A DNA stretch of 64,000 nucleotides from a virus. The translations under genes were made by a program, and so were the position numbers. The notes below the pieces were generated by a model. That model was not told the origin of the DNA, made no database searches, and saw only the letters and a list, made by a program, of their open reading frames with translations. Shown here one piece after another: positions 1 through 64,000 of the stretch; within the stretch, counting starts at the first letter, position 1, and each line of letters opens with the position of its first letter. The stretch lies in IMG/VR virus record IMGVR_UViG_3300046047_000262; one strand, written 5' to 3'.

Positions 1-1727
1 GTATCGAATATCATTGATTCATCATTCACGATCACCAAAGGATCGTCCCATTGGTTCCATTCCTTATCAGCACCTACCGCCTGATCAGCGATCACTGATA
101 CCACACCTGCTTTCACGGCGTGCAGATGCTTATATAACGTCTGACGGGACATACCAAGCCTTTTAGCAGTACATGATACGGTCTCTGAACCAGATACAAG
201 ATTCGCGGCATAAGCCTTCCTACGCGATACTGAAGCATTCTTACGACTGGCCAACGAACCCTTGGACAGATTCAAGGATCGAGATTTACGTTGAGCAATC
301 GTAGAAGCGATGCCCCCCTTACGACCTATACGGGACAAGTATGATGACTTGGCATGCTTATGTTTGCCTATGGGATTCGATGCGGTCTTCCTAGTATGAT
401 ATCTATTCACGGACTGGATAATCCTACCAAGCTCAGCATCGTTCATCGCTGGTTCGCAATGCGCAGTCCTGATAAGCTCAGGATCACCACCATGCCATGC
501 CAACCATGTCGCCACTGCGAACAACCCGGCATTCCGTTCACCACGATGCCAGACACGGTTCTCCAACTCATTGATGATGTTCTGCATCGTCATCCTGGAA
601 CCCGAGGACTTACATGCTTCGATCATTGATTCCACATGTGATGCTGACGATGGAGTCACCACGGTATCCCACTGACCACGCACGGTAAACCACTTGTAGA
701 TATCCGTCAACGACATTCTTCTGGCACAACCATCAGGAACATAGACTTCCCTATACGATCCCTTGTCAATACCATCCCAATAAGGATTCTGTACGCGATG
801 ATTGGAGAAGTTCATATCGCCGCCGAGGACTTCATTGAGTCTACGCCGTATCTTATTATAGAAAGCCATACCAGGTCGGTTATTCTTACGAATGGGGAAT
901 ATGCTCCAGAACGCCTGAGCGTGACCAGTACGTGTATTAGCGATAATGAATGAGGGCATCGGTACCGATCCTGATACCAAGCGATCAATGCTATCACTAT
1001 GATCAAGATCCACAGCAACCCAAGGAGCCGTCCACTTAGTGGTCTCCATGGACCAATGGGAATACCTTGCTATGGTATCCACTGGAATCAGTCGTTTCTC
1101 AATCCCATTCTTACCGATACTACCTGATGGAACGTAATTCCTTGCTGATGAAAGAATCCCGAGACTGTCATCACTTAGTGATCCCAGATTACAGGAATCA
1201 ACGAACGAACGATACGATAAACGCAATGCACTAGGAGCGGAAGAAAACGCATTCATGACAACAGTTGTATCAACCGTATCCTTGAACTGATCCAGTGATG
1301 ATACGGGAATGTCATCACCATGTGCAGTAGTATTACCTATGAATTCAGGATTCAGATACATGCTATCAACAGATGGGTGACCGACACCTGATGATATCAG
1401 ATAACGAGTAAAAGCAGAAGCCAGACTAGCAGGAACAGGGACCTGGAACACCCAGTACAGGGATCGCCCCTTAGCGGATGGTGATGTAACCACAAGAGTG
1501 GGCTTACAGATGTCACCTGATGGTAATTGATGATGACCTTGGACACCTTGTAAGCAGATGAAGGGTATTGTTGCTTCAGTATGCATGTCAACGCCGATTC
1601 TAGGGAACGCTGAGACCGCATTCGTCGTGATACCACCCTGTGTCTGACCATCGGCATCAGTTGAGTAGACATTCAAACCTGATAACAATGAGGGGAACCT
1701 GGACACATCTGATATCACAGTACCCAT
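1..1727 (-). CDS. Plasmid-type replicase/primase (ColE2/pAL5000 Rep family: AEP domain + PriCT-1 + HTH); 3' end runs off the window
   Basis: Hand translation gives an open frame from ATG 1727 (SD AAGGAG upstream) to the window edge. Motifs: WVAVDLDH...PSFIIANTRTGHAQAFW...LGGDMNFSNHRVQNP (replicase), RGERNAGLF (PriCT-1), GRKGG, and HTH TAKRLGMSRQTLYKHL. Absent from the ORF track because its stop lies outside the window. Confidence 0.8.
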   Translation of the reverse strand, partial: MGTVISDVSRFPSLLSGLNVYSTDADGQTQGGITTNAVSAFPRIGVDMHTEATIPFICLQGVQGHHQLPSGDICKPTLVVTSPSAKGRSLYWVFQVPVPASLASAFTRYLISSGVGHPSVDSMYLNPEFIGNTTAHGDDIPVSSLDQFKDTVDTTVVMNAFSSAPSALRLSYRSFVDSCNLGSLSDDSLGILSSARNYVPSGSIGKNGIEKRLIPVDTIARYSHWSMETTKWTAPWVAVDLDHSDSIDRLVSGSVPMPSFIIANTRTGHAQAFWSIFPIRKNNRPGMAFYNKIRRRLNEVLGGDMNFSNHRVQNPYWDGIDKGSYREVYVPDGCARRMSLTDIYKWFTVRGQWDTVVTPSSASHVESMIEACKSSGSRMTMQNIINELENRVWHRGERNAGLFAVATWLAWHGGDPELIRTAHCEPAMNDAELGRIIQSVNRYHTRKTASNPIGKHKHAKSSYLSRIGRKGGIASTIAQRKSRSLNLSKGSLASRKNASVSRRKAYAANLVSGSETVSCTAKRLGMSRQTLYKHLHAVKAGVVSVIADQAVGADKEWNQWDDPLVIVNDESMIFD

Positions 1728-2014
1728 GGGTTCTCCTTCCTTTCCGTGTGTGGTCATCTAACCAATATTGCCGAGCTGGTAATAGCACTATACCGAGCTT
1801 TATCAGAATGTACGAGATTGTCTTCTTGTACTTGGAGACAGGATGTGTGTAATGTGGGGATCCTATGTAACCCTTATTACATGATATGCTCCGAGGGTTG
1901 ACACCTATACATACGGTAATACTCATCGCACCATTCCTGGAATAATCCCTACGGAAACCTGTTGTATTAATTGTAAACAAGATTAATCAAGTAGCTTGAA
2001 GGAGGCTATTGAAT

Positions 2015-2419
2015 ATGACTGACAATAGGATTACTAGGAATGTATTCAACGATGACCGTTTCGCACTTGCATCGCCTGGAAGGGATGCTTTCCGTGCTCT
2101 TTTCGGTAGGGATGCTTTCGCATCAGTATTTCCTGAGATTGCCGCCCCATTCGGTATTAAGGAACGTTCCACTCAGGATGGATGCGAGTATGAGTTCATG
2201 GTAGCTGGTGTTCCTAAGGATAAGATTCATATCACTGTTCCTACTCAGGGATTATTGGAGGTTGAGGCTCATGATGATGATAGATCCTATAATTATAGAC
2301 AGAATGTTCCTTATGGTTATGATCTGGATAACGCCACCGCAAGCCTGAATGACGGCGTACTGGTCGTCAAGGTTCCATCTACGACCGATAAGGAAGTGAG
2401 AACCATCAGTATTGAGTGA
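2015..2419 (+). CDS. Hsp20/alpha-crystallin small heat-shock protein
   Basis: VAGVPKDKIHI...ATASLNDGVLVVKVP motif; SD GGAGG before ATG 2015. Confidence 0.85.
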   Translation: MTDNRITRNVFNDDRFALASPGRDAFRALFGRDAFASVFPEIAAPFGIKERSTQDGCEYEFMVAGVPKDKIHITVPTQGLLEVEAHDDDRSYNYRQNVPYGYDLDNATASLNDGVLVVKVPSTTDKEVRTISIE

Positions 2420-2436
2420 TCATATCTGATCTGAGC

Positions 2437-2475
2437 AGGGCCGAGAACATTGATGACAGTGTTCTCGGCCCTTTA
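2437..2475 (+). terminator. Intrinsic terminator hairpin after hsp20
   Basis: AGGGCCGAGAACA...TGTTCTCGGCCCT followed by TT. Confidence 0.7.
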
Positions 2476-2509
2476 TTGGTATTCATGGTATACTGACATA
2501 GTGAATGAT

Positions 2510-4153
2510 ATGGATAATACGATAGAAGAGTCTCGGTCTCATGGGATAGTGCCGGTATTCGACTTTGATGATGAGATCACGGGGAGTACCATGACCAGCC
2601 AGCCTGAAGCATTATACTACCTGTTACATGGTAACAATGTATTATTGTGTGGTCAGGCGGGTACGGGTAAATCATGGGTGGTTGATACTTTCAGACGAAT
2701 AATCGACGGGTATGGTGAAGAACTGCGTAGGGATAAGCGTGAACTCAATCTTGCGGTCACTGCTTCCACTGGTGCCGCCGCCGCGTTGATCTTCGGTAAG
2801 ACCATCCATTCATGGTCGGGATTGGGAATAAGTGTTGATACGTTCGATCCCACAAGAATGGTGGGTAAGAACAAGGGTGCTTGGATCAATGCTCGGAAAC
2901 GTATGCGCAGTACCGATGTTCTCATCATTGATGAGGTTTCCATGCTGCCGGCGTACTTCCTGACGAACCTTGATCTCGCGTGTAAGCATGCCAGGGGTAA
3001 TGATAAGCCTTTCGGCGGTATCCAAATGGTTCTGGTGGGTGATTTCATGCAGTTGCCACCTGTTGACACGGGTCAGGTTGATTCGGATGGTAGACCCGTT
3101 GATTCCAGGTATTGTTTCCATGCTCAGGCGTTCAAGGATGCGAAGTTCACGTGCTGTTATCTGGATAGGATAAGGCGTTCGGGTGATGAGCAGTTGAATG
3201 GCTTATTGAACGGCATTAGGAATAAGACATTGACTAAGGATGATGTCATGGGGCTTATGGCTAGGTTCAAGGTCAATCCCGATCCTGATAAAGTGTATAC
3301 CCGTTTGCATACCGTGAACAGGAACGTCGATCATTATAATCAGGATAAACTCGCTGAGTTGAAAGGTGCGGTCCATACATTCGGTCCTATCTCCATGGGT
3401 GATCGGACCGAGTGTAAGAAGATCATCAAGGATGGTAAGCTGATGCCTGTATCCTTGAAAACAGGTGCTGTGGTCATGCTGACATCTAATAATGCGTTGA
3501 TCGGGTCGCATTATGTGAATGGTTCCATGGGTAAGGTCGTTGGATTCGAGGATGAGGGCAAGTCTGTCAGAGTGAAGTTCAATGATGGTGGTGAGGAGAT
3601 TGTTCATCGAGCGAAGGAATCCAAGACCGAAATAGAACAAGTGGTAACCACTGATGACGATGGATTACCCGTATCTATTGACATCGAACGTGAGATCGCA
3701 GGTGTAGCATATCTCCCATTACGATTGGCTTGGGCCATCACCGTTCACAAGTCACAGGGGCAGACTTTGGATGGTGCTGTTATCGATCTGACGCAATGTT
3801 TTCAGAAGGGGCTTGGTTACGTTGCTCTTTCCAGGGTTAAGGATATGGACTCGATCATCATGCGTGGTCAATTGCCCAAGGACGCATTGAAGATCGATGA
3901 TGACGCGTTGAGAATAGACAGTGCCATCAGGCATAGGGCACGTACTATCAGGCAGGGATTGTTAAAGCATCAGATGGAAATGAAGGATAAGAAACGAATG
4001 GTGGAATTCGTTCGTTCGAAAACAGCTCGTGAGAAGGAGCTCAGGGAAATGGGCAAGTCACCGCTTATCGAGGATATGCTGGCATCTGATAACACTGTTT
4101 ACAGGTACCTACGGGATTATAGGGCACGGCATATACGTGCTAAGAAAGGATAA
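2510..4153 (+). CDS. Pif1/RecD-like SF1B DNA helicase
   Basis: Walker A GQAGTGKS, IDEVSM, GDFMQLPPV, LAWAITVHKSQGQTL, YVALSR; start uncertain (2501 or 2510). Confidence 0.9.
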   Translation: MDNTIEESRSHGIVPVFDFDDEITGSTMTSQPEALYYLLHGNNVLLCGQAGTGKSWVVDTFRRIIDGYGEELRRDKRELNLAVTASTGAAAALIFGKTIHSWSGLGISVDTFDPTRMVGKNKGAWINARKRMRSTDVLIIDEVSMLPAYFLTNLDLACKHARGNDKPFGGIQMVLVGDFMQLPPVDTGQVDSDGRPVDSRYCFHAQAFKDAKFTCCYLDRIRRSGDEQLNGLLNGIRNKTLTKDDVMGLMARFKVNPDPDKVYTRLHTVNRNVDHYNQDKLAELKGAVHTFGPISMGDRTECKKIIKDGKLMPVSLKTGAVVMLTSNNALIGSHYVNGSMGKVVGFEDEGKSVRVKFNDGGEEIVHRAKESKTEIEQVVTTDDDGLPVSIDIEREIAGVAYLPLRLAWAITVHKSQGQTLDGAVIDLTQCFQKGLGYVALSRVKDMDSIIMRGQLPKDALKIDDDALRIDSAIRHRARTIRQGLLKHQMEMKDKKRMVEFVRSKTAREKELREMGKSPLIEDMLASDNTVYRYLRDYRARHIRAKKG

Positions 4154-4197
4154 TTGGTAGATATAAGGTATATATAGGGTATACTGAAGGGAAATAT

Positions 4198-5046
4198 ATG
4201 GCTGGGAATAGATCGCAACGTGGTCGTCAGCAGGGTGGAGCCGGTGGGTTCATGGTATCCTTCATCATTCTGCTTCTGCTCGTAGGTGGTGTATTCGCGT
4301 TCATGCGTATGAACCACTTATCGTCTTTTGATTCAGTGTATACGTTCCTGGTCTCCAAGGGTAGGCAGACCGCTGAGGATGCAAACACCGTGGACATCAA
4401 GAAGTACAGGATATGTAATTTTGTGGATAATCCTGATTGCGTGTATCAAAAGGATAATCTTGATAAGATCGGCGATGTGAACGGTGATGGTAAGATCGAT
4501 CACAGTGATGCCAATGCTTACAAGGCTGATGGTGCCGCCGCAAGCGAGGTGGACTCGTTGAAGGTAGCGGCGGCTGAGAAAACTGATTACCATCGTGCTG
4601 ATTATCCACATTGGGTTATGAAATCAGGTTCTTGCGACACTCGTGAGTACGTGTTGAAGACGGTTGGATTCAAAACCGACGCGAAGACCTGTAAGCCTTT
4701 ATCAGGGTTCACGTACACGGAGCCTTATAAGGGTGATAAGGTCACTGATCCATCATCATTGGATATTGATCATGTGATTCCCTTACAGTACGCTGATGAG
4801 CATGGTGCACACGCGTGGGATGCCGCGAAGAAGCAGCAGTTCGCTAATGATACGGATCAGTTGCTTGCGGTGTCATCATCCGCGAACAGATCCAAGGGCG
4901 ATAAGGGACCATCGGAATGGTTACCACAGAAAACCGAGCAATGCGTGTACGCCAGGACATGGGTCACCACGGCTCTCAAGTATGGTATCAGTGTTACCCA
5001 GAAGGATAAGGATACCTTGAAGAGTACGCTCTCCTCGTGTCAATGA
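4198..5046 (+). CDS. Membrane-anchored HNH nuclease (DUF1524-like), probably extracellular
   Basis: N-terminal TM helix; DIDHVIPL...FAND..QLLAVSSSANRSKGDKGPSEWLP; a single Ca-binding GDVNGDGKID loop. Confidence 0.8.
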   Translation: MAGNRSQRGRQQGGAGGFMVSFIILLLLVGGVFAFMRMNHLSSFDSVYTFLVSKGRQTAEDANTVDIKKYRICNFVDNPDCVYQKDNLDKIGDVNGDGKIDHSDANAYKADGAAASEVDSLKVAAAEKTDYHRADYPHWVMKSGSCDTREYVLKTVGFKTDAKTCKPLSGFTYTEPYKGDKVTDPSSLDIDHVIPLQYADEHGAHAWDAAKKQQFANDTDQLLAVSSSANRSKGDKGPSEWLPQKTEQCVYARTWVTTALKYGISVTQKDKDTLKSTLSSCQ

Positions 5047-5080
5047 CAGGTATGGTACCCCATTGTTGCCTAGAATCGTT

Positions 5081-5123
5081 AAAGCCCGTCTAAGGTGCCA
5101 TAGATTGCCTTAGACGGGCTTTT
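5081..5123. terminator. Bidirectional terminator
   Basis: AAAGCCCGTCTAAGG...CCTTAGACGGGCTTTT between convergent transcripts. Confidence 0.75.
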
Positions 5124-5134
5124 AATGATCATCG

Positions 5135-5496
5135 TGGAGCTGGCGGGAGTCGAACCCGCGTCTTGCATACATATCACTTCAAGGGAATTACAAGCTTCCT
5201 GTATCATAGGTCATTGTCGACTTTCATCGCCCATACAGTCGGATGGAAGCCTATTGGTTGATTGAACCATAACAGGTACGCAACCAAAACGTCCTGTTAA
5301 TCGTAATCCAGTGGCGTCGCGAACATGATTACAGGATTATGCTCTCATCATGTTCACGGATTACGCAGCTAGTGCGAAATCAGCGGTCTTTGAAGTGCCG
5401 TTTACTTGTATCATGCATCTTTTGTAAGGTAGTAGCATGATCCTCACCTTGCTTGCCCTGTTCAGTTATTGTACCAATCGATTGCCTTTCAGCCCC
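5135..5496 (-). ncRNA. ssrA: tmRNA
   Basis: 5' GGGGCTGAAAGG and 3' GACGCGGGTTCGACTCCCGCCAGCTCCA with G3.U; tag frame after AAGTAAAC reads GTSKTADFALAA*. Confidence 0.95.
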
Positions 5497-5543
5497 GATA
5501 GGATGATAATATCACATGATGATCATCATCGCAAGTTCAGTCG

Positions 5544-5822
5544 TTAAATGACCATATCGTTTTCTGTATTGCTTGGTGCATGTGCTGATAATGGTACGAA
5601 TGCAATACCACTGTACTTTTGTTCCAGTTTTTTCAGGAACGCACTTAATCCGTTCTCGAAGAACAGGTCCCTTGCTTCTGTATCATTGAATTCTATGACG
5701 AATGGACCAATATCATAAGCAATGTCATCACCACGCATCGCTTGGAGAATGACGCTTCGCGATTCATTGACCACGGCATCAGGATTGTCCTTCAGTAGGA
5801 ACATCGTAAAATCTTTACTCAT
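5544..5822 (-). CDS. Hypothetical protein
   Basis: 92-aa ORF with SD AGGAG. Confidence 0.6.
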   Translation of the reverse strand: MSKDFTMFLLKDNPDAVVNESRSVILQAMRGDDIAYDIGPFVIEFNDTEARDLFFENGLSAFLKKLEQKYSGIAFVPLSAHAPSNTENDMVI

Positions 5823-5928
5823 ATTATACTCCTTGAACTAGTGTAATCTACCTATGTCATTATACCTAATATAGTCGTGCCCGACATGTTAGCACTCATG
5901 TCGGGCACGATTTATATCAGATAATGCA

Positions 5929-7170
5929 TCATGAACGTTCCGTGTATGCGGTCTTTTTCTTATTCATGATATCGCTGATATCACCATGTTCAAGATCCCT
6001 GAAGAACATGTTTCGTTGTGGCTTCATGAACTGGTACGGACTGAACCCCAGTTTCTTAGCATTATCCTTAAGATTGTCTATGGTATAGTTGCGTTTCACA
6101 TTGGTTACTAAGCTAGGATCAATGTGATTCTCGCTCATGAGCTTTCGTGCTTTATCCTCATCAGCAAGCACCGCATTCGTTCTTGAAGTGTACGTTAGTA
6201 CTGGTTTGTCGAATGCATGTTCTTTTATCGCAGGATTCTTGTTCGTCTTGAAGAATTCGCCATCCTTATAATCCTCGGCTGCTTTTTTCTCTAATTGGAT
6301 AAGATCCTCGGTAAGGTGCTTCTTGATCATACCGACCTCACAGAACAACGCCCTTTTCTCAGCATCAGTACGTTCATCCAATGCTTCCTGAGTGTACCGT
6401 GGTTTCATGGCCCCATCCACGTCCTTATAGGTTTTCTTATTAGGATAATAAATGGTCGAGGACCCTAATACCCCATCCAATGAGATGTTGTTCTTATTGA
6501 ATACGTCCCTTATCTTAGCAGCAGAGATCGATTCAGTCGTATTCACGAATTCCTTGTCCTGAATGGAATTCTCATCAAGGTACTCTTGTAGCTTCTTGGA
6601 ATCTACGGTAGCCGATGATTCCATGACGAATGCACCTGTCTTATCATGGTTCAAGTATATGATATCCGAAGATATGTTGGAATCCTTGATGGTTGATTTC
6701 AGTAGATCGAAATCCGAGTCGACAGCATCCTTTGATGCGTAATACATCGCTAGTCGCGTCCTGTCATCAGTATCGCCGCTAGCAAGAAACTTCATACGTT
6801 CGAATGAGTCTCTGAGCTCATTAGTCTCCGCTCTTGTTTTCGCACTCTGCCTGATTGACTTCGCAGGGAAATCCTTATAATCAAGATTGGTCTTGACCCG
6901 TTTCGTCTTACTCGTAGTCATTGAATCCTTGACGATCTTCTGTAGATCGGGATCAATGTACTCATTCTGTACCACAGCGTTCAATAATGAGTTCTTAGCA
7001 AGGGATACCGATTTCGATTCTTTGACGTAATTGTTCTTGTACTTCTTTTCAAGATAGTCCTGGGCTTCTTCCTTAGTATCGAAATGTATACCGAATTTAC
7101 AACCCGTTTCCGTCTGAGCATCGCATTGCCTTGCTATTCCATCAGGACTGATATGGTATCTTCCCCTCAT
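5929..7170 (-). CDS. Hypothetical protein with N-terminal Cys/His motif
   Basis: 413-aa ORF with SD; N-terminus YHISPDG..RQCDA..TGCKFGIH. Confidence 0.75.
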   Translation of the reverse strand: MRGRYHISPDGIARQCDAQTETGCKFGIHFDTKEEAQDYLEKKYKNNYVKESKSVSLAKNSLLNAVVQNEYIDPDLQKIVKDSMTTSKTKRVKTNLDYKDFPAKSIRQSAKTRAETNELRDSFERMKFLASGDTDDRTRLAMYYASKDAVDSDFDLLKSTIKDSNISSDIIYLNHDKTGAFVMESSATVDSKKLQEYLDENSIQDKEFVNTTESISAAKIRDVFNKNNISLDGVLGSSTIYYPNKKTYKDVDGAMKPRYTQEALDERTDAEKRALFCEVGMIKKHLTEDLIQLEKKAAEDYKDGEFFKTNKNPAIKEHAFDKPVLTYTSRTNAVLADEDKARKLMSENHIDPSLVTNVKRNYTIDNLKDNAKKLGFSPYQFMKPQRNMFFRDLEHGDISDIMNKKKTAYTERS

Positions 7171-7239
7171 GTTAAACTCCTGTCTTCATGATGAATGGTA
7201 TAACAGGAATCTAACAAGCAGGTGTAATCATAGGTCTCT

Positions 7240-8064
7240 TTAATCCGCAGCTTTTACTTTGCTTTCCAAAGCATCAGCAAGATTATCCTGACTGAAATCA
7301 ATGCTCGATCCATTGACCAGAACAATAGGAGTGGCAAAACTACTGGAACCGGCCTTATACAGTTCCTTACGAGTAGTAGTCCAAGCAGTGAGTTTACTGA
7401 CATAATCAGCATACTTACCGTCAGTGATCTTACTGGCATTAGTCTTACCGATGCCGACAGTCCTTGCGAATGAACGAATCTTAGCATCAGACACGGGTTT
7501 GTAAGAAGGCCCCTCACCAGGGAACACGTTAGCACTGAATACATAGGATACATAACTCAGAAACGCATCAGGTTCAAGATCGCTCAAACGCCAAGCCGCT
7601 TCGGCCGCCCTGGTTGAGTAGTTATCTGTTGACATACTGTTCAAGAACGCTATAGGATGTACCCGCAGAATGATTTGCCCCTTGCTGAGCATGGTATTAT
7701 ACGTCGTACCAAGGGATTGTTCGGTACTTGAACACCCAGGGCAATTGAAATCAATGTAGATATCAACCTTGGGGACGCTCGTTTTCAAGTTATCGGGATT
7801 CTTCACGATACCTTCTTTATCAAAGACCAGTGCACCATCCTTTGAAGCATAAGTAGGTTTCGTCGTTACTTTTGAGAATGCGTCCTTAGCGTTGACTCCT
7901 TCGGCTTCCTTGCTCTTCTGAGCATGCCATATGCTTAATCCTGCGATAATCACTAATGCGACTACGATGATTGTGGTTATGACCCCTATGATCGTAGCCA
8001 TACGAGCGTTCTTAGCATCTATATCCATTGATGTTCTAGTATCATTAGCCATTATTATCTCCAA
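7240..8064 (-). CDS. Membrane-anchored DsbA-family thiol:disulfide oxidoreductase
   Basis: TM helix; DFNCPGC active site; STRAA; cis-Pro ATPIVLVNG. Confidence 0.85.
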   Translation of the reverse strand: MEIIMANDTRTSMDIDAKNARMATIIGVITTIIVVALVIIAGLSIWHAQKSKEAEGVNAKDAFSKVTTKPTYASKDGALVFDKEGIVKNPDNLKTSVPKVDIYIDFNCPGCSSTEQSLGTTYNTMLSKGQIILRVHPIAFLNSMSTDNYSTRAAEAAWRLSDLEPDAFLSYVSYVFSANVFPGEGPSYKPVSDAKIRSFARTVGIGKTNASKITDGKYADYVSKLTAWTTTRKELYKAGSSSFATPIVLVNGSSIDFSQDNLADALESKVKAAD

Positions 8065-8160
8065 TTAGTATAGTAAACCCTATTCAATGGTCATTATACC
8101 AAGAAACGGGGTGGTAACGATAGCAGATGAATCGTTACCACCCCGTATTGATTGTGGTTA

Positions 8161-8469
8161 TTAGTTCTTATGCAGGATCACATCCTTGACGTACCTGTAA
8201 GCTAGGATGACAAGGGTGATCAGTGCTACCAGTGCGAGAACACTGAACACGCCGCTCACAATCCATACTAGTATCTTGACGATAATGCCGATTGCACTGA
8301 ATGCGAGTTTGAGACCAGCGAGGCCACCGATGATAGCCAATGCAAGGAATGCCGCATTAACAGCAAGGATCTTGACGCTCTCCTTGTTCATTGCAGCCTT
8401 CGTTGCTATCGGTGCGAGTATGCCTGTCAGTATGATGCACATCACTATAGTGAGAATGCTTGATAACAT
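8161..8469 (-). CDS. Small membrane protein
   Basis: Hydrophobic 102-aa ORF with SD. Confidence 0.6.
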   Translation of the reverse strand: MLSSILTIVMCIILTGILAPIATKAAMNKESVKILAVNAAFLALAIIGGLAGLKLAFSAIGIIVKILVWIVSGVFSVLALVALITLVILAYRYVKDVILHKN

Positions 8470-8505
8470 GATCTTGTCCTTTCCTCGGATGAGGTTCTTT
8501 ACTTA

Positions 8506-8898
8506 TTATGAATTCAATATCTTGGTTATTATACCAACGTTACCCTGTGATGCAGCCATACCTGCTTCCACTAGGTCATGTTGAGAACATGAAACCGCAG
8601 CACCGTAAGTCTCCATGAACACTACAGCTGTAATAATCGCGGTTCTTTTATTGCCATCAGGGAAACAATGATCCTGTGCGATTCTACATGCGAGATGAGC
8701 AGCCTGGTCGGTAAGATCAGTAAACCGTTCAGGATGGAACGAAACGATACTGGCAAGGCATCCTTGTACCTTATCGTAGGTTCCATTGGGTACGACCGCA
8801 AGCCCATAAGTATTATCTATGGCTTTACCGTGTGCTGACATGACAACGGATGTCAACTCTGATAATGACTCCTCATTGAACAATACTGGTTTCAGCAT
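8506..8898 (-). CDS. Doc (death-on-curing) Fic-family toxin
   Basis: HCFPDGNKRTA, the Doc-type Fic motif. Confidence 0.85.
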   Translation of the reverse strand: MLKPVLFNEESLSELTSVVMSAHGKAIDNTYGLAVVPNGTYDKVQGCLASIVSFHPERFTDLTDQAAHLACRIAQDHCFPDGNKRTAIITAVVFMETYGAAVSCSQHDLVEAGMAASQGNVGIITKILNS

Positions 8899-8905
8899 GA
8901 TCGGC

Positions 8906-9406
8906 TCACTTTCCTGCTAGTTCGAGGATCGCCGGCGCGTAACGATCAAGAATCGTATTCATCGTGGCTTCCATGAGTCCAGCATCACATGGTTTGGCTT
9001 CGATGTATCTATCATGAGATGGCCTGTCATCATCCTCTGATGCGATGATGGTGACATGGATACCAGCAGATCGGGCTTTCTTGACGCAATCCCAGGTCCC
9101 CTTGGAACTCTTCATTGGAAAAGCCAAGCAAAGATCCGGTTTTTCAGCGATCATAATCCTATTACGCGTAGCCGATTCCGGATTGGTATCACGTCTGAAA
9201 TCATCAGGCATCCAATCAGATTCGAATACTCGACAGTGAACGTTATTGGTTTTAGCCCATGCTCTGGCACCTTCATCGGCTCCCGTGGAATCGCCTGTGA
9301 TGATCTCATCAACCTCGTTCTGATAACGATCAAGGATCGTCATCACATCGACCACGGGTCTGTACTTACTGCCAGCTACCAGTACCTTCATATTCTCCCT
9401 ATTCAT
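8906..9406 (-). CDS. SLOG-family (DUF2493/YspA-like) protein with antitoxin-like C-terminal tail
   Basis: KVLVAGS..IITGD.TGAD..A..WA..RN..M..AFP..SKGTWD; tail ATMNTILDRYAPAILELAGK. Confidence 0.75.
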   Translation of the reverse strand: MNRENMKVLVAGSKYRPVVDVMTILDRYQNEVDEIITGDSTGADEGARAWAKTNNVHCRVFESDWMPDDFRRDTNPESATRNRIMIAEKPDLCLAFPMKSSKGTWDCVKKARSAGIHVTIIASEDDDRPSHDRYIEAKPCDAGLMEATMNTILDRYAPAILELAGK

Positions 9407-9478
9407 GATAATGCTTCCGTTATGATACTTACATCATATCATGATAACGGAAGCAAGGCAATACGTTAGTACGAATTA

Positions 9479-9790
9479 TCATTCAGCGGTGAACAATGAT
9501 ACCAATTGTTCATCCGTGATCGTGTACGGGTCAATATCCCTGATGGTTCCCTTTTTCTCATTGGGTAGTTTCTTGTATGTAGCTCCGATGCCATCACCGA
9601 ATTCCATGGATGCGAACACGGTATCGTTCCTCGCATCAACCACCACGGTACCTGTTCTGGTAGTGAAGATACTCGGTTCAGGAAGCCCTGCTTTCTTCAT
9701 TCTCTTGGAAATGGATTTAGCCATGATGATGCCATCCTCAATGGATTGTTTCATCTCCTCTTCACTTCCCATAGCGTACTCGTTGCTCAT
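9479..9790 (-). CDS. Hypothetical protein
   Basis: 103-aa ORF with SD. Confidence 0.55.
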   Translation of the reverse strand: MSNEYAMGSEEEMKQSIEDGIIMAKSISKRMKKAGLPEPSIFTTRTGTVVVDARNDTVFASMEFGDGIGATYKKLPNEKKGTIRDIDPYTITDEQLVSLFTAE

Positions 9791-9823
9791 TTGATAGTTT
9801 CCTTTCCTGTCATGGAAAGAATA

Positions 9824-10615
9824 TCAGGATTGTACGATATCAATGTCCCGAACATCGTCGCCATATGATACCAGAGTATCCCCTGGATGGACCGTTAAGG
9901 GCGATTCTACGGCATCATCCTTGGTAAGGTTACTCATGTATACCGTTTCCCCGTAACGCCCGTTAGAGAGCATCCTATCATGTATAGTAGCCCATGCGTG
10001 CTCGATGGCATCCTTGTTGACATGCTTGCCTTCAAGCACGTATCGCCCTGTTATAGTCCCATGCTCATTCGTGATCCGATGATCACCGTATACCTTGGTG
10101 TCCCCATGTTGATGGGCTACGCTGATGGTCGCAGTATCACCATCATCACCATTGAATCGCATGCTGTACTCGTACCCATCAGTGATCACATGCGTCTGTC
10201 TCCATGATTGATCAAGTGCGTATCCCTTAGGTGATTGGATGTCGTACATGTATTGCTTGATAATACTATCAGCGTTCATTGCTGAGTATGACTGTTTGAA
10301 TTCCCTGTATTCTTTGGTGACATCGTACCTGTTCTGATGTTGTTGATCATTAACGGTTGATGGTTGAGTCTTGCGTAGTGAACCATGATTGGCATGCGTT
10401 TGGTTCTCTATGATTCTTTCATTCCAGGATTGAGCTTCGGCTTTTGTCATCATGACATGACTAGGTGCATCCTTACCTAGGAAATGACCGCCAGTATGCT
10501 TGCATCGTCCCTTGCCCCTGTTCTCAGGTTTAGCCGTGCATATAGTATATTGTCCATTAGGTTCGAGACCGTATCGTGATGCGGTTGCACCAGATCCCAG
10601 TGTGCCATTGTCCAT
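9824..10615 (-). CDS. Hypothetical protein with N-terminal Cys/His motif
   Basis: YGLEPNGQYTICTAKPENRGKGRCKH; SD AGGAG. Confidence 0.7.
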   Translation of the reverse strand: MDNGTLGSGATASRYGLEPNGQYTICTAKPENRGKGRCKHTGGHFLGKDAPSHVMMTKAEAQSWNERIIENQTHANHGSLRKTQPSTVNDQQHQNRYDVTKEYREFKQSYSAMNADSIIKQYMYDIQSPKGYALDQSWRQTHVITDGYEYSMRFNGDDGDTATISVAHQHGDTKVYGDHRITNEHGTITGRYVLEGKHVNKDAIEHAWATIHDRMLSNGRYGETVYMSNLTKDDAVESPLTVHPGDTLVSYGDDVRDIDIVQS

Positions 10616-10714
10616 GAGTCATCTCCTATCACGTTTTTCTACTCATGAATCTAACAAGAACGGACTCGACCCATAAGCTAAAAGGTCGAGTCCGTTCTTG
10701 TTTTTAAGCGTGTA

Positions 10715-10918
10715 TCACCGTTCCTCATGGAAACCGTCAGTAAACTCATGAAGGATACTGCCGATGCCCTTGACACCGTTCTTTGCTTTCCTGACGATTT
10801 TGGAATGTTTGCTTTCAGGTTTTAACCCGAGTTTCTTCCTTAGAACAAGCATATATACAGCGTAGGGCAGTCCTACTGTCAGCAGGACGATTCCAATGAT
10901 TCTTTTAATGGTGTTCAT
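10715..10918 (-). CDS. Small membrane protein
   Basis: TM helix; SD AAGGAG; terminator hairpin at about 10654-10704. Confidence 0.55.
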   Translation of the reverse strand: MNTIKRIIGIVLLTVGLPYAVYMLVLRKKLGLKPESKHSKIVRKAKNGVKGIGSILHEFTDGFHEER

Positions 10919-10976
10919 GCATACTCCTTCTCAATGGTTCCGTTGTCATCCATGATACCACTGATTACTATCACCG

Positions 10977-11342
10977 TCAATTCGTCGATCGATGGTTACG
11001 TGCATCCTGCTCTGCAAGTAAGCGTTCCGCAGCGGCTGCGATGGGGTCATCATTGTTATCATGGTGAGCATTCTGTGATTGATCATTGTTGATCTGAGGT
11101 TTCTTCAATACTACACTGAACGCGAGATCAATGATACCTAATACTATCACCGCCCAACCAGCATAACTGGTTCCCGTCAATGCGTTGACTGGACCATACA
11201 TACCGATCATCAGGAATCCAGTTGATTCGACAATGTGTTTCAGTGCCGGTCTATGATTCTCAGTGGATATGAATCCCATGGTGATATCGATACAAGCGAA
11301 AGCTACGGCAATGATAAGAATGATGATCTCTAATACGTTCAT
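10977..11342 (-). CDS. Membrane protein
   Basis: Three hydrophobic segments. Confidence 0.6.
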   Translation of the reverse strand: MNVLEIIILIIAVAFACIDITMGFISTENHRPALKHIVESTGFLMIGMYGPVNALTGTSYAGWAVIVLGIIDLAFSVVLKKPQINNDQSQNAHHDNNDDPIAAAAERLLAEQDARNHRSTN

Positions 11343-11351
11343 GATGGTATT

Positions 11352-11804
11352 TCAGTATCCTTTGATGACAGTGTTGATGGTTTTTGCTACGTCTTGTGAA
11401 TCGTCTATCTGAGAACTAGAGCATAACGCATTCACATGGTATGTCTTATGTGCCTGTACGTTCATGAAGTTCTGTACACATGTTCCCACATGTTCCCCTT
11501 GAGGGGATATAGCATCGGCGGATACTTGAAGATAGAAGTACTTCTTATTCGTGTTATTCGTCAAGGTTCCTTGTGCGTATGGTTGCAGACCGTAACCACT
11601 GTCCTCGGCTTTGATCTCACCGAGAACGGCCGAAGGATGAGAGTTCGATGCGGTTTTCACGCCGACATAATTCTGCATCATGCCGTACCCTGGTATACCA
11701 TAACCGAATACCGTCAATGATAATGCTATCACAGCCAGTACTCCTATGATAGATGCCATGATCTTCATGGGTAGGTTCATGATTACTCCTTCTTCGTGGT
11801 TCAA
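11352..11804 (-). CDS. Secreted FxLYD-domain-like protein
   Basis: Signal/TM segment; GTLTNNTNKKY.YLQV.....PQGEHVG pattern; true start probably the internal MNLPMK. Confidence 0.55.
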   Translation of the reverse strand: MNHEEGVIMNLPMKIMASIIGVLAVIALSLTVFGYGIPGYGMMQNYVGVKTASNSHPSAVLGEIKAEDSGYGLQPYAQGTLTNNTNKKYFYLQVSADAISPQGEHVGTCVQNFMNVQAHKTYHVNALCSSSQIDDSQDVAKTINTVIKGY

Positions 11805-11829
11805 TTACAATATCGTATAATGCTGGTTC

Positions 11830-12318
11830 TCATAATGATAATGGTACTGTCTTCCCGCTGTGATCATAAGGGTTCACCTGTATACCAGCATGATCGAGTA
11901 TTCTCATCGCGATCTCCATGTTCTTACCTGCACGGCTCTCCGCATAGATGATACGGCTCAATCCTACCTGTGCCATCTCCTTGGCACATTCGTAACAGGG
12001 GAATAAGGTCACGTACATGGTGGCACCACGGAAATCATTGATCGAACCACGGTAATTCAGTATGCAATTACGTTCAGCATGCACCACGTAAGCGTACTTC
12101 GTATCCGCTGGGTCATCGGACGCCTTGCCCCATGGCATGTCATCATCAGTGAATCCACTAGTGGTTCCATTATATCCTAATGACAACACCCTGTGATCGG
12201 CATTGACCAGCACGGCTCCAACTTGTGTTGACGGATCCTTGGATCTCATTGACGATAATTGGGCGAGACCCATAAAGGTCTCATCCCATGTCAGGTAATC
12301 CTCTCTGGCGAAGGTCAT
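11830..12318 (-). CDS. dCMP deaminase
   Basis: RSKDPSTQVGA, GYNG, HAERN and PCYEC zinc motifs. Confidence 0.92.
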   Translation of the reverse strand: MTFAREDYLTWDETFMGLAQLSSMRSKDPSTQVGAVLVNADHRVLSLGYNGTTSGFTDDDMPWGKASDDPADTKYAYVVHAERNCILNYRGSINDFRGATMYVTLFPCYECAKEMAQVGLSRIIYAESRAGKNMEIAMRILDHAGIQVNPYDHSGKTVPLSL

Positions 12319-12998
12319 CGGTTGTCATTCTCCTGTTCCGTGCTACGATTCCATATGATAGGCATCCAATACCCTATGTCATCATAATCATCATCGCAAC
12401 CCCATGAGTCCCTTGCAAGTTCCTGTACCAGATTCTCATCCTGATCCATGATGATCTTATTATCGTTCTCATAATCATCGGAAACAGCCAACGTGCGGCC
12501 ATCAGTCAAGGTGAACACGATATACCCGTCATGAGTATAATAGTCATTGCCGAACGCCTCTGTGTCAACATGAATCCTATCAGCAAGTTGCTTGACCAGT
12601 ACCCTAGTGAGTTCTTCCTGTTCGAGCTGCTCCCTATACTTTTCCATCGCGGCTGTATCCGTCCATAGTTCGTTATCAAGGCTTTCCTTGGAGATGTTCT
12701 CAATGGCATCATTGATGGCTGATCGTCCGTTATCGGTAATGCGTTCATGCATTACCGGCACATAGGTGATGCCAAGTAATCCATCATGGATCTCATCATA
12801 CTTATCGAACTTCTCGCACCATTTTTTCATGGCTCTTTTCGATAATTCATCGGCGACGGTGTTCGCATCATCAACATTATCGAACCATACGACGTTACCA
12901 TGTACTTTGACCGCGTGGTCTTCCGAACACAGTCTCGTGTAATCATCAGCATCAACCAGATGGGTTCTATGCAGAGTCCACCATCGTTCAGGCATCAT
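12315..12998 (-). CDS. Hypothetical protein
   Basis: 227-aa ORF overlapping the deaminase start by 4 nt. Confidence 0.65.
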   Translation of the reverse strand: MMPERWWTLHRTHLVDADDYTRLCSEDHAVKVHGNVVWFDNVDDANTVADELSKRAMKKWCEKFDKYDEIHDGLLGITYVPVMHERITDNGRSAINDAIENISKESLDNELWTDTAAMEKYREQLEQEELTRVLVKQLADRIHVDTEAFGNDYYTHDGYIVFTLTDGRTLAVSDDYENDNKIIMDQDENLVQELARDSWGCDDDYDDIGYWMPIIWNRSTEQENDNR

Positions 12999-13062
12999 TA
13001 GTAAGCCTCCCTTATCCCATTAAAAAACACCATGGCTATATAATACCATGATATGCGGATAA

Positions 13063-13590
13063 TCACCAAACAGGGTTGGTTTTGTTGACGCTGATGACAT
13101 TATCCTGTCTGATTCTAGGATAGCATACTTGTATCTCGTTAGTATGATCCACATTGAACACCCTATGCCATGTACTCATGCGTTCAATGTCGGACATGGC
13201 ATCACCATCATGCATCCATGATTCCTCGGATTGTCCTTCATAGGGGATCGGCATGTTGTTCAATAACATGATATCCCACAGATAGCCGTTGATAGGAACG
13301 CATTCCTCCTCGTCTATGTCCAACTCGATCAGATCCCCATTATCATGGAACATCGAGTATCGTCTATCGGGAATGGATTCGCGACCCATCCATTTTCGCC
13401 ATGCCCAGAGTGGCCATCGGCCTTGGAAAAGATCGGGTCGTGAATCGGTGACGTATGAGTATGCTCGTGAGAACATGGTCATGTCTCCCCATGTTGACAG
13501 GGTGCTGTCACAATGATACTCGCCTGTTCCCAGAATCTGATCATGTACGGCGTTCCATGGTTGGAACGTCCATATGGTCATGGTACTCAT
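13063..13590 (-). CDS. DUF3841-like protein
   Basis: IWTFQ...AYSY...PLWAW...LIELDI...W..VF...IQ pattern. Confidence 0.6.
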   Translation of the reverse strand: MSTMTIWTFQPWNAVHDQILGTGEYHCDSTLSTWGDMTMFSRAYSYVTDSRPDLFQGRWPLWAWRKWMGRESIPDRRYSMFHDNGDLIELDIDEEECVPINGYLWDIMLLNNMPIPYEGQSEESWMHDGDAMSDIERMSTWHRVFNVDHTNEIQVCYPRIRQDNVISVNKTNPVW

Positions 13591-13616
13591 GGTTGTATTG
13601 TCGTTATCGGTTGTTC

Positions 13617-13850
13617 CTAACGACCTGTTTCAATGGGTGTCATATGACGTAACGTTACGATTTCGATGATGCGACCATTGTTCTCAATCGTGAACGATGA
13701 ATCCTTGCGATTATGCGATACGTGACCAAGACGTTGCATAGCGTAATCCTGTGCGATGTTTAACGCTTCTTTCTTGATCTTCGCAGTACCGATGATCTTG
13801 ATGGTGCCGTCATTCCGATGTGCTTCAACGACGAAGCCGGATGATGCCAT
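13617..13850 (-). CDS. Hypothetical protein
   Basis: 77-aa ORF with SD GGAGG. Confidence 0.55.
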   Translation of the reverse strand: MASSGFVVEAHRNDGTIKIIGTAKIKKEALNIAQDYAMQRLGHVSHNRKDSSFTIENNGRIIEIVTLRHMTPIETGR

Positions 13851-13893
13851 TGTATCCTCCTTTTAATAGTCCTGATACTATTATATCACCATC

Positions 13894-15549
13894 CTAATGG
13901 TTCATGCGTTTATCGAAGAATGCGATGATATCATTTTTGAACGGTAGTAACGGCTGGTAATCGAATTGATGCTCATATTCACTGTCCGTTGCAAGGAAGG
14001 ATGAACTGTCATCAGCATGCTTCCAATGAAGATACAATTCACCAGCTCGTGCCAGGACTTCGGTTGGTGCGGTATACTTGTCATCACTCCCGCGGATGGC
14101 CGTTTTATCAAGGTTCTGCTGATAGGATTTGACGATAGGACGGAAATCAGGCGACATTGATTGCTGCATCCCATCCGTTCTGGAATTGTAATCCCAATGG
14201 TGAATGTACTCATGACCGAGTGCAGATGGGCTTCTCGGATCCACGGCAATGTTCTTCTTAGCAGGGGCGTATACTCCCAGTGCATGGTGTCGTCCTGTTT
14301 TACGGAATCTGAATGTAGCCTTATCATTGGTCTCGGGTAGCCATGTACGGAAGGTCTTCCACTCATTCTGGATCTTATTGAACTTGTCCAGATCGACGGA
14401 ATCATCTATCTCAATGTTATTGAAATCGTCTGCGAACGTACTGTTCTCACCTGCAAGCACATGCGATTCATCCCTGTTCTTCTTATCCTCGTATACGGTT
14501 GCCGAATGTGCACTGTTAGCACGTTTCGCGTATTCCCTGTTCAGCTCGCCGTTACGCTCGTCATCAAGAATGTTCGTGACTGCATCATAATAACGATGGT
14601 GTACATCCTCGTATTCATCTCTGACAAGATCCCTGTATGATGCTAACTGGTATCGAAGTTTGTAATCATTCTGAACATTCTCATCATTGAGCTTACCCTT
14701 GATCGCATCAAGGATCTCGCCCTTATTATTCCAGTCTTTGACGGAATCCTCTCCGATAAGTGTCTTCAGATTGTCTATACCCAGTCCATTGATCTTAGGT
14801 GTCTCTGATTCCGCTAGGTGGAATCCCACTGAACCACGTTCACGTGACATGAGACCGTTAGCTACCGTGGTCAGTGTTCGCCCACTGATGTTGGTCTTGT
14901 CCATCTCGTCGTAGATGGCTTTACCGGCCATGACCATGCCGAAATTCAGTGTTCTCAATTGTCGACGTGTTCCTCTGAAGGATACACCCGTGTTCAATAC
15001 CGATTTCGTTATCTTACCATTGCTGATGAATGATAGGACACCGGCATCATCTTCGAGAACAATGACGGGAGCGCCTGTTTTCCTTTCAAGGTAATCGCGG
15101 TAACGTTCAATGGTATTAACAAGATTATCGTCGTCACCAGTCCACTCATGCGTACTGGAACCGTATAGGGATTCAATGGCGGATGCCGCAGCGGATATAT
15201 CATCACCATTGAAGTTCTTATTGATATACGCACCAAGCTTATTGATCACACTGATCGCATCATCGGTGTCCTTGAGTTTCGGAACCGAACCCGTCCTCTC
15301 ATCATTCAAGGGTATCCTGTTAGTGAGTAGTGTGGTGATGCGTTCAGTGGTATCCGTGGCATCACCACGTTTCATTCCCGTTGTTGAACCGAGATGCTCA
15401 CTATTCCTCTGCTCGGCGACTTCAATCGCTTCTTGTTCAGTGGCGTAATGTTCTTTGAACGGGCACGGTTTTATTTCAGCATTGCATTTTCCAGGATTCC
15501 CGTCATCATTGATATGCCATAATCCTTTAGTACTGACCGTTCCCGCCAT
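13894..15549 (-). CDS. Polyvalent-type protein: N-terminal Cys/His motif plus C-terminal HExxH zincin/LPD1-like domain
   Basis: FRFRKTGRHHALGVY...HEYIHHWDY...PTEVLARAGE resembles LPD1/MPTase domains of plasmid and phage polyvalent proteins. Confidence 0.7.
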   Translation of the reverse strand: MAGTVSTKGLWHINDDGNPGKCNAEIKPCPFKEHYATEQEAIEVAEQRNSEHLGSTTGMKRGDATDTTERITTLLTNRIPLNDERTGSVPKLKDTDDAISVINKLGAYINKNFNGDDISAAASAIESLYGSSTHEWTGDDDNLVNTIERYRDYLERKTGAPVIVLEDDAGVLSFISNGKITKSVLNTGVSFRGTRRQLRTLNFGMVMAGKAIYDEMDKTNISGRTLTTVANGLMSRERGSVGFHLAESETPKINGLGIDNLKTLIGEDSVKDWNNKGEILDAIKGKLNDENVQNDYKLRYQLASYRDLVRDEYEDVHHRYYDAVTNILDDERNGELNREYAKRANSAHSATVYEDKKNRDESHVLAGENSTFADDFNNIEIDDSVDLDKFNKIQNEWKTFRTWLPETNDKATFRFRKTGRHHALGVYAPAKKNIAVDPRSPSALGHEYIHHWDYNSRTDGMQQSMSPDFRPIVKSYQQNLDKTAIRGSDDKYTAPTEVLARAGELYLHWKHADDSSSFLATDSEYEHQFDYQPLLPFKNDIIAFFDKRMNH

Positions 15550-15553
15550 GTTA

Positions 15554-15820
15554 TTAGCTCCTTAATAGTTCCAAATACTTTTTCAGATGATTCCTACCAT
15601 ATAGATCTATCAAGAAGCATTTGGCATTCTGCAGTTTCACTTGGTAATAAGGCACGCTGGAATCAGTTGGTACCGTAACATGTCTGGTATGAAAATGGAA
15701 ATCAGCACAGCCCCATTCCTCATACTTACCATCATCCTTTACCCTTTTCCAATCCAAGGCTTTAAGGAGTTCAATGAGATCATTCTTCGTTGGATTCTCA
15801 GCATCGAGATTAATTGACAT
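15554..15820 (-). CDS. Hypothetical protein (weakly HicA-like)
   Basis: Likely start MSINLD; LIELLKALDW...HVTVP. Confidence 0.45.
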   Translation of the reverse strand: MSINLDAENPTKNDLIELLKALDWKRVKDDGKYEEWGCADFHFHTRHVTVPTDSSVPYYQVKLQNAKCFLIDLYGRNHLKKYLELLRS

Positions 15821-15869
15821 GATATATAATATTCCCTTCTTATTGTGGTTAGTTGTACTACTATTGGTG

Positions 15870-16415
15870 TTATGCTTGGGACGAGACCATGGCGTGCTTC
15901 GACCAGTATATAATGGATCGCATATACTCATCCTTAGAATACGTACCTTGTGTTCCACCCTCAAGATGCAACTCGTTACGAGCCATAGTCAATGGGTGCA
16001 TGGGTATGCTCTCGTGATCAGGTGATGCGTTGATGGAGATAATCTCCCAATCAGCATCGGTTGATCTGTCATTGTCCTCATCAAGAACATCCGCACGGTA
16101 CAATACCACATTCACGGATCCCGCTGGTGTTTTCGCACGACCATTCACCGTGGTCACCATTGCTGGTTCCTCGGTAGGTGTACGACCTATGTATTCAGTA
16201 CGCAAGGAATCACCCGTATGTAATTCCACGATGGCCGAGTAGAATCCTTGTGGTGGCACTGGAACCAGAACGACGCCATCCCTGTATCCAGGTGTACGCT
16301 CATCGAAATGGGAGCGTACCAGTTCCTCTAATTCCTCCCAAGTCCATTCCCAGTATGAGAATCTTGATTCCTTGGTCTGTCTTTTCACAAAACAACTACA
16401 TGATATGGTGTTCAA
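15870..16415 (-). CDS. DUF3228-family protein
   Basis: Y.GRTPTEEP...VVLY...WEIISINA...PMHPLTMARN...EGG. Confidence 0.65.
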   Translation of the reverse strand: MNTISCSCFVKRQTKESRFSYWEWTWEELEELVRSHFDERTPGYRDGVVLVPVPPQGFYSAIVELHTGDSLRTEYIGRTPTEEPAMVTTVNGRAKTPAGSVNVVLYRADVLDEDNDRSTDADWEIISINASPDHESIPMHPLTMARNELHLEGGTQGTYSKDEYMRSIIYWSKHAMVSSQA

Positions 16416-17146
16416 ATCCGCTCCTTTATGGTAAACATGTCGGCAGTGAGGAATCCTGCTGACTTCGCCTGTTCTATGGTACCACTACTGTCCACATGCA
16501 TACAAACAATACGATGACGCCAATCTCTAGGCAGTGCCTTCAATTCATCAAGTGATACATGAACAGGACTGTATGATCCTGAGCAATCCACGTATACTCA
16601 TAATACCTTCGCCGAACTCTTCATCAGATCGATCACATGGTTAAGGCTTTTAGTATCGCCAGTGTAGAGTATCATACCCTCGGGTCTATATAACTCTATA
16701 CTGTAACTAGGAATCTCCTCAACATGTACCGTGGGTGTGTAGACCAATGTCAGCAGCGGGTCAGCGAACTCGTTCCATCTTCCCCTGCGGTCGGCTGTCT
16801 CCATGGAGTACGCATGCATGGGCACCCCCTGAGCATTGAGTATCGTCTGGATGAGTTTCCATTCCTTATTATTAGCACATACTATTCGTGGTTTGATATG
16901 TCGTTCGAACCATGATGACATGATCAGTGATGCCAGACCACTAATGTGATCCCCATGAGTGTGGGTGATGAGTATGGTAATCCCAGCATGTTGTTTCCAT
17001 GATGGTAGCGCATGTACGGTGGTGAATGTCGTACCACCGCAATCGAACAAGATGATATCGCCGTTCTTATCCCTGAGCATCGCGGAATTATTACCTAATT
17101 CAGGGGCGATACCACTACCGTATCCAAGGAACTCCAGATCAAACAT
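16412..17146 (-). pseudogene. MBL-fold metallohydrolase (RNase Z/ElaC-like superfamily) interrupted by an in-frame TGA at 16598-16600
   Basis: DCGG, THTHGDHISG, HVEE, YTGDT; after the TGA the same frame continues VYVDCS...VHVSLDEL...IVCMHVD...AKSAGF to a stop at 16412. Confidence 0.75.
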
Positions 17147-17291
17147 GAGTTATTCCTTCCGCATTGATGGATAACAGTTCCAGTTCCGTATCAGTGAGAG
17201 CATCGGGATTGATATGCTTTCGTGTCATGAGCTCTTCCAAGCGATCAGGATTAGAGTATCCCATATCAGTGAGTCTCCAATGAATCTCCAT
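17139..17291 (-). CDS. Small hypothetical protein (50 aa)
   Basis: SD GGAGG; stop overlaps the start of the MBL gene. Confidence 0.45.
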   Translation of the reverse strand: MEIHWRLTDMGYSNPDRLEELMTRKHINPDALTDTELELLSINAEGITHV

Positions 17292-17439
17292 ATCATTCCC
17301 CTCCTTGATGCGTAGTATCTAACGATTAGGTCACATACTATTATAACATAGAAAAGGGGGTACGCATTTATCATACGTACCCCTTAGGAAAGGAAACTCA
17401 GAAATACATGATGCAAATGTTTTTTCTAAGCATAATAAT

Positions 17440-17468
17440 ATTATACCAGGTTATTCGTGTATCGTCAA
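17440..17468 (-). promoter_or_regulatory. Sigma70-type promoter driving a short terminated RNA
   Basis: TTGACG-17 bp-TATAAT with TG extension; terminator at about 17351-17385. Confidence 0.7.
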
Positions 17469-17505
17469 CTTGTAATCAAAAGGTTGACTACTAGCAAGAA
17501 TGCAC

Positions 17506-17546
17506 GAAAAATACCCCCGATGATCTATGATAATCATCGGGGGTAA
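17506..17546 (-). terminator. Terminator closing the tRNA array
   Basis: TACCCCCGATGAT...ATCATCGGGGGTA followed by TTTTT, right after the last tRNA. Confidence 0.8.
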
Positions 17547-17549
17547 TAG

Positions 17550-17625
17550 TGCTTGCTATCTGATTCGAACAGATGATCTCCTCCGCGTAAAGGAGGCGCT
17601 TTAGGCCAAACTGAGCTAAGCAAGC
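17550..17625 (-). tRNA. tRNA-Val(TAC)
   Basis: Cloverleaf; CCTCC-TTTACGC-GGAGG. Confidence 0.85.
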
Positions 17626-17631
17626 ATGAAG

Positions 17632-17702
17632 TACACCTGAAAGGAATCGAACCTTCATCGTCTGTGAGTCATACAGGTATTCTACCATTGAATTACAGGT
17701 GC
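17632..17702 (-). tRNA. tRNA-Val(GAC), atypical anticodon loop
   Basis: Cloverleaf; loop ATGACTC. Confidence 0.6.
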
Positions 17703-17704
17703 GG

Positions 17705-17777
17705 AGCCATCTGTCAGGGTCGAACTGACTACCTGCTCTTTACTAGAGAGCTGCTCTACCAGGTGAGCTAAGATGGC
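17705..17777 (-). tRNA. tRNA-Thr(AGT)
   Basis: GCTCT-CTAGTAA-AGAGC. Confidence 0.9.
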
Positions 17778-17784
17778 ATAATGA

Positions 17785-18258
17785 TCACCGACATAATGCT
17801 TCCAATGTAAGACAGCGTTGCATCAGCATGCCGCGTCTACGTTCAGTATTATGCAGGTTTCGTTTATCTTCTTCAGGTAGGTAATCGAAGGAATCAGGGT
17901 TCCAATCTATCCATGCTTCCATTGATGCCCGAATATCACGTACAAGTTCAGAACCCAACCTTTTCAAACACGAATCATCAACGAACAGGATCAGTTCACT
18001 GTCAACAATCGTATCGTGGTTATCATTCAAGGCATACAATGAATGATTGAACTCAACAATGCCCACATGATAACCTTCAGCTTCCAGATCGATCATCAGA
18101 GCGGATGATTTCCCATGGCGATCAAGTCGTTTTATGAATGCATCCAATGCGATCATGGGAACATCATCCATATAACTGACGGGACCAATATCCTTACCGT
18201 CAATACTCAGGAATGACCATCCTGCTTCAGGTTCACTAAGCATAATACTCCTTTTCAA
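17785..18258 (-). CDS. Hypothetical protein inside the tRNA array
   Basis: 157-aa ORF with SD AAGGAG before the internal ATG. Confidence 0.65.
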   Translation of the reverse strand: MKRSIMLSEPEAGWSFLSIDGKDIGPVSYMDDVPMIALDAFIKRLDRHGKSSALMIDLEAEGYHVGIVEFNHSLYALNDNHDTIVDSELILFVDDSCLKRLGSELVRDIRASMEAWIDWNPDSFDYLPEEDKRNLHNTERRRGMLMQRCLTLEALCR

Positions 18259-18295
18259 TCATGATAATCACATGATTATTCTACCATGAATTAGG

Positions 18296-18615
18296 TGAAG
18301 TAGAATCGTAGCCAGAGTTCTGTTATGAGTATCATCCATCTTATCTCCCTACCTGCTATCATCAGGCGAGCAACCCTCAGCGTTATGGGATTTCATCGGG
18401 ACCGGCTTGCCAAGGTGCCTGTTGCCAGGTTTAACCCATAGGTGCTTACGCTATGCTTTTCATCCTTACCTGTGATCCATTTAAGTATCCATCGGCGGTA
18501 TGGTCTCTGTGGTGCTATCGCTATCCTCACGGATGGTGGTCTAACCCACGTCCCTGCTCTATGATGCCCTGAACTTCCTCTGATCGATTGATCAGCGATA
18601 CTCCATTCTACTTCA
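18296..18615 (-). ncRNA. rnpB: RNase P RNA (bacterial type, divergent and compact)
   Basis: P1 TGAAGTAGAAT/ATTCTACTTCA; CR-I GAGGAAGTTCAGGGC; AGCACCACAGAGA; GGATGAAAA; GGTTAAAC; AGATGGATGA; CR-V ACAGAACTCTGGCTA. Confidence 0.9.
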
Positions 18616-18695
18616 TGTATACGACCCGTTGACATCATGGTTCCACTGCTTGCTTTCGCACCTGATGGGATAACCATGTCGTCAACGCCCGTACG

Positions 18696-18768
18696 AGCCC
18701 CTAACAGGAATCGAACCTGTGACCTTCTCATTACGAGTGAGACGCTCTACCGACTGAGCTATGGGGGC
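18696..18768 (-). tRNA. tRNA-Thr(CGT)
   Basis: Loop CTCGTAA. Confidence 0.93.
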
Positions 18769-18797
18769 ATGATACCATCATCTTGATGCTATCCACG

Positions 18798-18880
18798 TGT
18801 CGTCAGAGGGAATCGAACCCTCAAGTCCTAGGACACGGCGTTCTGAACACCGCACGTTTACCTGATTTCGTCATGACGAC
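18798..18880 (-). tRNA. tRNA-Leu(CAG)
   Basis: Loop TTCAGAA; long variable arm. Confidence 0.9.
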
Positions 18881-18884
18881 AATG

Positions 18885-18959
18885 TAGCTCCATTGGGACT
18901 CGAACCCAAACCTTATGATTGAAAGTCATATATGCGCGGACCAAGCACACTGTGGAGCC
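18885..18959 (-). tRNA. tRNA-Glu(TTC)
   Basis: Loop CTTTCAA. Confidence 0.85.
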
Positions 18960-19130
18960 ATAAATGGATACCACTAGTACCATAGTGGCATCCATGGACG
19001 TAGCCATCGGACATGTCCATGGATGATGTATAAGTTCATGCATACATGTTCATAATGTATTACACGACACGGTATTGGTACGACCGTATCATCATTATGA
19101 TCCTTGTCCGATTCCTGCAGGTAGGCCACG

Positions 19131-19206
19131 TGGTGCCCACGGTCGGACTCGAACCGACAACCCTCAGTTTAGGAAACTGATGCTCTATCCATTGAGCTAC
19201 GTAGGC
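19131..19206 (-). tRNA. tRNA-Arg(CCT)
   Basis: Loop TTCCTAA; encoded CCA. Confidence 0.93.
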
Positions 19207-19253
19207 AATGATTACATGATACCATGTTCCGCCGATGATGTCAATATGAATCG

Positions 19254-19326
19254 TGCCCCGGATGGGATTCGAACCCACAACCTACTGATTAGAGGTCAGT
19301 CGCTCTATCCATTGAGCTACCAAGGC
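19254..19326 (-). tRNA. tRNA-Arg(TCT)
   Basis: Loop CCTCTAA. Confidence 0.92.
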
Positions 19327-19358
19327 ATATACTAAAGATGATCATAGCAAGGTCATCA

Positions 19359-19434
19359 TGGTGCCTCTGACAGGATTCGAACCTGCAACGCCTGGTTCCG
19401 AGGACCAGCGCTCTATCCATTGAGCTACAAAGGC
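19359..19434 (-). tRNA. tRNA-Arg(TCG)
   Basis: Loop CCTCGGA; encoded CCA. Confidence 0.92.
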
Positions 19435-19435
19435 G

Positions 19436-19509
19436 TGCCCATAATCGGATTCGAACCGATAACCTTCTGTTCCGTAGACAGACGCTCTATCCAATTGAGC
19501 TATATGGGC
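19436..19509 (-). tRNA. tRNA-Arg(ACG)
   Basis: Loop CTACGGA. Confidence 0.93.
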
Positions 19510-19521
19510 ATGATGATGAAG

Positions 19522-19608
19522 CGGATAGTGCGGGATTCGAACCCACGGATCTCATAGAAGATCACGATCTTTCCAAGATCGCTCATTCGACCACTCTGAC
19601 AACTATCC
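19522..19608 (-). tRNA. tRNA-Ser(GGA)
   Basis: Loop TTGGAAA; long variable arm. Confidence 0.9.
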
Positions 19609-19813
19609 AAGTATGATAGAACGTTTGCACTTGCCGGCATGAAACCGACAGTGCGTAGCCCGAGTCACAGATTATGGGTCTGTACCGAACACGTTCTAAT
19701 CCAGATAAAGCCCTGATCCTATGATTGTCTTCAATCCTCATAGGAAGAACAATGATCTGTTTCTCATGATGTGAGCATGATAGTGAAGCCTACCGATGTT
19801 CTCACCATGATAG

Positions 19814-19900
19814 CGGGTGGAGTGGGAGTCGGACCCACGGTGGTGTTACCCACACTGGTTTAGCAAACCAGTCAGCATTCACCGAATTGCAATTCCACCC
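19814..19900 (-). tRNA. tRNA-Ser(GCT)
   Basis: Loop TTGCTAA; long variable arm; atypical D arm. Confidence 0.8.
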
Positions 19901-19932
19901 ATGAACAGTAATCATTATACCATGAATACTCG

Positions 19933-20018
19933 CGGAGTGTAAGGGAATCGAACCCCTAACCGGATTAACGGCATCCGTTTTCAAAACGGAGCGGACTTGC
20001 CAATAGCCCACACACTCC
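19933..20018 (-). tRNA. tRNA-Ser(TGA)
   Basis: Loop TTTGAAA; extended D stem. Confidence 0.85.
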
Positions 20019-20057
20019 ATGGAGAACCCCCATCACCACCATACGATGATGACAGGG

Positions 20058-20132
20058 TGGTACAGGTCAAGGGAATCGAACCCTAGGAATCGATCATGTA
20101 AGTATCGTCCCCGTTCCTGATAACGGACCTGT
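20058..20132 (-). tRNA. Atypical tRNA-like RNA (possible TAC anticodon) with encoded CCA
   Basis: Perfect acceptor ACAGGTC/GACCTGT, T arm and ACCA end; D hairpin abuts the acceptor; weak anticodon stem. Confidence 0.55.
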
Positions 20133-20297
20133 TGACATGTCTCAAGATCATGCTTCAAAGTAAGTACCACCAATCCGCCGATATCATGATGCGTTCTCTA
20201 GAATCAGCATCATGATCGTTGAGTATCGACCGGTGGTATCCGATGGCATCTTCGCAACGACGAATGCTTCCACTGATCAAGTGGCATCGAATTATCG

Positions 20298-20370
20298 AGC
20301 GGGCAACGGGATTCGAACCCGCGGTCTCAACCTTGGCAAGGTCGCGCTTTACCAACTAAGCTATGCCCAC
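20298..20370 (-). tRNA. tRNA-Gly(GCC)
   Basis: Loop TTGCCAA. Confidence 0.93.
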
Positions 20371-20396
20371 ATTATGGTATCAGCATTGATACCAAG

Positions 20397-20470
20397 TGCT
20401 CCCAAGTGGATTCGAACCACTGACTTCATCTGCGTGAGAGATGCGATCTACCGGACTGATCTATAGGAAC
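20397..20470 (-). tRNA. tRNA-Val(CAC)
   Basis: Loop CTCACGC. Confidence 0.88.
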
Positions 20471-20472
20471 GG

Positions 20473-20549
20473 GTGCGGGAGAGGGATTTGAACCCCCAAC
20501 AACATGCTTATGAGGCACGAGAGCTACCGAGTTGCTGCTTGATCCCGCG
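20473..20549 (-). tRNA. tRNA-Met(CAT), initiator-like body
   Basis: 5' CGCGGG with C1xA72 mismatch; T loop TTCAAAT; loop CTCATAA. Confidence 0.75.
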
Positions 20550-20596
20550 TGGATAATCAGGAATCGAACCTGAACGTGTACCATATACCCTGTTAA

Positions 20597-20672
20597 TGGT
20601 TCTCCGAGCTGGATTCGAACCAACACTATTCCGTTCCAGAGACGGATGCATTGCCAGTTATGCTATCGGAGA
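20597..20672 (-). tRNA. tRNA-Gln(CTG)
   Basis: Loop CTCTGGA; U1-A72; encoded CCA. Confidence 0.92.
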
Positions 20673-20704
20673 ATACACTTGGAATCATGATGACACCAAG
20701 TCCG

Positions 20705-20775
20705 AGCGGATGACGGGAATCGAACCCGTTCCGAATGCTTGGGAAGCATCCGTGCGACCACTACACCACATCCGC
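20705..20775 (-). tRNA. tRNA-Gly(CCC)
   Basis: Loop TTCCCAA. Confidence 0.92.
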
Positions 20776-20800
20776 AATGATATGCTAATATCAAGTTAAG

Positions 20801-20871
20801 CTGCCCATGCTGGGATCGAACCAACGTTAAGAGTTCCAAAGACTCCCGTCTTGCCATTAAACGAATGGGCA
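20801..20871 (-). tRNA. tRNA-Gln(TTG)
   Basis: Loop CTTTGGA. Confidence 0.9.
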
Positions 20872-21091
20872 ATACATGGTTTTGGTTACCAGACCATGAA
20901 CTGGCTTAGCTAACCCTAAGTACACACTTTCAATCAAGAAAGCTTCCCGTATCGCGTTTAAGTTGCTGTCTTCGCGCGCATCCCACAGATGAACTGCCTA
21001 TCGGTTGGGGTTGTGGACTCGATAGTGAGGGAACCGTGATGCAGAGGGATTCGAACCCTCGATAAGCCTTATCCTGCATCCTACTACATCG

Positions 21092-21162
21092 AACTGGTGA
21101 TCGGAGTCGAACCGACTTACACTGTTTTGCAGACAGCTACCTGGCCGTTTGGTTACACCAGC
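21092..21162 (-). tRNA. tRNA-Cys(GCA)
   Basis: Loop CTGCAAA; U73. Confidence 0.9.
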
Positions 21163-21208
21163 ATAGTACTCTCAACGTGCAGAGTACATGACAACATCTG
21201 TTATCAAG

Positions 21209-21279
21209 AGGCTCACCAGAGAATCGAACTCTGATCGCTTGTTTACAGGACAAGTGCTCTCCCATTGAGCTAGTGAGCC
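21209..21279 (-). tRNA. tRNA-Thr(TGT)
   Basis: Loop CCTGTAA. Confidence 0.9.
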
Positions 21280-21323
21280 ATATGTGTATATTATAACACA
21301 TCTCTCAGACAAAATATACCACG

Positions 21324-21394
21324 AGCGGATGACGGGAATCGAACCCGCATAATCAGTTTGGAAGACTGACATTCTACCATTGAACTACATCCGC
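21324..21394 (-). tRNA. tRNA-Gly(TCC)
   Basis: Loop CTTCCAA. Confidence 0.93.
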
Positions 21395-21626
21395 ATCAAT
21401 TATCATCGTCCCGCACCGGGGACGTCCATACGCATACGAACCCGTGTGTATACTACGATGCCTTGTACGGGGCATCGTGTGGGTACATCACGAAATTCAT
21501 TGTTGTATTGCACATGTTTTCCCTATCATCACCATGAGCTCAGGTAATCATTCACATTGCAGGTCGACTCTACACGGATGATCACTGCTCATGGGTACTT
21601 TCAGACTCACAGGTAGTACGATAACG

Positions 21627-21699
21627 TGGAGACGATGGGTATCGAACCCACTACCTTCTCGATGCTAACGAGATGCTCTACCAATTGAGCTACGTCCCC
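21627..21699 (-). tRNA. tRNA-Ala(AGC)
   Basis: G3.U70; TCTCG-TTAGCAT-CGAGA. Confidence 0.9.
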
Positions 21700-21904
21700 A
21701 AAATGATCGATTATGAGTGATCATAACCGATCCATGTATCAGGAGAGCAACCTCATCATGATTATTGCATACTTCTTCGTATGCTCGTCAAGCGGTCCAA
21801 GCAGAGCAAAGAACCCAATCATTGTTGACACTGGAAGCCCTATTGGCCACATCCTGAAACAGATGATACACCACACGTAGTACTACGTGATTCATCTACC
21901 ATCG

Positions 21905-21977
21905 TGAATGACATGGGATTCGAACCCATGATCTCTTACATTACCGTAAGCGCTCCTACCAATTGAGCTTCCATTCA
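21905..21977 (-). tRNA. Degenerate tRNA with 6-nt anticodon loop
   Basis: Intact D and T arms; CTTAC-GGTAAT-GTAAG. Confidence 0.55.
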
Positions 21978-22111
21978 ACCAATCATTGAAAATCCTTTAT
22001 AGCACAGGACAATCGATCATCTGGTTATGTTATACAAGGGCACTATGATTCTGATAGAACCATGCTCTCATAAGAACCGTATTTGATGACTGTTATCATA
22101 CTACGGTATCG

Positions 22112-22187
22112 TCGTGGAGGATGGATTTGAACCATCAACCTCATGGATATGAATCATGCGCTCTAACCTGACTTGAGCTACCCCACG
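22112..22187 (-). tRNA. tRNA-Met/Ile2(CAT)
   Basis: Loop TTCATAT. Confidence 0.85.
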
Positions 22188-22206
22188 ATAAGTATGATCA
22201 TGATAG

Positions 22207-22279
22207 TGGAGACAATGGGATTCGAACCCACCACATTCTCCGTGCGAGGGAGAATCGCCGCCCAGGAACATGTGTCCCC
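22207..22279 (-). tRNA. tRNA-Ala(CGC)
   Basis: G3.U70; loop CTCGCAC; atypical D arm. Confidence 0.8.
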
Positions 22280-22292
22280 ATGATGCATACCG

Positions 22293-22365
22293 TGGATACA
22301 TGAGGGATTCGAACCCTCACCTTCTCCGTGCAAAGGAGATGTGCTACCATTGACACTAATGACCA
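22293..22365 (-). tRNA. tRNA-Ala(TGC), imperfect acceptor stem
   Basis: Loop TTTGCAC. Confidence 0.7.
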
Positions 22366-22371
22366 GTATCG

Positions 22372-22455
22372 TTGTGCGTGAGGGATTCGAACCCCCGTAC
22401 TTTCAATAAGAACTGGGTTACGGCCAGTCGCATTTAACCACTCTGCCAACGCACA
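22372..22455 (-). tRNA. tRNA-Tyr(GTA), U1-A72
   Basis: Loop CCGTAAC; long variable arm. Confidence 0.8.
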
Positions 22456-22587
22456 ATAGTATCAAGATTGATGTGATCATGTTCCCATCCTTGATACATA
22501 TGGGAGCATGCTTACAATAGGATTTACAGGTAGGTTAACCTATGAGCTACAAACCCATTATCCCTCCTACCACACCTATTGCAAACG

Positions 22588-22674
22588 CGGTCGATGAGGG
22601 ATTCGAACCCCCGATAGGCTTTCACCTATACTTGTTTTCAGGACAAGCTCCATAAGCCACTCGGACAATCGACC
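22588..22674 (-). tRNA. tRNA-Ser(TGA)
   Basis: Loop CCTGAAA. Confidence 0.9.
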
Positions 22675-22872
22675 AAGCAGGATAAGTCTGCCGTTTCGAC
22701 TCATCCTCGTATCATGTTACAGTAGCATTATAATCCACTGGTGTGAACGGGAATTACTGCATGTATTCGTTCACATTGACAGCAAAGCGTATACACCTTG
22801 CTGTCATAATGGTTGCAATCCTTGATGGCATAACGGCGACACCAAGGATTTCACTGCTGTTGTAAGCATGAG

Positions 22873-22947
22873 TGCCGTTGTAGGATTCGAACCAACGATC
22901 TTCTGATTCGGGAGGTCAGATGCTCTATCCAATTGAGCTATAACGGC
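22873..22947 (-). tRNA. tRNA-Arg-type body with 9-nt anticodon loop
   Basis: TCTGA-CCTCCCGAA-TCAGA; D loop matches the other Arg tRNAs. Confidence 0.75.
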
Positions 22948-22976
22948 AATGGTGATAGTCAGAATTACTATCATCG

Positions 22977-23063
22977 CGGTTGATGAGGGATTCGAACCCC
23001 CGATAGGTTTTCACCTATGCTTGTTTTCGAAACAAGTTCCTTCAACCACTCGGACAATCAACC
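22977..23063 (-). tRNA. tRNA-Ser(CGA)
   Basis: Loop TTCGAAA; near-duplicate of 22588-22674. Confidence 0.9.
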
Positions 23064-23084
23064 ATAATTATCAATATGATAACG

Positions 23085-23157
23085 TTGGACTATCGGGAAT
23101 CGAACCCGAATCTATGGTGCCACAGACCATCGCTCTAACCGTTGAGCTATAGACCAC
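23085..23157 (-). tRNA. tRNA-His(GTG)
   Basis: Loop CTGTGGC; G-1. Confidence 0.88.
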
Positions 23158-23404
23158 ATAGGTCACACGATTCAAGCCATCATGTGACCAGTTTAACGTC
23201 ATGAGACGTATTATTGTATAGGGTGAATGGTATGCCCATTCTTGATGCTCCAATCCTTTATGTATGAACGTGTGGTTATATCCATACAGGTATTGGAGAT
23301 GTTCCGCCAACCAGATGACGCCTGGCCACGCACCACTGAGACTTGATGGTGATGAGATCCCACTACACGAGTGAATAGCTTATGCCTACAACGTGTGATC
23401 ATCG

Positions 23405-23478
23405 TGCCGACAGTCCGGGTCGAACGGACAACCTCAGAGGCTTCAACTCTGCGCTCTCGCCAATTGAGCTATGACGGC
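23405..23478 (-). tRNA. tRNA-Phe(GAA)
   Basis: Loop TTGAAGC. Confidence 0.9.
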
Positions 23479-23732
23479 ATAAACGGGAAGCTTTTCGGTC
23501 TTGTACTTCAACTATCATCGCTTCCCTTCAGTATTCCAACTGCTGATACCATATGACGATGGTATCATTGTTCACATTGAATGAGTGTGAACAATCACAG
23601 GGTTTATCGCTCGGTACGATGCTCCTACACCCTATAGACAGTCATTCTTATCGGCGTTATGACTACGTGCGTGATTACCTTATCCTATCGTCATGATGTC
23701 ACTCATAACGGTGATCCCGCTTTATTACCCAG

Positions 23733-23803
23733 TGTCTTAAGAGAATTATGATATCTCGCATACTTGCTTCTATCCAAGTGCTCTTCCTCTGAGCTATTAA
23801 GAC
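23733..23803 (-). tRNA. Lys-family tRNA derivative with 8-nt anticodon loop
   Basis: Same D arm and ATCATAA T loop as the Lys tRNAs; loop GATAGAAG. Confidence 0.55.
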
Positions 23804-23888
23804 ATTTTCAGTCGGATGGATCGTCAATCCATCGTTACGGTTGTTCCTACCGTGGTCTTATATAATGACTTTAGCCTACGACTGAACG

Positions 23889-23972
23889 TGCATCCGACCT
23901 GACTCGAACAGGCAAGTCCATGATGGACGATGGTTCCTAGGACCATTGTGTTTACCATTTCACCACGGATGC
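23889..23972 (-). tRNA. tRNA-Leu(TAG)
   Basis: Loop CCTAGGA. Confidence 0.9.
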
Positions 23973-23977
23973 ATGTG

Positions 23978-24051
23978 TGCCCACAAGAGGGCTTGAACCT
24001 CTGACCTTGGAATTATGAGTTCCGCGCTCTGACCGACTGAGCTATGCGGGC
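23978..24051 (-). tRNA. tRNA-Met/Ile2(CAT)
   Basis: Loop CTCATAA. Confidence 0.88.
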
Positions 24052-24262
24052 ATTAATGGCGGCTTTCCCGCTAGCACGATGTTCTCATCGAACGAGCAAC
24101 GACATTGTACGGGCATAACAACCTGAGTTGATTAAGTTAATAACCACTTGAGCCAGGTTGACCTTGAGGCGACTGTTGCCATACCCCTCGTAGTCTCACG
24201 AGGAATCGAACCTCGTCGTTTGATGGAACCTCAGGAATACTACCAATTGAGACCATTTTAGA

Positions 24263-24381
24263 CCTAAGTGAGTGAGATGCGACTGCTTTTTCAATGCTGC
24301 ACTACCAATCCCCACGGAGATTGAGCGGGATTCGAACCCGCAAGGACTTAGTTATTGTCCACCACTTGCCACTCACTCAGG
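24263..24381 (-). ncRNA. Circularly permuted tRNA mimic (Y RNA/YrlA-like architecture)
   Basis: Terminal stem CCTGAGTGAGTG/CACTCACTTAGG encloses a variable hairpin, T arm GCGGG-TTCGAAT-CCCGC, a loop-closed acceptor hairpin and a D-like segment. Confidence 0.6.
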
Positions 24382-24449
24382 ACTGGAATCCGTATTAGGA
24401 CACCAGCAGAAATGATTATAGGAGTAACTAATTCCAATCATTACCTACG

Positions 24450-24533
24450 CGGATGATGCGGGGGTCGAACCCGCCACGGTATTACCCTAACCTCATTAGC
24501 AGTGAGGCGCTTTAGCCGCTCAGCCTACCATCC
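24450..24533 (-). tRNA. tRNA-Ser(GCT)
   Basis: Loop CTGCTAA. Confidence 0.9.
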
Positions 24534-24887
24534 ATTGTTTTTCAAACAGCTCCAAGAGGAACAGATTGATTTATTATTGAGTTACAGATCCATAATGTCG
24601 TGTATTGTCAATGTATCCTAACATTGACACGAGGTGGCCTTCCCCCGAACCTTGATGGACGACACCATCAAGGTTTCCAACATGATCATACGTTCATGCC
24701 GCCAATTCCACGACTAGAGTCTCAAAGAGGAATCGAACCTCAACATGCACACGGCATGGTCATCCAGACTGAATCCCAACGAGTGTAATCTCGTTAGAGC
24801 ATCGAAAGTCTTCGATACACCAACATCCGCATTAGGGTTCGTCCCCCCTCCTCACCCAGTCGACACTGGTTGAGGTCAGATATTGCG

Positions 24888-24959
24888 CGACCACGACGGG
24901 AGTCGGACCCGCTGTCCTCTCCTCGACAGGGAGATGCCTGACCGTCAGGCTCCGTGGCC
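24888..24959 (-). tRNA. tRNA-Asp(GTC)
   Basis: Loop CTGTCGA. Confidence 0.85.
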
Positions 24960-25343
24960 ATATGATTCTGGTGGGACTGGTGTACCTATCTAGGGTCATA
25001 GACCAATAGGTACGCGAATCCTGATCACCAGCAAGTAATGCGGATGATTGCCTGCCGTGGCTACAGCAGTCATCACGTCTAGCGAGCCGTGCGTCATGTT
25101 TCCATCACGTATATGACCGTTTCAACGATTGCGTGGAGCGGCACGGATTCGAACCGTGCTTCGGGTATAGGTTCGAATGAATCCACCCCGCATTTCTGGC
25201 TCGGGATAACCAATCCCAAGCACTATTGAACCAATATGATGACCAGCAGAATGGTTAACCTCTACTATTCACCATCAAACACCCCTATCACATGATCCTG
25301 TCACCATTCACATGTAAGCATACGGAATATAACCATATACCAG

Positions 25344-25417
25344 TACCTTCTACGGGATTCGAACCCGTACTAAACAGTTCCTTAGACTGTCGCCTCTACC
25401 AATTGGGCTAAGAAGGC
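25344..25417 (-). tRNA. tRNA-Leu(AAG), short variable loop
   Basis: ACAGT-CTAAGGA-ACTGT. Confidence 0.88.
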
Positions 25418-25475
25418 AAAGACTGGTCGATCATATTGGATCAACCAGTTCTAGAGCATCTCATTCGACGACTCG

Positions 25476-25558
25476 TACCCCCACTCGGACTTGAACCGAG
25501 ATTCCTTGCGGAAACCGCTTTTGAGGCGGTCGTGTCTACCAATTCCAACCATAGGGGC
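25476..25558 (-). tRNA. tRNA-Leu(CAA)
   Basis: Loop CTCAAAA. Confidence 0.9.
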
Positions 25559-25561
25559 GGG

Positions 25562-25645
25562 GTGTACAACGGGACTCGAACCCGCATGGGATAACTCCCA
25601 TCAGGGTCACAACCTGATGTCGCAAACCATATCGACCTTGTACAC
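25562..25645 (-). tRNA. tRNA-His(GTG) with long variable arm
   Basis: G-1:C73; loop TTGTGAC; variable arm TGGGA-GTTA-TCCCA. Confidence 0.8.
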
Positions 25646-25647
25646 AG

Positions 25648-25720
25648 CGACCACGACCGGAATTGAACCGGTGACCTCTTGCGTGACAAGCAAGCGTTCT
25701 TACCCCTGAACTACGCGGCC
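25648..25720 (-). tRNA. tRNA-Asp(GTC)
   Basis: Loop TTGTCAC. Confidence 0.92.
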
Positions 25721-25924
25721 ATATCATCCTTTACGGAGATGAATTGAGATGGCACTCAATCTAGTATCCCATGCCATCACCGCAGGGTTCGTCGCCCCCT
25801 GATTAAACGTGCAACGATGATAACCATCATTATCAGCGCTTCCTGATGATCCGACTCATTCTCACTAAACGCTGATTAGACTATTTGAATGAGCTATGTG
25901 ATATCAATATGTACTCACGTTGCG

Positions 25925-25996
25925 AGCCTTGACTTAGAATCGAACTAAGATCAACTGCTTACTAAACAGTCGCACGAACCATTGTGCTATCAAGGC
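25925..25996 (-). tRNA. tRNA-Thr(AGT)
   Basis: ACTGT-TTAGTAA-GCAGT. Confidence 0.87.
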
Positions 25997-26055
25997 ATTC
26001 ATAGTATTCCGAAACATGTAATCACGTATTGGAATGTTAATATGGAAAAGATTAG

Positions 26056-26125
26056 TGCCCCATCCGGGAATCGAACCCGGTTCTGACCCTCCACGGGCCT
26101 GTTCTAACCAGTGTCACTAATGGGT
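26056..26125 (-). tRNA. Degenerate tRNA with 5-nt anticodon loop
   Basis: Perfect T arm; GGCCC-GTGGA-GGGTC. Confidence 0.5.
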
Positions 26126-26223
26126 TGTTAATCCTGATGGCATCAGGTAATTAGGCTGATGACATCAGAGAACGTTCCTTTGGTATCATCGGGTAATTAG
26201 GCCGACGATACACCGGACCTCCG

Positions 26224-26296
26224 TAGTCTCAGCGGGAATCGAACCCGCAATCTTCTCCTTGAGAGGGAGACGAGGTAACCGTTGCTCTATGAGACC
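26224..26296 (-). tRNA. tRNA-Glu(CTC)
   Basis: Loop CTCTCAA. Confidence 0.9.
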
Positions 26297-26633
26297 ATAA
26301 GTCATGGCTGATAGTTCCATGACTGTATCATGGTACTCCATGAACGAGACTGTTCTCAGTCAGCGAGGATAGTGTTTATAGAACCTGAGGTATGGTTTAA
26401 CTAACCCACAGTAACAGGCAGTTGACTTCTACTCCATCAATACGATATTCCATCCAATTCGATGTGATGTTGAAGCGTGCGACGAGGAACCCGATGTCCC
26501 ATGGTTATCAATCATGGTCCGCTATTTCCACTATTAGTGGCTGCACGATGACACACGTGGAATTATGGGAATCGAACCCATGACCATGCTGTTAGCAGGG
26601 CACCATGTTTCCTGTCAACAAGTGTTGACAAAG

Positions 26634-26704
26634 TACGCCCACCAGGAATCGAACCCAAGTCAAGAGGTTTGGAAGCTCTTGTGTTACCACTACACCATAG
26701 GCGT
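26634..26704 (-). tRNA. tRNA-Trp(CCA)
   Basis: Loop TTCCAAA with a 31-39 mismatch. Confidence 0.85.
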
Positions 26705-26767
26705 ATGTTGACGTTCCCTATGTGTGGTCGCGTCATGATGATGTATAAGCAAGATCGTTGCTTATCG

Positions 26768-26848
26768 TGGTGCATGGGGGACTCGAACCCTCGAACCCTG
26801 TGGGAGCTGGTTTACAGCCAGCCGCAATTGCCGCTATGCGAATGCACC
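26768..26848 (-). tRNA. tRNA-Tyr(GTA)
   Basis: Loop CTGTAAA. Confidence 0.92.
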
Positions 26849-26968
26849 ATAAAGGTGGGTCAATGCGTTATACTCGCGTACATTGGGGAATCGAACCCCG
26901 CTGTTTGAAGAGTTTCACTTCACTTTGATCCGGACACCAGTCCAAAACCGAGCTGCAGATCGGTTTCG

Positions 26969-27040
26969 TGCCTCAGGAGAATTATGATATCTCGACCCTC
27001 TGTTTAAGAGACAGATGCTCTTCCTCTGAGCTACTAAGGC
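26969..27040 (-). tRNA. tRNA-Lys(CTT), non-canonical T loop
   Basis: Loop CTCTTAA; T loop ATCATAA. Confidence 0.85.
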
Positions 27041-27041
27041 G

Positions 27042-27113
27042 TACGGGTAGATAGAATTGAACTATCCTTTCTTCTGTATCAGAGAAGTGTTCTAACCGAT
27101 GAACTATACCCGT
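27042..27113 (-). tRNA. tRNA-Ile(GAT)
   Basis: Loop CTGATAC. Confidence 0.88.
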
Positions 27114-27222
27114 AAACGAACGGCTCCCTCTCAAAGTCATTGCTCCTCGTTTTAGAACAAACATTATGAGGGGGTTACCGGGCAGACTGTCTCTCGACTA
27201 AAGCTGGTTGCCAACAACTCAG

Positions 27223-27305
27223 TGCCCTTACTCGGACTCGAACCGAGACTCCTTACGGAAGCCGATTTTAAGTCGGCCGTGTCTACCAATTCCAACCATA
27301 AGGGC
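27223..27305 (-). tRNA. tRNA-Leu(TAA)
   Basis: Loop CTTAAAA. Confidence 0.92.
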
Positions 27306-27309
27306 ATTC

Positions 27310-27441
27310 GGAGTACGTATCGGAATTGAACCGGTATACGTGGTGCGCTTAACCAATACCCACGAATATGAATATCTTCATATCACGTAGGCGCTGGAAT
27401 TGGACCAGATCATCACGCACCACGCCAGACCACTCGTACCT
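27310..27441 (-). ncRNA. Putative double tRNA-elbow RNA
   Basis: Two T-arm/D-loop units joined by the 9-bp stem CGTGGTGCG/CGCACCACG (see findings). Confidence 0.55.
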
Positions 27442-27522
27442 TCCTACCAGATTCGGTAAGACTTGGAAAGATGCATCATTCCAAGCATTATGAGACATTA
27501 TACTAGTATTTCTCATAACCTG

Positions 27523-27604
27523 TGCCTCTACTCGGACTCGAACCGAGACTCCTCACGGAAACTGATTTTAAGTCAGTCGTGTCTACCAATTCCACCATAA
27601 AGGC
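27523..27604 (-). tRNA. tRNA-Leu(TAA)
   Basis: Loop CTTAAAA; paralog of 27223-27305. Confidence 0.92.
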
Positions 27605-27718
27605 ATAATGTGAGCATCGCACTCACAAGGTTGCTATAGCGTTCGGCTCATTAGTGGTCACAACTAACCATGATAGTACTTAAACTATGCTGCTAACTCA
27701 AAGCCTACTGATACTGCG

Positions 27719-27790
27719 TGCCCCCGGAGAATTACGATATCTCGACACGCGGATTAAAAGTCCGCTGCTCTTCCTCTGAGCTACAAGGGC
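27719..27790 (-). tRNA. tRNA-Lys(TTT), non-canonical T loop
   Basis: Loop CTTTTAA; T loop ATCGTAA. Confidence 0.85.
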
Positions 27791-27873
27791 ATGATGTTGA
27801 CGATTGTACACTTGCCAACAGGTTTGCGTGATATATTCGCTTATCGCGGGTAGACGCATCTACCTGATAACCA

Positions 27874-28008
27874 TGAGAACAAGATGTACGAGGAATCGAA
27901 CCTCGGTCGCCGACCCTGGCAATGAAGGAGTCGAACCTTCCACAGGATGGGTCTAACATCCTGTCTGACCTACCATAACAGTCAGCATACATCTCAACAT
28001 TGTTCTCA
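27874..28008 (-). ncRNA. Putative tRNA-like RNA with two T arms
   Basis: Acceptor AGATGTA/TACATCT encloses a D-like arm, an 8-bp arm, a T arm, a small hairpin and a second T arm. Confidence 0.55.
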
Positions 28009-28018
28009 CATGTCATCG

Positions 28019-28107
28019 CTGGTCTAGCAGGAATCGAACCTGCGATACCCTTTTACGGGATTCTGACGCATTAACAGTGCGTTGGCATGCCGCTTGCCGA
28101 TAGACCA
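28019..28107 (-). tRNA. tRNA-Asn(GTT) with long variable arm
   Basis: Loop CTGTTAA; G73; about 22-nt variable region containing CCC-GTAAAA-GGG. Confidence 0.8.
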
Positions 28108-28423
28108 ATAAGTACGGGATCTTACCGTTCCTCAATGATACTCTTCTCAATACCATTAACCATGTATACCTGCGATAATAGGAGTTAATCACTGTAAGCA
28201 TTTGATGCTTCGGATATGTTCCATAGTGTATGCGATGTGTCCTACGCGAGATGCAGCATAGATGCACGGTTCACATAGATTATCGGACAAGCCATACTCC
28301 GTTAATCGTATTGATGAGATATGACAAGGTGGTCACAGGGCACCTACACCTCGTCATTGCACGCGGTTATCAATGATAACCATGTAAGCCATTGGTGTCC
28401 CTTAGCTTACATTATGCGTACCG

Positions 28424-28494
28424 TGCTCCCACGGGGAATCGAACCCCGATTTACTGATTAAGAGTCAGCAGTTCTACCGTTGAACTATAGAAGC
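28424..28494 (-). tRNA. tRNA-Lys(CTT)
   Basis: Loop CTCTTAA. Confidence 0.92.
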
Positions 28495-28695
28495 AAAAAC
28501 CCGTATGACCCTTTGAGGGTAACTCACTCTCAAACTAGAATGGGTCATACGGGAAAATCACCAAACAAAGGAGAAGGATCGAACCTTTCCTAGCAAAAAC
28601 CGTATGACCGTTTGAGGACAACTCGCTCTCAAACTGGAAATGGGTCATATGGTAAATAATACGCTAACAAAGGAGTACTGTGCCTTGCCCTAGCA
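28493..28695. repeat. Two tandem diverged copies of a ~100-nt structured unit
   Basis: Each copy: GCAAAAAC-CGTATGACC-TTTGAG..CTCTCAAACT..GGGTCATAYGG..ACAAAGGAG..CCTAG. Confidence 0.8.
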
Positions 28696-28736
28696 TACCA
28701 AACCGCATATGCTTCTGCCGTATTGCTACGACATAG

Positions 28737-28807
28737 CTCCCCGAGAAAGAATCGAACTTTCATTAAATGATTAACAGTCATCCGTTCTGCCCTTGAACTA
28801 CCGGGGA
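28737..28807 (-). tRNA. tRNA-Asn(GTT)
   Basis: Loop CTGTTAA. Confidence 0.92.
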
Positions 28808-29310
28808 ATAAAGATGCCGGTGATAACGCTCACCGGCGGGCGGCATGGTTGATACCTTGATGAGATCATGCTGTTCTCATCATTGGTCAGGATCATTCGT
28901 CCTGATTGGTCAGCTCTCATGCCATCATGATGACTGGTATGATTGCGTATGTGATTCATCTGAAGAAACTTTTTTAATGACTACGGGCCGTCAGTGTTTC
29001 ATGAATGACGTTGGTGTCCCGCTCATGGGTTATCATCGCGTGCTCGGAATACAATGTAATCCTCGTCAGGTGTTGCCACCATCGGTTGTAAGGGCGATGT
29101 CTTCCCCATGCTCGATCCTGTGTTCAGGCGCTCCGTCACGTGCTCACATGGTGACCAAACACGATAATTCTTTAACATTCCGGTATCGTGACCGTCGCAT
29201 ACATCTCCCGCAGTAATGAACTGCCATCCTCGTTAAGTTATGTGACCATCCTATCGTGACTTGCCTTGGTTGTCAACCTCGGCGTGTCGCGATGACCTCG
29301 ATGATCATCG

Positions 29311-29384
29311 TCGGCTATGTCAGATTCGAACTGACGGTCTCCTGCTCCCAAAGCAGGCGGATTACCAAGCTTTCCTAATAGCCG
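29311..29384 (-). tRNA. tRNA-Pro(TGG)
   Basis: Loop TTTGGGA; C1-G72. Confidence 0.92.
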
Positions 29385-29460
29385 TTATCTTTTCAATTTT
29401 TGTTTCCGATGAACCAGTGTATCATAATCTTTCGATTACGCAACATCGGCGTGTCGGTCG

Positions 29461-29532
29461 TCGGAATGGACTGGTTCGAACAGTCGTTCTCCTGCACCCG
29501 AAGCAGGCGGATTACCACTTTCCTACATCCCG
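29461..29532 (-). tRNA. tRNA-Pro(CGG)
   Basis: Loop TTCGGGT. Confidence 0.92.
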
Positions 29533-29552
29533 TTACATTCTTCAATTATACA

Positions 29553-29756
29553 CTGAGCCCCGAATCCTTTAAGGGTCCGGGGCTCAGAACATCTGATGTG
29601 TAATCACACTTACACGATAAGCCCCACTCTCATGGGATAACCGAAATCTTGAATTGTATTATTCTGCAAGGACCATGACACTGGTTTCAGACATGGGAGC
29701 ATGGCTGAACGCTTAATGTCATTACGATGTATCATACTTGATTGTAACGATCTCAT
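29553..29756 (-). promoter_or_regulatory. Putative attenuator: 48-aa leader ORF (29610-29756) plus GC-rich hairpin (29553-29587)
   Basis: SD GAAGGAG; hairpin CTGAGCCCCGGACCCTT/AAGGATTCGGGGCTCAG; the leader's GGGGCTTA can pair with the hairpin's left arm TGAGCCCC. Confidence 0.55.
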
Positions 29757-29794
29757 AGCCAACTCCTTCCTTCATGTCCACTTGCCTGATACTT

Positions 29795-29903
29795 ATTGTA
29801 CCACACAATATCAACGTTTGCAAAACAATCTAACAAATTCTTTTTTTCAACTCGTACTGATGAGCTTGTAATATCACTATACCACATAATATCAGTATGT
29901 CAA
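29795..29903 (-). promoter_or_regulatory. Tandem sigma70-type promoters of the tRNA operon
   Basis: TTGACA-16 bp-TATAGT and TTGCAA-17 bp-TACAAT, both TG-extended, in a duplicated ~80-bp unit. Confidence 0.7.
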
Positions 29904-29972
29904 AACAATATCACCATTATTTTTCGATTATTCTGATAACACCCGATAACCATTGGTATACCAGCGTTCCCA

Positions 29973-31094
29973 TCATCTCTGTAACATGACTATGGTCTTC
30001 AATACCGCGAGTTCAAGGAACGGTTTGCCATCAGGTGCCCACACCATGTTCTGCATCGCCTCACCAAGGAACCCGAATGCTCTGACCAGTTTCTCATTAC
30101 CCGTGTCCTGAGCGATCTTCCTGTGGTTCTTGAATAACAGCATATCATTCTCGCTTTCCTCATTATTCGCAAGGAACAGCATGCTCCTGGTATCGTTGAG
30201 CAGATTCTGAATGAGCGTCTTGGGATCATCCCCGTCCACAATGGCATCATTGATGACCTTGAATGCGTTGATGACATCACGCTGCTCATATACCGCCCTG
30301 GTCAGATCGATACTATGATTGACTGGGATCTCACCAGTGGACAGGATGCGTTCCAATGTGGACAATGTTTCCCTTACGGAACCACCGCTTGAACTGACAC
30401 CACCGGCTTTGATGACTTGTAGTATCTGGTTCTTCGATATCCTGTGATCCTTTACCAGATCGGTCGCATCCTCTTTGGATATGCCGTACCCTTCGGATTT
30501 GCATACATTCATACACAGGTTACCAAGATCCTTGACCGATACCAGATGGAACGCCCTGTTCTGGATTCTTGATGTCAATGTCGTCGGCATGGCGTTGACA
30601 TTCGTGGTACACATGATGAACAACGAGTTCACATGCTCATCCTCCAACGGTATCAGTAATGAATCGTAAGCGATCTTCGATAGGTTATGCACCTCATCGA
30701 GAATCCATACTGGTCTATTGACGCCATCGGCGGCTCGTCGTGACTGATCGACGATTCTACGGACATCCTCCACTGAACCGTTATTCGCCATGGATAGGTA
30801 ATGGACACCAAGATTGGTTCCATCATCGATACTGGTGCATACATCACATACGTTACATGGTTCACCATCATCGGTGAGATGTTGACAGTTCACTGCTTTC
30901 GACATGATCTTCGCCACACTGGTCTTACCCGTTCCACGGGGTCCTGCGAAGATGTACGCATCCGCAAGCCTGTGATTGATCACGGCGTTCCTGAGATCAT
31001 TGACGACAGCATCCTGTCCTATGACTTGGCTCCATGTCCGAGGACGATACTTCTTGTATAGTTCGATATGTTTAGTGTTATCATTTGTGGTCAT
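29973..31094 (-). CDS. dnaX: DNA polymerase III subunit gamma/tau
   Basis: LYKKYRPRTW..VIGQ, GPRGTGKTS, PCNVCDVC, ILDEVH. Confidence 0.92.
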   Translation of the reverse strand: MTTNDNTKHIELYKKYRPRTWSQVIGQDAVVNDLRNAVINHRLADAYIFAGPRGTGKTSVAKIMSKAVNCQHLTDDGEPCNVCDVCTSIDDGTNLGVHYLSMANNGSVEDVRRIVDQSRRAADGVNRPVWILDEVHNLSKIAYDSLLIPLEDEHVNSLFIMCTTNVNAMPTTLTSRIQNRAFHLVSVKDLGNLCMNVCKSEGYGISKEDATDLVKDHRISKNQILQVIKAGGVSSSGGSVRETLSTLERILSTGEIPVNHSIDLTRAVYEQRDVINAFKVINDAIVDGDDPKTLIQNLLNDTRSMLFLANNEESENDMLLFKNHRKIAQDTGNEKLVRAFGFLGEAMQNMVWAPDGKPFLELAVLKTIVMLQR

Positions 31095-31277
31095 ACCATC
31101 ATGATACCCGTATTCCTACGATCCGCGAGATAAGCGGTAATATCGATTATCAGCACTGTTATGGTCGTTTGCGTACAGTCACCCATAACCAGTGTTTTCT
31201 CACGACTTTTTATTGAACTATGTACAGAATGAATGTATATACTAGCATTCTGTACATAGTCGATTCTCAGCGTGGGT

Positions 31278-33467
31278 TCATAATGTCATCATGTTGAAAT
31301 CATCGGGTGAGATCACGGGTACTCCGAGTTTCAGTGCTTTCTTGATCTTCGATGAGGATGATGACGGGTCACCGATCATGTAATCGGTATCCTTATTCGG
31401 TGCGGATTGGGCGATCCCACCCATGGATTCGATGTGCTCCTGCCATGTTGTTCTATTAGCATACCCTTCAGGAACACTCCCTGATATGGAGAACCTCTTA
31501 CCAGTGATCGCATTATCCTGCGTACTGGGTTCCTCGGCTTCCGCATCATCGTTCTCATCATGGTCATCCATGCGTAATCCAGTATCCTTGAGCCTGTCGA
31601 TGAGTGTCTTATGCGAATCCAAGCCCACGATGATGTTATGTGCACGGATGGGGCCGATGCCATCTATTGATGACAGTTCGTCCTCACTGGTTCCAGCTAT
31701 CTCATCTATACTATGGTAATGCTTGGCGAGTAGACGAGATGTCCTCAATCCTAGATCCTTGATCGCTAACGCCGCCATGACCTTATAATACGGAAGTTCC
31801 TTGCTTGCATTGATGTATCCGATGATATGACGAGCATTCTGCACACCTATATGCCGCTCGGTGCCCTTATCGGTTGTTCCCAGCGATGTGTTAGCTAGGT
31901 CTTGTTCAGTGAGATCATAGAAATCAGCGATATCATTGACTTTACCTGAAGCATGTAACGCATCAAGGTACTTAATGGACATACCATCGAAGTTCAGGAG
32001 CTTCTTACTGACCGCAGCTCTGAGAACATAAGCGTTCTTACTTGGGCAATCAGGATTATTACAATACGTGAGTTTATCACCCGCATCGAGCTTACTACCG
32101 CATGATGGGCAAACCGTTGGCGGCGTAATCCTTGGTGATTGATCGTCAGAATACACGATTCCCTTGAAATACGGGATGACATCATTAGCCTTCTCCACGA
32201 TGGCTATGGACCCGATCCTGATATCATACGCATTCATAGTACCCGTATTATGAAGTGTTGCATTACTATTGATGCTTCCACCGAATTCAGTGGGTTCATA
32301 ATTCAGTACCGGCGTGATCCGCCCTGTTTTACCTACCGTCCATTCCACTCCTGTTATTTTCACGCGAGCCTTGGCTCCAGGGTACTTGAATGCTATCTGT
32401 GATAACGGGTGCTCATTGTTAGAACCGAGTTTCTCATCCATCTCTCGTTCGTTCACAGGTTTGATGACGATACCGTCAGTAGGGATATCAAGCAATGGCC
32501 GTACTGGTCCGAACATATCCACGATGCTCATGGTTTTGTCAATAAGATCATCACCTTCCACGGTAAGTGATGATGGGCAAGGATCGTTAGTGGCGTTCCA
32601 TTCACGGGTAGTTGCATCAGTGATCGTATCTATTCCCGCTTCATGAAGCTGGGCTTCAGTGGCATCGCCGACGATCTTATACAGGATGAATGATAACCGT
32701 GCGTTGTACCCGAGTCCTTTCGCGGCTTTCCTGATGATGCCGGCGTTCGCGTTCCTGTAATTGGAGAATCGAGAGCCTGTTGCCTTCATCCTGTTATCAT
32801 CGGCATCCCTGTAGTCAGATGGTCTAAGGAACAGTTCACCGCGTACTTCCACGCTTATGGGATGGCTAAGGTGCCCTGGCAGTCCTTGGATCGTGATTTC
32901 GTTTGAACTGATCAGATATGATACATCCTCACCATCAGTACCGTTACCACGTGTGGACATGGATGACAGGATGCCATCATGGTATACCGCCGAGCACGCG
33001 ATACCGTCAAGTTTGGCTTGGAGTTTGAATCCTGTAGCACCCGCTTTGACCATTCTGTTCAAGTAGTTCTCCACGGCATCGCGTGTTTTGGCTTTTTCCA
33101 ATGACAACATGGGTACATCATGATGAACATGTTGTACTGTCGGTGTCACTGTGGTACCTGCTGCGACCGCGCCTTCAAGCAGATCGTGGAGTTCAGGATC
33201 ATTGATCGCATACCGTTTGCTCAAGGTTCTCAGGTACTCTATGCTTTCATCGTATTCCTCATCGGTCATTCCTGAATCACCGAGTTCCTGGTAGTACGCT
33301 TTAGCAGCGGTCATGAGTGATGATTTCAGTGTATTGATGGTGTCCAGATCATCATGGTAATGAGCTATCATATCCTGTTCGTCACCATGAGGGTAATCTC
33401 GGTATTCGCAATCCTCGGGTGTTGCCGCGTAACATGATGCTACACCTTGAGGTGTGATATGGAACAT
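31278..33467 (-). CDS. ligA: NAD-dependent DNA ligase with extra N-terminal Cys/His motif
   Basis: PMLSL, KLDG, TRGNG..GED, EVRGE, TDGIVIK, OB fold, C4 zinc finger, HhH, BRCT. Confidence 0.95.
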   Translation of the reverse strand: MFHITPQGVASCYAATPEDCEYRDYPHGDEQDMIAHYHDDLDTINTLKSSLMTAAKAYYQELGDSGMTDEEYDESIEYLRTLSKRYAINDPELHDLLEGAVAAGTTVTPTVQHVHHDVPMLSLEKAKTRDAVENYLNRMVKAGATGFKLQAKLDGIACSAVYHDGILSSMSTRGNGTDGEDVSYLISSNEITIQGLPGHLSHPISVEVRGELFLRPSDYRDADDNRMKATGSRFSNYRNANAGIIRKAAKGLGYNARLSFILYKIVGDATEAQLHEAGIDTITDATTREWNATNDPCPSSLTVEGDDLIDKTMSIVDMFGPVRPLLDIPTDGIVIKPVNEREMDEKLGSNNEHPLSQIAFKYPGAKARVKITGVEWTVGKTGRITPVLNYEPTEFGGSINSNATLHNTGTMNAYDIRIGSIAIVEKANDVIPYFKGIVYSDDQSPRITPPTVCPSCGSKLDAGDKLTYCNNPDCPSKNAYVLRAAVSKKLLNFDGMSIKYLDALHASGKVNDIADFYDLTEQDLANTSLGTTDKGTERHIGVQNARHIIGYINASKELPYYKVMAALAIKDLGLRTSRLLAKHYHSIDEIAGTSEDELSSIDGIGPIRAHNIIVGLDSHKTLIDRLKDTGLRMDDHDENDDAEAEEPSTQDNAITGKRFSISGSVPEGYANRTTWQEHIESMGGIAQSAPNKDTDYMIGDPSSSSSKIKKALKLGVPVISPDDFNMMTL

Positions 33468-33544
33468 TATTGATCTTCTTCTTTCCTGTTTTCAGATTAC
33501 CCTGTCAATGGTACCTGATTAGTTTCAATCAATATTGTATCATA

Positions 33545-34495
33545 TTATTTGTTTGGACCGATACCATTATCAATCAGTTTCTTCTTCATTTTCTTGTGGG
33601 CTGATGTCAGCGTCCTGTTGAATGTCTTCCTATCCATGTCCATGATTTCGCGGGCTTCGGCGTTGGTGATTCGTTTCTCGCCTTTCTCGGTCATCCTTCC
33701 AGGACCGTATACTAATCCAAGGATCTTCTTCTCATCATCGGTGAGATCGATCATGGCTTCGGCTATGGCCTTGCTGACGGCATTGCCTTCAATGATGTGG
33801 GATGGATCGAGGTCTCCCTGATTACCGAATGTTGTAATCGCATCATCAGTTGGATTGATAATTTCGAGCAAGGATGAGTTACTGCCGTCATCATTGAATG
33901 CGGGTCCTTCCAATGAGAATGACATGGAGTTGAACATCATCATCTTATTATATTCAGCCTCATCAATCTTCTCGGATATAAGGATACCGTTCATGACTTC
34001 AGGTGTTATGGTTATACCTTTGTTCTTAGCCGCGGCGAGCTTATGGTTGATCGAGATGAGTTTTTCCACTTTCGACCTAGGGAACTTTGCCACTTTCGAG
34101 ATGTCATGACCATGACGTTGAATGTAATGGAATATCCATTTGGTGGCGTACGTGGAGAACTTGAATCCCCTGTCAGGATCGTATGTCTGCAATGCTCTGG
34201 CCATACCAGCCATGCCTTCGCTGATGAAGTCCTCCTCATCAACACCTACAGGGCAATCCTTATACATTCTGTGTGCCATTTTGAACACCAGCTTACGATT
34301 GGCATACGCGAGAAGGTTCGCGGCCTTCCTGCCATCCGCGAGTTCCTCCGGTGTAGCATCATCCGATCTGGATGCTTTGAGCAATCTGCCAAGGAACAAT
34401 TCCTCTTGCAGATTGAAAAACTCGTTACTGTAACCTTTAATGGTAAGCTCTTGTAGTGTTATCACGCTTTCGTTGCTTTCTGTCATCGTATCCAT
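33545..34495 (-). CDS. RNA polymerase sigma-70 family factor
   Basis: ANRKLV..DFISEG..G..A..YDPDRGFKFSTYATKWI; region 4 HTH. Confidence 0.9.
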   Translation of the reverse strand: MDTMTESNESVITLQELTIKGYSNEFFNLQEELFLGRLLKASRSDDATPEELADGRKAANLLAYANRKLVFKMAHRMYKDCPVGVDEEDFISEGMAGMARALQTYDPDRGFKFSTYATKWIFHYIQRHGHDISKVAKFPRSKVEKLISINHKLAAAKNKGITITPEVMNGILISEKIDEAEYNKMMMFNSMSFSLEGPAFNDDGSNSSLLEIINPTDDAITTFGNQGDLDPSHIIEGNAVSKAIAEAMIDLTDDEKKILGLVYGPGRMTEKGEKRITNAEAREIMDMDRKTFNRTLTSAHKKMKKKLIDNGIGPNK

Positions 34496-34559
34496 ATATA
34501 ATATTATGAATCATAAAAACGATTCCGCGAGAATCGCGTTAAGGAACGGTGAGTATCAA

Positions 34560-35234
34560 TCAACGAATCGAAGCGTACCCCAGCTCCTTGAACGCATTGG
34601 CTTCATCAGTAGACATGGCATCATATTTAGGGACGTAATTAGACCTCATTGATGCCGATGCGTGCTGTTCATCATTATTCGGATCCACCATGATAGATAC
34701 GACGGGTTCCCCATCAGGTTGCCTACCATCAATACCATTGATACCCATCCAGATGCTCGTATCACTACTGGTGTCATCCTTCATCCCAAGAACCCTGTCA
34801 GCCACGACTTCGATCTTCACGCCGTTATCGACAAGTTTCCTTGCACCTGCGATCAGGCTTGGTTGTGCTTTGAATGATGAGAGAGGACCGTCGGCGGCTT
34901 CACTCATGGTCTGCGTGTAAGCGTCCTCGTCATCATGGAACCATGCGTGCTTGATGTCATCAGTGTCAACATCATCAAGCTGATCGGCGTCGAAACCCAT
35001 CTTATCGATCATGAATGATCGCATGGATTCGGATATGGAGTATGAATCCCTGTTGAAATCAACCGCGGTGAACTCATCCTTATGCTTGTTCAAGTATGAT
35101 ATGTACGCTTTGGCTTCTTTGGAATTGGCTCGATGATCGAAATGCGGGCATCTTCCGGCACCGGGATGCTTTGCTCTGCACACGGTAGTTGAGAACGTCC
35201 CATCGGCATTATGTATGATACCCATTCTACGCAT
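34560..35234 (-). CDS. Hypothetical protein with N-terminal Cys/His motif
   Basis: HNADGTFSTTVCRAKHPGAGRCPHFDH; SD AAGGAGG. Confidence 0.7.
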   Translation of the reverse strand: MRRMGIIHNADGTFSTTVCRAKHPGAGRCPHFDHRANSKEAKAYISYLNKHKDEFTAVDFNRDSYSISESMRSFMIDKMGFDADQLDDVDTDDIKHAWFHDDEDAYTQTMSEAADGPLSSFKAQPSLIAGARKLVDNGVKIEVVADRVLGMKDDTSSDTSIWMGINGIDGRQPDGEPVVSIMVDPNNDEQHASASMRSNYVPKYDAMSTDEANAFKELGYASIR

Positions 35235-35304
35235 CTGTTTCCTCCTTTAAGTTCATTACTGTAATATATCTAACAATGCTAGGTCGATCACTGGTTATCA
35301 GGGT

Positions 35305-36195
35305 TCATAATGCCATGACTATCACGAAGATACTAATGATGATGATAACAGTGAACACGGGAATGAACACGAAGTTCTCAATGAGACCGCCTGCTTTTAT
35401 CGGCAGTATTCTGATGTTATACCAGCATTTACCCCTGATAGGAATAGGAGCGAGTATAGGATCACCCTGCGTGGTCAGGCAATCACCGAGTTCATGTATC
35501 AACCATCCGATACCGAATCCCACTCCCATCATTGTGTAATCAGTGTTATCAGGTAGCATGGATATCAGCATCCATACGACACCTATGGAGAACAATGTCG
35601 GAATGACCGTTGATAACACGGGGCCTGCACTTGATTTCATCTGTCTGAGAATCGGTTTAGCCAGTACTGACAATGCGATATGCGAAGCAATGAACGCTAT
35701 GATGATCGCGAACGTCTTACCAGTAATAGTGAACCCCGAGATCGGTATATTGATCTTATCGGAGCATAGGAACGTAGCACCAGCGCCGAACAGGAATGCG
35801 GCTAATGCCGTATGGTAGAATCCACGATGGGCTTCCTCAAGATCCTTATCGTATTTGGTGTGAACCAATGTCTTCAGTATAGGTGCTGTCACCCTCATGA
35901 ACATTGATATGCCCTTACCAATGAACCCCAGTGATGATTTCGCTGATGACTGAGTGTTATCGAGATCCGGCATCAACGCACCACCAGCTATGACCAGAAC
36001 CAATAATACGAGTACAATAATGCTCTTCGTATGGAATACCTGCTCATACCAGGCTTCCTTGAACGCGAACACCGCTAGGACAGCCGCCACAGCGGATAGA
36101 GCATGCGTGGTGCCCATGAACCCTGATTCATCAGCTAGTCGTTCACGTAACCTAGTCATCACGACATGCTTCCTAATAGTATCGATCATATTCAT
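35305..36195 (-). CDS. YdjM-like inner-membrane metal-dependent hydrolase
   Basis: MGTTH, GALMPDLD, HRGFYHT, HELGDCLT..G; multiple TM helices. Confidence 0.85.
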   Translation of the reverse strand: MNMIDTIRKHVVMTRLRERLADESGFMGTTHALSAVAAVLAVFAFKEAWYEQVFHTKSIIVLVLLVLVIAGGALMPDLDNTQSSAKSSLGFIGKGISMFMRVTAPILKTLVHTKYDKDLEEAHRGFYHTALAAFLFGAGATFLCSDKINIPISGFTITGKTFAIIIAFIASHIALSVLAKPILRQMKSSAGPVLSTVIPTLFSIGVVWMLISMLPDNTDYTMMGVGFGIGWLIHELGDCLTTQGDPILAPIPIRGKCWYNIRILPIKAGGLIENFVFIPVFTVIIIISIFVIVMAL

Positions 36196-36267
36196 TGAAT
36201 ATCAAGAAACCCCGAGTATTTTTTATAATGTATACTCGGGGTTTCTTGTGATACCACTAGGATGGCA

Positions 36268-38691
36268 TCACGATACCAGACTGATGCCCATAGCCGGCGC
36301 GAACTTTCCTGTACGCTTGGTTGCTGGCGGGGGTGCTATGATCTTACCGTTCTGTATGACAGCCCCATCAACAATGGCATCAGTGATTTCATCATTACCG
36401 ATAATCGTATGGCATTGAGTACCAGTACCACCACGTGATTGCACGGTGATGTCACTGACAGGGGTGGTCTTCACACTATGCTTACTGATAGTGATCAGGT
36501 TATCCGACTTCTTCCGTGCCACCGTGACCTTGACCACGGTATCATCACCCTTGAGCTTCATACCTGCGATACCGTTAGAACCTAATCCCGTAGGCTTGAT
36601 ATCATGCGGGTCGAACCTGAGTGTCTTGCCTTGGGCGGTCACCAGAATGACCGTCGCATCCGCCGGCATGTTCTCAGTGTTGACGGCACCGATGATACGA
36701 TCATCGTCATCAAGGTTGATGAACTGCTTATCAGTCCAGTTATCCCTGAACTCGTACTTGTACTTCCTGACCTTACCATTCCTAGTGAATAGCATGACTT
36801 CGGAAGCATCAGGCATCAATGTTACCAATGATACTTTCTTCGGTAACACTCCTAATGATTGGGCGTTCATGGGCTTGCCCTCAACAAGATACTGCATTGG
36901 CAATGAGTACGCAATGCCGTCATCAGCCATCATGAGCACTCGACCCTTACTGGATGATTGCATCGTGGACGTGTAGGGTTGCCTTGCCCTGGAACCGATC
37001 TTGCTGTCAGATGCACTCTTAGGTTGAGTATCACTGAGCAGTATCTTACCATTCGCAAGAATCGTCACATTGGATTTTATATCCTTATCGGCTTTCCGGA
37101 TGGACTTTCCTTCGCGTTTCATGATGGCATTGACTTCATCCACAGTCATGGATGACACTTCGGTATACCTCTTATCACCGATGATTTTCTCCTCATTGGC
37201 GAGTTCCCCGTCAAGAACCTCGATAAGGGTGTCCTTATCATGAAGGATCTTATTAAGACCATCAATGTCTTCCTGTAACTGCTTCTTTTCCGATTTCAAT
37301 GCGATACCATCTTGTTTCGTCAGTCGTTTCAATGGCATGGCAAGAATGTAATCAGCTTGTTCGGCAGTGATGTGGAACGCTTTGCGTAGCTTGTCCGCAG
37401 CTGTAGTAGAGTTCTCCGAATGCCTGACAATGCTAATGACCTTATCAATGTCCACTAGCACGGTGATGATACCATCAATCATGCTCATTCTGGTCATCTT
37501 CGTATTGATAGCGTTGTTGCTTCTCAGGATGATGCCATGCTCCCTAAGCATCAGGAAGTTCTTCACCAGTTCCCTGACACCCAGTACCACTGGTCTACCG
37601 CCGACGACAACGGTATTCAGCACGTGATACGATAATTGGAGTTTCGTGGCCGTCTTCTTGAATAATCCTGCGGCTACGGCTTCAGGGTTACCGTCACGTT
37701 TCACGTTGACCAGTAATCGCACATCATGCTTGTTCTTCTGACCAGTGTAATCATTGATATCAGATATGTACTTGCAGGATGGATCACCGTTACGAATAAG
37801 TTCACGAACCTTGTCCACAACGGTTCGCGTGGACACATCGGGTGGCAGCTCATAGAAGATGATCTTCGACTTACCTCGTTCACCATACTCAATGGTGTAT
37901 TTCGATCTGATGGTGAATGAGCCTTTACCAGTCTCATAGTATTCCTTGATGCCACTGGTACCCAGAATGATGCCACCAGTCCAGAAATCGGGTCCTGGCA
38001 TGGCTTTCATCACCTCGTTGATACTGGCATCAGGTTTTTTCAGTAACAGTCGGCAGAGTTTCAATGCTTCCGTAGGATTATGTGATGGCATTGACGCTGA
38101 GTATCCTACGGCGATGCCAGTGCTGTTACCATTGATCAGAGCTACAGGCCATCTTGTGGGTAGGATCTTGGGTTCCAACAGTTTGCCGTCGAAGTTCTTC
38201 ACCATTTCTGTTGAACCATTGCGTGTATCCTCAAGAAGCTCCATGGCCGCTTGAGTAAGTTTGGTTTCAATGTATCTTCCTGCAGCAGGTTTATCACCTG
38301 GGTGCGGTCCGAAGTTACCTTTGCTTCCATCAACCAGTGGTACTCGTAATGAGTATGGTTGTGCCATACGTGCGATGGTATCACCGTCAACTGCGTGCGG
38401 GTGGTAACGCATGACGTTACCTGCTATTCTACCTACCTTCATATTGCCTTTATTAGGTAATACGCCGTCCTCGAACATCGTCCAGATGATGCGGCGGTGG
38501 ACTGGTTCCAGCCCGTCATCACCGTCAACCAGTGCCCTGCCCCTGATGACTGACAGAGCGTAAATGAGATAGGTTTCCTTATTGAACTGGGATAAGTCTA
38601 CATCAATGATCTCTTTCGCATTATCCTTGAAATCCTGCGGTGTGAGATCCGACCCGAAATCATCTGCGGCCGCTTTCTTCTTTCTTGCCAT
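36268..38691 (-). CDS. gyrA: Type IIA topoisomerase subunit A (GyrA/ParC)
   Basis: DGLEPVHRRI, YHPH, AAGRYIE catalytic Tyr, GPDF.TGG, C-terminal pinwheel repeats. Confidence 0.9.
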   Translation of the reverse strand: MARKKKAAADDFGSDLTPQDFKDNAKEIIDVDLSQFNKETYLIYALSVIRGRALVDGDDGLEPVHRRIIWTMFEDGVLPNKGNMKVGRIAGNVMRYHPHAVDGDTIARMAQPYSLRVPLVDGSKGNFGPHPGDKPAAGRYIETKLTQAAMELLEDTRNGSTEMVKNFDGKLLEPKILPTRWPVALINGNSTGIAVGYSASMPSHNPTEALKLCRLLLKKPDASINEVMKAMPGPDFWTGGIILGTSGIKEYYETGKGSFTIRSKYTIEYGERGKSKIIFYELPPDVSTRTVVDKVRELIRNGDPSCKYISDINDYTGQKNKHDVRLLVNVKRDGNPEAVAAGLFKKTATKLQLSYHVLNTVVVGGRPVVLGVRELVKNFLMLREHGIILRSNNAINTKMTRMSMIDGIITVLVDIDKVISIVRHSENSTTAADKLRKAFHITAEQADYILAMPLKRLTKQDGIALKSEKKQLQEDIDGLNKILHDKDTLIEVLDGELANEEKIIGDKRYTEVSSMTVDEVNAIMKREGKSIRKADKDIKSNVTILANGKILLSDTQPKSASDSKIGSRARQPYTSTMQSSSKGRVLMMADDGIAYSLPMQYLVEGKPMNAQSLGVLPKKVSLVTLMPDASEVMLFTRNGKVRKYKYEFRDNWTDKQFINLDDDDRIIGAVNTENMPADATVILVTAQGKTLRFDPHDIKPTGLGSNGIAGMKLKGDDTVVKVTVARKKSDNLITISKHSVKTTPVSDITVQSRGGTGTQCHTIIGNDEITDAIVDGAVIQNGKIIAPPPATKRTGKFAPAMGISLVS

Positions 38692-38784
38692 GTATACCTT
38701 TCCTTACCCTTACATACGATTACAAGGCACAACCCATAAGGTGCGCCTTGTATCATTATACCGTTATCTATGTGTTTTCACCGT

Positions 38785-39471
38785 TTACCTACGGCCACCA
38801 CCGCCTAGAAGCTGAAGTATATCAAGGAAGATGTTCACAAAGTCAAGATACAATGATAATGCTATGAACGTTGAATAATTCGTGACATCCAATGATGAGC
38901 TTGAATCCTGTAGGGTCTTCACCATCTTAGCATCCTTGACCGTGACAATGGAGAACAATACCAAGGATATAGCTGACATAATCATCCACGGGATAGGTAC
39001 CTTGAATAACAGCATGGCGACTTCGACGACAATGAGAACAAGGATTCCAGCCGTGGCGATAACCGATATCTTCGTCAGATCGGCTTTTATCGTGAATCCA
39101 ATGATGGTCAGCACGGCGAAGAACAACACTGATGTCAGGAACGCCATGGTTATGGCCATTGTCGAGTACTGGGTGAACACGCTTGCTAACAGGAATCCGA
39201 AGAACGCCGCTTCACCATAGAGCACACAATTCATGGCGGTATGCGAGATAGTCTGTATGCGTTTACCTACCCATATGTTCACTGCTATCATCGCGAACAT
39301 CCCAACAAGAGCAGGGATGATGCCCATGTAGAATCCTATATAATTGGCAATGAAAGCCAGTACCGCCGATAGTGCTACTGCTGATCCTGCTTTCATGAAA
39401 GTCCTACGGATGATACTGTTATCATCCACGTTATTGATTGTTGCCTGGTACGTTGTACTCATTATTAACAC
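38785..39471 (-). CDS. Bax inhibitor-1/YccA family membrane protein
   Basis: Seven TM segments; ALSLYLDFVNIFL. Confidence 0.9.
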   Translation of the reverse strand: MLIMSTTYQATINNVDDNSIIRRTFMKAGSAVALSAVLAFIANYIGFYMGIIPALVGMFAMIAVNIWVGKRIQTISHTAMNCVLYGEAAFFGFLLASVFTQYSTMAITMAFLTSVLFFAVLTIIGFTIKADLTKISVIATAGILVLIVVEVAMLLFKVPIPWMIMSAISLVLFSIVTVKDAKMVKTLQDSSSSLDVTNYSTFIALSLYLDFVNIFLDILQLLGGGGRR

Positions 39472-39474
39472 TTC

Positions 39475-39927
39475 CTACTCATTGATGTACTGGGATATCT
39501 TATCTTTCGTATCATTAGTAATATCGTAATCATGATGAAGATTGATCGTAGTAATACCCGATATGGTTTTCACTGATTCCACTGACCAATTGGAAGGGTC
39601 AATAACCATCTTACCATCGTTGGTCAGAATAGTGGCGTTAGTTACATCGAATCCCTTGGCGTTAAGTATGTTCAAAGCATTCGACCATTTCTGACCAGTG
39701 ATAGCGTTGATGATGTCAGCACTCATCTTCCTGTCAGGTGTTTCCGTTGCAGTGCTATGCGTTGATGGTGCTGCACCTTCGGAAACGCTGGGTGACGGGT
39801 TCTTGTCATCGTTTGTCATCTTAAGATTGTTTGATGACATACCAGCGAACCCAAGAATAATGATAGTGATCACCGCCGAGATGACACATGCAGTGACGAT
39901 CATTCTCTTATTGATTAACTCGTTCAT
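39475..39927 (-). CDS. Secreted or membrane protein (PASTA-like C-terminus)
   Basis: Signal/TM segment; ITGQ..A..IL..KGF..DPSNWSV. Confidence 0.5.
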   Translation of the reverse strand: MNELINKRMIVTACVISAVITIIILGFAGMSSNNLKMTNDDKNPSPSVSEGAAPSTHSTATETPDRKMSADIINAITGQKWSNALNILNAKGFDVTNATILTNDGKMVIDPSNWSVESVKTISGITTINLHHDYDITNDTKDKISQYINE

Positions 39928-40625
39928 TATGACTCCTTCTGCTGCATGATGGTATTAGCGATGGCGGTTCCCTGATCATCCGCATGATTGTCGTTCAGGT
40001 AATCCATTCCAGCCTGAGCATCAAGAACTGCTTTCACGTTCAGATCCTTGGATTCATCGATGATACTTTGTTTGAACTTGCTGAGTGAGGCACTGATGTT
40101 ATCAATACTGCTTGCATCGGGATACAAGTCCGGACGATTACTATAATCCGATCTGATCTTCATGAGTGATGCTGCGGTAAGGAACTTGGAATTGAACTCC
40201 TCGCGGATCGGTTCCAAGGGCACTCCCCTGAGAGTGGCGAGTTGTTCGAGATCATTATAAGCATTGATGATCTCTATGGCATCGGGATCGGTTGATGCCA
40301 ATGGTGCCAGAATGTCTATAGGTGATCCTTTGCCTGTATCATATGTGGCTTGTTCGGCATCGTCCTGTTGTGATTGCGCTTCGGCTTTGGCCTTATTGAT
40401 TGCGGCTTGTTCCTTGGCTTTACGTTTCTTGTACGCGGATGATGCCATGAGAATACCGAATACGATGGAGAACACCGCGGCGAACGTCAATGCGAACACT
40501 GCCAACCATGATAGCAATGATCCGACTACACTGATGATCACCAGTATGCCGATGGTCTTCAAGATCCAATGGTTGCTCATGCTTCTCCTCTTTCTATGTG
40601 ACATATACAATACCAATATTATCAA
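39927..40625 (-). CDS. Membrane protein
   Basis: Two N-terminal TM helices and a helical C-terminus; likely start MSNHW. Confidence 0.6.
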   Translation of the reverse strand: MIILVLYMSHRKRRSMSNHWILKTIGILVIISVVGSLLSWLAVFALTFAAVFSIVFGILMASSAYKKRKAKEQAAINKAKAEAQSQQDDAEQATYDTGKGSPIDILAPLASTDPDAIEIINAYNDLEQLATLRGVPLEPIREEFNSKFLTAASLMKIRSDYSNRPDLYPDASSIDNISASLSKFKQSIIDESKDLNVKAVLDAQAGMDYLNDNHADDQGTAIANTIMQQKES

Positions 40626-40658
40626 ATATCCGAGTACAAAGCAAGTGATGTTTCAATG

Positions 40659-41498
40659 TCAACAATAATACTCATTACCATCGTATTCCTGTGCCTTGCC
40701 TACCGCATCGGGGATGACCCACTCAGGTGGTAGATCGGGGTCGTTCTTGGCATCCTCCAAAGCATCGAATATCCTGTACATGATGTCATCCGACAGCAAG
40801 TGCAGGAACAATGCGTTCTTCAGATCCTGTCCTTGCATCTCACCCTCATTGAACTGGGCTCTGATGTAACGATCAAGGTAACTGATGATCTTGATCGTCA
40901 GGGGTAGCTGTTTGTAATCATACATCTTAGCCAGCATGCTTGCCGACACGTTGCGCCATAATAACTGTGCTTCCTCATCCCATAATTGACTGTCAAGGAA
41001 CTCTATGGCATTATGCTTCTCGTTATCGCTCATCCCAGGGCGCCTAGTAATGAGATCGGTCAGGATACCCTCTAAGGATTCGACAACCTCAGCTACAACG
41101 CTGACGGCATCAATGTCAGCAGCATGTATACCAAGACTATCAGCGATTTTAATGATGTTCTTATTACTGAGATCATCCATTCTGAATGGTCGACGTTTCT
41201 TGTTCTCGTATAACCATGGCGTACGTTTCATGGATGTTATCTTGGTTTCAATGAGATCAGTGATGATATCACTGAAAACCGCATGGGTTTCTATTCTGTA
41301 TTCCTCCTGAAGGTAACTATCAGCGAACGCTGGACCATTGTATCGTATACTGAAAATGAATTCAAGGGTCTCCCTGTCCAACCATATGGGGAAGCCGATA
41401 TCAGCATCCCTATCGAAATAGCTGTTATCGGCTTTCTTTACTGGTCTGATCTTTGATTCATCATCGATACCATTCGTCACAAGCGTGCTTTCTCTCAT
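40659..41498 (-). CDS. Hypothetical protein
   Basis: 279-aa ORF. Confidence 0.65.
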   Translation of the reverse strand: MRESTLVTNGIDDESKIRPVKKADNSYFDRDADIGFPIWLDRETLEFIFSIRYNGPAFADSYLQEEYRIETHAVFSDIITDLIETKITSMKRTPWLYENKKRRPFRMDDLSNKNIIKIADSLGIHAADIDAVSVVAEVVESLEGILTDLITRRPGMSDNEKHNAIEFLDSQLWDEEAQLLWRNVSASMLAKMYDYKQLPLTIKIISYLDRYIRAQFNEGEMQGQDLKNALFLHLLSDDIMYRIFDALEDAKNDPDLPPEWVIPDAVGKAQEYDGNEYYC

Positions 41499-41530
41499 TA
41501 CCCAATCAAGTGATCACCATTAAGGTATAT

Positions 41531-42397
41531 TCAGCTTCCTAGGAATACACCTGCGAGCAACGCGATGATACTCAAGAATGTCACTGATGCTGCTGCTATC
41601 GTGGTGAATCGGATTTCCTGCCTCTTACCCATCTCATATTTCCAACGTTCATCATCTGATAGACCACTGACGTATGCGAATTCTTCGGGATCACCAATAG
41701 GCTCGTAATCGGTCTTAGAATCAATCCACTCAGTGAAGACCTCCTTCTCAGTCTTCCCGTCATCATTCACAGGCTCCTGATCGTGTGTGGTTTCATTACC
41801 GCTGGCTGGCACTGATGCTTCGGTGGATTCGATCGCACGGGCCTCACTAGTCTTCTTGACGGCTTCGGCCAGTGATGCTGCCGGATTGTCAACAATGATG
41901 TGGATACCATTGGTCTCATCGAGTTTCAAGGTTACGTCCACTGGACCATTATGTACTGTTAACAGGTTGTCATTGAACCTCTTATGAATCTCTTTGACCA
42001 CTAATGTGGATCGCCTTTTAGATAAGGTGGTATCATCCTCATCATAATGGGCGATGCCAGTAGTGTCATCAAGATGAAGCATCGCACCCTGATCATTGAC
42101 AATGGCATCGTTGATCAAAGTATCAACAAAACCTTTCGCTGTCCAAGTCGCGGTCTTCTTCTCAGTTATGGATGGTGCTGGATCCTTCTTGTTGACAGTT
42201 GTCTTCGTGTTGGTAGCAGTTGGTTTCACTGTTTTCGCTGATTCGTTGAATTGTCGATCCCTGCGGACAGTAGCTGGGCTTACATGAAGCTTAGCAGCAA
42301 TATCCTTGTCGTTCAATCCTTCAGTGACGTATTTTCTGACTGATTCACGGCGGTCATCACGATCCTGTTTTTGGGTGTTCTTTACTGTATCTGTCAT
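41531..42397 (-). CDS. HTH protein with C-terminal membrane anchor
   Basis: GLNDKDIAAKLHVSPATVRRD; C-terminal TM helix. Confidence 0.65.
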   Translation of the reverse strand: MTDTVKNTQKQDRDDRRESVRKYVTEGLNDKDIAAKLHVSPATVRRDRQFNESAKTVKPTATNTKTTVNKKDPAPSITEKKTATWTAKGFVDTLINDAIVNDQGAMLHLDDTTGIAHYDEDDTTLSKRRSTLVVKEIHKRFNDNLLTVHNGPVDVTLKLDETNGIHIIVDNPAASLAEAVKKTSEARAIESTEASVPASGNETTHDQEPVNDDGKTEKEVFTEWIDSKTDYEPIGDPEEFAYVSGLSDDERWKYEMGKRQEIRFTTIAAASVTFLSIIALLAGVFLGS

Positions 42398-42417
42398 ATT
42401 CGTTTACCTTTCTGCGA

Positions 42418-42969
42418 TCAAGCTAGGAATTCCTCTACGAATTGTAGAAGTTCCTTATAATCATTGATTCGTGTCTGTAAGTCGTGAATCTTACCAGCTT
42501 CCTCGTAAGCTTCCTTTGAAGCTGGGAATTCAGTGGTGCCTCCTGTTACTGCTCTGGCGGCATCAGGGTCAGCGATGGCGGCAAGTTCCCAATGTGCACG
42601 CCGCTTGTCACGGGATTCGGAACCGAGTGCTATACCTGCTTTGAAATCGTCGGCTTCAAGAAGTGCTTCCTCTTTATCCAGTGTTTCCAATGCCGAGTTC
42701 AGTGCGGTACCGCTTAATAGCTTGGCAATGAACTTGTAATCATCATCATCAACGCTTTTGGTAAGGAATCTGGCTATACCAAGAACCCTGGTATCCGATT
42801 CATCGTCAAGCTTACGTTTCCAATCCAGTACTTCTTCAACCTGTTTCGGTGTGATATTGGAAGGTCTCCTATTCCTATTAGGACTCTTCTTCGGTCTTGG
42901 CTTGCTTTCAGTTGGCTTGACCTGCTGGGATTCCTCTGAGAATGGGTTGAGATTGTTCTCATCCGACAT
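42418..42969 (-). CDS. Hypothetical protein
   Basis: 183-aa ORF with SD AAGGAG. Confidence 0.65.
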   Translation of the reverse strand: MSDENNLNPFSEESQQVKPTESKPRPKKSPNRNRRPSNITPKQVEEVLDWKRKLDDESDTRVLGIARFLTKSVDDDDYKFIAKLLSGTALNSALETLDKEEALLEADDFKAGIALGSESRDKRRAHWELAAIADPDAARAVTGGTTEFPASKEAYEEAGKIHDLQTRINDYKELLQFVEEFLA

Positions 42970-43034
42970 GTTTACGCTCCTTTGACTACTGGTGTTACCA
43001 TTATGCGATCATAATAGCAATATCATCATTAGCA

Positions 43035-43376
43035 CTATATCGTGGAACGTATTGATTGTACGATATCATGGTGAATAGTGTTCATGGTGACCACATTGCT
43101 TCCAGTCATGATGAACATGTCATGTACCGTTGTATTCGCTATCTGATTGAGCTTGTCAATGACATCCTGTTTCCTATAGGTACATGGAATATGGTATTGC
43201 CTGTGATTACAGGATGGTTCCAGATTGTTCTCATGGTGATCGACACTTACGTAGACGGTGCCCATGACGATACCTTGAACCTGGGTTTTGGAATCGTCAG
43301 CGGAGGTTATGATGGTTGCTATGTTCTGATGATTATCAGCGTAATCAACCAATGTATCTTCAATCATGGTTCGCAT
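43035..43376 (-). CDS. Hypothetical protein
   Basis: 113-aa ORF. Confidence 0.5.
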   Translation of the reverse strand: MRTMIEDTLVDYADNHQNIATIITSADDSKTQVQGIVMGTVYVSVDHHENNLEPSCNHRQYHIPCTYRKQDVIDKLNQIANTTVHDMFIMTGSNVVTMNTIHHDIVQSIRSTI

Positions 43377-43639
43377 CTCGTTTCCTATCCTTATCCTTGT
43401 TTTTTCTTACTATTATTATAACAAAATGCATGGATAAACACGCATTAGAATCGTTGTTATTCCAACGATTATAAGGTTTTTTTACAGGACATTTATGTCC
43501 TGTTATCAGGATCGTTGTAATGGTGATATTCTTCATTCCCATATGTTGTTAGATGATGGAAACTTGATATTATAGTAGTGATGATTGAAGCCCATTTCGG
43601 TGGGCTTCAACTCACTGCACTGAGAAGAAAAGGAGTATT

Positions 43640-43861
43640 ATGGTTACTGTATACAGTAAGGAAAATTGTCAGCGTTGCAAGGCGACGAAACGTAAGTTGA
43701 ATGCTATGCATATTGATTATCGTGAAGTGGATGTCGAGGCGGTGCCGGCTGAGCGTGATAGGTTGCTTGGCATGGGGTTCAGGGAGATGCCCGTGGTTGA
43801 TGCGGATGGTGACATGTGGTCAGGGTACAGGGTTGACAGGTTGGCTTCATTGTCAGCATGA
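43640..43861 (+). CDS. nrdH: Glutaredoxin-like protein NrdH
   Basis: VTVYSK..CQRC.AT...PVV...WSGYR. Confidence 0.9.
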   Translation: MVTVYSKENCQRCKATKRKLNAMHIDYREVDVEAVPAERDRLLGMGFREMPVVDADGDMWSGYRVDRLASLSA

Positions 43862-43930
43862 TGTCATTCTTGTAAACGAATAGTAATGGGGGGCGGTGAT
43901 GATCACCGCCCCCTTATTGTATGCCCGTGA

Positions 43931-45229
43931 TTACTTCAATGGTAATGAGTAATCCGAGTGATCGGGCATTTGTATGTTATCAAGCATCTTCTTCACCCGT
44001 TTATCACGGGCATCACTTGAATTTGATTCCGACATGGCTATGGTTCTTGCAAACGCCTTGTTGATATCCTCATTGTCAAGATGGGAGAGAATCGTCTTCT
44101 TCTTGGCTTTCGTCAGACGCTTCTTGGTCTTGATGCCTTCCTTGATCAGGTTAGAGAATCGCAGTGATTGTTCCTTGATCGAGTTATCAAGCAGTACGCG
44201 AGCGGAACGACCATTAGCGAACGCATCGGTTTCCCTGAGTTGGGCGAACGCATCCTTGAATGCCGTCTCATTATCCTTACTGATAGTGATCTTTCTGGAT
44301 TTCGCTCTGAACTTGACAATGTGTACAAGCTCGTCATCATCGTAATCAGCGAACTCAATCTTTTCCGAGAATCGTGAACGTAACCCCGGATTGGCATCGA
44401 GGAACGCTTCAGTCTCATTGGTGTATCCAGCGGCGATGACCACAAGTCTGTCCCTATTATCCTCCATGAGTTTCAACAAGGTGGAGATAGCTTCGGTACC
44501 GAACGTATCATCATCACCATTTTTCAGCAGGTAGCATTCATCAATGAACAGCACTCCATCCATTGCTGATTTCACCACTTCCTGCACCTTGGTGGCAGTC
44601 TGTCCTACGAACCCAGCGACCAGTCCTGATCTATCGGTTTCCACGAACCTATCGGTTTTCAGAATACCCAGACCTCGCAGAATCTTCGCGTAGATTCTGG
44701 CGACAGTGGTCTTACCTGTTCCAGGACGACCAGTGAAGACAACGTGATAGGAGATCACATTATCCTTTTCATCGGCTTCGTTCACCAATCCGAGTTTCTT
44801 ACGTTCAAGATCGGCTTCGATAGTGGCACGGATAGTGATGATCTCGTTCTTGACATCATCAAGACCTACAAGATCATCAAGTTCCTTCTCCGCTTCCTTA
44901 AGAAGCTTGGCACGTGCCGCCGCATCCTCTTTGGCTTTTTCCTCTGCAGTCTTCTCCTCGGTTTTCTCTTCCTTGGATTCCTGTACCACTACAGTCTTCT
45001 TGGGTACACCCAGCAATGCTTGTGCTATGGTTCCGTTCTCAGCATTATTCTTCTTCAAGCTGGCGTAATCACGTTTCGCTGTATCGAGAATGCTTTCTAC
45101 AGCCGCATCAGGATCATCATCAAGTCCTTTCAACGGTTGATTCGCATTACCAAGAATCCTGTTGAGAACATCTCTTTCATCATCAATATTAAGAGTGTTC
45201 GACAGAAAATCGTCAAGTTCCGAAGTCAT
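43931..45229 (-). CDS. AAA+ ATPase, CbbX/SpoVK family
   Basis: LVGLDDVK, GRPGTGKTTVAR, GVLFIDE.Y.L, VVIAAGY, NPGLRSRF, FANGR. Confidence 0.88.
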   Translation of the reverse strand: MTSELDDFLSNTLNIDDERDVLNRILGNANQPLKGLDDDPDAAVESILDTAKRDYASLKKNNAENGTIAQALLGVPKKTVVVQESKEEKTEEKTAEEKAKEDAAARAKLLKEAEKELDDLVGLDDVKNEIITIRATIEADLERKKLGLVNEADEKDNVISYHVVFTGRPGTGKTTVARIYAKILRGLGILKTDRFVETDRSGLVAGFVGQTATKVQEVVKSAMDGVLFIDECYLLKNGDDDTFGTEAISTLLKLMEDNRDRLVVIAAGYTNETEAFLDANPGLRSRFSEKIEFADYDDDELVHIVKFRAKSRKITISKDNETAFKDAFAQLRETDAFANGRSARVLLDNSIKEQSLRFSNLIKEGIKTKKRLTKAKKKTILSHLDNEDINKAFARTIAMSESNSSDARDKRVKKMLDNIQMPDHSDYSLPLK

Positions 45230-45296
45230 CTGTATAAGTACCTTTCCCTATAAGTTGTTATCATGAATACAAGGATACCATAGTATCATGCATTTG

Positions 45297-46004
45297 TCAT
45301 TTATTAGTAATCTTGAATTCCACAGTGTAGCCCTTATCCTTCACAACTTGCTGTAAAGTATCAAGGAACCCGTGATTCAGGAATCCTTGTGCTTTATTAT
45401 AGGAATCGAATATCAGCTCAATAACGGTATTCGATTGTTTGATCGGTTTCGGGAACGCATTCAACAGGGTATCAGTATCCTTGTTCTTGGATTTCGACAC
45501 TGCAGTAACAATGCTGCGCCATTCCATAATCACCGCATTAGCATCCTGAAGCCCAGCGTCCTTGGCAGTGATGGATTGTTCCTCGTTCAGGTCGAATGGA
45601 AGATCCTCAGGGCTACGCATATCAACAATACTGTCATCATCCTTATCCTGATCAGGATCGTAATCATCCTCATCTTCAGGTTCAGTAGGTGGAATCACCT
45701 CGGGTTCAGGTTTCCGTACCACCGTCGGCGTGGCAGCATTTGATGACTCTTGTTGGCGTTCGGCAAGCATCCGTTTACGAACCGTTTCGAAGACCTTACC
45801 GAGTTTCAACCCTAGTAGCATGCATAATTGGATCAGAACATCATAGGGAAGGGAAGTGCTCATCCATTCCTTGAATTGTGCTGGTGTGACTTCGAATTTA
45901 GCCGCAATATCCTTGGGGCCGATCTTCTTTTCCTTCATCACGTCCATAAGATAACGCATGGTTTCATGATTGGCGTCCGCCGCCATTTTAGAGATTTTAG
46001 CCAT
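45297..46004 (-). CDS. XRE-type HTH protein with acidic linker
   Basis: KDIAAKFEVTPAQFKEW HTH-like N-terminus. Confidence 0.55.
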   Translation of the reverse strand: MAKISKMAADANHETMRYLMDVMKEKKIGPKDIAAKFEVTPAQFKEWMSTSLPYDVLIQLCMLLGLKLGKVFETVRKRMLAERQQESSNAATPTVVRKPEPEVIPPTEPEDEDDYDPDQDKDDDSIVDMRSPEDLPFDLNEEQSITAKDAGLQDANAVIMEWRSIVTAVSKSKNKDTDTLLNAFPKPIKQSNTVIELIFDSYNKAQGFLNHGFLDTLQQVVKDKGYTVEFKITNK

Positions 46005-46007
46005 TGT

Positions 46008-46646
46008 CTACTTTCCTTTTCTTGTTGTACGGTATTCTTTAGGTGCGAGTTTGTCATGACTAGTGTCTTTCCCCCATGGCCATTGATAGCTCCAAGGATT
46101 ATAAGGCACGTACTGGTATGATCCCCGTTCCACACTGGATTCAGGGTCATCAATGATCTCAATGGTCAACAATGCGGATACATGATTGGCTCCATCAATG
46201 ATGACAGCACCATCATTATTCTCATAGATGTCATAATGCTTATCGGTTGGTAGCTTCGTGGATACGAAGTGTTCCATGATCAGCAATGCGTCTCGTTTAT
46301 TATGACCATCGTACACTAGGAATCTGGTGCTTGAACGATCCTTGGGGAACGTCACTCTGATCGCATAATGATTATGGTCAATAACGGGTTGTTCCTTTTT
46401 CACAATGTTACCATCATTCTTATCATCGGTAACATGCGAGTCATCGGATGCATGATCTGGTTCGGGTTCGATGATAGTAACCTTATGAGTATCAGGTTCT
46501 GGTTGATGCTTGATGGCATCCACTGGGTTTCTGGTATCATCAATGGAAGCCACCACGTCATCAGTGAATCCTGATATCGATGATAACAGTTTGCCAACAC
46601 CTCTGCCAGCTTGTCTAGCCAATCGTTCAGCATCTTCTTGTTGCAT
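46008..46646 (-). CDS. Hypothetical protein
   Basis: 212-aa ORF. Confidence 0.6.
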   Translation of the reverse strand: MQQEDAERLARQAGRGVGKLLSSISGFTDDVVASIDDTRNPVDAIKHQPEPDTHKVTIIEPEPDHASDDSHVTDDKNDGNIVKKEQPVIDHNHYAIRVTFPKDRSSTRFLVYDGHNKRDALLIMEHFVSTKLPTDKHYDIYENNDGAVIIDGANHVSALLTIEIIDDPESSVERGSYQYVPYNPWSYQWPWGKDTSHDKLAPKEYRTTRKGK

Positions 46647-46738
46647 AATACCCCCTATACCATCATACCGTAATGTGATAGGAAAAGTATAACAGCAATT
46701 CCCGTATTATGCAAGTGGATGATGTTGTCACATGGGAA

Positions 46739-49228
46739 TCATATGGTGAATCGCTTTGATGCCTTTGATCCTGGTTCAATGTTTGGTCGTTCTGGTGTCA
46801 CAGTGGGTTCATCATCGGCGAATGGGTCGAAGTCGGTCAGACTGTCATCATTGATATCGAATGACGGCAGACTCATATCCTCGTTGGTTATGGGCTTCTG
46901 ATGATCGGTCGTATGAGTAACAGGTTTCTGAACGTCCATAACAGGAGTATCATCGATCATCCTGCTCTTGTGCACTGCGGTATGACCAGTATTACGATCC
47001 TTACTGCTTGGTGTGGCCGTCTTCGTCATCGTATTATCATCCACAGGATTGTTTATACTATAAGGTTTCCTAGTTGCGGTATTATCCGTTTGTTCTCGTT
47101 TGATGACTGGTGCGCTTTCACCAACGATACTAGGTTTGATGATGTCCATGGGAGCCATAGAGGGATCGTAATAGTTCTCTAATACCTCGTATGGGGGTAT
47201 CATGATTACTTTATGTGCTACTGCACCTGATGTGTTCTTATCAATCCTGTCGTATGAGTTCTTCTTGATGATGATCGCTTCCGATTTGTAATTGTTCTCA
47301 TCACTCGGCATTGACAAATGGGCGAACTCTGATGGGTCGATGATCCATTCATCAGTCGCTGGAGCAATGTTAACATTGAAATTCCTGTTGTTATTCCAAT
47401 TGAATACGCCTAGCATTTGTTGGTTACGTTTCATAACACTGTAATGTGCAATCTTATGCGTACCGATAATCTTCGCCGCCATCATTCCAGTATCATAATT
47501 CGAACCAGCATGGAATATGAAGTTAGAACACGTATCAAGCAATGATGAAATGTATGCTGCCGTTCCCGTAGCTTCCTCGATCTGTTTCAATGATTGGAAT
47601 GCGAGGGTTACACCAGTCTTCGCTGATCGACCTTTTTCCAAGATGGATTTCACGCATGTGGGTGGAAGTGATTGGAACTCATCAATATATACTGATACAG
47701 GATTAATCTGTCCTGCATTGCCTCTTGATGATGACATGTTAGAGATATCGGTACATACTAATGAACCTATGAAGGCTCCTCGTGATTGTGATGTCGCCGC
47801 GTCCAGTGAGAACAGTACGACATTATTAGGTTCGCTGGCGAGCTTGAATATATCGATCGATTTACAATCCGTACCATTGTTGGAACGGAGCCAACGACCA
47901 TACTCGGATGACATGATGCCCTTGACGACGGATTGATACTCGCTTCTTGCCTGCTGGACTCTTTTAGCACTGTCGTTTCTCGCCATTGGGTTCAGTAATG
48001 CATTCAGTTCTGATGCCATCTGCCTGATATATGATGCTCCTTCGATCTTATTCATCGCATTGATCACTGCGTTCATGTTGCCAGGATCAAGCATCTGTGA
48101 GAATATAGGGAATTCTCCCTGAGTGGTATCTATTTCAGGCACTTTATCAAGGATACCTATTTTTCGAGCTTCCTCAATGATAGAGAAAACCTCCGAAAGA
48201 TACGTCAGGGCATTCTGACGGTATACTTCGGATTGCTTGTCCCATACTCTGGTACCCAGAAGCATATCGGCTTTGATAGATACCGAACCGTGTGCAAGAG
48301 GGTCCCATGTCGCTGGACCATCAGGATTATCAGCGACCTTGTAATCCTGATTAACCGAGAAGTGGTAGAAATGGGTACCTTGACGTTCACGAGCCATATG
48401 AGCAACTCCTGAAGCCAACTCAGGATCATTTTTATTATCTATGATGAAAGTGGTCTTACCTGAATCTATATCTCTTTTAATACAGGACAACATGGTTTTC
48501 GTCTTGCCTGAGCCTGCGGCACCAGTGATGATAGTATGCTTCACCACTTCATTTTCATTACGGATAATAGGTACCCATCGGCGTTCCTTAGTAGGATCGG
48601 ATGCCATGTTCATCGGCTTATCCTCGATACCCAACGGAATGTTACCAGTGTTCCCATAAGGTACGAGAGTATCCTCTTTCATGGATTTTATGGTTTTCTG
48701 CTTACGGTATATCTCCAATGGGGTCAGTCTGAATTCAAAGTGGTACATCCAAGGCTTGACACCTTCTACAGTGGTAAGGAACGGAAACTTTCGCATCTGC
48801 CTGATCTGATGCTGAACAAGCAATATGCCGACCCATGGTCCTAGAATAAGACCAAGCGTTATGGCACTGATGATTACAGGTGATACCAAAGTGCCGTACC
48901 CATGAAGGATTCCATTGAATCCACCCATGGAGTTCCAAGCTGCATCAATTTGGGATACGGGATGAAGAGCCATCATGAGGATAGTTCCGATGGCTGTGAC
49001 TATTAGTCCTAATGTAGCGAGAACGGAACGCTTTAATCGAAGGAATCTGAATAAAGCATAGAATAGGGATGCTATGATGATGAACGGTACGAAGACAATA
49101 GTGATGACAGCAGTGATCAATCCGGCAAGTAACTTACCGAAATCACCGTTGTCACTAGTACCATTATCCTGGCCCGCGTCATCAATCTTATCCTCATCTA
49201 TTGTCGTTGAGGGATCATCATATACCAT
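46739..49228 (-). CDS. VirD4/TraD-like type IV coupling protein
   Basis: N-terminal TM helices; HTIITGAAGSGKT; IDNKND; VYIDEFQ; EKGRSA..V.LAFQS. Confidence 0.82.
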   Translation of the reverse strand: MVYDDPSTTIDEDKIDDAGQDNGTSDNGDFGKLLAGLITAVITIVFVPFIIIASLFYALFRFLRLKRSVLATLGLIVTAIGTILMMALHPVSQIDAAWNSMGGFNGILHGYGTLVSPVIISAITLGLILGPWVGILLVQHQIRQMRKFPFLTTVEGVKPWMYHFEFRLTPLEIYRKQKTIKSMKEDTLVPYGNTGNIPLGIEDKPMNMASDPTKERRWVPIIRNENEVVKHTIITGAAGSGKTKTMLSCIKRDIDSGKTTFIIDNKNDPELASGVAHMARERQGTHFYHFSVNQDYKVADNPDGPATWDPLAHGSVSIKADMLLGTRVWDKQSEVYRQNALTYLSEVFSIIEEARKIGILDKVPEIDTTQGEFPIFSQMLDPGNMNAVINAMNKIEGASYIRQMASELNALLNPMARNDSAKRVQQARSEYQSVVKGIMSSEYGRWLRSNNGTDCKSIDIFKLASEPNNVVLFSLDAATSQSRGAFIGSLVCTDISNMSSSRGNAGQINPVSVYIDEFQSLPPTCVKSILEKGRSAKTGVTLAFQSLKQIEEATGTAAYISSLLDTCSNFIFHAGSNYDTGMMAAKIIGTHKIAHYSVMKRNQQMLGVFNWNNNRNFNVNIAPATDEWIIDPSEFAHLSMPSDENNYKSEAIIIKKNSYDRIDKNTSGAVAHKVIMIPPYEVLENYYDPSMAPMDIIKPSIVGESAPVIKREQTDNTATRKPYSINNPVDDNTMTKTATPSSKDRNTGHTAVHKSRMIDDTPVMDVQKPVTHTTDHQKPITNEDMSLPSFDINDDSLTDFDPFADDEPTVTPERPNIEPGSKASKRFTI

Positions 49229-49266
49229 GTATACTCAATATCAATTGATTGTATATGTGTACATAT

Positions 49267-50400
49267 TTAATCGTCGAATCTAGCGAGCTCTGCTATAGCA
49301 CCTCGTATATCAGGGTCTTCAGGATACCCCGCTCTACTGAACATACCATCCTTATATTCCCATATCTTGTTCGTTCTGATGGCTGCGGTTTCATCGTTCT
49401 TTATGATATTCGATACCTCAGTGATCTCAGTGACTTTATGTTCCCCTGTCTTCTTGATCTTTGCTATCTGGACAATATAATCAATGCTCTCTGCGATATC
49501 CTTATTAATAGCTGACATCGGCATACTGGCTGCTCCTGGCGATTTTTTGACGAACCTGGCCATCTTACCTAAAGCTCTGTTCGGATCATCAGCGTGAATA
49601 GTAGTCAAGGATCCTTCATAACCAGAATTGGCGGCGGTCAGGAAGTCAGCGAACTCAGGACCCCTGGTTTCACCAATGATGACTCTTGCTGGTCTCATTC
49701 TGTTTACCTGAGCCACAACCCATGCAAGGGATGCCTGATCCTTTGCATCACGACCTGGTGCATCCGGGTAGCTGGCAAGATAGGATACATCTTGGATGTC
49801 CAGTCTCAATTCGGGGGCATCCTCACATACGATGACTCTCTCATCTTCTTTGAAATACTTTACCATGGCCGATAGCAGGGTCGTCTTACCTGCTCCGGAT
49901 CCACCTGAAACGACTACCGTCTTCTTCTTCTCCACAAACAACTGGATAAGCTTACGCATATCCGAATTCATGGTGCCCATTGCGGTCAATGATTGCATAG
50001 TCTGGCCAAGATCATTCTTCACCATGGTTACCTGAGGGAACCCTTCAACGGCTACTGGTGGCAGAACAATATGAGTCCTAGCCCTGACTTCCTTGCCATC
50101 AACCATAAGCCTGATGCTACCCTCGAACAAACAGAACGATTCCCTGATCTTATTACCATAATGAACCATATTACTTTCCAGGTCCTCGGTACCTCTCATG
50201 AAATCGTCATTGTCTTCCCATCTGACGTATTGTTTCGTCCCATTGACCTCAATTGGATTCACGGGAACACGCTTACCATTCTTGGTCATGAAGATGTTAT
50301 CAGGACCGTTGATCATGATTTCCGATACTGACGGCATGGCTAACAGAGTGAACAGCACCTTCCATTGTTTGGTTGAGGTTTTACTCAGGTCCACAGACAT
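49267..50400 (-). CDS. CpaF/VirB11-family secretion ATPase
   Basis: SEIMING, SGGSGAGKTT, CEDAPEL, RMRPARVIIGETRG.E, TTIHA. Confidence 0.9.
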   Translation of the reverse strand: MSVDLSKTSTKQWKVLFTLLAMPSVSEIMINGPDNIFMTKNGKRVPVNPIEVNGTKQYVRWEDNDDFMRGTEDLESNMVHYGNKIRESFCLFEGSIRLMVDGKEVRARTHIVLPPVAVEGFPQVTMVKNDLGQTMQSLTAMGTMNSDMRKLIQLFVEKKKTVVVSGGSGAGKTTLLSAMVKYFKEDERVIVCEDAPELRLDIQDVSYLASYPDAPGRDAKDQASLAWVVAQVNRMRPARVIIGETRGPEFADFLTAANSGYEGSLTTIHADDPNRALGKMARFVKKSPGAASMPMSAINKDIAESIDYIVQIAKIKKTGEHKVTEITEVSNIIKNDETAAIRTNKIWEYKDGMFSRAGYPEDPDIRGAIAELARFDD

Positions 50401-50415
50401 ATATTCTTGCTCCTT

Positions 50416-50685
50416 TTATCTCAGGTTTTTTACTGGACGGAACTTAATATCGGAATGTGCAGTACTCTGGGTCGTGCTACCTGTTGATGGAACGTAGACC
50501 TCCCGTGAAGGTACCTCCTTCTTCGTGAATGAACCTACCCCACGAATCTTGATAACGGTGTCAGCATCGGCGTCATGCAACTCATCGGCAAGGGCTTCGA
50601 ACACTTTTTCCACTCTGTACGCACTGATACCATTCTTCTCGGATATCTTTTTGACTAGTTCCCTGTGGTTTAATGTTGTGGTCAT
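50416..50685 (-). CDS. HU/IHF-family DNA-binding protein
   Basis: IRGVGSF...R...P.TG...KFRP. Confidence 0.85.
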   Translation of the reverse strand: MTTTLNHRELVKKISEKNGISAYRVEKVFEALADELHDADADTVIKIRGVGSFTKKEVPSREVYVPSTGSTTQSTAHSDIKFRPVKNLR

Positions 50686-51221
50686 GAAATGCCTTTCGTG
50701 TGATCATTGTCATCGTATTTGAATCCTGAGTCCATGGAGCTCTCATCGGGTTCCACATTGATTCTCGGTTGTATGTCATCAATGGAGAGCAGATCATTGA
50801 TCTTCGATAGTGTGGTGTCATCATTATCGTGAGCAGTTGGTTTCAATGATTCAAAAGGATTAGAAACCCGCTGATGCTCAACGGGGATATCTATACTAAT
50901 CTTCGTTTCCTCATCATGGAACAACTCATCACTGCTCATCTCCTCGTCATTATCATCAGCGTCGATAATGTCAGGCAAGGATTCCTCCTCAGGCTCTTCA
51001 ACAGTTTCATTGGTGATCTCATCCTTGGAGATCACCCCCAGTGAATCCTCGCCGCCGCGACCTACTTCATCGGAATCCTCGATCACCGGCAGTATAGGCA
51101 AAGCCTGATCCTCGTATGCCTTTGATTGTTTCATACCGATGATGAATAATACAATGGAGACTATAAGGACTATTAGCATACATGCTAGCAACCCGTAACC
51201 AACTATATTTATCAGGTTCAT
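50682..51221 (-). CDS. Acidic membrane-anchored protein
   Basis: N-terminal TM helix; D/E-rich. Confidence 0.6.
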   Translation of the reverse strand: MNLINIVGYGLLACMLIVLIVSIVLFIIGMKQSKAYEDQALPILPVIEDSDEVGRGGEDSLGVISKDEITNETVEEPEEESLPDIIDADDNDEEMSSDELFHDEETKISIDIPVEHQRVSNPFESLKPTAHDNDDTTLSKINDLLSIDDIQPRINVEPDESSMDSGFKYDDNDHTKGIS

Positions 51222-52276
51222 TTCCCACTCCTGTCTATGAGACGTAATGCCAGGAACACTGGTCGTTCCTGTGAGAGTTCAGGCATATTGATGAAGGCCG
51301 ACCATGATCCATGACCGTGGTCATGGTCATACTTGATGGCGAATTCCCTGAGTCCACCTGACTCCGTGGCGATGAGATTCTTGAAATCATTGATGACTGC
51401 ACTCTGCTTGCTTTTCTCATTCTTACTGAGTCTGCCGATGGCGTCGGTGTCATAGAGACCCAGGCCGTTGACTATCTGTAATCGTTGTTCAGGAACAATA
51501 TCCAGGTAATTCATGTATTCCATCCAGAATTGCTTGCTATCTGGTTCAAGAAGGGATGATATGCCGCCATTATCGGAAACCTCCCTATCAATGACCACAG
51601 CATCGGTGACAGGTGTATGCATCGGGTATCCCGTATTGAAATCCGATTGTTCCGTGACATCCTTGAGCGTCATCTTCGCGTTCTCTTTGAATGCCGTTTT
51701 GTTGGATCCCTTACGACCATACATGGACTTCCAATCAGCCTGTCCTGAATGGAAGTACTCCAGTACCTCATCATCACTCGGTTCCCTTCCGAGGTCGGCT
51801 TTCATCTTCGTCCTTACTGCGGCTATCTTTCTGAAAATACGGAGTTTCGATGGTGACATGCCGAATTCGGATTCGTTCTTACTCGCGGCACGTTCAACAG
51901 TGGTCTTGATCCAATTCATCAGGTAGTTCATGGCTGAATCCATCTTGTTGAGGTCGGCTTTCATCAGCATCTTATACAGCCCCTCAAGAGCGGCCTGTTT
52001 GAGGTCTTCCTCTTCAAGGATCACATGAAAAGCACGGGGCTTATCCATTTCATCCCTAACAACCCTGTTGATAAGCCATTCAACCCTGGAGTATATGATT
52101 GCGAAAGCATCGTCACCTTTCCTGACGGCACGTCGCAGATCAACACGCTCCGAACGAGTCAACGACCCATCATCATCGGCTAGTTTAAGCTTTGCCGACT
52201 CACCTGCTTGGAACAATGGAAGATTAGCCTCGTACAGATCCTTATCGATGAAATTCGATCCATGTGCTTTCTTCAC
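51218..52276 (-). CDS. Divergent sigma-70-like protein (regions 2-3)
   Basis: EDLKQAALEGL...NYLMNWIK (region 2); LGREPSDDEV (region 3). Confidence 0.65.
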   Translation of the reverse strand: MKKAHGSNFIDKDLYEANLPLFQAGESAKLKLADDDGSLTRSERVDLRRAVRKGDDAFAIIYSRVEWLINRVVRDEMDKPRAFHVILEEEDLKQAALEGLYKMLMKADLNKMDSAMNYLMNWIKTTVERAASKNESEFGMSPSKLRIFRKIAAVRTKMKADLGREPSDDEVLEYFHSGQADWKSMYGRKGSNKTAFKENAKMTLKDVTEQSDFNTGYPMHTPVTDAVVIDREVSDNGGISSLLEPDSKQFWMEYMNYLDIVPEQRLQIVNGLGLYDTDAIGRLSKNEKSKQSAVINDFKNLIATESGGLREFAIKYDHDHGHGSWSAFINMPELSQERPVFLALRLIDRSGK

Positions 52277-52305
52277 GGTAATAGAATATCGTTGTTTACG
52301 CTTAT

Positions 52306-52746
52306 TTAGCTTCTGGACCCAGTGGAACCGAACCCACCTTGACCACGATCAGTATCATCAAGATCAGAACTTGGAACGAATACTGCGGGGACATAATCCT
52401 GAATCACTAATTGGGCTATACGATCACCTGTTTCCACATGGAACGTGGTATCCGATGTGTTCAACAAGCACACCATGATCTCACCCCTGTACCCAGAGTC
52501 AATCAGTCCAGGAGCGTTCACAATAGTGATGCCATGCTTCGCCGCCAGACCTGATCGTGGTACCACGTAACCAAGGAACCCATCTGGGATCTGCAGTGCG
52601 ATACCAGTTCTCACCAAGTGTCTCTCACCTGGTTTAAGATCAATGGTCTCAGATGATGACAAGTCAGCACCTGCATCATCAGCATGCTTCCTGTTAGGGA
52701 GTACCGCTTGGGGATCGTCATTGATTTTCTTTGCCTTGATCTGCAT
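52306..52746 (-). CDS. dut: dUTPase
   Basis: AGADL, PRSGLA, IDSGYRGE, RIAQL, RGQGGFGSTG. Confidence 0.97.
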   Translation of the reverse strand: MQIKAKKINDDPQAVLPNRKHADDAGADLSSSETIDLKPGERHLVRTGIALQIPDGFLGYVVPRSGLAAKHGITIVNAPGLIDSGYRGEIMVCLLNTSDTTFHVETGDRIAQLVIQDYVPAVFVPSSDLDDTDRGQGGFGSTGSRS

Positions 52747-52824
52747 GTATTATCCTTTCATGGGTATTGTTCAATATGTATATATTGTACCGAGAATTCA
52801 TGGGTATTACGATATTCGTGATAT

Positions 52825-53634
52825 ATGACTACGGTATATGCTAGGTTCGTTATTAATAAGAAGGATTGGTTGTCGAGTAATCAGCGTCTGAGTCCGATCA
52901 TGGCGGGATTACGCAGTAAGAGAATACAGGATTACGCAGAAAAAGTGTGGCGCGGTGCTGTTGCTGATCAGTTCGGCATAGAACCTGTAGAACCTGACAG
53001 GACTTCTATCAGTGTTGACGATGGGTATGATACTCCAGGTGAGGATTCCTTGCTATCAGTATTAGAAGAACGGTTGGCTTCCCTGATCGATAAAAGAACC
53101 GCATGGGATAATGAACATAGTACGGTATTCAAGAATGCGAAGACCCATGATCCTGATGCCTACGTTAAACTGCAAGCAGAGCGTAAGGGGATAGCAGAAG
53201 CGATAACCAGGCAGAAGCATGCGGTCAGTGTTCACAAGAACAAGACGAAAAAGGACAATAACAAAGCTCAGAGAGTCCATGAGCGTAACCTGGATAAGGA
53301 GCTCGTCAGGGAACGATTACGGTTGAACGCCGGTAACAGGGTATTCTCCACGCCCGTGCGTTTTCATGTCAGGGTACATAATATATCAACACACTTGTTT
53401 GATAGTCCTAATGCTTACCCCACGGTGAAACCAACCGAGGATGCGGGTACGAGAACAGGGGTGCTATGGGATGATGATAATAATTCCTGTATTCCGATCA
53501 CCACGTTCAGGGGAGCCCCGATGCTGGGGCATGATTACATCCTTGACATCATAGTGGAATCCATTGACACGCCGTTATCCGAGGATCCATTCGCTCAGTA
53601 CGAGCATGAGTTGGATGAATTCCCCAAGTATTGA
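52825..53634 (+). CDS. RusA-like nuclease with coiled-coil insertion
   Basis: DSPNAYPTVKPTEDAG..GVLWDDDN resembles RusA catalytic motifs. Confidence 0.55.
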   Translation: MTTVYARFVINKKDWLSSNQRLSPIMAGLRSKRIQDYAEKVWRGAVADQFGIEPVEPDRTSISVDDGYDTPGEDSLLSVLEERLASLIDKRTAWDNEHSTVFKNAKTHDPDAYVKLQAERKGIAEAITRQKHAVSVHKNKTKKDNNKAQRVHERNLDKELVRERLRLNAGNRVFSTPVRFHVRVHNISTHLFDSPNAYPTVKPTEDAGTRTGVLWDDDNNSCIPITTFRGAPMLGHDYILDIIVESIDTPLSEDPFAQYEHELDEFPKY

Positions 53635-53645
53635 ACCTATATGAT

Positions 53646-54410
53646 TTAGTACCAGTTATTGGATTGCCAGAAACTCCAACCACCGCAAGGTGAACCATAA
53701 CGGCCATTAAGATATGAGATCACCCATTTTATCTGGGTTACACCATTATCCTTCCAATCATCACCAAACGACGCCATTTTGCTTCCTGGTAATGCTTGAC
53801 CCAATCCGTATGCACCTGATGACGCATTGGTGGCATGGACGTTCCACCCGCTCTCATGAGTAATGATGTTACTGAGACAGGAGTATTCACTATCGCTTAA
53901 TGCGGATTTCGCGTAATCCGCAGCGTCCCCTGTTCCCGTGTTCGTCGTAGTGTTGTCATCAGTATTGGCGGCATTGTTATTGGAAACAGCTTTAAGAGCG
54001 GCGGCTTTTTGCGCCGCATCAGCATCCGCTTTTGCTTTAGCTGCGGCGGCCGCCGCCGCAGCATTACGCTCGTTAATGATCTGGGTCTGAGCATCAGCAC
54101 TTGCTTTGATGTTCTTACCCATGTTCTCGGTATCGTAACCCATTGACCACGAGCCATCATCATCGGATTCCGAGAACAGATCCTTTCTCGTGTAATCCCT
54201 GCTGACATTGTTGGATGTTCTCGGTGTTGATGATACCGTTTTAACGGTACTTGTCGAATTGGATGTTCTACTATTAGTATGCGAGCTGTTGGTATCCGAA
54301 TTCTGGTATGAAGGCAGCACCCTCATGATCGTGAACAAGGATAATGCTATCAACACTATTGTCACTATGGAACAGGCTGTTTTCACTAGTAATGTTCGAG
54401 TAATATGCAA
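53646..54410 (-). CDS. Secreted lytic transglycosylase (SLT-type)
   Basis: HESGWN..ATNASSGAYGLGQALPGSKM...YLNGRYGSPC. Confidence 0.88.
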   Translation of the reverse strand: MHITRTLLVKTACSIVTIVLIALSLFTIMRVLPSYQNSDTNSSHTNSRTSNSTSTVKTVSSTPRTSNNVSRDYTRKDLFSESDDDGSWSMGYDTENMGKNIKASADAQTQIINERNAAAAAAAAKAKADADAAQKAAALKAVSNNNAANTDDNTTTNTGTGDAADYAKSALSDSEYSCLSNIITHESGWNVHATNASSGAYGLGQALPGSKMASFGDDWKDNGVTQIKWVISYLNGRYGSPCGGWSFWQSNNWY

Positions 54411-54601
54411 AAGTTGTATCCTTTATCAGATGAATAATGATGCGGCTATAGGTAGTATCATTGCTACCGCTGCGATGATGACGATAAGCTTGGTCGCCAT
54501 TGTTTTCATGTTGCGATGCTTTTCATAGGCTTCTTGTTCAGCAGCCAGTTGTTCTCGTTTCTGTGACAAGGTATTACGATGCTGATTATGGGATGGCATG
54601 G

Positions 54602-54823
54602 TTATTCGTGATCCTTAGTATATGCTATGAGCATTACCCCAGTACCAATGCTTATGATTCCGAGGATGCCCGTCATGGCACCTGCTGGGGATAGAGAATC
54701 AACGGTAACCCCAGCGGCGGCGTACGTACTTATAGTGGGGATGAACAAACATCCCAATGAGATGATGATCACGCCAGCGATCATCAACACCCAAGCTATT
54801 ATACTACGACTAGTATTGATCAT
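54602..54823 (-). CDS. Small membrane protein
   Basis: Two TM helices. Confidence 0.5.
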   Translation of the reverse strand: MINTSRSIIAWVLMIAGVIIISLGCLFIPTISTYAAAGVTVDSLSPAGAMTGILGIISIGTGVMLIAYTKDHE

Positions 54824-54835
54824 ACTACCATAATA

Positions 54836-55423
54836 TCAATTATTTGCCCCGATGCCTGTCCAGCCGTCTTTTTGTCGATAGTATGCATGGGTGCCGATGA
54901 TGATCTCAGTGAAAATGTTCTGCGCGTTATACGTATTGATGAAATCAATGATGATATCAGCAACAGTGTCAGCATCATCATCAGCGATGCCATTGATATC
55001 AATGGTTGAAGCTATATTGCCATCAAAGGAATCAAGCATATTCTCTGTCGGGATGTTACCTCTAAGCCATTCTCGTTCTTCCTCATCGGTACTCCACATC
55101 TCTGTGGTTGCCGCAGCATAGACATCCCCGTTGCATGAGTAGGGTATATGGAGATTATCAATAATAATGGAAGCTACTCTTTTTCGTAATGTTGATCTCC
55201 CGTAACGTATCTTCTCTGATAACGCATATTCGATTTCCTTATCATGAGGATGCATTCGAAGGTATTGCAAAGACCCCATGGCACTTTTCCTGTTGATGAT
55301 GTTCTCTTGCTCTTGTAAACGGTCAATATTCAGATTCTTGTATTGTGCTGCTCGTTTACGCGATGGTTCCTTAGTCTTCCTGACGAATGCGACTAACTGG
55401 TTATCAGAATTCAATGTGTACAT
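54836..55423 (-). CDS. Hypothetical protein
   Basis: 195-aa ORF with SD AAGGAG. Confidence 0.6.
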   Translation of the reverse strand: MYTLNSDNQLVAFVRKTKEPSRKRAAQYKNLNIDRLQEQENIINRKSAMGSLQYLRMHPHDKEIEYALSEKIRYGRSTLRKRVASIIIDNLHIPYSCNGDVYAAATTEMWSTDEEEREWLRGNIPTENMLDSFDGNIASTIDINGIADDDADTVADIIIDFINTYNAQNIFTEIIIGTHAYYRQKDGWTGIGANN

Positions 55424-55536
55424 ACTCCTTTCATAGCATTATTCTCATCCTCACAGCTTATGATCAGTCAACCCATAATAGTCTCCTCCCAGATACCTAC
55501 GAAAAACATGATGGAATAACAGTAGTCGCTTTTTGA

Positions 55537-56607
55537 TTGAATGTCAAGTCCGTATCGAATACTCCTATGATTACCCCCGAATATTCATATGATATAATGT
55601 TCGGTATGAATACAGACAATGATAACAACACTGATAACAAACATGAGGGCAAGGCCATTGCGGCAGCGTTAGCGGCGAATGCTGGCGTAGCGATAATGAA
55701 AGGATTGGTCGCCGCGTTCACAGGATCGGCATCCATGCTCAGCGAAGCGATTCACTCGGCATCCGATTGCGGTAATGAGATCACCCTGATTATTGGTAAA
55801 CGAGTAGGCAACAGGAAATCATCGGAAAAACACCCGTTCGGGTATTCCCGTGCACGATACATAGCATCTCTACTCGTAGCCATCCTGCTGTTCGTACTCG
55901 GTGGAGTGTACTCGGTCATGCAATCATGGTCCAAGCTCATGTTCGTCATGTCATCACCAGAAGCAAGGATCGTACACCCGCATGAACTCCTCATTGCACT
56001 GGGCATCGTCATCGTATCAGCGGGACTGGAAGGATACTCATTACGTAACGGCATCATGGAAGCCAAGGCACAATCGGAAATCAGGGGTGAATCATGGTCG
56101 AACGTGTTGTCATTCTGGAAGCACACGAAATCATCCGAACTCGCCGCTGTGCTCACCGAGGACATCCTTGCTCTTATCGGTCTTGGGCTTGCCGCATTGG
56201 GCATCATCGTATCATTGATCACAGGTGATGACATGTTCGATGCCATTGGAGGTGTCGCCATTGGTATCCTCCTGATCATCGGAGCATTCCTATTAGGGCA
56301 GAAGTCCTCATCCTTACTGATCGGTGAAGGTATTACCGATCATGAGAGCAAGCTGCTATCAGATGCCATCATGAGTGATTCCCGTGTCCATATGCTGATC
56401 AACAAGCAATGCCTACACCTTGCTGAGGATGTCGTACTAATCAACGCGAAGATCGAGGTGAATGATGAGATTCACACCGATGATGGCAATGTCATCAACA
56501 CCATTGAGGATCGTATGCGAGCCGCTGTTCCATGGTTGAAACTCGAAATCTATATCGAAGTAGATAAATATGACGCTGATTTCGTGTCATCACCCGATGC
56601 GTTATGA
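55537..56607 (+). CDS. Cation diffusion facilitator (CDF) transporter
   Basis: SMLSEAIHS.SD, HPFGY, VLTED; six TM helices; true start probably downstream of 55537. Confidence 0.9.
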   Translation: MNVKSVSNTPMITPEYSYDIMFGMNTDNDNNTDNKHEGKAIAAALAANAGVAIMKGLVAAFTGSASMLSEAIHSASDCGNEITLIIGKRVGNRKSSEKHPFGYSRARYIASLLVAILLFVLGGVYSVMQSWSKLMFVMSSPEARIVHPHELLIALGIVIVSAGLEGYSLRNGIMEAKAQSEIRGESWSNVLSFWKHTKSSELAAVLTEDILALIGLGLAALGIIVSLITGDDMFDAIGGVAIGILLIIGAFLLGQKSSSLLIGEGITDHESKLLSDAIMSDSRVHMLINKQCLHLAEDVVLINAKIEVNDEIHTDDGNVINTIEDRMRAAVPWLKLEIYIEVDKYDADFVSSPDAL

Positions 56608-57843
56608 TGCTGGACATATGGTGACAGGTGTACCATTCGATGACCCTATATGCGCCAGTTCGAATGATAATGGATGATCCTTACTGACCATCGCCGTGTC
56701 ACCAGTGTTTCCTTTAATGGTGAAGGATGAGCCGTTCCGTTTAATGAGAACGGCTCGTTCCAAACTGATCTTGTCCCAATTGACGTTATCAGAGCATACT
56801 ATACTACTGAGATCAATGGTTCCAGTCCATGGTATGCTCCATTTGGAATCAGTGGTTATCCTGATGTTCACTGGAACGTCCCATGATGATGCACCGTGAG
56901 TACCAGTGGTGCTGATGGTGGTAGTGAAATGCGAAGCGTCAACGTTCATATCATCAACGTCGGGTTTGATGCTCAGGTATATGGTCTTATCATTCGAGTA
57001 CTCATTCATGGTTCCATGTATGGTCAGTATGCCCGTGTCCTTATTGTACTCATGGGTGAGATTGTTCAGACCACTGACCTGATTGGTATCAGGGTTGATT
57101 CCCCAGAATGGTGGTAGTTTCGTATTAATGCTTAACGACCATGATGTCTTCTTGCCTGAGTACTGCTGGTTCTTATCGACGCGGATCACGTACTGAAAAT
57201 CTGGTGAGTTATCGGAATAGTACTGATATGAAGCCGTGACTGAGGTCTCCGCCTGATCATTATTGTCAGGTACGGTGCCATCGCCGTCAATGATGTCAGT
57301 ATCATTGGTATCATCCTGTATTCTCGTCCATGACCCTTTACCATTGGAACTGGTATACCTGTATGACCATCCAGCGTAGTGCTCGTTAGAACCGTCTATC
57401 GTGTACGTGTTATCATTGAGCACACTGATGGCAAGCGTGTTACCAGTGGACGTGTGGAACGCCTGAGAGCCGATATAGGCTATGCTGGACGGACCTATCG
57501 TCCATGTCTTACCCATGGTGCTGTTAGTGCTAACCGTGCTATCTGCGACGTTATACGATACTCCTGTGGTGGTATCGTTCACTGGGACTCCTGTGATGGT
57601 TATCCCCGATATGGAACCGTTGACGGATTGCGTTCCTGTTTCCATGGCAAGTGATGCATTGGATGCATCACTGACGACGGATGCCTTGAAAGCACTGATT
57701 TTCTGATTCAAGTATACTGGTATTGCTATCGCCGTAAGAATTCCGATGATAATGATGACCACAAGTAATTCTATAAGCGAGAATCCTTCTCGTTTATGGT
57801 TCATTCTGAGTTTCCTTAATGTTGATTGAAGCCGATTATTCAA
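56602..57843 (-). CDS. Type IV pilin-like protein with extended C-terminal domain
   Basis: Class III signal GFSLIELLVVIIIIGILTAIAIP; likely start 57804. Confidence 0.88.
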   Translation of the reverse strand: MNNRLQSTLRKLRMNHKREGFSLIELLVVIIIIGILTAIAIPVYLNQKISAFKASVVSDASNASLAMETGTQSVNGSISGITITGVPVNDTTTGVSYNVADSTVSTNSTMGKTWTIGPSSIAYIGSQAFHTSTGNTLAISVLNDNTYTIDGSNEHYAGWSYRYTSSNGKGSWTRIQDDTNDTDIIDGDGTVPDNNDQAETSVTASYQYYSDNSPDFQYVIRVDKNQQYSGKKTSWSLSINTKLPPFWGINPDTNQVSGLNNLTHEYNKDTGILTIHGTMNEYSNDKTIYLSIKPDVDDMNVDASHFTTTISTTGTHGASSWDVPVNIRITTDSKWSIPWTGTIDLSSIVCSDNVNWDKISLERAVLIKRNGSSFTIKGNTGDTAMVSKDHPLSFELAHIGSSNGTPVTICPAS

Positions 57844-57902
57844 ATATCGCGGCTATCAGGATATAACCTGTTATTGATATAATGATGCATAGGAGGAAAC
57901 AC

Positions 57903-60308
57903 ATGACAAGAAAACTCGTACTAGTCGAATCACCTACGAAAGCCAAGCACATATCTCAATTCCTAGGCAAGGATTACACGGTAAAAGCCACTAAAGGATA
58001 TATGTTCGAGCTTATGGATACGAAACGTATACCAAAGGATAAGAAACAGGATTACGGTAACTACAGTATAAACGTGAATGATGGCTCATATGATATGCTA
58101 CTCGATTACGCCCATGATCATGGCAGATCGAGCAGGGCGGCAGTAGATGAGATCAGGAAAGCCATCGCTTCCGGAACATATGATGCTATCTACTTCTCCA
58201 CTGACCCTGATAGGGCTGGGGAAGGCATATCATACCAACTTGTCAATCATCTCCGATCCGTCATCAGTAAATCGGGTATCAAAGTATACAGGGCAACATG
58301 GCATGAGATCACGAAGAAAGCCATTGATTACGGCATCGCCCACGCTGGGACCATTGATGTGAGCATGGCGCAGGCAGACGAAGCCAGACTCGTATACGAT
58401 AGGTTGTTCGGGTACAGCGTATCACCATACCTATGGCGTGTCGTCGCATCGGGTACTTCAGGCGGCAGGGCACAATCACCGGCGTTACGACTAGTCGTAG
58501 CAAGGGAGAAGGAACGGTTGTCATTCATCAGTAGAAGTTATGGTTCCATTGATGCCTTGTTTACAATCAATCATGGTGATGTGAAAGCCCATTTACGTGA
58601 GTATGATCATCAGCACATCGCCGGATCATCATCATTCGATGATAAGGGCAACGTCAAGGAAGGAACCTTGGTGTTGACCGATGAGAACATGAAACCAGTA
58701 GGAAAACGATTGAAAACACTCTCATACCACGTGGATTCCGTTACCAAGAAGCCGTACACACGGCGACCATCGGCACCATACACGACATCGACGTTCCAGC
58801 AGGATGTGGGTACCAGATTAGGGTTATCATCCAAACAACTCATGGGAATAGCCCAGAAACTGTTCGAGGAAGGAATCATCACGTATCATCGTACTGATTC
58901 CATCGCATTATCCGATGAGGGCACTAAGGCCGCAAGGAACGCCGCGATCAGCAAGTATGGAACACCATCCGTACCATCACAGGCTAGAATATACAAGCCT
59001 AAGGGCAAGAACACTCAGGAAGGTCATGAGGCACTCAGACCGGCCACACTTGATAACGGTTCGTTCGCATTGCCGTCAGCGTTGAAATCACGATTGAACG
59101 GCATTGACAGGAAAGCATATGACGTGTACACGTGTATATGGAATAGAACGGTGGCATCACAGATGAATGATGCCAAGGGTGTCACGACGACGATCAACAT
59201 CGCAGGCGGGGATGCTGATGCCATGTTCGCATCCGTGGGCACCGTGTTCTCGGATCTGGGCTGGATGAGACTGACCAAGCCGGTGAACGATAGTGATGAT
59301 ACTAACGCATTGCCTATGGTACATGAGCATGATGAAGCGGAGTTGGTGTCCTTGAAACCAAGCATGCATGATACCGAACCACCAGCACGATTCACTGAAC
59401 CCCAACTTGTAGCGAAGCTTGAGGAACTTGGTATAGGTCGACCATCCACGTATGCCAGTATAGTTAGTGTGAATCAGGAGCGAGGGTATGTGAAGAAGAA
59501 GGGTAAAGCCATGTACCCGACGTTCCGTGGTATGCAGGTCGCTCAGATCCTTGAATCGAAGTTGTCATCGTTCGTCGATTATGGGTACACTGCTAACATG
59601 GAGACCGAGTTGGATAAGATAGAACACGGTTCCAAGAAGCGTAATGATTTCCTTGATGAGATATGGTCTGGTAAGAAGGGCATCGAGCATAATGTTCTAT
59701 CCTTGTCAAAAAACATTGATTGGGAGGAGATCAACGCATACTCGACCATTGATCTTGGTAACGGGTATATCGTACAGGTATCAAGGAATGGTGCTTGGCT
59801 TCAGAATCCCGAATCCCCGAAGAATGAACAGGGATTCAGAACGGGTGCTAAACTTGATGATGATGCGATGGTAACTGATTTCATGTCCGTTGAGACATGT
59901 GTAAGCACGTTATCACAAGCTGCTGACAGGAATGATAACAGGGAATTAGGCATTTTGTCATCAGGTCCGTATAAGGGTTGGACGGTGACTGTAAGGGATG
60001 GTAAGTACGGTGCTTACGCACAAGCGGTGAAGCCTAAAGCCACGAAGAAGGACAAGCCTGTTAACATGACGTTGACCGAGGGCATGGACATGAGGGCAGT
60101 CACTCTTGATGACATCGCTGGACTATTCGCTGAGACGAAACTTCCACGACAGCTTGGTGAGGGGTTCTTCACTGGAATCGGTAAACGCGGACCATGGATA
60201 GGATATAAGAGTAAGCCGAGGGGTAAGGCGAAGTTCAAGTCCCTACCTGATGGCAATGATCCCAGGACCATTGAGCTTGATACCGCTAAGAGCATCTGGA
60301 ACTCCTGA
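57903..60308 (+). CDS. topA: DNA topoisomerase I (type IA)
   Basis: LVESPTKAK, TDPDRAGE, GRAQS, ITYHRTDS, QEGHEALRP, GIGRPSTY; actinobacterial-type C-terminal repeats. Confidence 0.95.
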   Translation: MTRKLVLVESPTKAKHISQFLGKDYTVKATKGYMFELMDTKRIPKDKKQDYGNYSINVNDGSYDMLLDYAHDHGRSSRAAVDEIRKAIASGTYDAIYFSTDPDRAGEGISYQLVNHLRSVISKSGIKVYRATWHEITKKAIDYGIAHAGTIDVSMAQADEARLVYDRLFGYSVSPYLWRVVASGTSGGRAQSPALRLVVAREKERLSFISRSYGSIDALFTINHGDVKAHLREYDHQHIAGSSSFDDKGNVKEGTLVLTDENMKPVGKRLKTLSYHVDSVTKKPYTRRPSAPYTTSTFQQDVGTRLGLSSKQLMGIAQKLFEEGIITYHRTDSIALSDEGTKAARNAAISKYGTPSVPSQARIYKPKGKNTQEGHEALRPATLDNGSFALPSALKSRLNGIDRKAYDVYTCIWNRTVASQMNDAKGVTTTINIAGGDADAMFASVGTVFSDLGWMRLTKPVNDSDDTNALPMVHEHDEAELVSLKPSMHDTEPPARFTEPQLVAKLEELGIGRPSTYASIVSVNQERGYVKKKGKAMYPTFRGMQVAQILESKLSSFVDYGYTANMETELDKIEHGSKKRNDFLDEIWSGKKGIEHNVLSLSKNIDWEEINAYSTIDLGNGYIVQVSRNGAWLQNPESPKNEQGFRTGAKLDDDAMVTDFMSVETCVSTLSQAADRNDNRELGILSSGPYKGWTVTVRDGKYGAYAQAVKPKATKKDKPVNMTLTEGMDMRAVTLDDIAGLFAETKLPRQLGEGFFTGIGKRGPWIGYKSKPRGKAKFKSLPDGNDPRTIELDTAKSIWNS

Positions 60309-60340
60309 CATGCTATGATGACGATAAGAGAAAGGATCTG

Positions 60341-62197
60341 ATGATGTTCGATGATGTCATAGGACTGCATGATGATTTTGCCAAGGAGCTTATCCATAAT
60401 GAGACGATAACGGATCCATCATTATTCGCACATGAGATGAACATGCGTGATTACACTCATGAGAACAGTCCGAAACGTATTCGTGAACTTGATAAGACCA
60501 TGAATAGTCTGGTATTCGCTTTGACGACCAGTCCATCACTGATGATCATGGTCAGTGGTCATCGACATGTCGGTCGTACGTATGCGGTGGAATCATTATC
60601 TTGGAATTGCTATCATGGTATCAGGGTTCCCGCTTTTCTTGCCGGTCGTAAGATATACGAGGTTGATCCGGAGGTCGTTGATGGTGATGATACCAAGTCA
60701 GCGGCTTGGAACAGGTTCCTTAAAGGCGGGTATGATGCGGGCATCATTCTGCATACCGATGATTTCTCGGTTGCATCCGATATCGTGAACTCACGAACGA
60801 AGACACCTGTCATCTTGGAAGCGGAGTTGAAATCAGTACTGATGAACAAGCTCTGCGAGGATAAGGATATGAGATTCGTCACGATCAAACCAGTGAACAG
60901 GGTATCTCATCAGGTGGGGATCATCAGACGGATACTGGGTAATGATACAGGATTCATGAAACGTTTCGGTTATATACCATCCGACAGTGTGCTTACTCGA
61001 TGCGTACAGATCATTGCTCTGAACGCTGATCTGGATACGTTCAAGCCGGATGATGTCATTGAACTGGTTGAGGAGATGGTAACCGCTTACATAGTTCAGG
61101 ATGATCGCGGTGGTAAGCAGATGGATACCCGTTTCGTGAATACGTTCGTATCGAATACCTATGGTGTTCAAGCGACCGATATCAGGAACATCAGGATCAT
61201 ACCTGATCATGTTGAAGTTGACGATGTTGAGCATCATGGTGATGGTACTACGGGTTCGGGTACGTTTACCACGGATTCGTTGACCAGCAAACTGCAGTCA
61301 ATGGTCATAGGTCAGGATGATGCGATAGCAAGGATAGCACCATGTATCATCAGGCACCAAGTAGGATTGGCTGATACGCATAAACCGATAGGAAGCTTCC
61401 TTCTTGCCGGTCCATCTGGGGTAGGTAAGACGGAGACTGCTAAGGCATTGGCGAAAGTGCTATTCGGTTCAGAGGATAACATGATTCGCATAGATTGCTC
61501 GGAACTGTATGCGCCGCATATGGTTTCCAGATTACTTGGAGCTCCGCAAGGATACGTGGGGTATGGTTCAGGTGGTCAGTTAAGCAACTTCCTGTTGAAG
61601 CATCATGATAGTGTCATCCTGTTCGATGAGATCGAGAAGGCTCATCCAAGCATATATGATAGTGTGTTACTGCAGATGTTGGATGCTGGCCGTGTGACAT
61701 CCAGTCAGGATGGTGTCATTGATTGCAGTGGTACGCTCATCCTGCTGACATCGAATATAGGTTCATCACATGTTGATGATGATGGTATGAAATCCACTGG
61801 GTTCAGTAACGCTTCATATGATAGTCAGACTATTCTGGAGAAGGATATATCATCTGCGGTAAATCATAATTTCAGGGTGGAGCTTATTAACAGGTTCGAT
61901 GATGTCATTGTCTACCATCCGTTGACGGGCGATGCGTTACGGCGGATCTTCAAATTGAAGTGGAATACGATTGAGGAAAGATTAGCTGATCATGGTATTC
62001 ATGTTGAGATCGAGGAGGATGTATTCACTTCCATATCGGCTTCAATGCGAGTCGACAAGTATGGTGCAAGGAATATGCTCAGGGAGATCAACCGAAGAAT
62101 CGTTGATCCGTTAGCTGATATCATAGCTGTTAACCCTGACAGGAAGAACTTCAGGATCGTCATGGATGAAACATCACTAAGGATTCTCGATATATAA
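60341..62197 (+). CDS. ClpA/ClpB-like AAA+ ATPase (degenerate D1, intact D2)
   Basis: VIGQD.A, GPSGVGKTETAK, RIDCSE, FDEIEKAHP, ELINRFD, YGAR. Confidence 0.85.
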   Translation: MMFDDVIGLHDDFAKELIHNETITDPSLFAHEMNMRDYTHENSPKRIRELDKTMNSLVFALTTSPSLMIMVSGHRHVGRTYAVESLSWNCYHGIRVPAFLAGRKIYEVDPEVVDGDDTKSAAWNRFLKGGYDAGIILHTDDFSVASDIVNSRTKTPVILEAELKSVLMNKLCEDKDMRFVTIKPVNRVSHQVGIIRRILGNDTGFMKRFGYIPSDSVLTRCVQIIALNADLDTFKPDDVIELVEEMVTAYIVQDDRGGKQMDTRFVNTFVSNTYGVQATDIRNIRIIPDHVEVDDVEHHGDGTTGSGTFTTDSLTSKLQSMVIGQDDAIARIAPCIIRHQVGLADTHKPIGSFLLAGPSGVGKTETAKALAKVLFGSEDNMIRIDCSELYAPHMVSRLLGAPQGYVGYGSGGQLSNFLLKHHDSVILFDEIEKAHPSIYDSVLLQMLDAGRVTSSQDGVIDCSGTLILLTSNIGSSHVDDDGMKSTGFSNASYDSQTILEKDISSAVNHNFRVELINRFDDVIVYHPLTGDALRRIFKLKWNTIEERLADHGIHVEIEEDVFTSISASMRVDKYGARNMLREINRRIVDPLADIIAVNPDRKNFRIVMDETSLRILDI

Positions 62198-62258
62198 ACA
62201 GTAATGGGCACGAACCCGAAATACCAAGGTTCGTGCCCATTATCATATGGTGATGCTA

Positions 62259-63491
62259 TCAGTTGCTGGGGGTTAATCCGACAAGTCTGTTACCATTGCC
62301 ATCACCTGTGCATGTCTGCAGGTAGGTTCCTGATGATGGTGCTGTAGTCTGGTTGACATTGTTGCTGGTGACCACGTACTTCCTACCATTCACAGTAACC
62401 GTTGATCCGAGGGTAAGGTAATTGATACGGTTACCACCGGTGTTATTATGCTGGGCGTAGATGTTCGTGTTACCACCATAATAACTGATGTGGGTGAGTC
62501 CACCACGATCAACTGCTCCCTGGCATACAGGGTCGGCATCATTAGGTGTACAATCCGCTGATGAGGTATAAGAACCGTTGCTCGTATAGGTCCGTGTATA
62601 CGTTCTACCGGCCTTAGTATATGTTTTCGTATACGTTCTCTTGGCGGTACCTGTCGTCGACCTTGATGAAGACGATGCCTGCGATCTTGCAGCAGATGCT
62701 TGTGCTGCCGCTGCGGCTTGTGCGGCGGCTACTTGCTCGGCATATTGTTGTTGTGATGATTTCACCTTGTTCATGGAATCGTTTATGGCATTCACATTGG
62801 AGTTCATACCGTTAACATCAGATACCTTAGCATTCAATGAGGTATTTCCTGAGTTAATGGAATTCTGTAATTCTTGGCGAACATTGTTATCAGCTACGTT
62901 ACCGTTTGATGATGACAAGAGATCATTAGCGTTCTTCAATGTGCTCGTTAATCCTGATTTCGCGTTATCAACGGTTTTCTCGTACTTGGAATGAGTGGCT
63001 GCGGCGGACCACATTCTCAGGTTATCACCAGCTGTATCAGCGGCCTTGGTATCCTTGGTAAGTTTATTAGTGGCGTCCTTGATCTGATCAATATCCTTGC
63101 CTTCTGTAGTAAGGGTCTTGTATACCGTTGATTTTGATTCCTTCACCGCTACGGTATTCGCACTCCTCACTTTATTGAGGGCATTGGGATCCTTGACATC
63201 ACCGTCAGCCCATGTGGTTATAGCTTGGGTATCCTGTAATGATGCATTCAGATCGTTATGCTCGTCCTTATTAGCTTTAAGAGCCGTACTATAGCTTTTT
63301 TGTGCTTCGTTAAGTTGATCGGCATGGACTTTCTGCATAGTACCACCAACACATGCGATTAATAACAGTGTTACTGCAGTAGTAATAATGATGGGTTTTC
63401 TTTTACTTTTCTTGTGTTCGGTGCTTTCGAATTCCATCCCCTTGTTTTCTCCTATCATCGGGATCAATAATTGACGGAATGCTAATATCAT
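62259..63491 (-). CDS. Secreted coiled-coil protein with sortase-like C-terminal domain
   Basis: TM helix; coiled coil; YAQHN...TYLQTC. Confidence 0.6.
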   Translation of the reverse strand: MILAFRQLLIPMIGENKGMEFESTEHKKSKRKPIIITTAVTLLLIACVGGTMQKVHADQLNEAQKSYSTALKANKDEHNDLNASLQDTQAITTWADGDVKDPNALNKVRSANTVAVKESKSTVYKTLTTEGKDIDQIKDATNKLTKDTKAADTAGDNLRMWSAAATHSKYEKTVDNAKSGLTSTLKNANDLLSSSNGNVADNNVRQELQNSINSGNTSLNAKVSDVNGMNSNVNAINDSMNKVKSSQQQYAEQVAAAQAAAAAQASAARSQASSSSRSTTGTAKRTYTKTYTKAGRTYTRTYTSNGSYTSSADCTPNDADPVCQGAVDRGGLTHISYYGGNTNIYAQHNNTGGNRINYLTLGSTVTVNGRKYVVTSNNVNQTTAPSSGTYLQTCTGDGNGNRLVGLTPSN

Positions 63492-63523
63492 GGAATGTCG
63501 AATAATCGTGTTATCATGAATAT

Positions 63524-63994
63524 ATGAGCGATAACGAGCATGATCTGATCATTGGCAGGTTCCAGCCCATCCATAACGGGCATGTACGCATCATACGGAA
63601 TGCGAACTCACCTGTCGTAGCCGTCATTGGTCATTCCCATGCCGATAAGCGGAACCCATTGTCCTTACCAACTAGGATGAGCATGGTTAAGCGGACGCTT
63701 CCCGATGTGACTGTCATCAATGCCGACACGGGGTACATTCCAAGCATCATCGAGGATCTGCACGTTCCGATCAGTAGAGTGATAGCAGGTGATGACAGAG
63801 CTGATGATTATCGGAACCAGTTATCAAGGGCGAACATGGATGTTCCGGTAGTGACCATGACAAGGGGCGGTTCGGAATCATCAACCAAGGTCAGGGAGTT
63901 GGTCGTTCATGATGATCTGTTGGCGTTCATGCGTATGGTGCCTCGGTCAGCATGGTCATCATGGGGTGAGCTCAGGCATATGCTCACATCATGA
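63524..63994 (+). CDS. Cytidylyltransferase-like HxGH nucleotidyltransferase
   Basis: IGRFQPIHNGH, NPLS...R, SSTKVR. Confidence 0.8.
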   Translation: MSDNEHDLIIGRFQPIHNGHVRIIRNANSPVVAVIGHSHADKRNPLSLPTRMSMVKRTLPDVTVINADTGYIPSIIEDLHVPISRVIAGDDRADDYRNQLSRANMDVPVVTMTRGGSESSTKVRELVVHDDLLAFMRMVPRSAWSSWGELRHMLTS

Positions 63995-64000
63995 ATGATA

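Follow-up and report, generated by a model that had tools for sequence, protein, structure and literature searches.

A giant plasmid-like element with a large tRNA array, RNase P RNA, SRP RNA and tmRNA: a putative RNA back-up against RNA-cutting nucleases

RNase P RNA and SRP RNA count as part of the core gene set of cells. The former even serves as a check of genome completeness, as described in PMC8172020. The virus record IMGVR_UViG_3300046047_000262 raises the question of what a mobile element might gain from both of these RNAs, carried together with a tmRNA and a set of tRNA genes. It was read here from a stretch of 64 kb (64,000 nucleotides; hereafter the window) of a contig of 170,763 bp, and from five near-complete relatives (310-438 kb, 34-52% GC) that were located in IMG/VR, a virus collection, by means of the coupling-protein marker; one of these, G006 (420 kb), is syntenic with the window. 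An earlier note on the same DNA had proposed that the element replaces host RNAs destroyed by defence or toxin nucleases, and such a putative back-up role is considered plausible. The features on which the argument is built are collected in Table 1.

Table 1. Features of the window that bear on the nature and possible role of the element.
Feature	Position	Strand	Evidence or remark
Plasmid replicase	3..1757	-	PF03090, 42.7 bits (cut-off 26); C-terminal HTH; runs off window
tmRNA	5132..5496	-	ARAGORN and RF00023, 71.1 bits (cut-off 47)
Apyc1-like metallo-beta-lactamase-fold phosphodiesterase gene	16412..17146	-	In-frame TGA at 16598-16600
Terminator-like hairpin	17512..17545	-	14 pairs, U tail; 4 bases past last tRNA
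tRNA array	17549..29532	-	ARAGORN and Rfam; 54-55 genes, 20 amino acids
ORF inside array	17785..18258	-	Acidic protein, 152-157 aa; no Pfam family
RNase P RNA	18293..18614	-	RF00010, 156.1 bits (cut-off 100), full model 1-367
Small SRP (4.5S) RNA	18613..18697	-	RF00169, 40.8 bits (cut-off 40; marginal)
Promoter-like site, best	19216..19244	-	11/12 consensus match, extended -10
Promoter-like site, array head	29876..29903	-	11/12 consensus match, extended -10
DnaX, NAD-dependent ligase, sigma-70-family factor, GyrA block	29973..38691	-	Syntenic with G006
Type IV coupling protein (TraD/VirD4-like)	46739..49228	-	Marker for finding relatives
TadA/CpaF/VirB11-type ATPase	49267..50400	-	Protein match

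Read from the window and the five relatives, the element is supported as a giant plasmid-like replicon, because the replicase, the coupling protein and the CpaF ATPase named in the earlier note are each present, and because the relatives carry a VirB4-like ATPase (5/5) and terminal repeats (4/5), and lack both 16S rRNA (0/5) and large terminase (0/5 above cut-off for three Pfam families, with one weak match at E 0.002). Conjugative machinery is thus represented by Rep, coupling protein and CpaF in the window and by the VirB4-like ATPase in the relatives only; no relaxase was found among the Pfam matches of the window. The record could instead come from a jumbo phage, a chromosome or a chromid, settings in which such RNAs would be ordinary; the relatives do come from a virus collection, two of the four tested virus contigs whose RNase P RNA has the same P4 helix as the window encode a terminase, and canonical RNase P RNA is matched in 20 of 72,556 PLSDB records, mostly megabase secondary replicons. 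This reading is nevertheless very unlikely given the marker genes of the relatives, a replicase that resembles those of Micrococcus and Kocuria plasmids, and the complete lack of ribosomal proteins among 58 ORFs and of rRNA in the window. Equally, a PHROGs scan agreed that no virion genes are in view (0 of 53 ORFs with a head, portal or terminase match). A transglycosylase of the window also matches a tape-measure PHROG family through a common domain. The host is probably an actinobacterium, and a GyrA query of IMG/VR returned no close relative. With regard to the assembly, one independent contig spans 1879-18750 with zero differences and a second spans 29108-48500; depth is equal within each of the two runs compared, one of which is possibly the source of the window itself.

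The tRNA array proved to be as rich as had been claimed (about 54 tRNAs for all 20 amino acids). ARAGORN recovers 51 genes, all on the minus strand, to which Rfam adds three above cut-off (26969-27040, 22299-22361 and 21905-21976), while an initiator-like gene at 20476-20546 lies below the Rfam cut-off (26.9 bits). With 12.0 kb of span, the array corresponds to a tRNA array unit, a term defined by at least 20 tRNA genes at a density of at least 2 per kb (as given in PMC4758250). It had also been observed that most of these tRNAs lack an encoded CCA and are often followed by CG, and the counts agree: among 55 3' ends, three of which are possibly placed one base off, CCA is encoded in 3, CG comes next in 31 and C comes next in 53. 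Several anticodon loops are unusual, with A34 anticodons in Thr AGU (twice), Ala AGC, Leu AAG and Arg ACG, and with C33 in six genes. Passive cargo from integration sites (tRNA, ssrA, ffs) that is now decaying is the least probable account of the RNA set; it would fit the degenerate tRNA-like pieces and 15 orphan T-arm motifs between the genes, the interrupted gene next to them, and the known use of ffs as a phage attachment site (reported in PMC12540744), but the anticodon stems are fully paired in 46 of 51 tRNAs and the RNase P RNA shows compensatory evolution across 28% divergence. The best promoter-like site lies upstream of a block in which tRNA-Arg/Glu/Leu/Thr genes are followed by the SRP RNA, the RNase P RNA, the acidic ORF and tRNA-Thr/Val/Val genes; such sites are consensus matches only (35 overall against 27.0 ± 5.2 in shuffles), and the promoter and terminator totals of the window show no excess over shuffles.

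The RNase P RNA had been placed inside the array by the earlier note, and the RF00010 match lies there. It has a type A fold in which P1-P17 are present and the S-domain, both pseudoknots (that of P6 included), P13/P14 and the GGU of L15 are retained; it thus shares with the type A rnpB of RF00010 these elements as well as the bulged U of P4 and the T-loop motifs of the S-domain. P4 itself is a variant, AGU-U-CAGGG with CUCUG-GCU, in which 8/8 pairs form around the retained bulged U; the pairs beside the bulge are G-C and U-G here, whereas they are A-U and G-C in the consensus. P18 is absent from the window copy and from its G006 orthologue alike; some cellular RNase P RNAs also do without P18, according to PMC8172020, and deletion of P18 from the E. 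coli RNA lowered the rate more than 3000-fold, according to PMC11143913. The two orthologues are 72% identical, and when 90 helix positions were compared, with registers set by hand from Rfam alignments of these two sequences, 57 were unchanged and 23 had changed on both sides, all 23 of which still pair (P4 and P6 included, with two compensatory changes in the P6 pseudoknot), the remainder consisting of six one-sided changes that keep pairing, three lost pairs and one mismatch in the window. The RNase P fold is under purifying selection.

Variant P4 helices of this kind recur in virus contigs. A scan for the P4 pattern gave 88 distinct matches, of which 77 are fully paired, against 13.5 ± 3.1 with shuffled partners; the variant of the window accounts for 35 of these 77 sequences, 25 of which have at least 5 tRNAs within 6 kb. 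A 15-base P4 scan returned 119 loci, mostly by chance, with five RNase P-like ones, and a scan of metagenomes gave four loci, a single sequence beside a tmRNA that belongs to a different element from that of the window. Recent capture from a host is not indicated, since, at the tested spacing, hardly any cellular genome has the variant. By BLASTN, the RNase P/SRP stretch had no match in 72,556 plasmids and 50,697 phages, and its G006 orthologue had none among plasmids.

The SRP RNA, which the earlier note had overlooked, is fused between tRNA-Thr(CGU), which precedes it, and the RNase P RNA, which follows. It is full length and shares with bacterial ffs (RF00169) the long hairpin, the symmetric (UCAGG/AGCAG) and asymmetric loops of helix 8 and a GNRA tetraloop, here GAAA, and its fold has a z-score of -3.47, equalled by none of 200 shuffles. 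The tmRNA, which had been correctly noticed, lies 12 kb away from the array and outside it, with tRNA-like ends, an incompletely encoded 3' CCA and an open tag frame, GTSKTADFALAA, ending in ALAA; its syntenic orthologue in G006 has the tag AAYNTSDFALAA. It is conceivable, albeit improbable, that these RNAs are decoys that bind and sequester the RnpA, Ffh and SmpB of the host, or absorb nucleases, while their normal job is not done. The missing P18, a P4 altered where the Rfam consensus is fixed, and the many virus-contig RNase P RNAs that are cut down and SRP RNA copies elsewhere that are helix-8 stubs only would suit such a role; on the other hand, the S-domain, pseudoknots, bulged U and L15 GGU are kept, the double changes are compensatory throughout, the SRP RNA is full length and the tmRNA tag is open.

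The relatives reveal which parts of this set recur. All five have arrays, with 44-66 tRNA matches each, and all five have a tmRNA, while SRP RNA is found in three and RNase P RNA in two, so that the latter two are not family essentials, being missing from 2/5 and 3/5 relatives, respectively. The proposed search for rnpA, smpB and cca had a divided outcome: a CCA enzyme is encoded within or beside the arrays of 4/5 relatives, and no RnpA (0/5, and 0/4 among virus records that bear RNase P RNA), SmpB (0/5) or Ffh M-domain (0/5) was found. Of three host machines, RNase P, SRP and tmRNA-SmpB, this family brings the RNA component and leaves out the protein one. The window copies differ from bacterial rnpB in being mobile, P18-less, inside a tRNA array and without rnpA, and from bacterial ffs in being about 85 nt long, mobile, flanked by a tRNA and by RNase P RNA and without ffh. 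The acidic ORF, which adjoins the RNase P RNA in both the window and G006, was rejected as an RnpA substitute, as no match links it to that role, its product is acidic, and it belongs to no Pfam family and occurs in 1/9 records. Six cultured actinobacterial megaplasmids (pCPAA3 included), chosen for a similar dUTPase or coupling protein, were scanned with stricter filters; none matched RNase P RNA or SRP RNA, three of the six had a coupling-protein match, and no cultured carrier was thus found.

The adjacent gene that had been read as RNase Z-like is the one part of the earlier reading that did not stand, the plasmid-like replicon being upheld by the window genes and the relatives. RNase Z models score 61-63 bits against cut-offs of 252-293, and the match is confined to the first half of the model, also after the stop is ignored in translation, while PF23023, the model of the Apyc1 anti-Pycsar phosphodiesterases, aligns from 5 to 224 at 43.8 bits, below its cut-off of 50, and the closest solved structures (7FCT, 7T28, 7U2R and 7U2S) align across the stop. 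The gene is probably an Apyc1-like phosphodiesterase gene whose reading frame is interrupted by a TGA seen in two assemblies; its orthologue in G006 is intact (258 aa). TGA is a normal stop in the window, since it terminates 31 of 52 ORFs, and general recoding was rejected; readthrough by tRNA-Trp is doubtful, since the aligned residue in G006 is not Trp. 3' maturation in the family is better explained by a CCA-adding enzyme than by RNase Z, because the former is encoded at or in the arrays of 4/5 relatives.

Back-up against RNA-cutting nucleases is regarded as the likeliest purpose because the family has the RNAs without the proteins of RNase P, SRP and tmRNA-SmpB, and plain extra capacity is its main rival. 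According to the latter, no attack is needed: the host's RNase P would not keep up with the element's long tRNA precursors, its many membrane and pilus proteins would load SRP, its own tRNAs would free it from the codon bias of any single host, and the RNAs would simply raise dosage. This is a possible but less probable account, which draws on the position of the RNase P RNA inside an array that it could process (in the window and in G006), on an array that covers all 20 amino acids, on the varied GC of the relatives, and on the codon adaptation by which the plasmid tRNAs of pMP7017 are interpreted in PMC10832533; however, a gain in RNP dosage should favour the proteins too, yet all three are absent from the five relatives. 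Self-processing alone cannot explain the RNA set either, because SRP RNA is not required for tRNA processing.

Under the nuclease back-up reading, transcription would start at the promoter-like sites at 29903, 29276 and 19244, run to the terminator at 17545 and yield a small number of long array precursors, and the element's RNase P RNA, together with host RnpA, would cleave the 5' leaders of array tRNAs, SRP RNA and tmRNA precursors, supplementing host RNase P. Most tRNA precursors lack C75, and pairing with the GGU of L15 would thus be partial; 3' ends would be trimmed to the encoded C74 and then finished by the CCA enzyme, which is element-encoded in 4/5 relatives and was not seen in the 64-kb window. 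Divergent sequences, such as the variant P4 and the anticodon loops with C33 and A34, may evade nucleases tuned to host RNAs. In this regard, phage-encoded tRNAs restore infection in the face of tRNA nucleases (as reported in PMC11555353) and have been proposed to evade nucleases through loop changes (PMC10264068). A counter-defence-type gene, the Apyc1-like one, adjoins the array, although it is interrupted in the window; the missing P18 speaks against this explanation, as would partner proteins that could sit on the other 107 kb of the contig. On balance, there is about an even chance that the RNA block assembles with host RnpA, Ffh and SmpB and sustains translation, ribosome rescue and membrane targeting under host-nuclease attack. 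A broader proposition is put forward more tentatively: a mobile RNase P lineage with a rewired catalytic helix, travelling with SRP RNA and tmRNA on giant conjugative elements and large phages, might replace host rnpB, ffs and ssrA in hybrid particles with host proteins, as a transferable duplicate of all of translation's small stable RNAs that would render the cell insensitive to RNA-cutting immunity or toxins.

These observations imply that a plasmid-like family of 170-440 kb moves RNase P and SRP RNA sideways without their proteins, and that a contig with rnpB or ffs need not be chromosomal. They would extend the idea of tRNA-based counter-defence to other stable RNAs of translation, and predict defence or toxin nucleases aimed at RNase P RNA, SRP RNA and other stable RNAs. 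The variant P4 in 35 distinct virus sequences can be seen as a natural experiment in which the catalytic helix has been altered in an ancient ribozyme, and the window RNase P RNA, as a near-complete copy, is well suited to assay.

Related systems place this element in context. A literature search did not find RNase P or SRP RNA on megaplasmids with tRNA arrays and tmRNA. Inocles, giant oral extrachromosomal elements of 250-370 kb (PMC12340149), are alike in gene content, sharing DNA polymerase III parts, gyrase, a sigma factor and tRNAs; they differ in host and GC, and tmRNA, RNase P and other ncRNA are unmentioned in the main text. Translation genes also occur in huge phages and in large putative plasmids (PMC7162821), which share many tRNAs, tmRNA and the CCA enzyme; the phages include SmpB carriers, in contrast to the present family (0/5), and RNase P and SRP RNA are unmentioned in the main text. 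Mycobacterial plasmid and phage tRNA array units (PMC12803027, PMC5966550, PMC4758250) likewise have 20 tRNAs or more at a density of at least 2 per kb, cover 19-20 amino acids and have a proposed anti-defence role; the array of the window is larger and is accompanied by three further RNAs, with RNase P unmentioned in the main text of PMC12803027. Megaplasmids with a tRNA array and a tmRNA are already known from pMP7017, a conjugative megaplasmid of 190 kb from Bifidobacterium breve, whose available description (PMC10832533) favours codon adaptation and does not mention RNase P, rnpB or SRP. Likened here by gene content, as it is not among the PLSDB matches, pMP7017 is an actinobacterial-type megaplasmid with a transcribed array of 20 tRNA genes and a tmRNA between replicase gene and array, whereas the window has 54-55 tRNAs for all 20 amino acids and, in addition, RNase P RNA and SRP RNA.

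By ARAGORN, the window holds 51 tRNA genes, every one on the minus strand, and an Rfam search gave 50 above cut-off, including three that ARAGORN had missed; one further gene, the fourth extra and initiator-like, scored 26.9 bits. The union of 54-55 genes serves all 20 amino acids, and the earlier note was thus right in its estimate of about 54 tRNAs for the full set, as well as in placing an RNase P RNA within the array and a tmRNA on the same DNA. The RNA-gene observation is real. It had also been noted that most of the tRNAs lack an encoded CCA and that many are followed by CG, and counts of the bases after the discriminator agree with this (CCA in 3/55, CG in 31/55, C in 53/55), the 3' end of the tmRNA likewise being without a full encoded CCA. 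An array of this kind might only supply extra capacity and codon independence, a reading that we consider rather unlikely.

RNA genes and other features located in the window
Feature	Position	Strand	Support or character
tmRNA	5134-5496	-	ARAGORN; Rfam, 71.1 bits
RNase P RNA	18293-18614	-	Rfam, 156.1 bits
Small SRP RNA	18613-18697	-	Rfam, 40.8 bits (cut-off 40)
tRNA array	17549-29532	-	ARAGORN
Promoter-like sites	19244; 29903		11 of 12 consensus matches
Orphan T-arm motifs	20060-28600	-	15, outside annotated tRNAs
Odd or shrunken tRNA-like folds among these	23738-23810; 26050-26125; 24190-24260; 25135-25190	-	8-base loop in the first
Lys-type tRNAs	27719-27790; 26969-27040; 23738-23810	-	non-standard T-loop, AUCGUAA or AUCAUAA
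tRNA called Gly(CCC)	22873-22947	-	9-base anticodon loop
tRNA-Trp(CCA)	26634-26704	-	C-C mismatch at anticodon-stem base; U11-A24 pair
Promoter-like site, hairpin and terminator-like stem	17346-17468	-	site 11 of 12; stems within 90 bases
Doc/Fic-family toxin gene	8506-8898	-	above TIGR01550 cut-off
ORFs with similar N-terminal module	5929-7170; 9824-10615; 13894-15549; 31278-33467; 34560-35234	-	unrelated; DNA ligase included

Several tRNAs depart from the usual form, as do some of the folds at orphan T-arm motifs. The gene called Gly(CCC) has an Arg-type body, and the array holds no plain Arg(CCG) gene. U33 is near-invariant in cellular tRNAs, and A34 is rare in bacterial tRNAs other than those for Arg; C33 was found in 6/51 tRNAs of the window, in 8/49 of the syntenic relative G006 and in 0-3 of each of the other four relatives. 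In the array of G002 (L333, L334), one tRNA was called by ARAGORN with the stop-reading anticodon UUA.

At its 3' end the array runs tRNA-Arg, Glu, Leu, Thr, SRP RNA, RNase P RNA, a 157-codon ORF, Thr, Val, Val and a terminator-like hairpin of 14 pairs; overall, promoter-like and terminator-like signals are no more numerous than in shuffled sequence. The SRP RNA folds into the expected long hairpin with helix-8 loops (z -3.47), and SRP helix-8 hairpins lie within tRNA arrays at 5/51 virus loci, as counted with one narrow search pattern. The RNase P RNA covers the whole type A model, P1-P17 with both pseudoknots, P13/P14 and the L15 GGU, and has no P18. Its P4 (AGU-U-CAGGG with CUCUG-GCU) differs from the Rfam consensus (AAG-U-CCGGG with CCCGG-CUU), and all eight pairs of the variant form with the bulged U retained. 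It has been described that this bulged U binds catalytic metal and that the E. coli RNA is severely impaired in vitro once P18 is lost (PMC11143913). The orthologue in G006 scores 148.4 bits, has the identical P4 variant and also lacks P18, and the two RNAs are identical at 236/327 positions. In this comparison of two sequences only, with helix registers placed by hand from the Rfam alignments, 23 helix pairs are altered on both sides and pairing is kept in 23/23 (P1, P2, P4, P5, P6, P9, P10, P13-P17), and 6/9 one-sided changes still pair, a pattern that points to selection on the fold. The RNA is probably catalytic, and that these genes are decaying cargo seems scarcely credible.

The plasmid-type replicase (PF03090), coupling protein and TadA/CpaF ATPase named in the earlier note are all present, accompanied by genes for a pilin, DnaX, ligase, GyrA, TopA, a sigma factor, HU, dUTPase and dCMP deaminase, and its statement that no virion genes were in view holds for head, portal and terminase families, which are absent from 53 window ORFs scanned. 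The contig containing the window is 170,763 bp long; the replicase contig has matching depth in both sequencing runs, equal within each (13-14 and 44-46), and 1879-18750 and 29108-48500 were each recovered as a single contig, with no differences, in separate assemblies, one of which may derive from the window's own source dataset. The two main metagenomes carrying the sequence are from bioreactor sludge, and no RNA dataset was among the sequencing runs listed as carriers. The host is likely actinobacterial, because the best plasmid matches of the replicase are from Micrococcus and Kocuria, those of the transglycosylase are in Streptomyces phages and many top matches of the dUTPase are in Curtobacterium and Arthrobacter megaplasmids; matches of the cation-efflux gene gave no clear host signal. 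The Doc/Fic-family toxin gene is preceded by a SLOG-family ORF. The five ORFs with a similar short N-terminal module (aromatic-His-Ile...G...C-x-A...C...H, without a Pfam match) possibly share a metal-binding targeting tag.

A search with the coupling protein returned 167 relatives with E values no higher than 1e-30, and a 27-sequence alignment led to nine strong loci on eight IMG/VR contigs, five of which (310-438 kb) were covered by whole-record searches. Each of the five combines 44-66 tRNA matches with a tmRNA and a gene for a VirB4-like ATPase; none has a terminase above cut-off (three families) or a 16S rRNA, and it is highly improbable that the window comes from a phage or a chromosome. 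Among the relatives, only G006 (419,707 bp, with direct terminal repeats) has the replicase in common with the window, and 22/36 window ORFs queried against selected G006 regions are syntenic. In G009, another relative, the coupling protein gene occurs twice, inverted, near both ends (L299, L300), an arrangement explained either by long inverted terminal repeats or by mirroring in the assembly.

RNase P RNA is found in 2/5 of these relatives, SRP RNA in 3/5 and tmRNA in 5/5, with all three in G009, where the RNase P RNA (L311, 167306-167563) is shorter, shows a third form of P4 (ACU-U with GGU) and lies 1 kb from an SRP RNA. RnpA, SmpB and Ffh are absent from all five, and RnpA also from four virus records bearing RNase P-like RNA. 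To judge from gene content, the RNA components of three ribonucleoproteins are present in the family, which would depend on the host for their proteins. In all five relatives the tRNA genes are mostly without CCA, which fits with a CCA-adding enzyme inside or beside the array in 4/5.

The RNase Z-like gene proposed beside the tmRNA did not withstand analysis. The 182-codon ORF matches RNase Z models in their first half only, far below cut-off. Its frame runs on for 61 codons beyond a TGA, and the 244-residue read-through, with X at the stop, can be aligned over its full length to 7FCT (E 7e-23) and to structures of the anti-Pycsar phosphodiesterase Apyc1, scoring 43.8 bits against PF23023 (cut-off 50). 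The gene is not taken to be an RNase Z or another tRNA 3' nuclease. In this element TGA acts as a regular stop codon, terminating 31/52 ORFs, and G006 has an intact orthologue; as read from the sequence, the ORF is an Apyc1-like phosphodiesterase gene with an interruption. The hairpin-bearing segment upstream of it is a possible small RNA or attenuator.

It has been shown that phage tRNAs stand in for tRNAs cut by tRNA nucleases (PMC11555353), changes in phage tRNA loops have been proposed to evade such nucleases (PMC10264068), and 4.5S RNA and tmRNA precursors are also matured by RNase P (PMC11143913). In the role proposed here, the array RNAs would be produced from long array transcripts, RNase P RNA, SRP RNA and tmRNA would load host RnpA, Ffh and SmpB, the hybrid particles would mature the element's tRNAs, and these RNAs would take the place of host RNAs cleaved by nucleases of defence or toxin systems. 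This whole chain is the likeliest of the readings considered, and we give it an even chance. The absence of P18 and the dispensability of the RNAs in some relatives count against such a back-up role, and that the RNAs serve as decoys is improbable.

Beyond the family, two relaxed P4 pattern scans of IMG/VR, limited to spacings of 163-193 and 225-255, gave 45 and 59 loci. P4 pairs completely in 77 of 88 distinct matches, counted with related sequences weighted equally, as compared with 13.5 +- 3.1 for shuffled partners; 35 of the paired matches carry the window's variant (25 with at least five tRNAs within 6 kb), and the consensus occurs in 32 (five or more tRNAs accompany 24 of these). In 185,579 GTDB genomes, scanned at spacing 228-258 only, which leaves longer cellular RNAs outside, the variant gave 11 matches; by eye, four of them, each on a small MAG contig, resemble RNase P RNA and the other seven are due to chance. 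A canonical RNase P RNA query matched 20 of 72,556 PLSDB records, mostly megabase replicons and three of 176-509 kb; therefore, rnpB on a plasmid-labelled replicon has database precedent. A 203-kb virus record (G001; L144, L266) has 43 tRNAs, a tmRNA, an RNase P-like RNA and an SRP-like hairpin inside 12 kb, and at another locus (L018, 5505-5964) a GOLLD RNA shares a tRNA array with a short RNase P-like RNA. Two cultured Microbacterium phages (H128, H129) match the 5' P4 region of an RNase P RNA query over about 40 bases of unannotated DNA and are possible cultured carriers.

The 190-kb conjugative megaplasmid pMP7017 of Bifidobacterium breve carries 20 tRNAs, with a tmRNA between the replicase and the array, according to the main text of PMC10832533, and it resembles the window element in uniting a tRNA array and a tmRNA on a megaplasmid-type replicon; this combination on actinobacterial megaplasmids is already known. 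Full-text searches of a collection with few subscription papers brought up no report of a plasmid- or phage-encoded RNase P RNA or SRP RNA, and the main texts of PMC10832533, PMC7162821, PMC12340149 and PMC12803027 make no mention of RNase P; the supplementary tables of PMC7162821 may be relevant here. What sets the element apart is the joint occurrence, on a replicon of plasmid type, of a ribozyme that is nearly complete, a full-length SRP RNA, a tmRNA and a full tRNA set, a combination that is a trait of the family.
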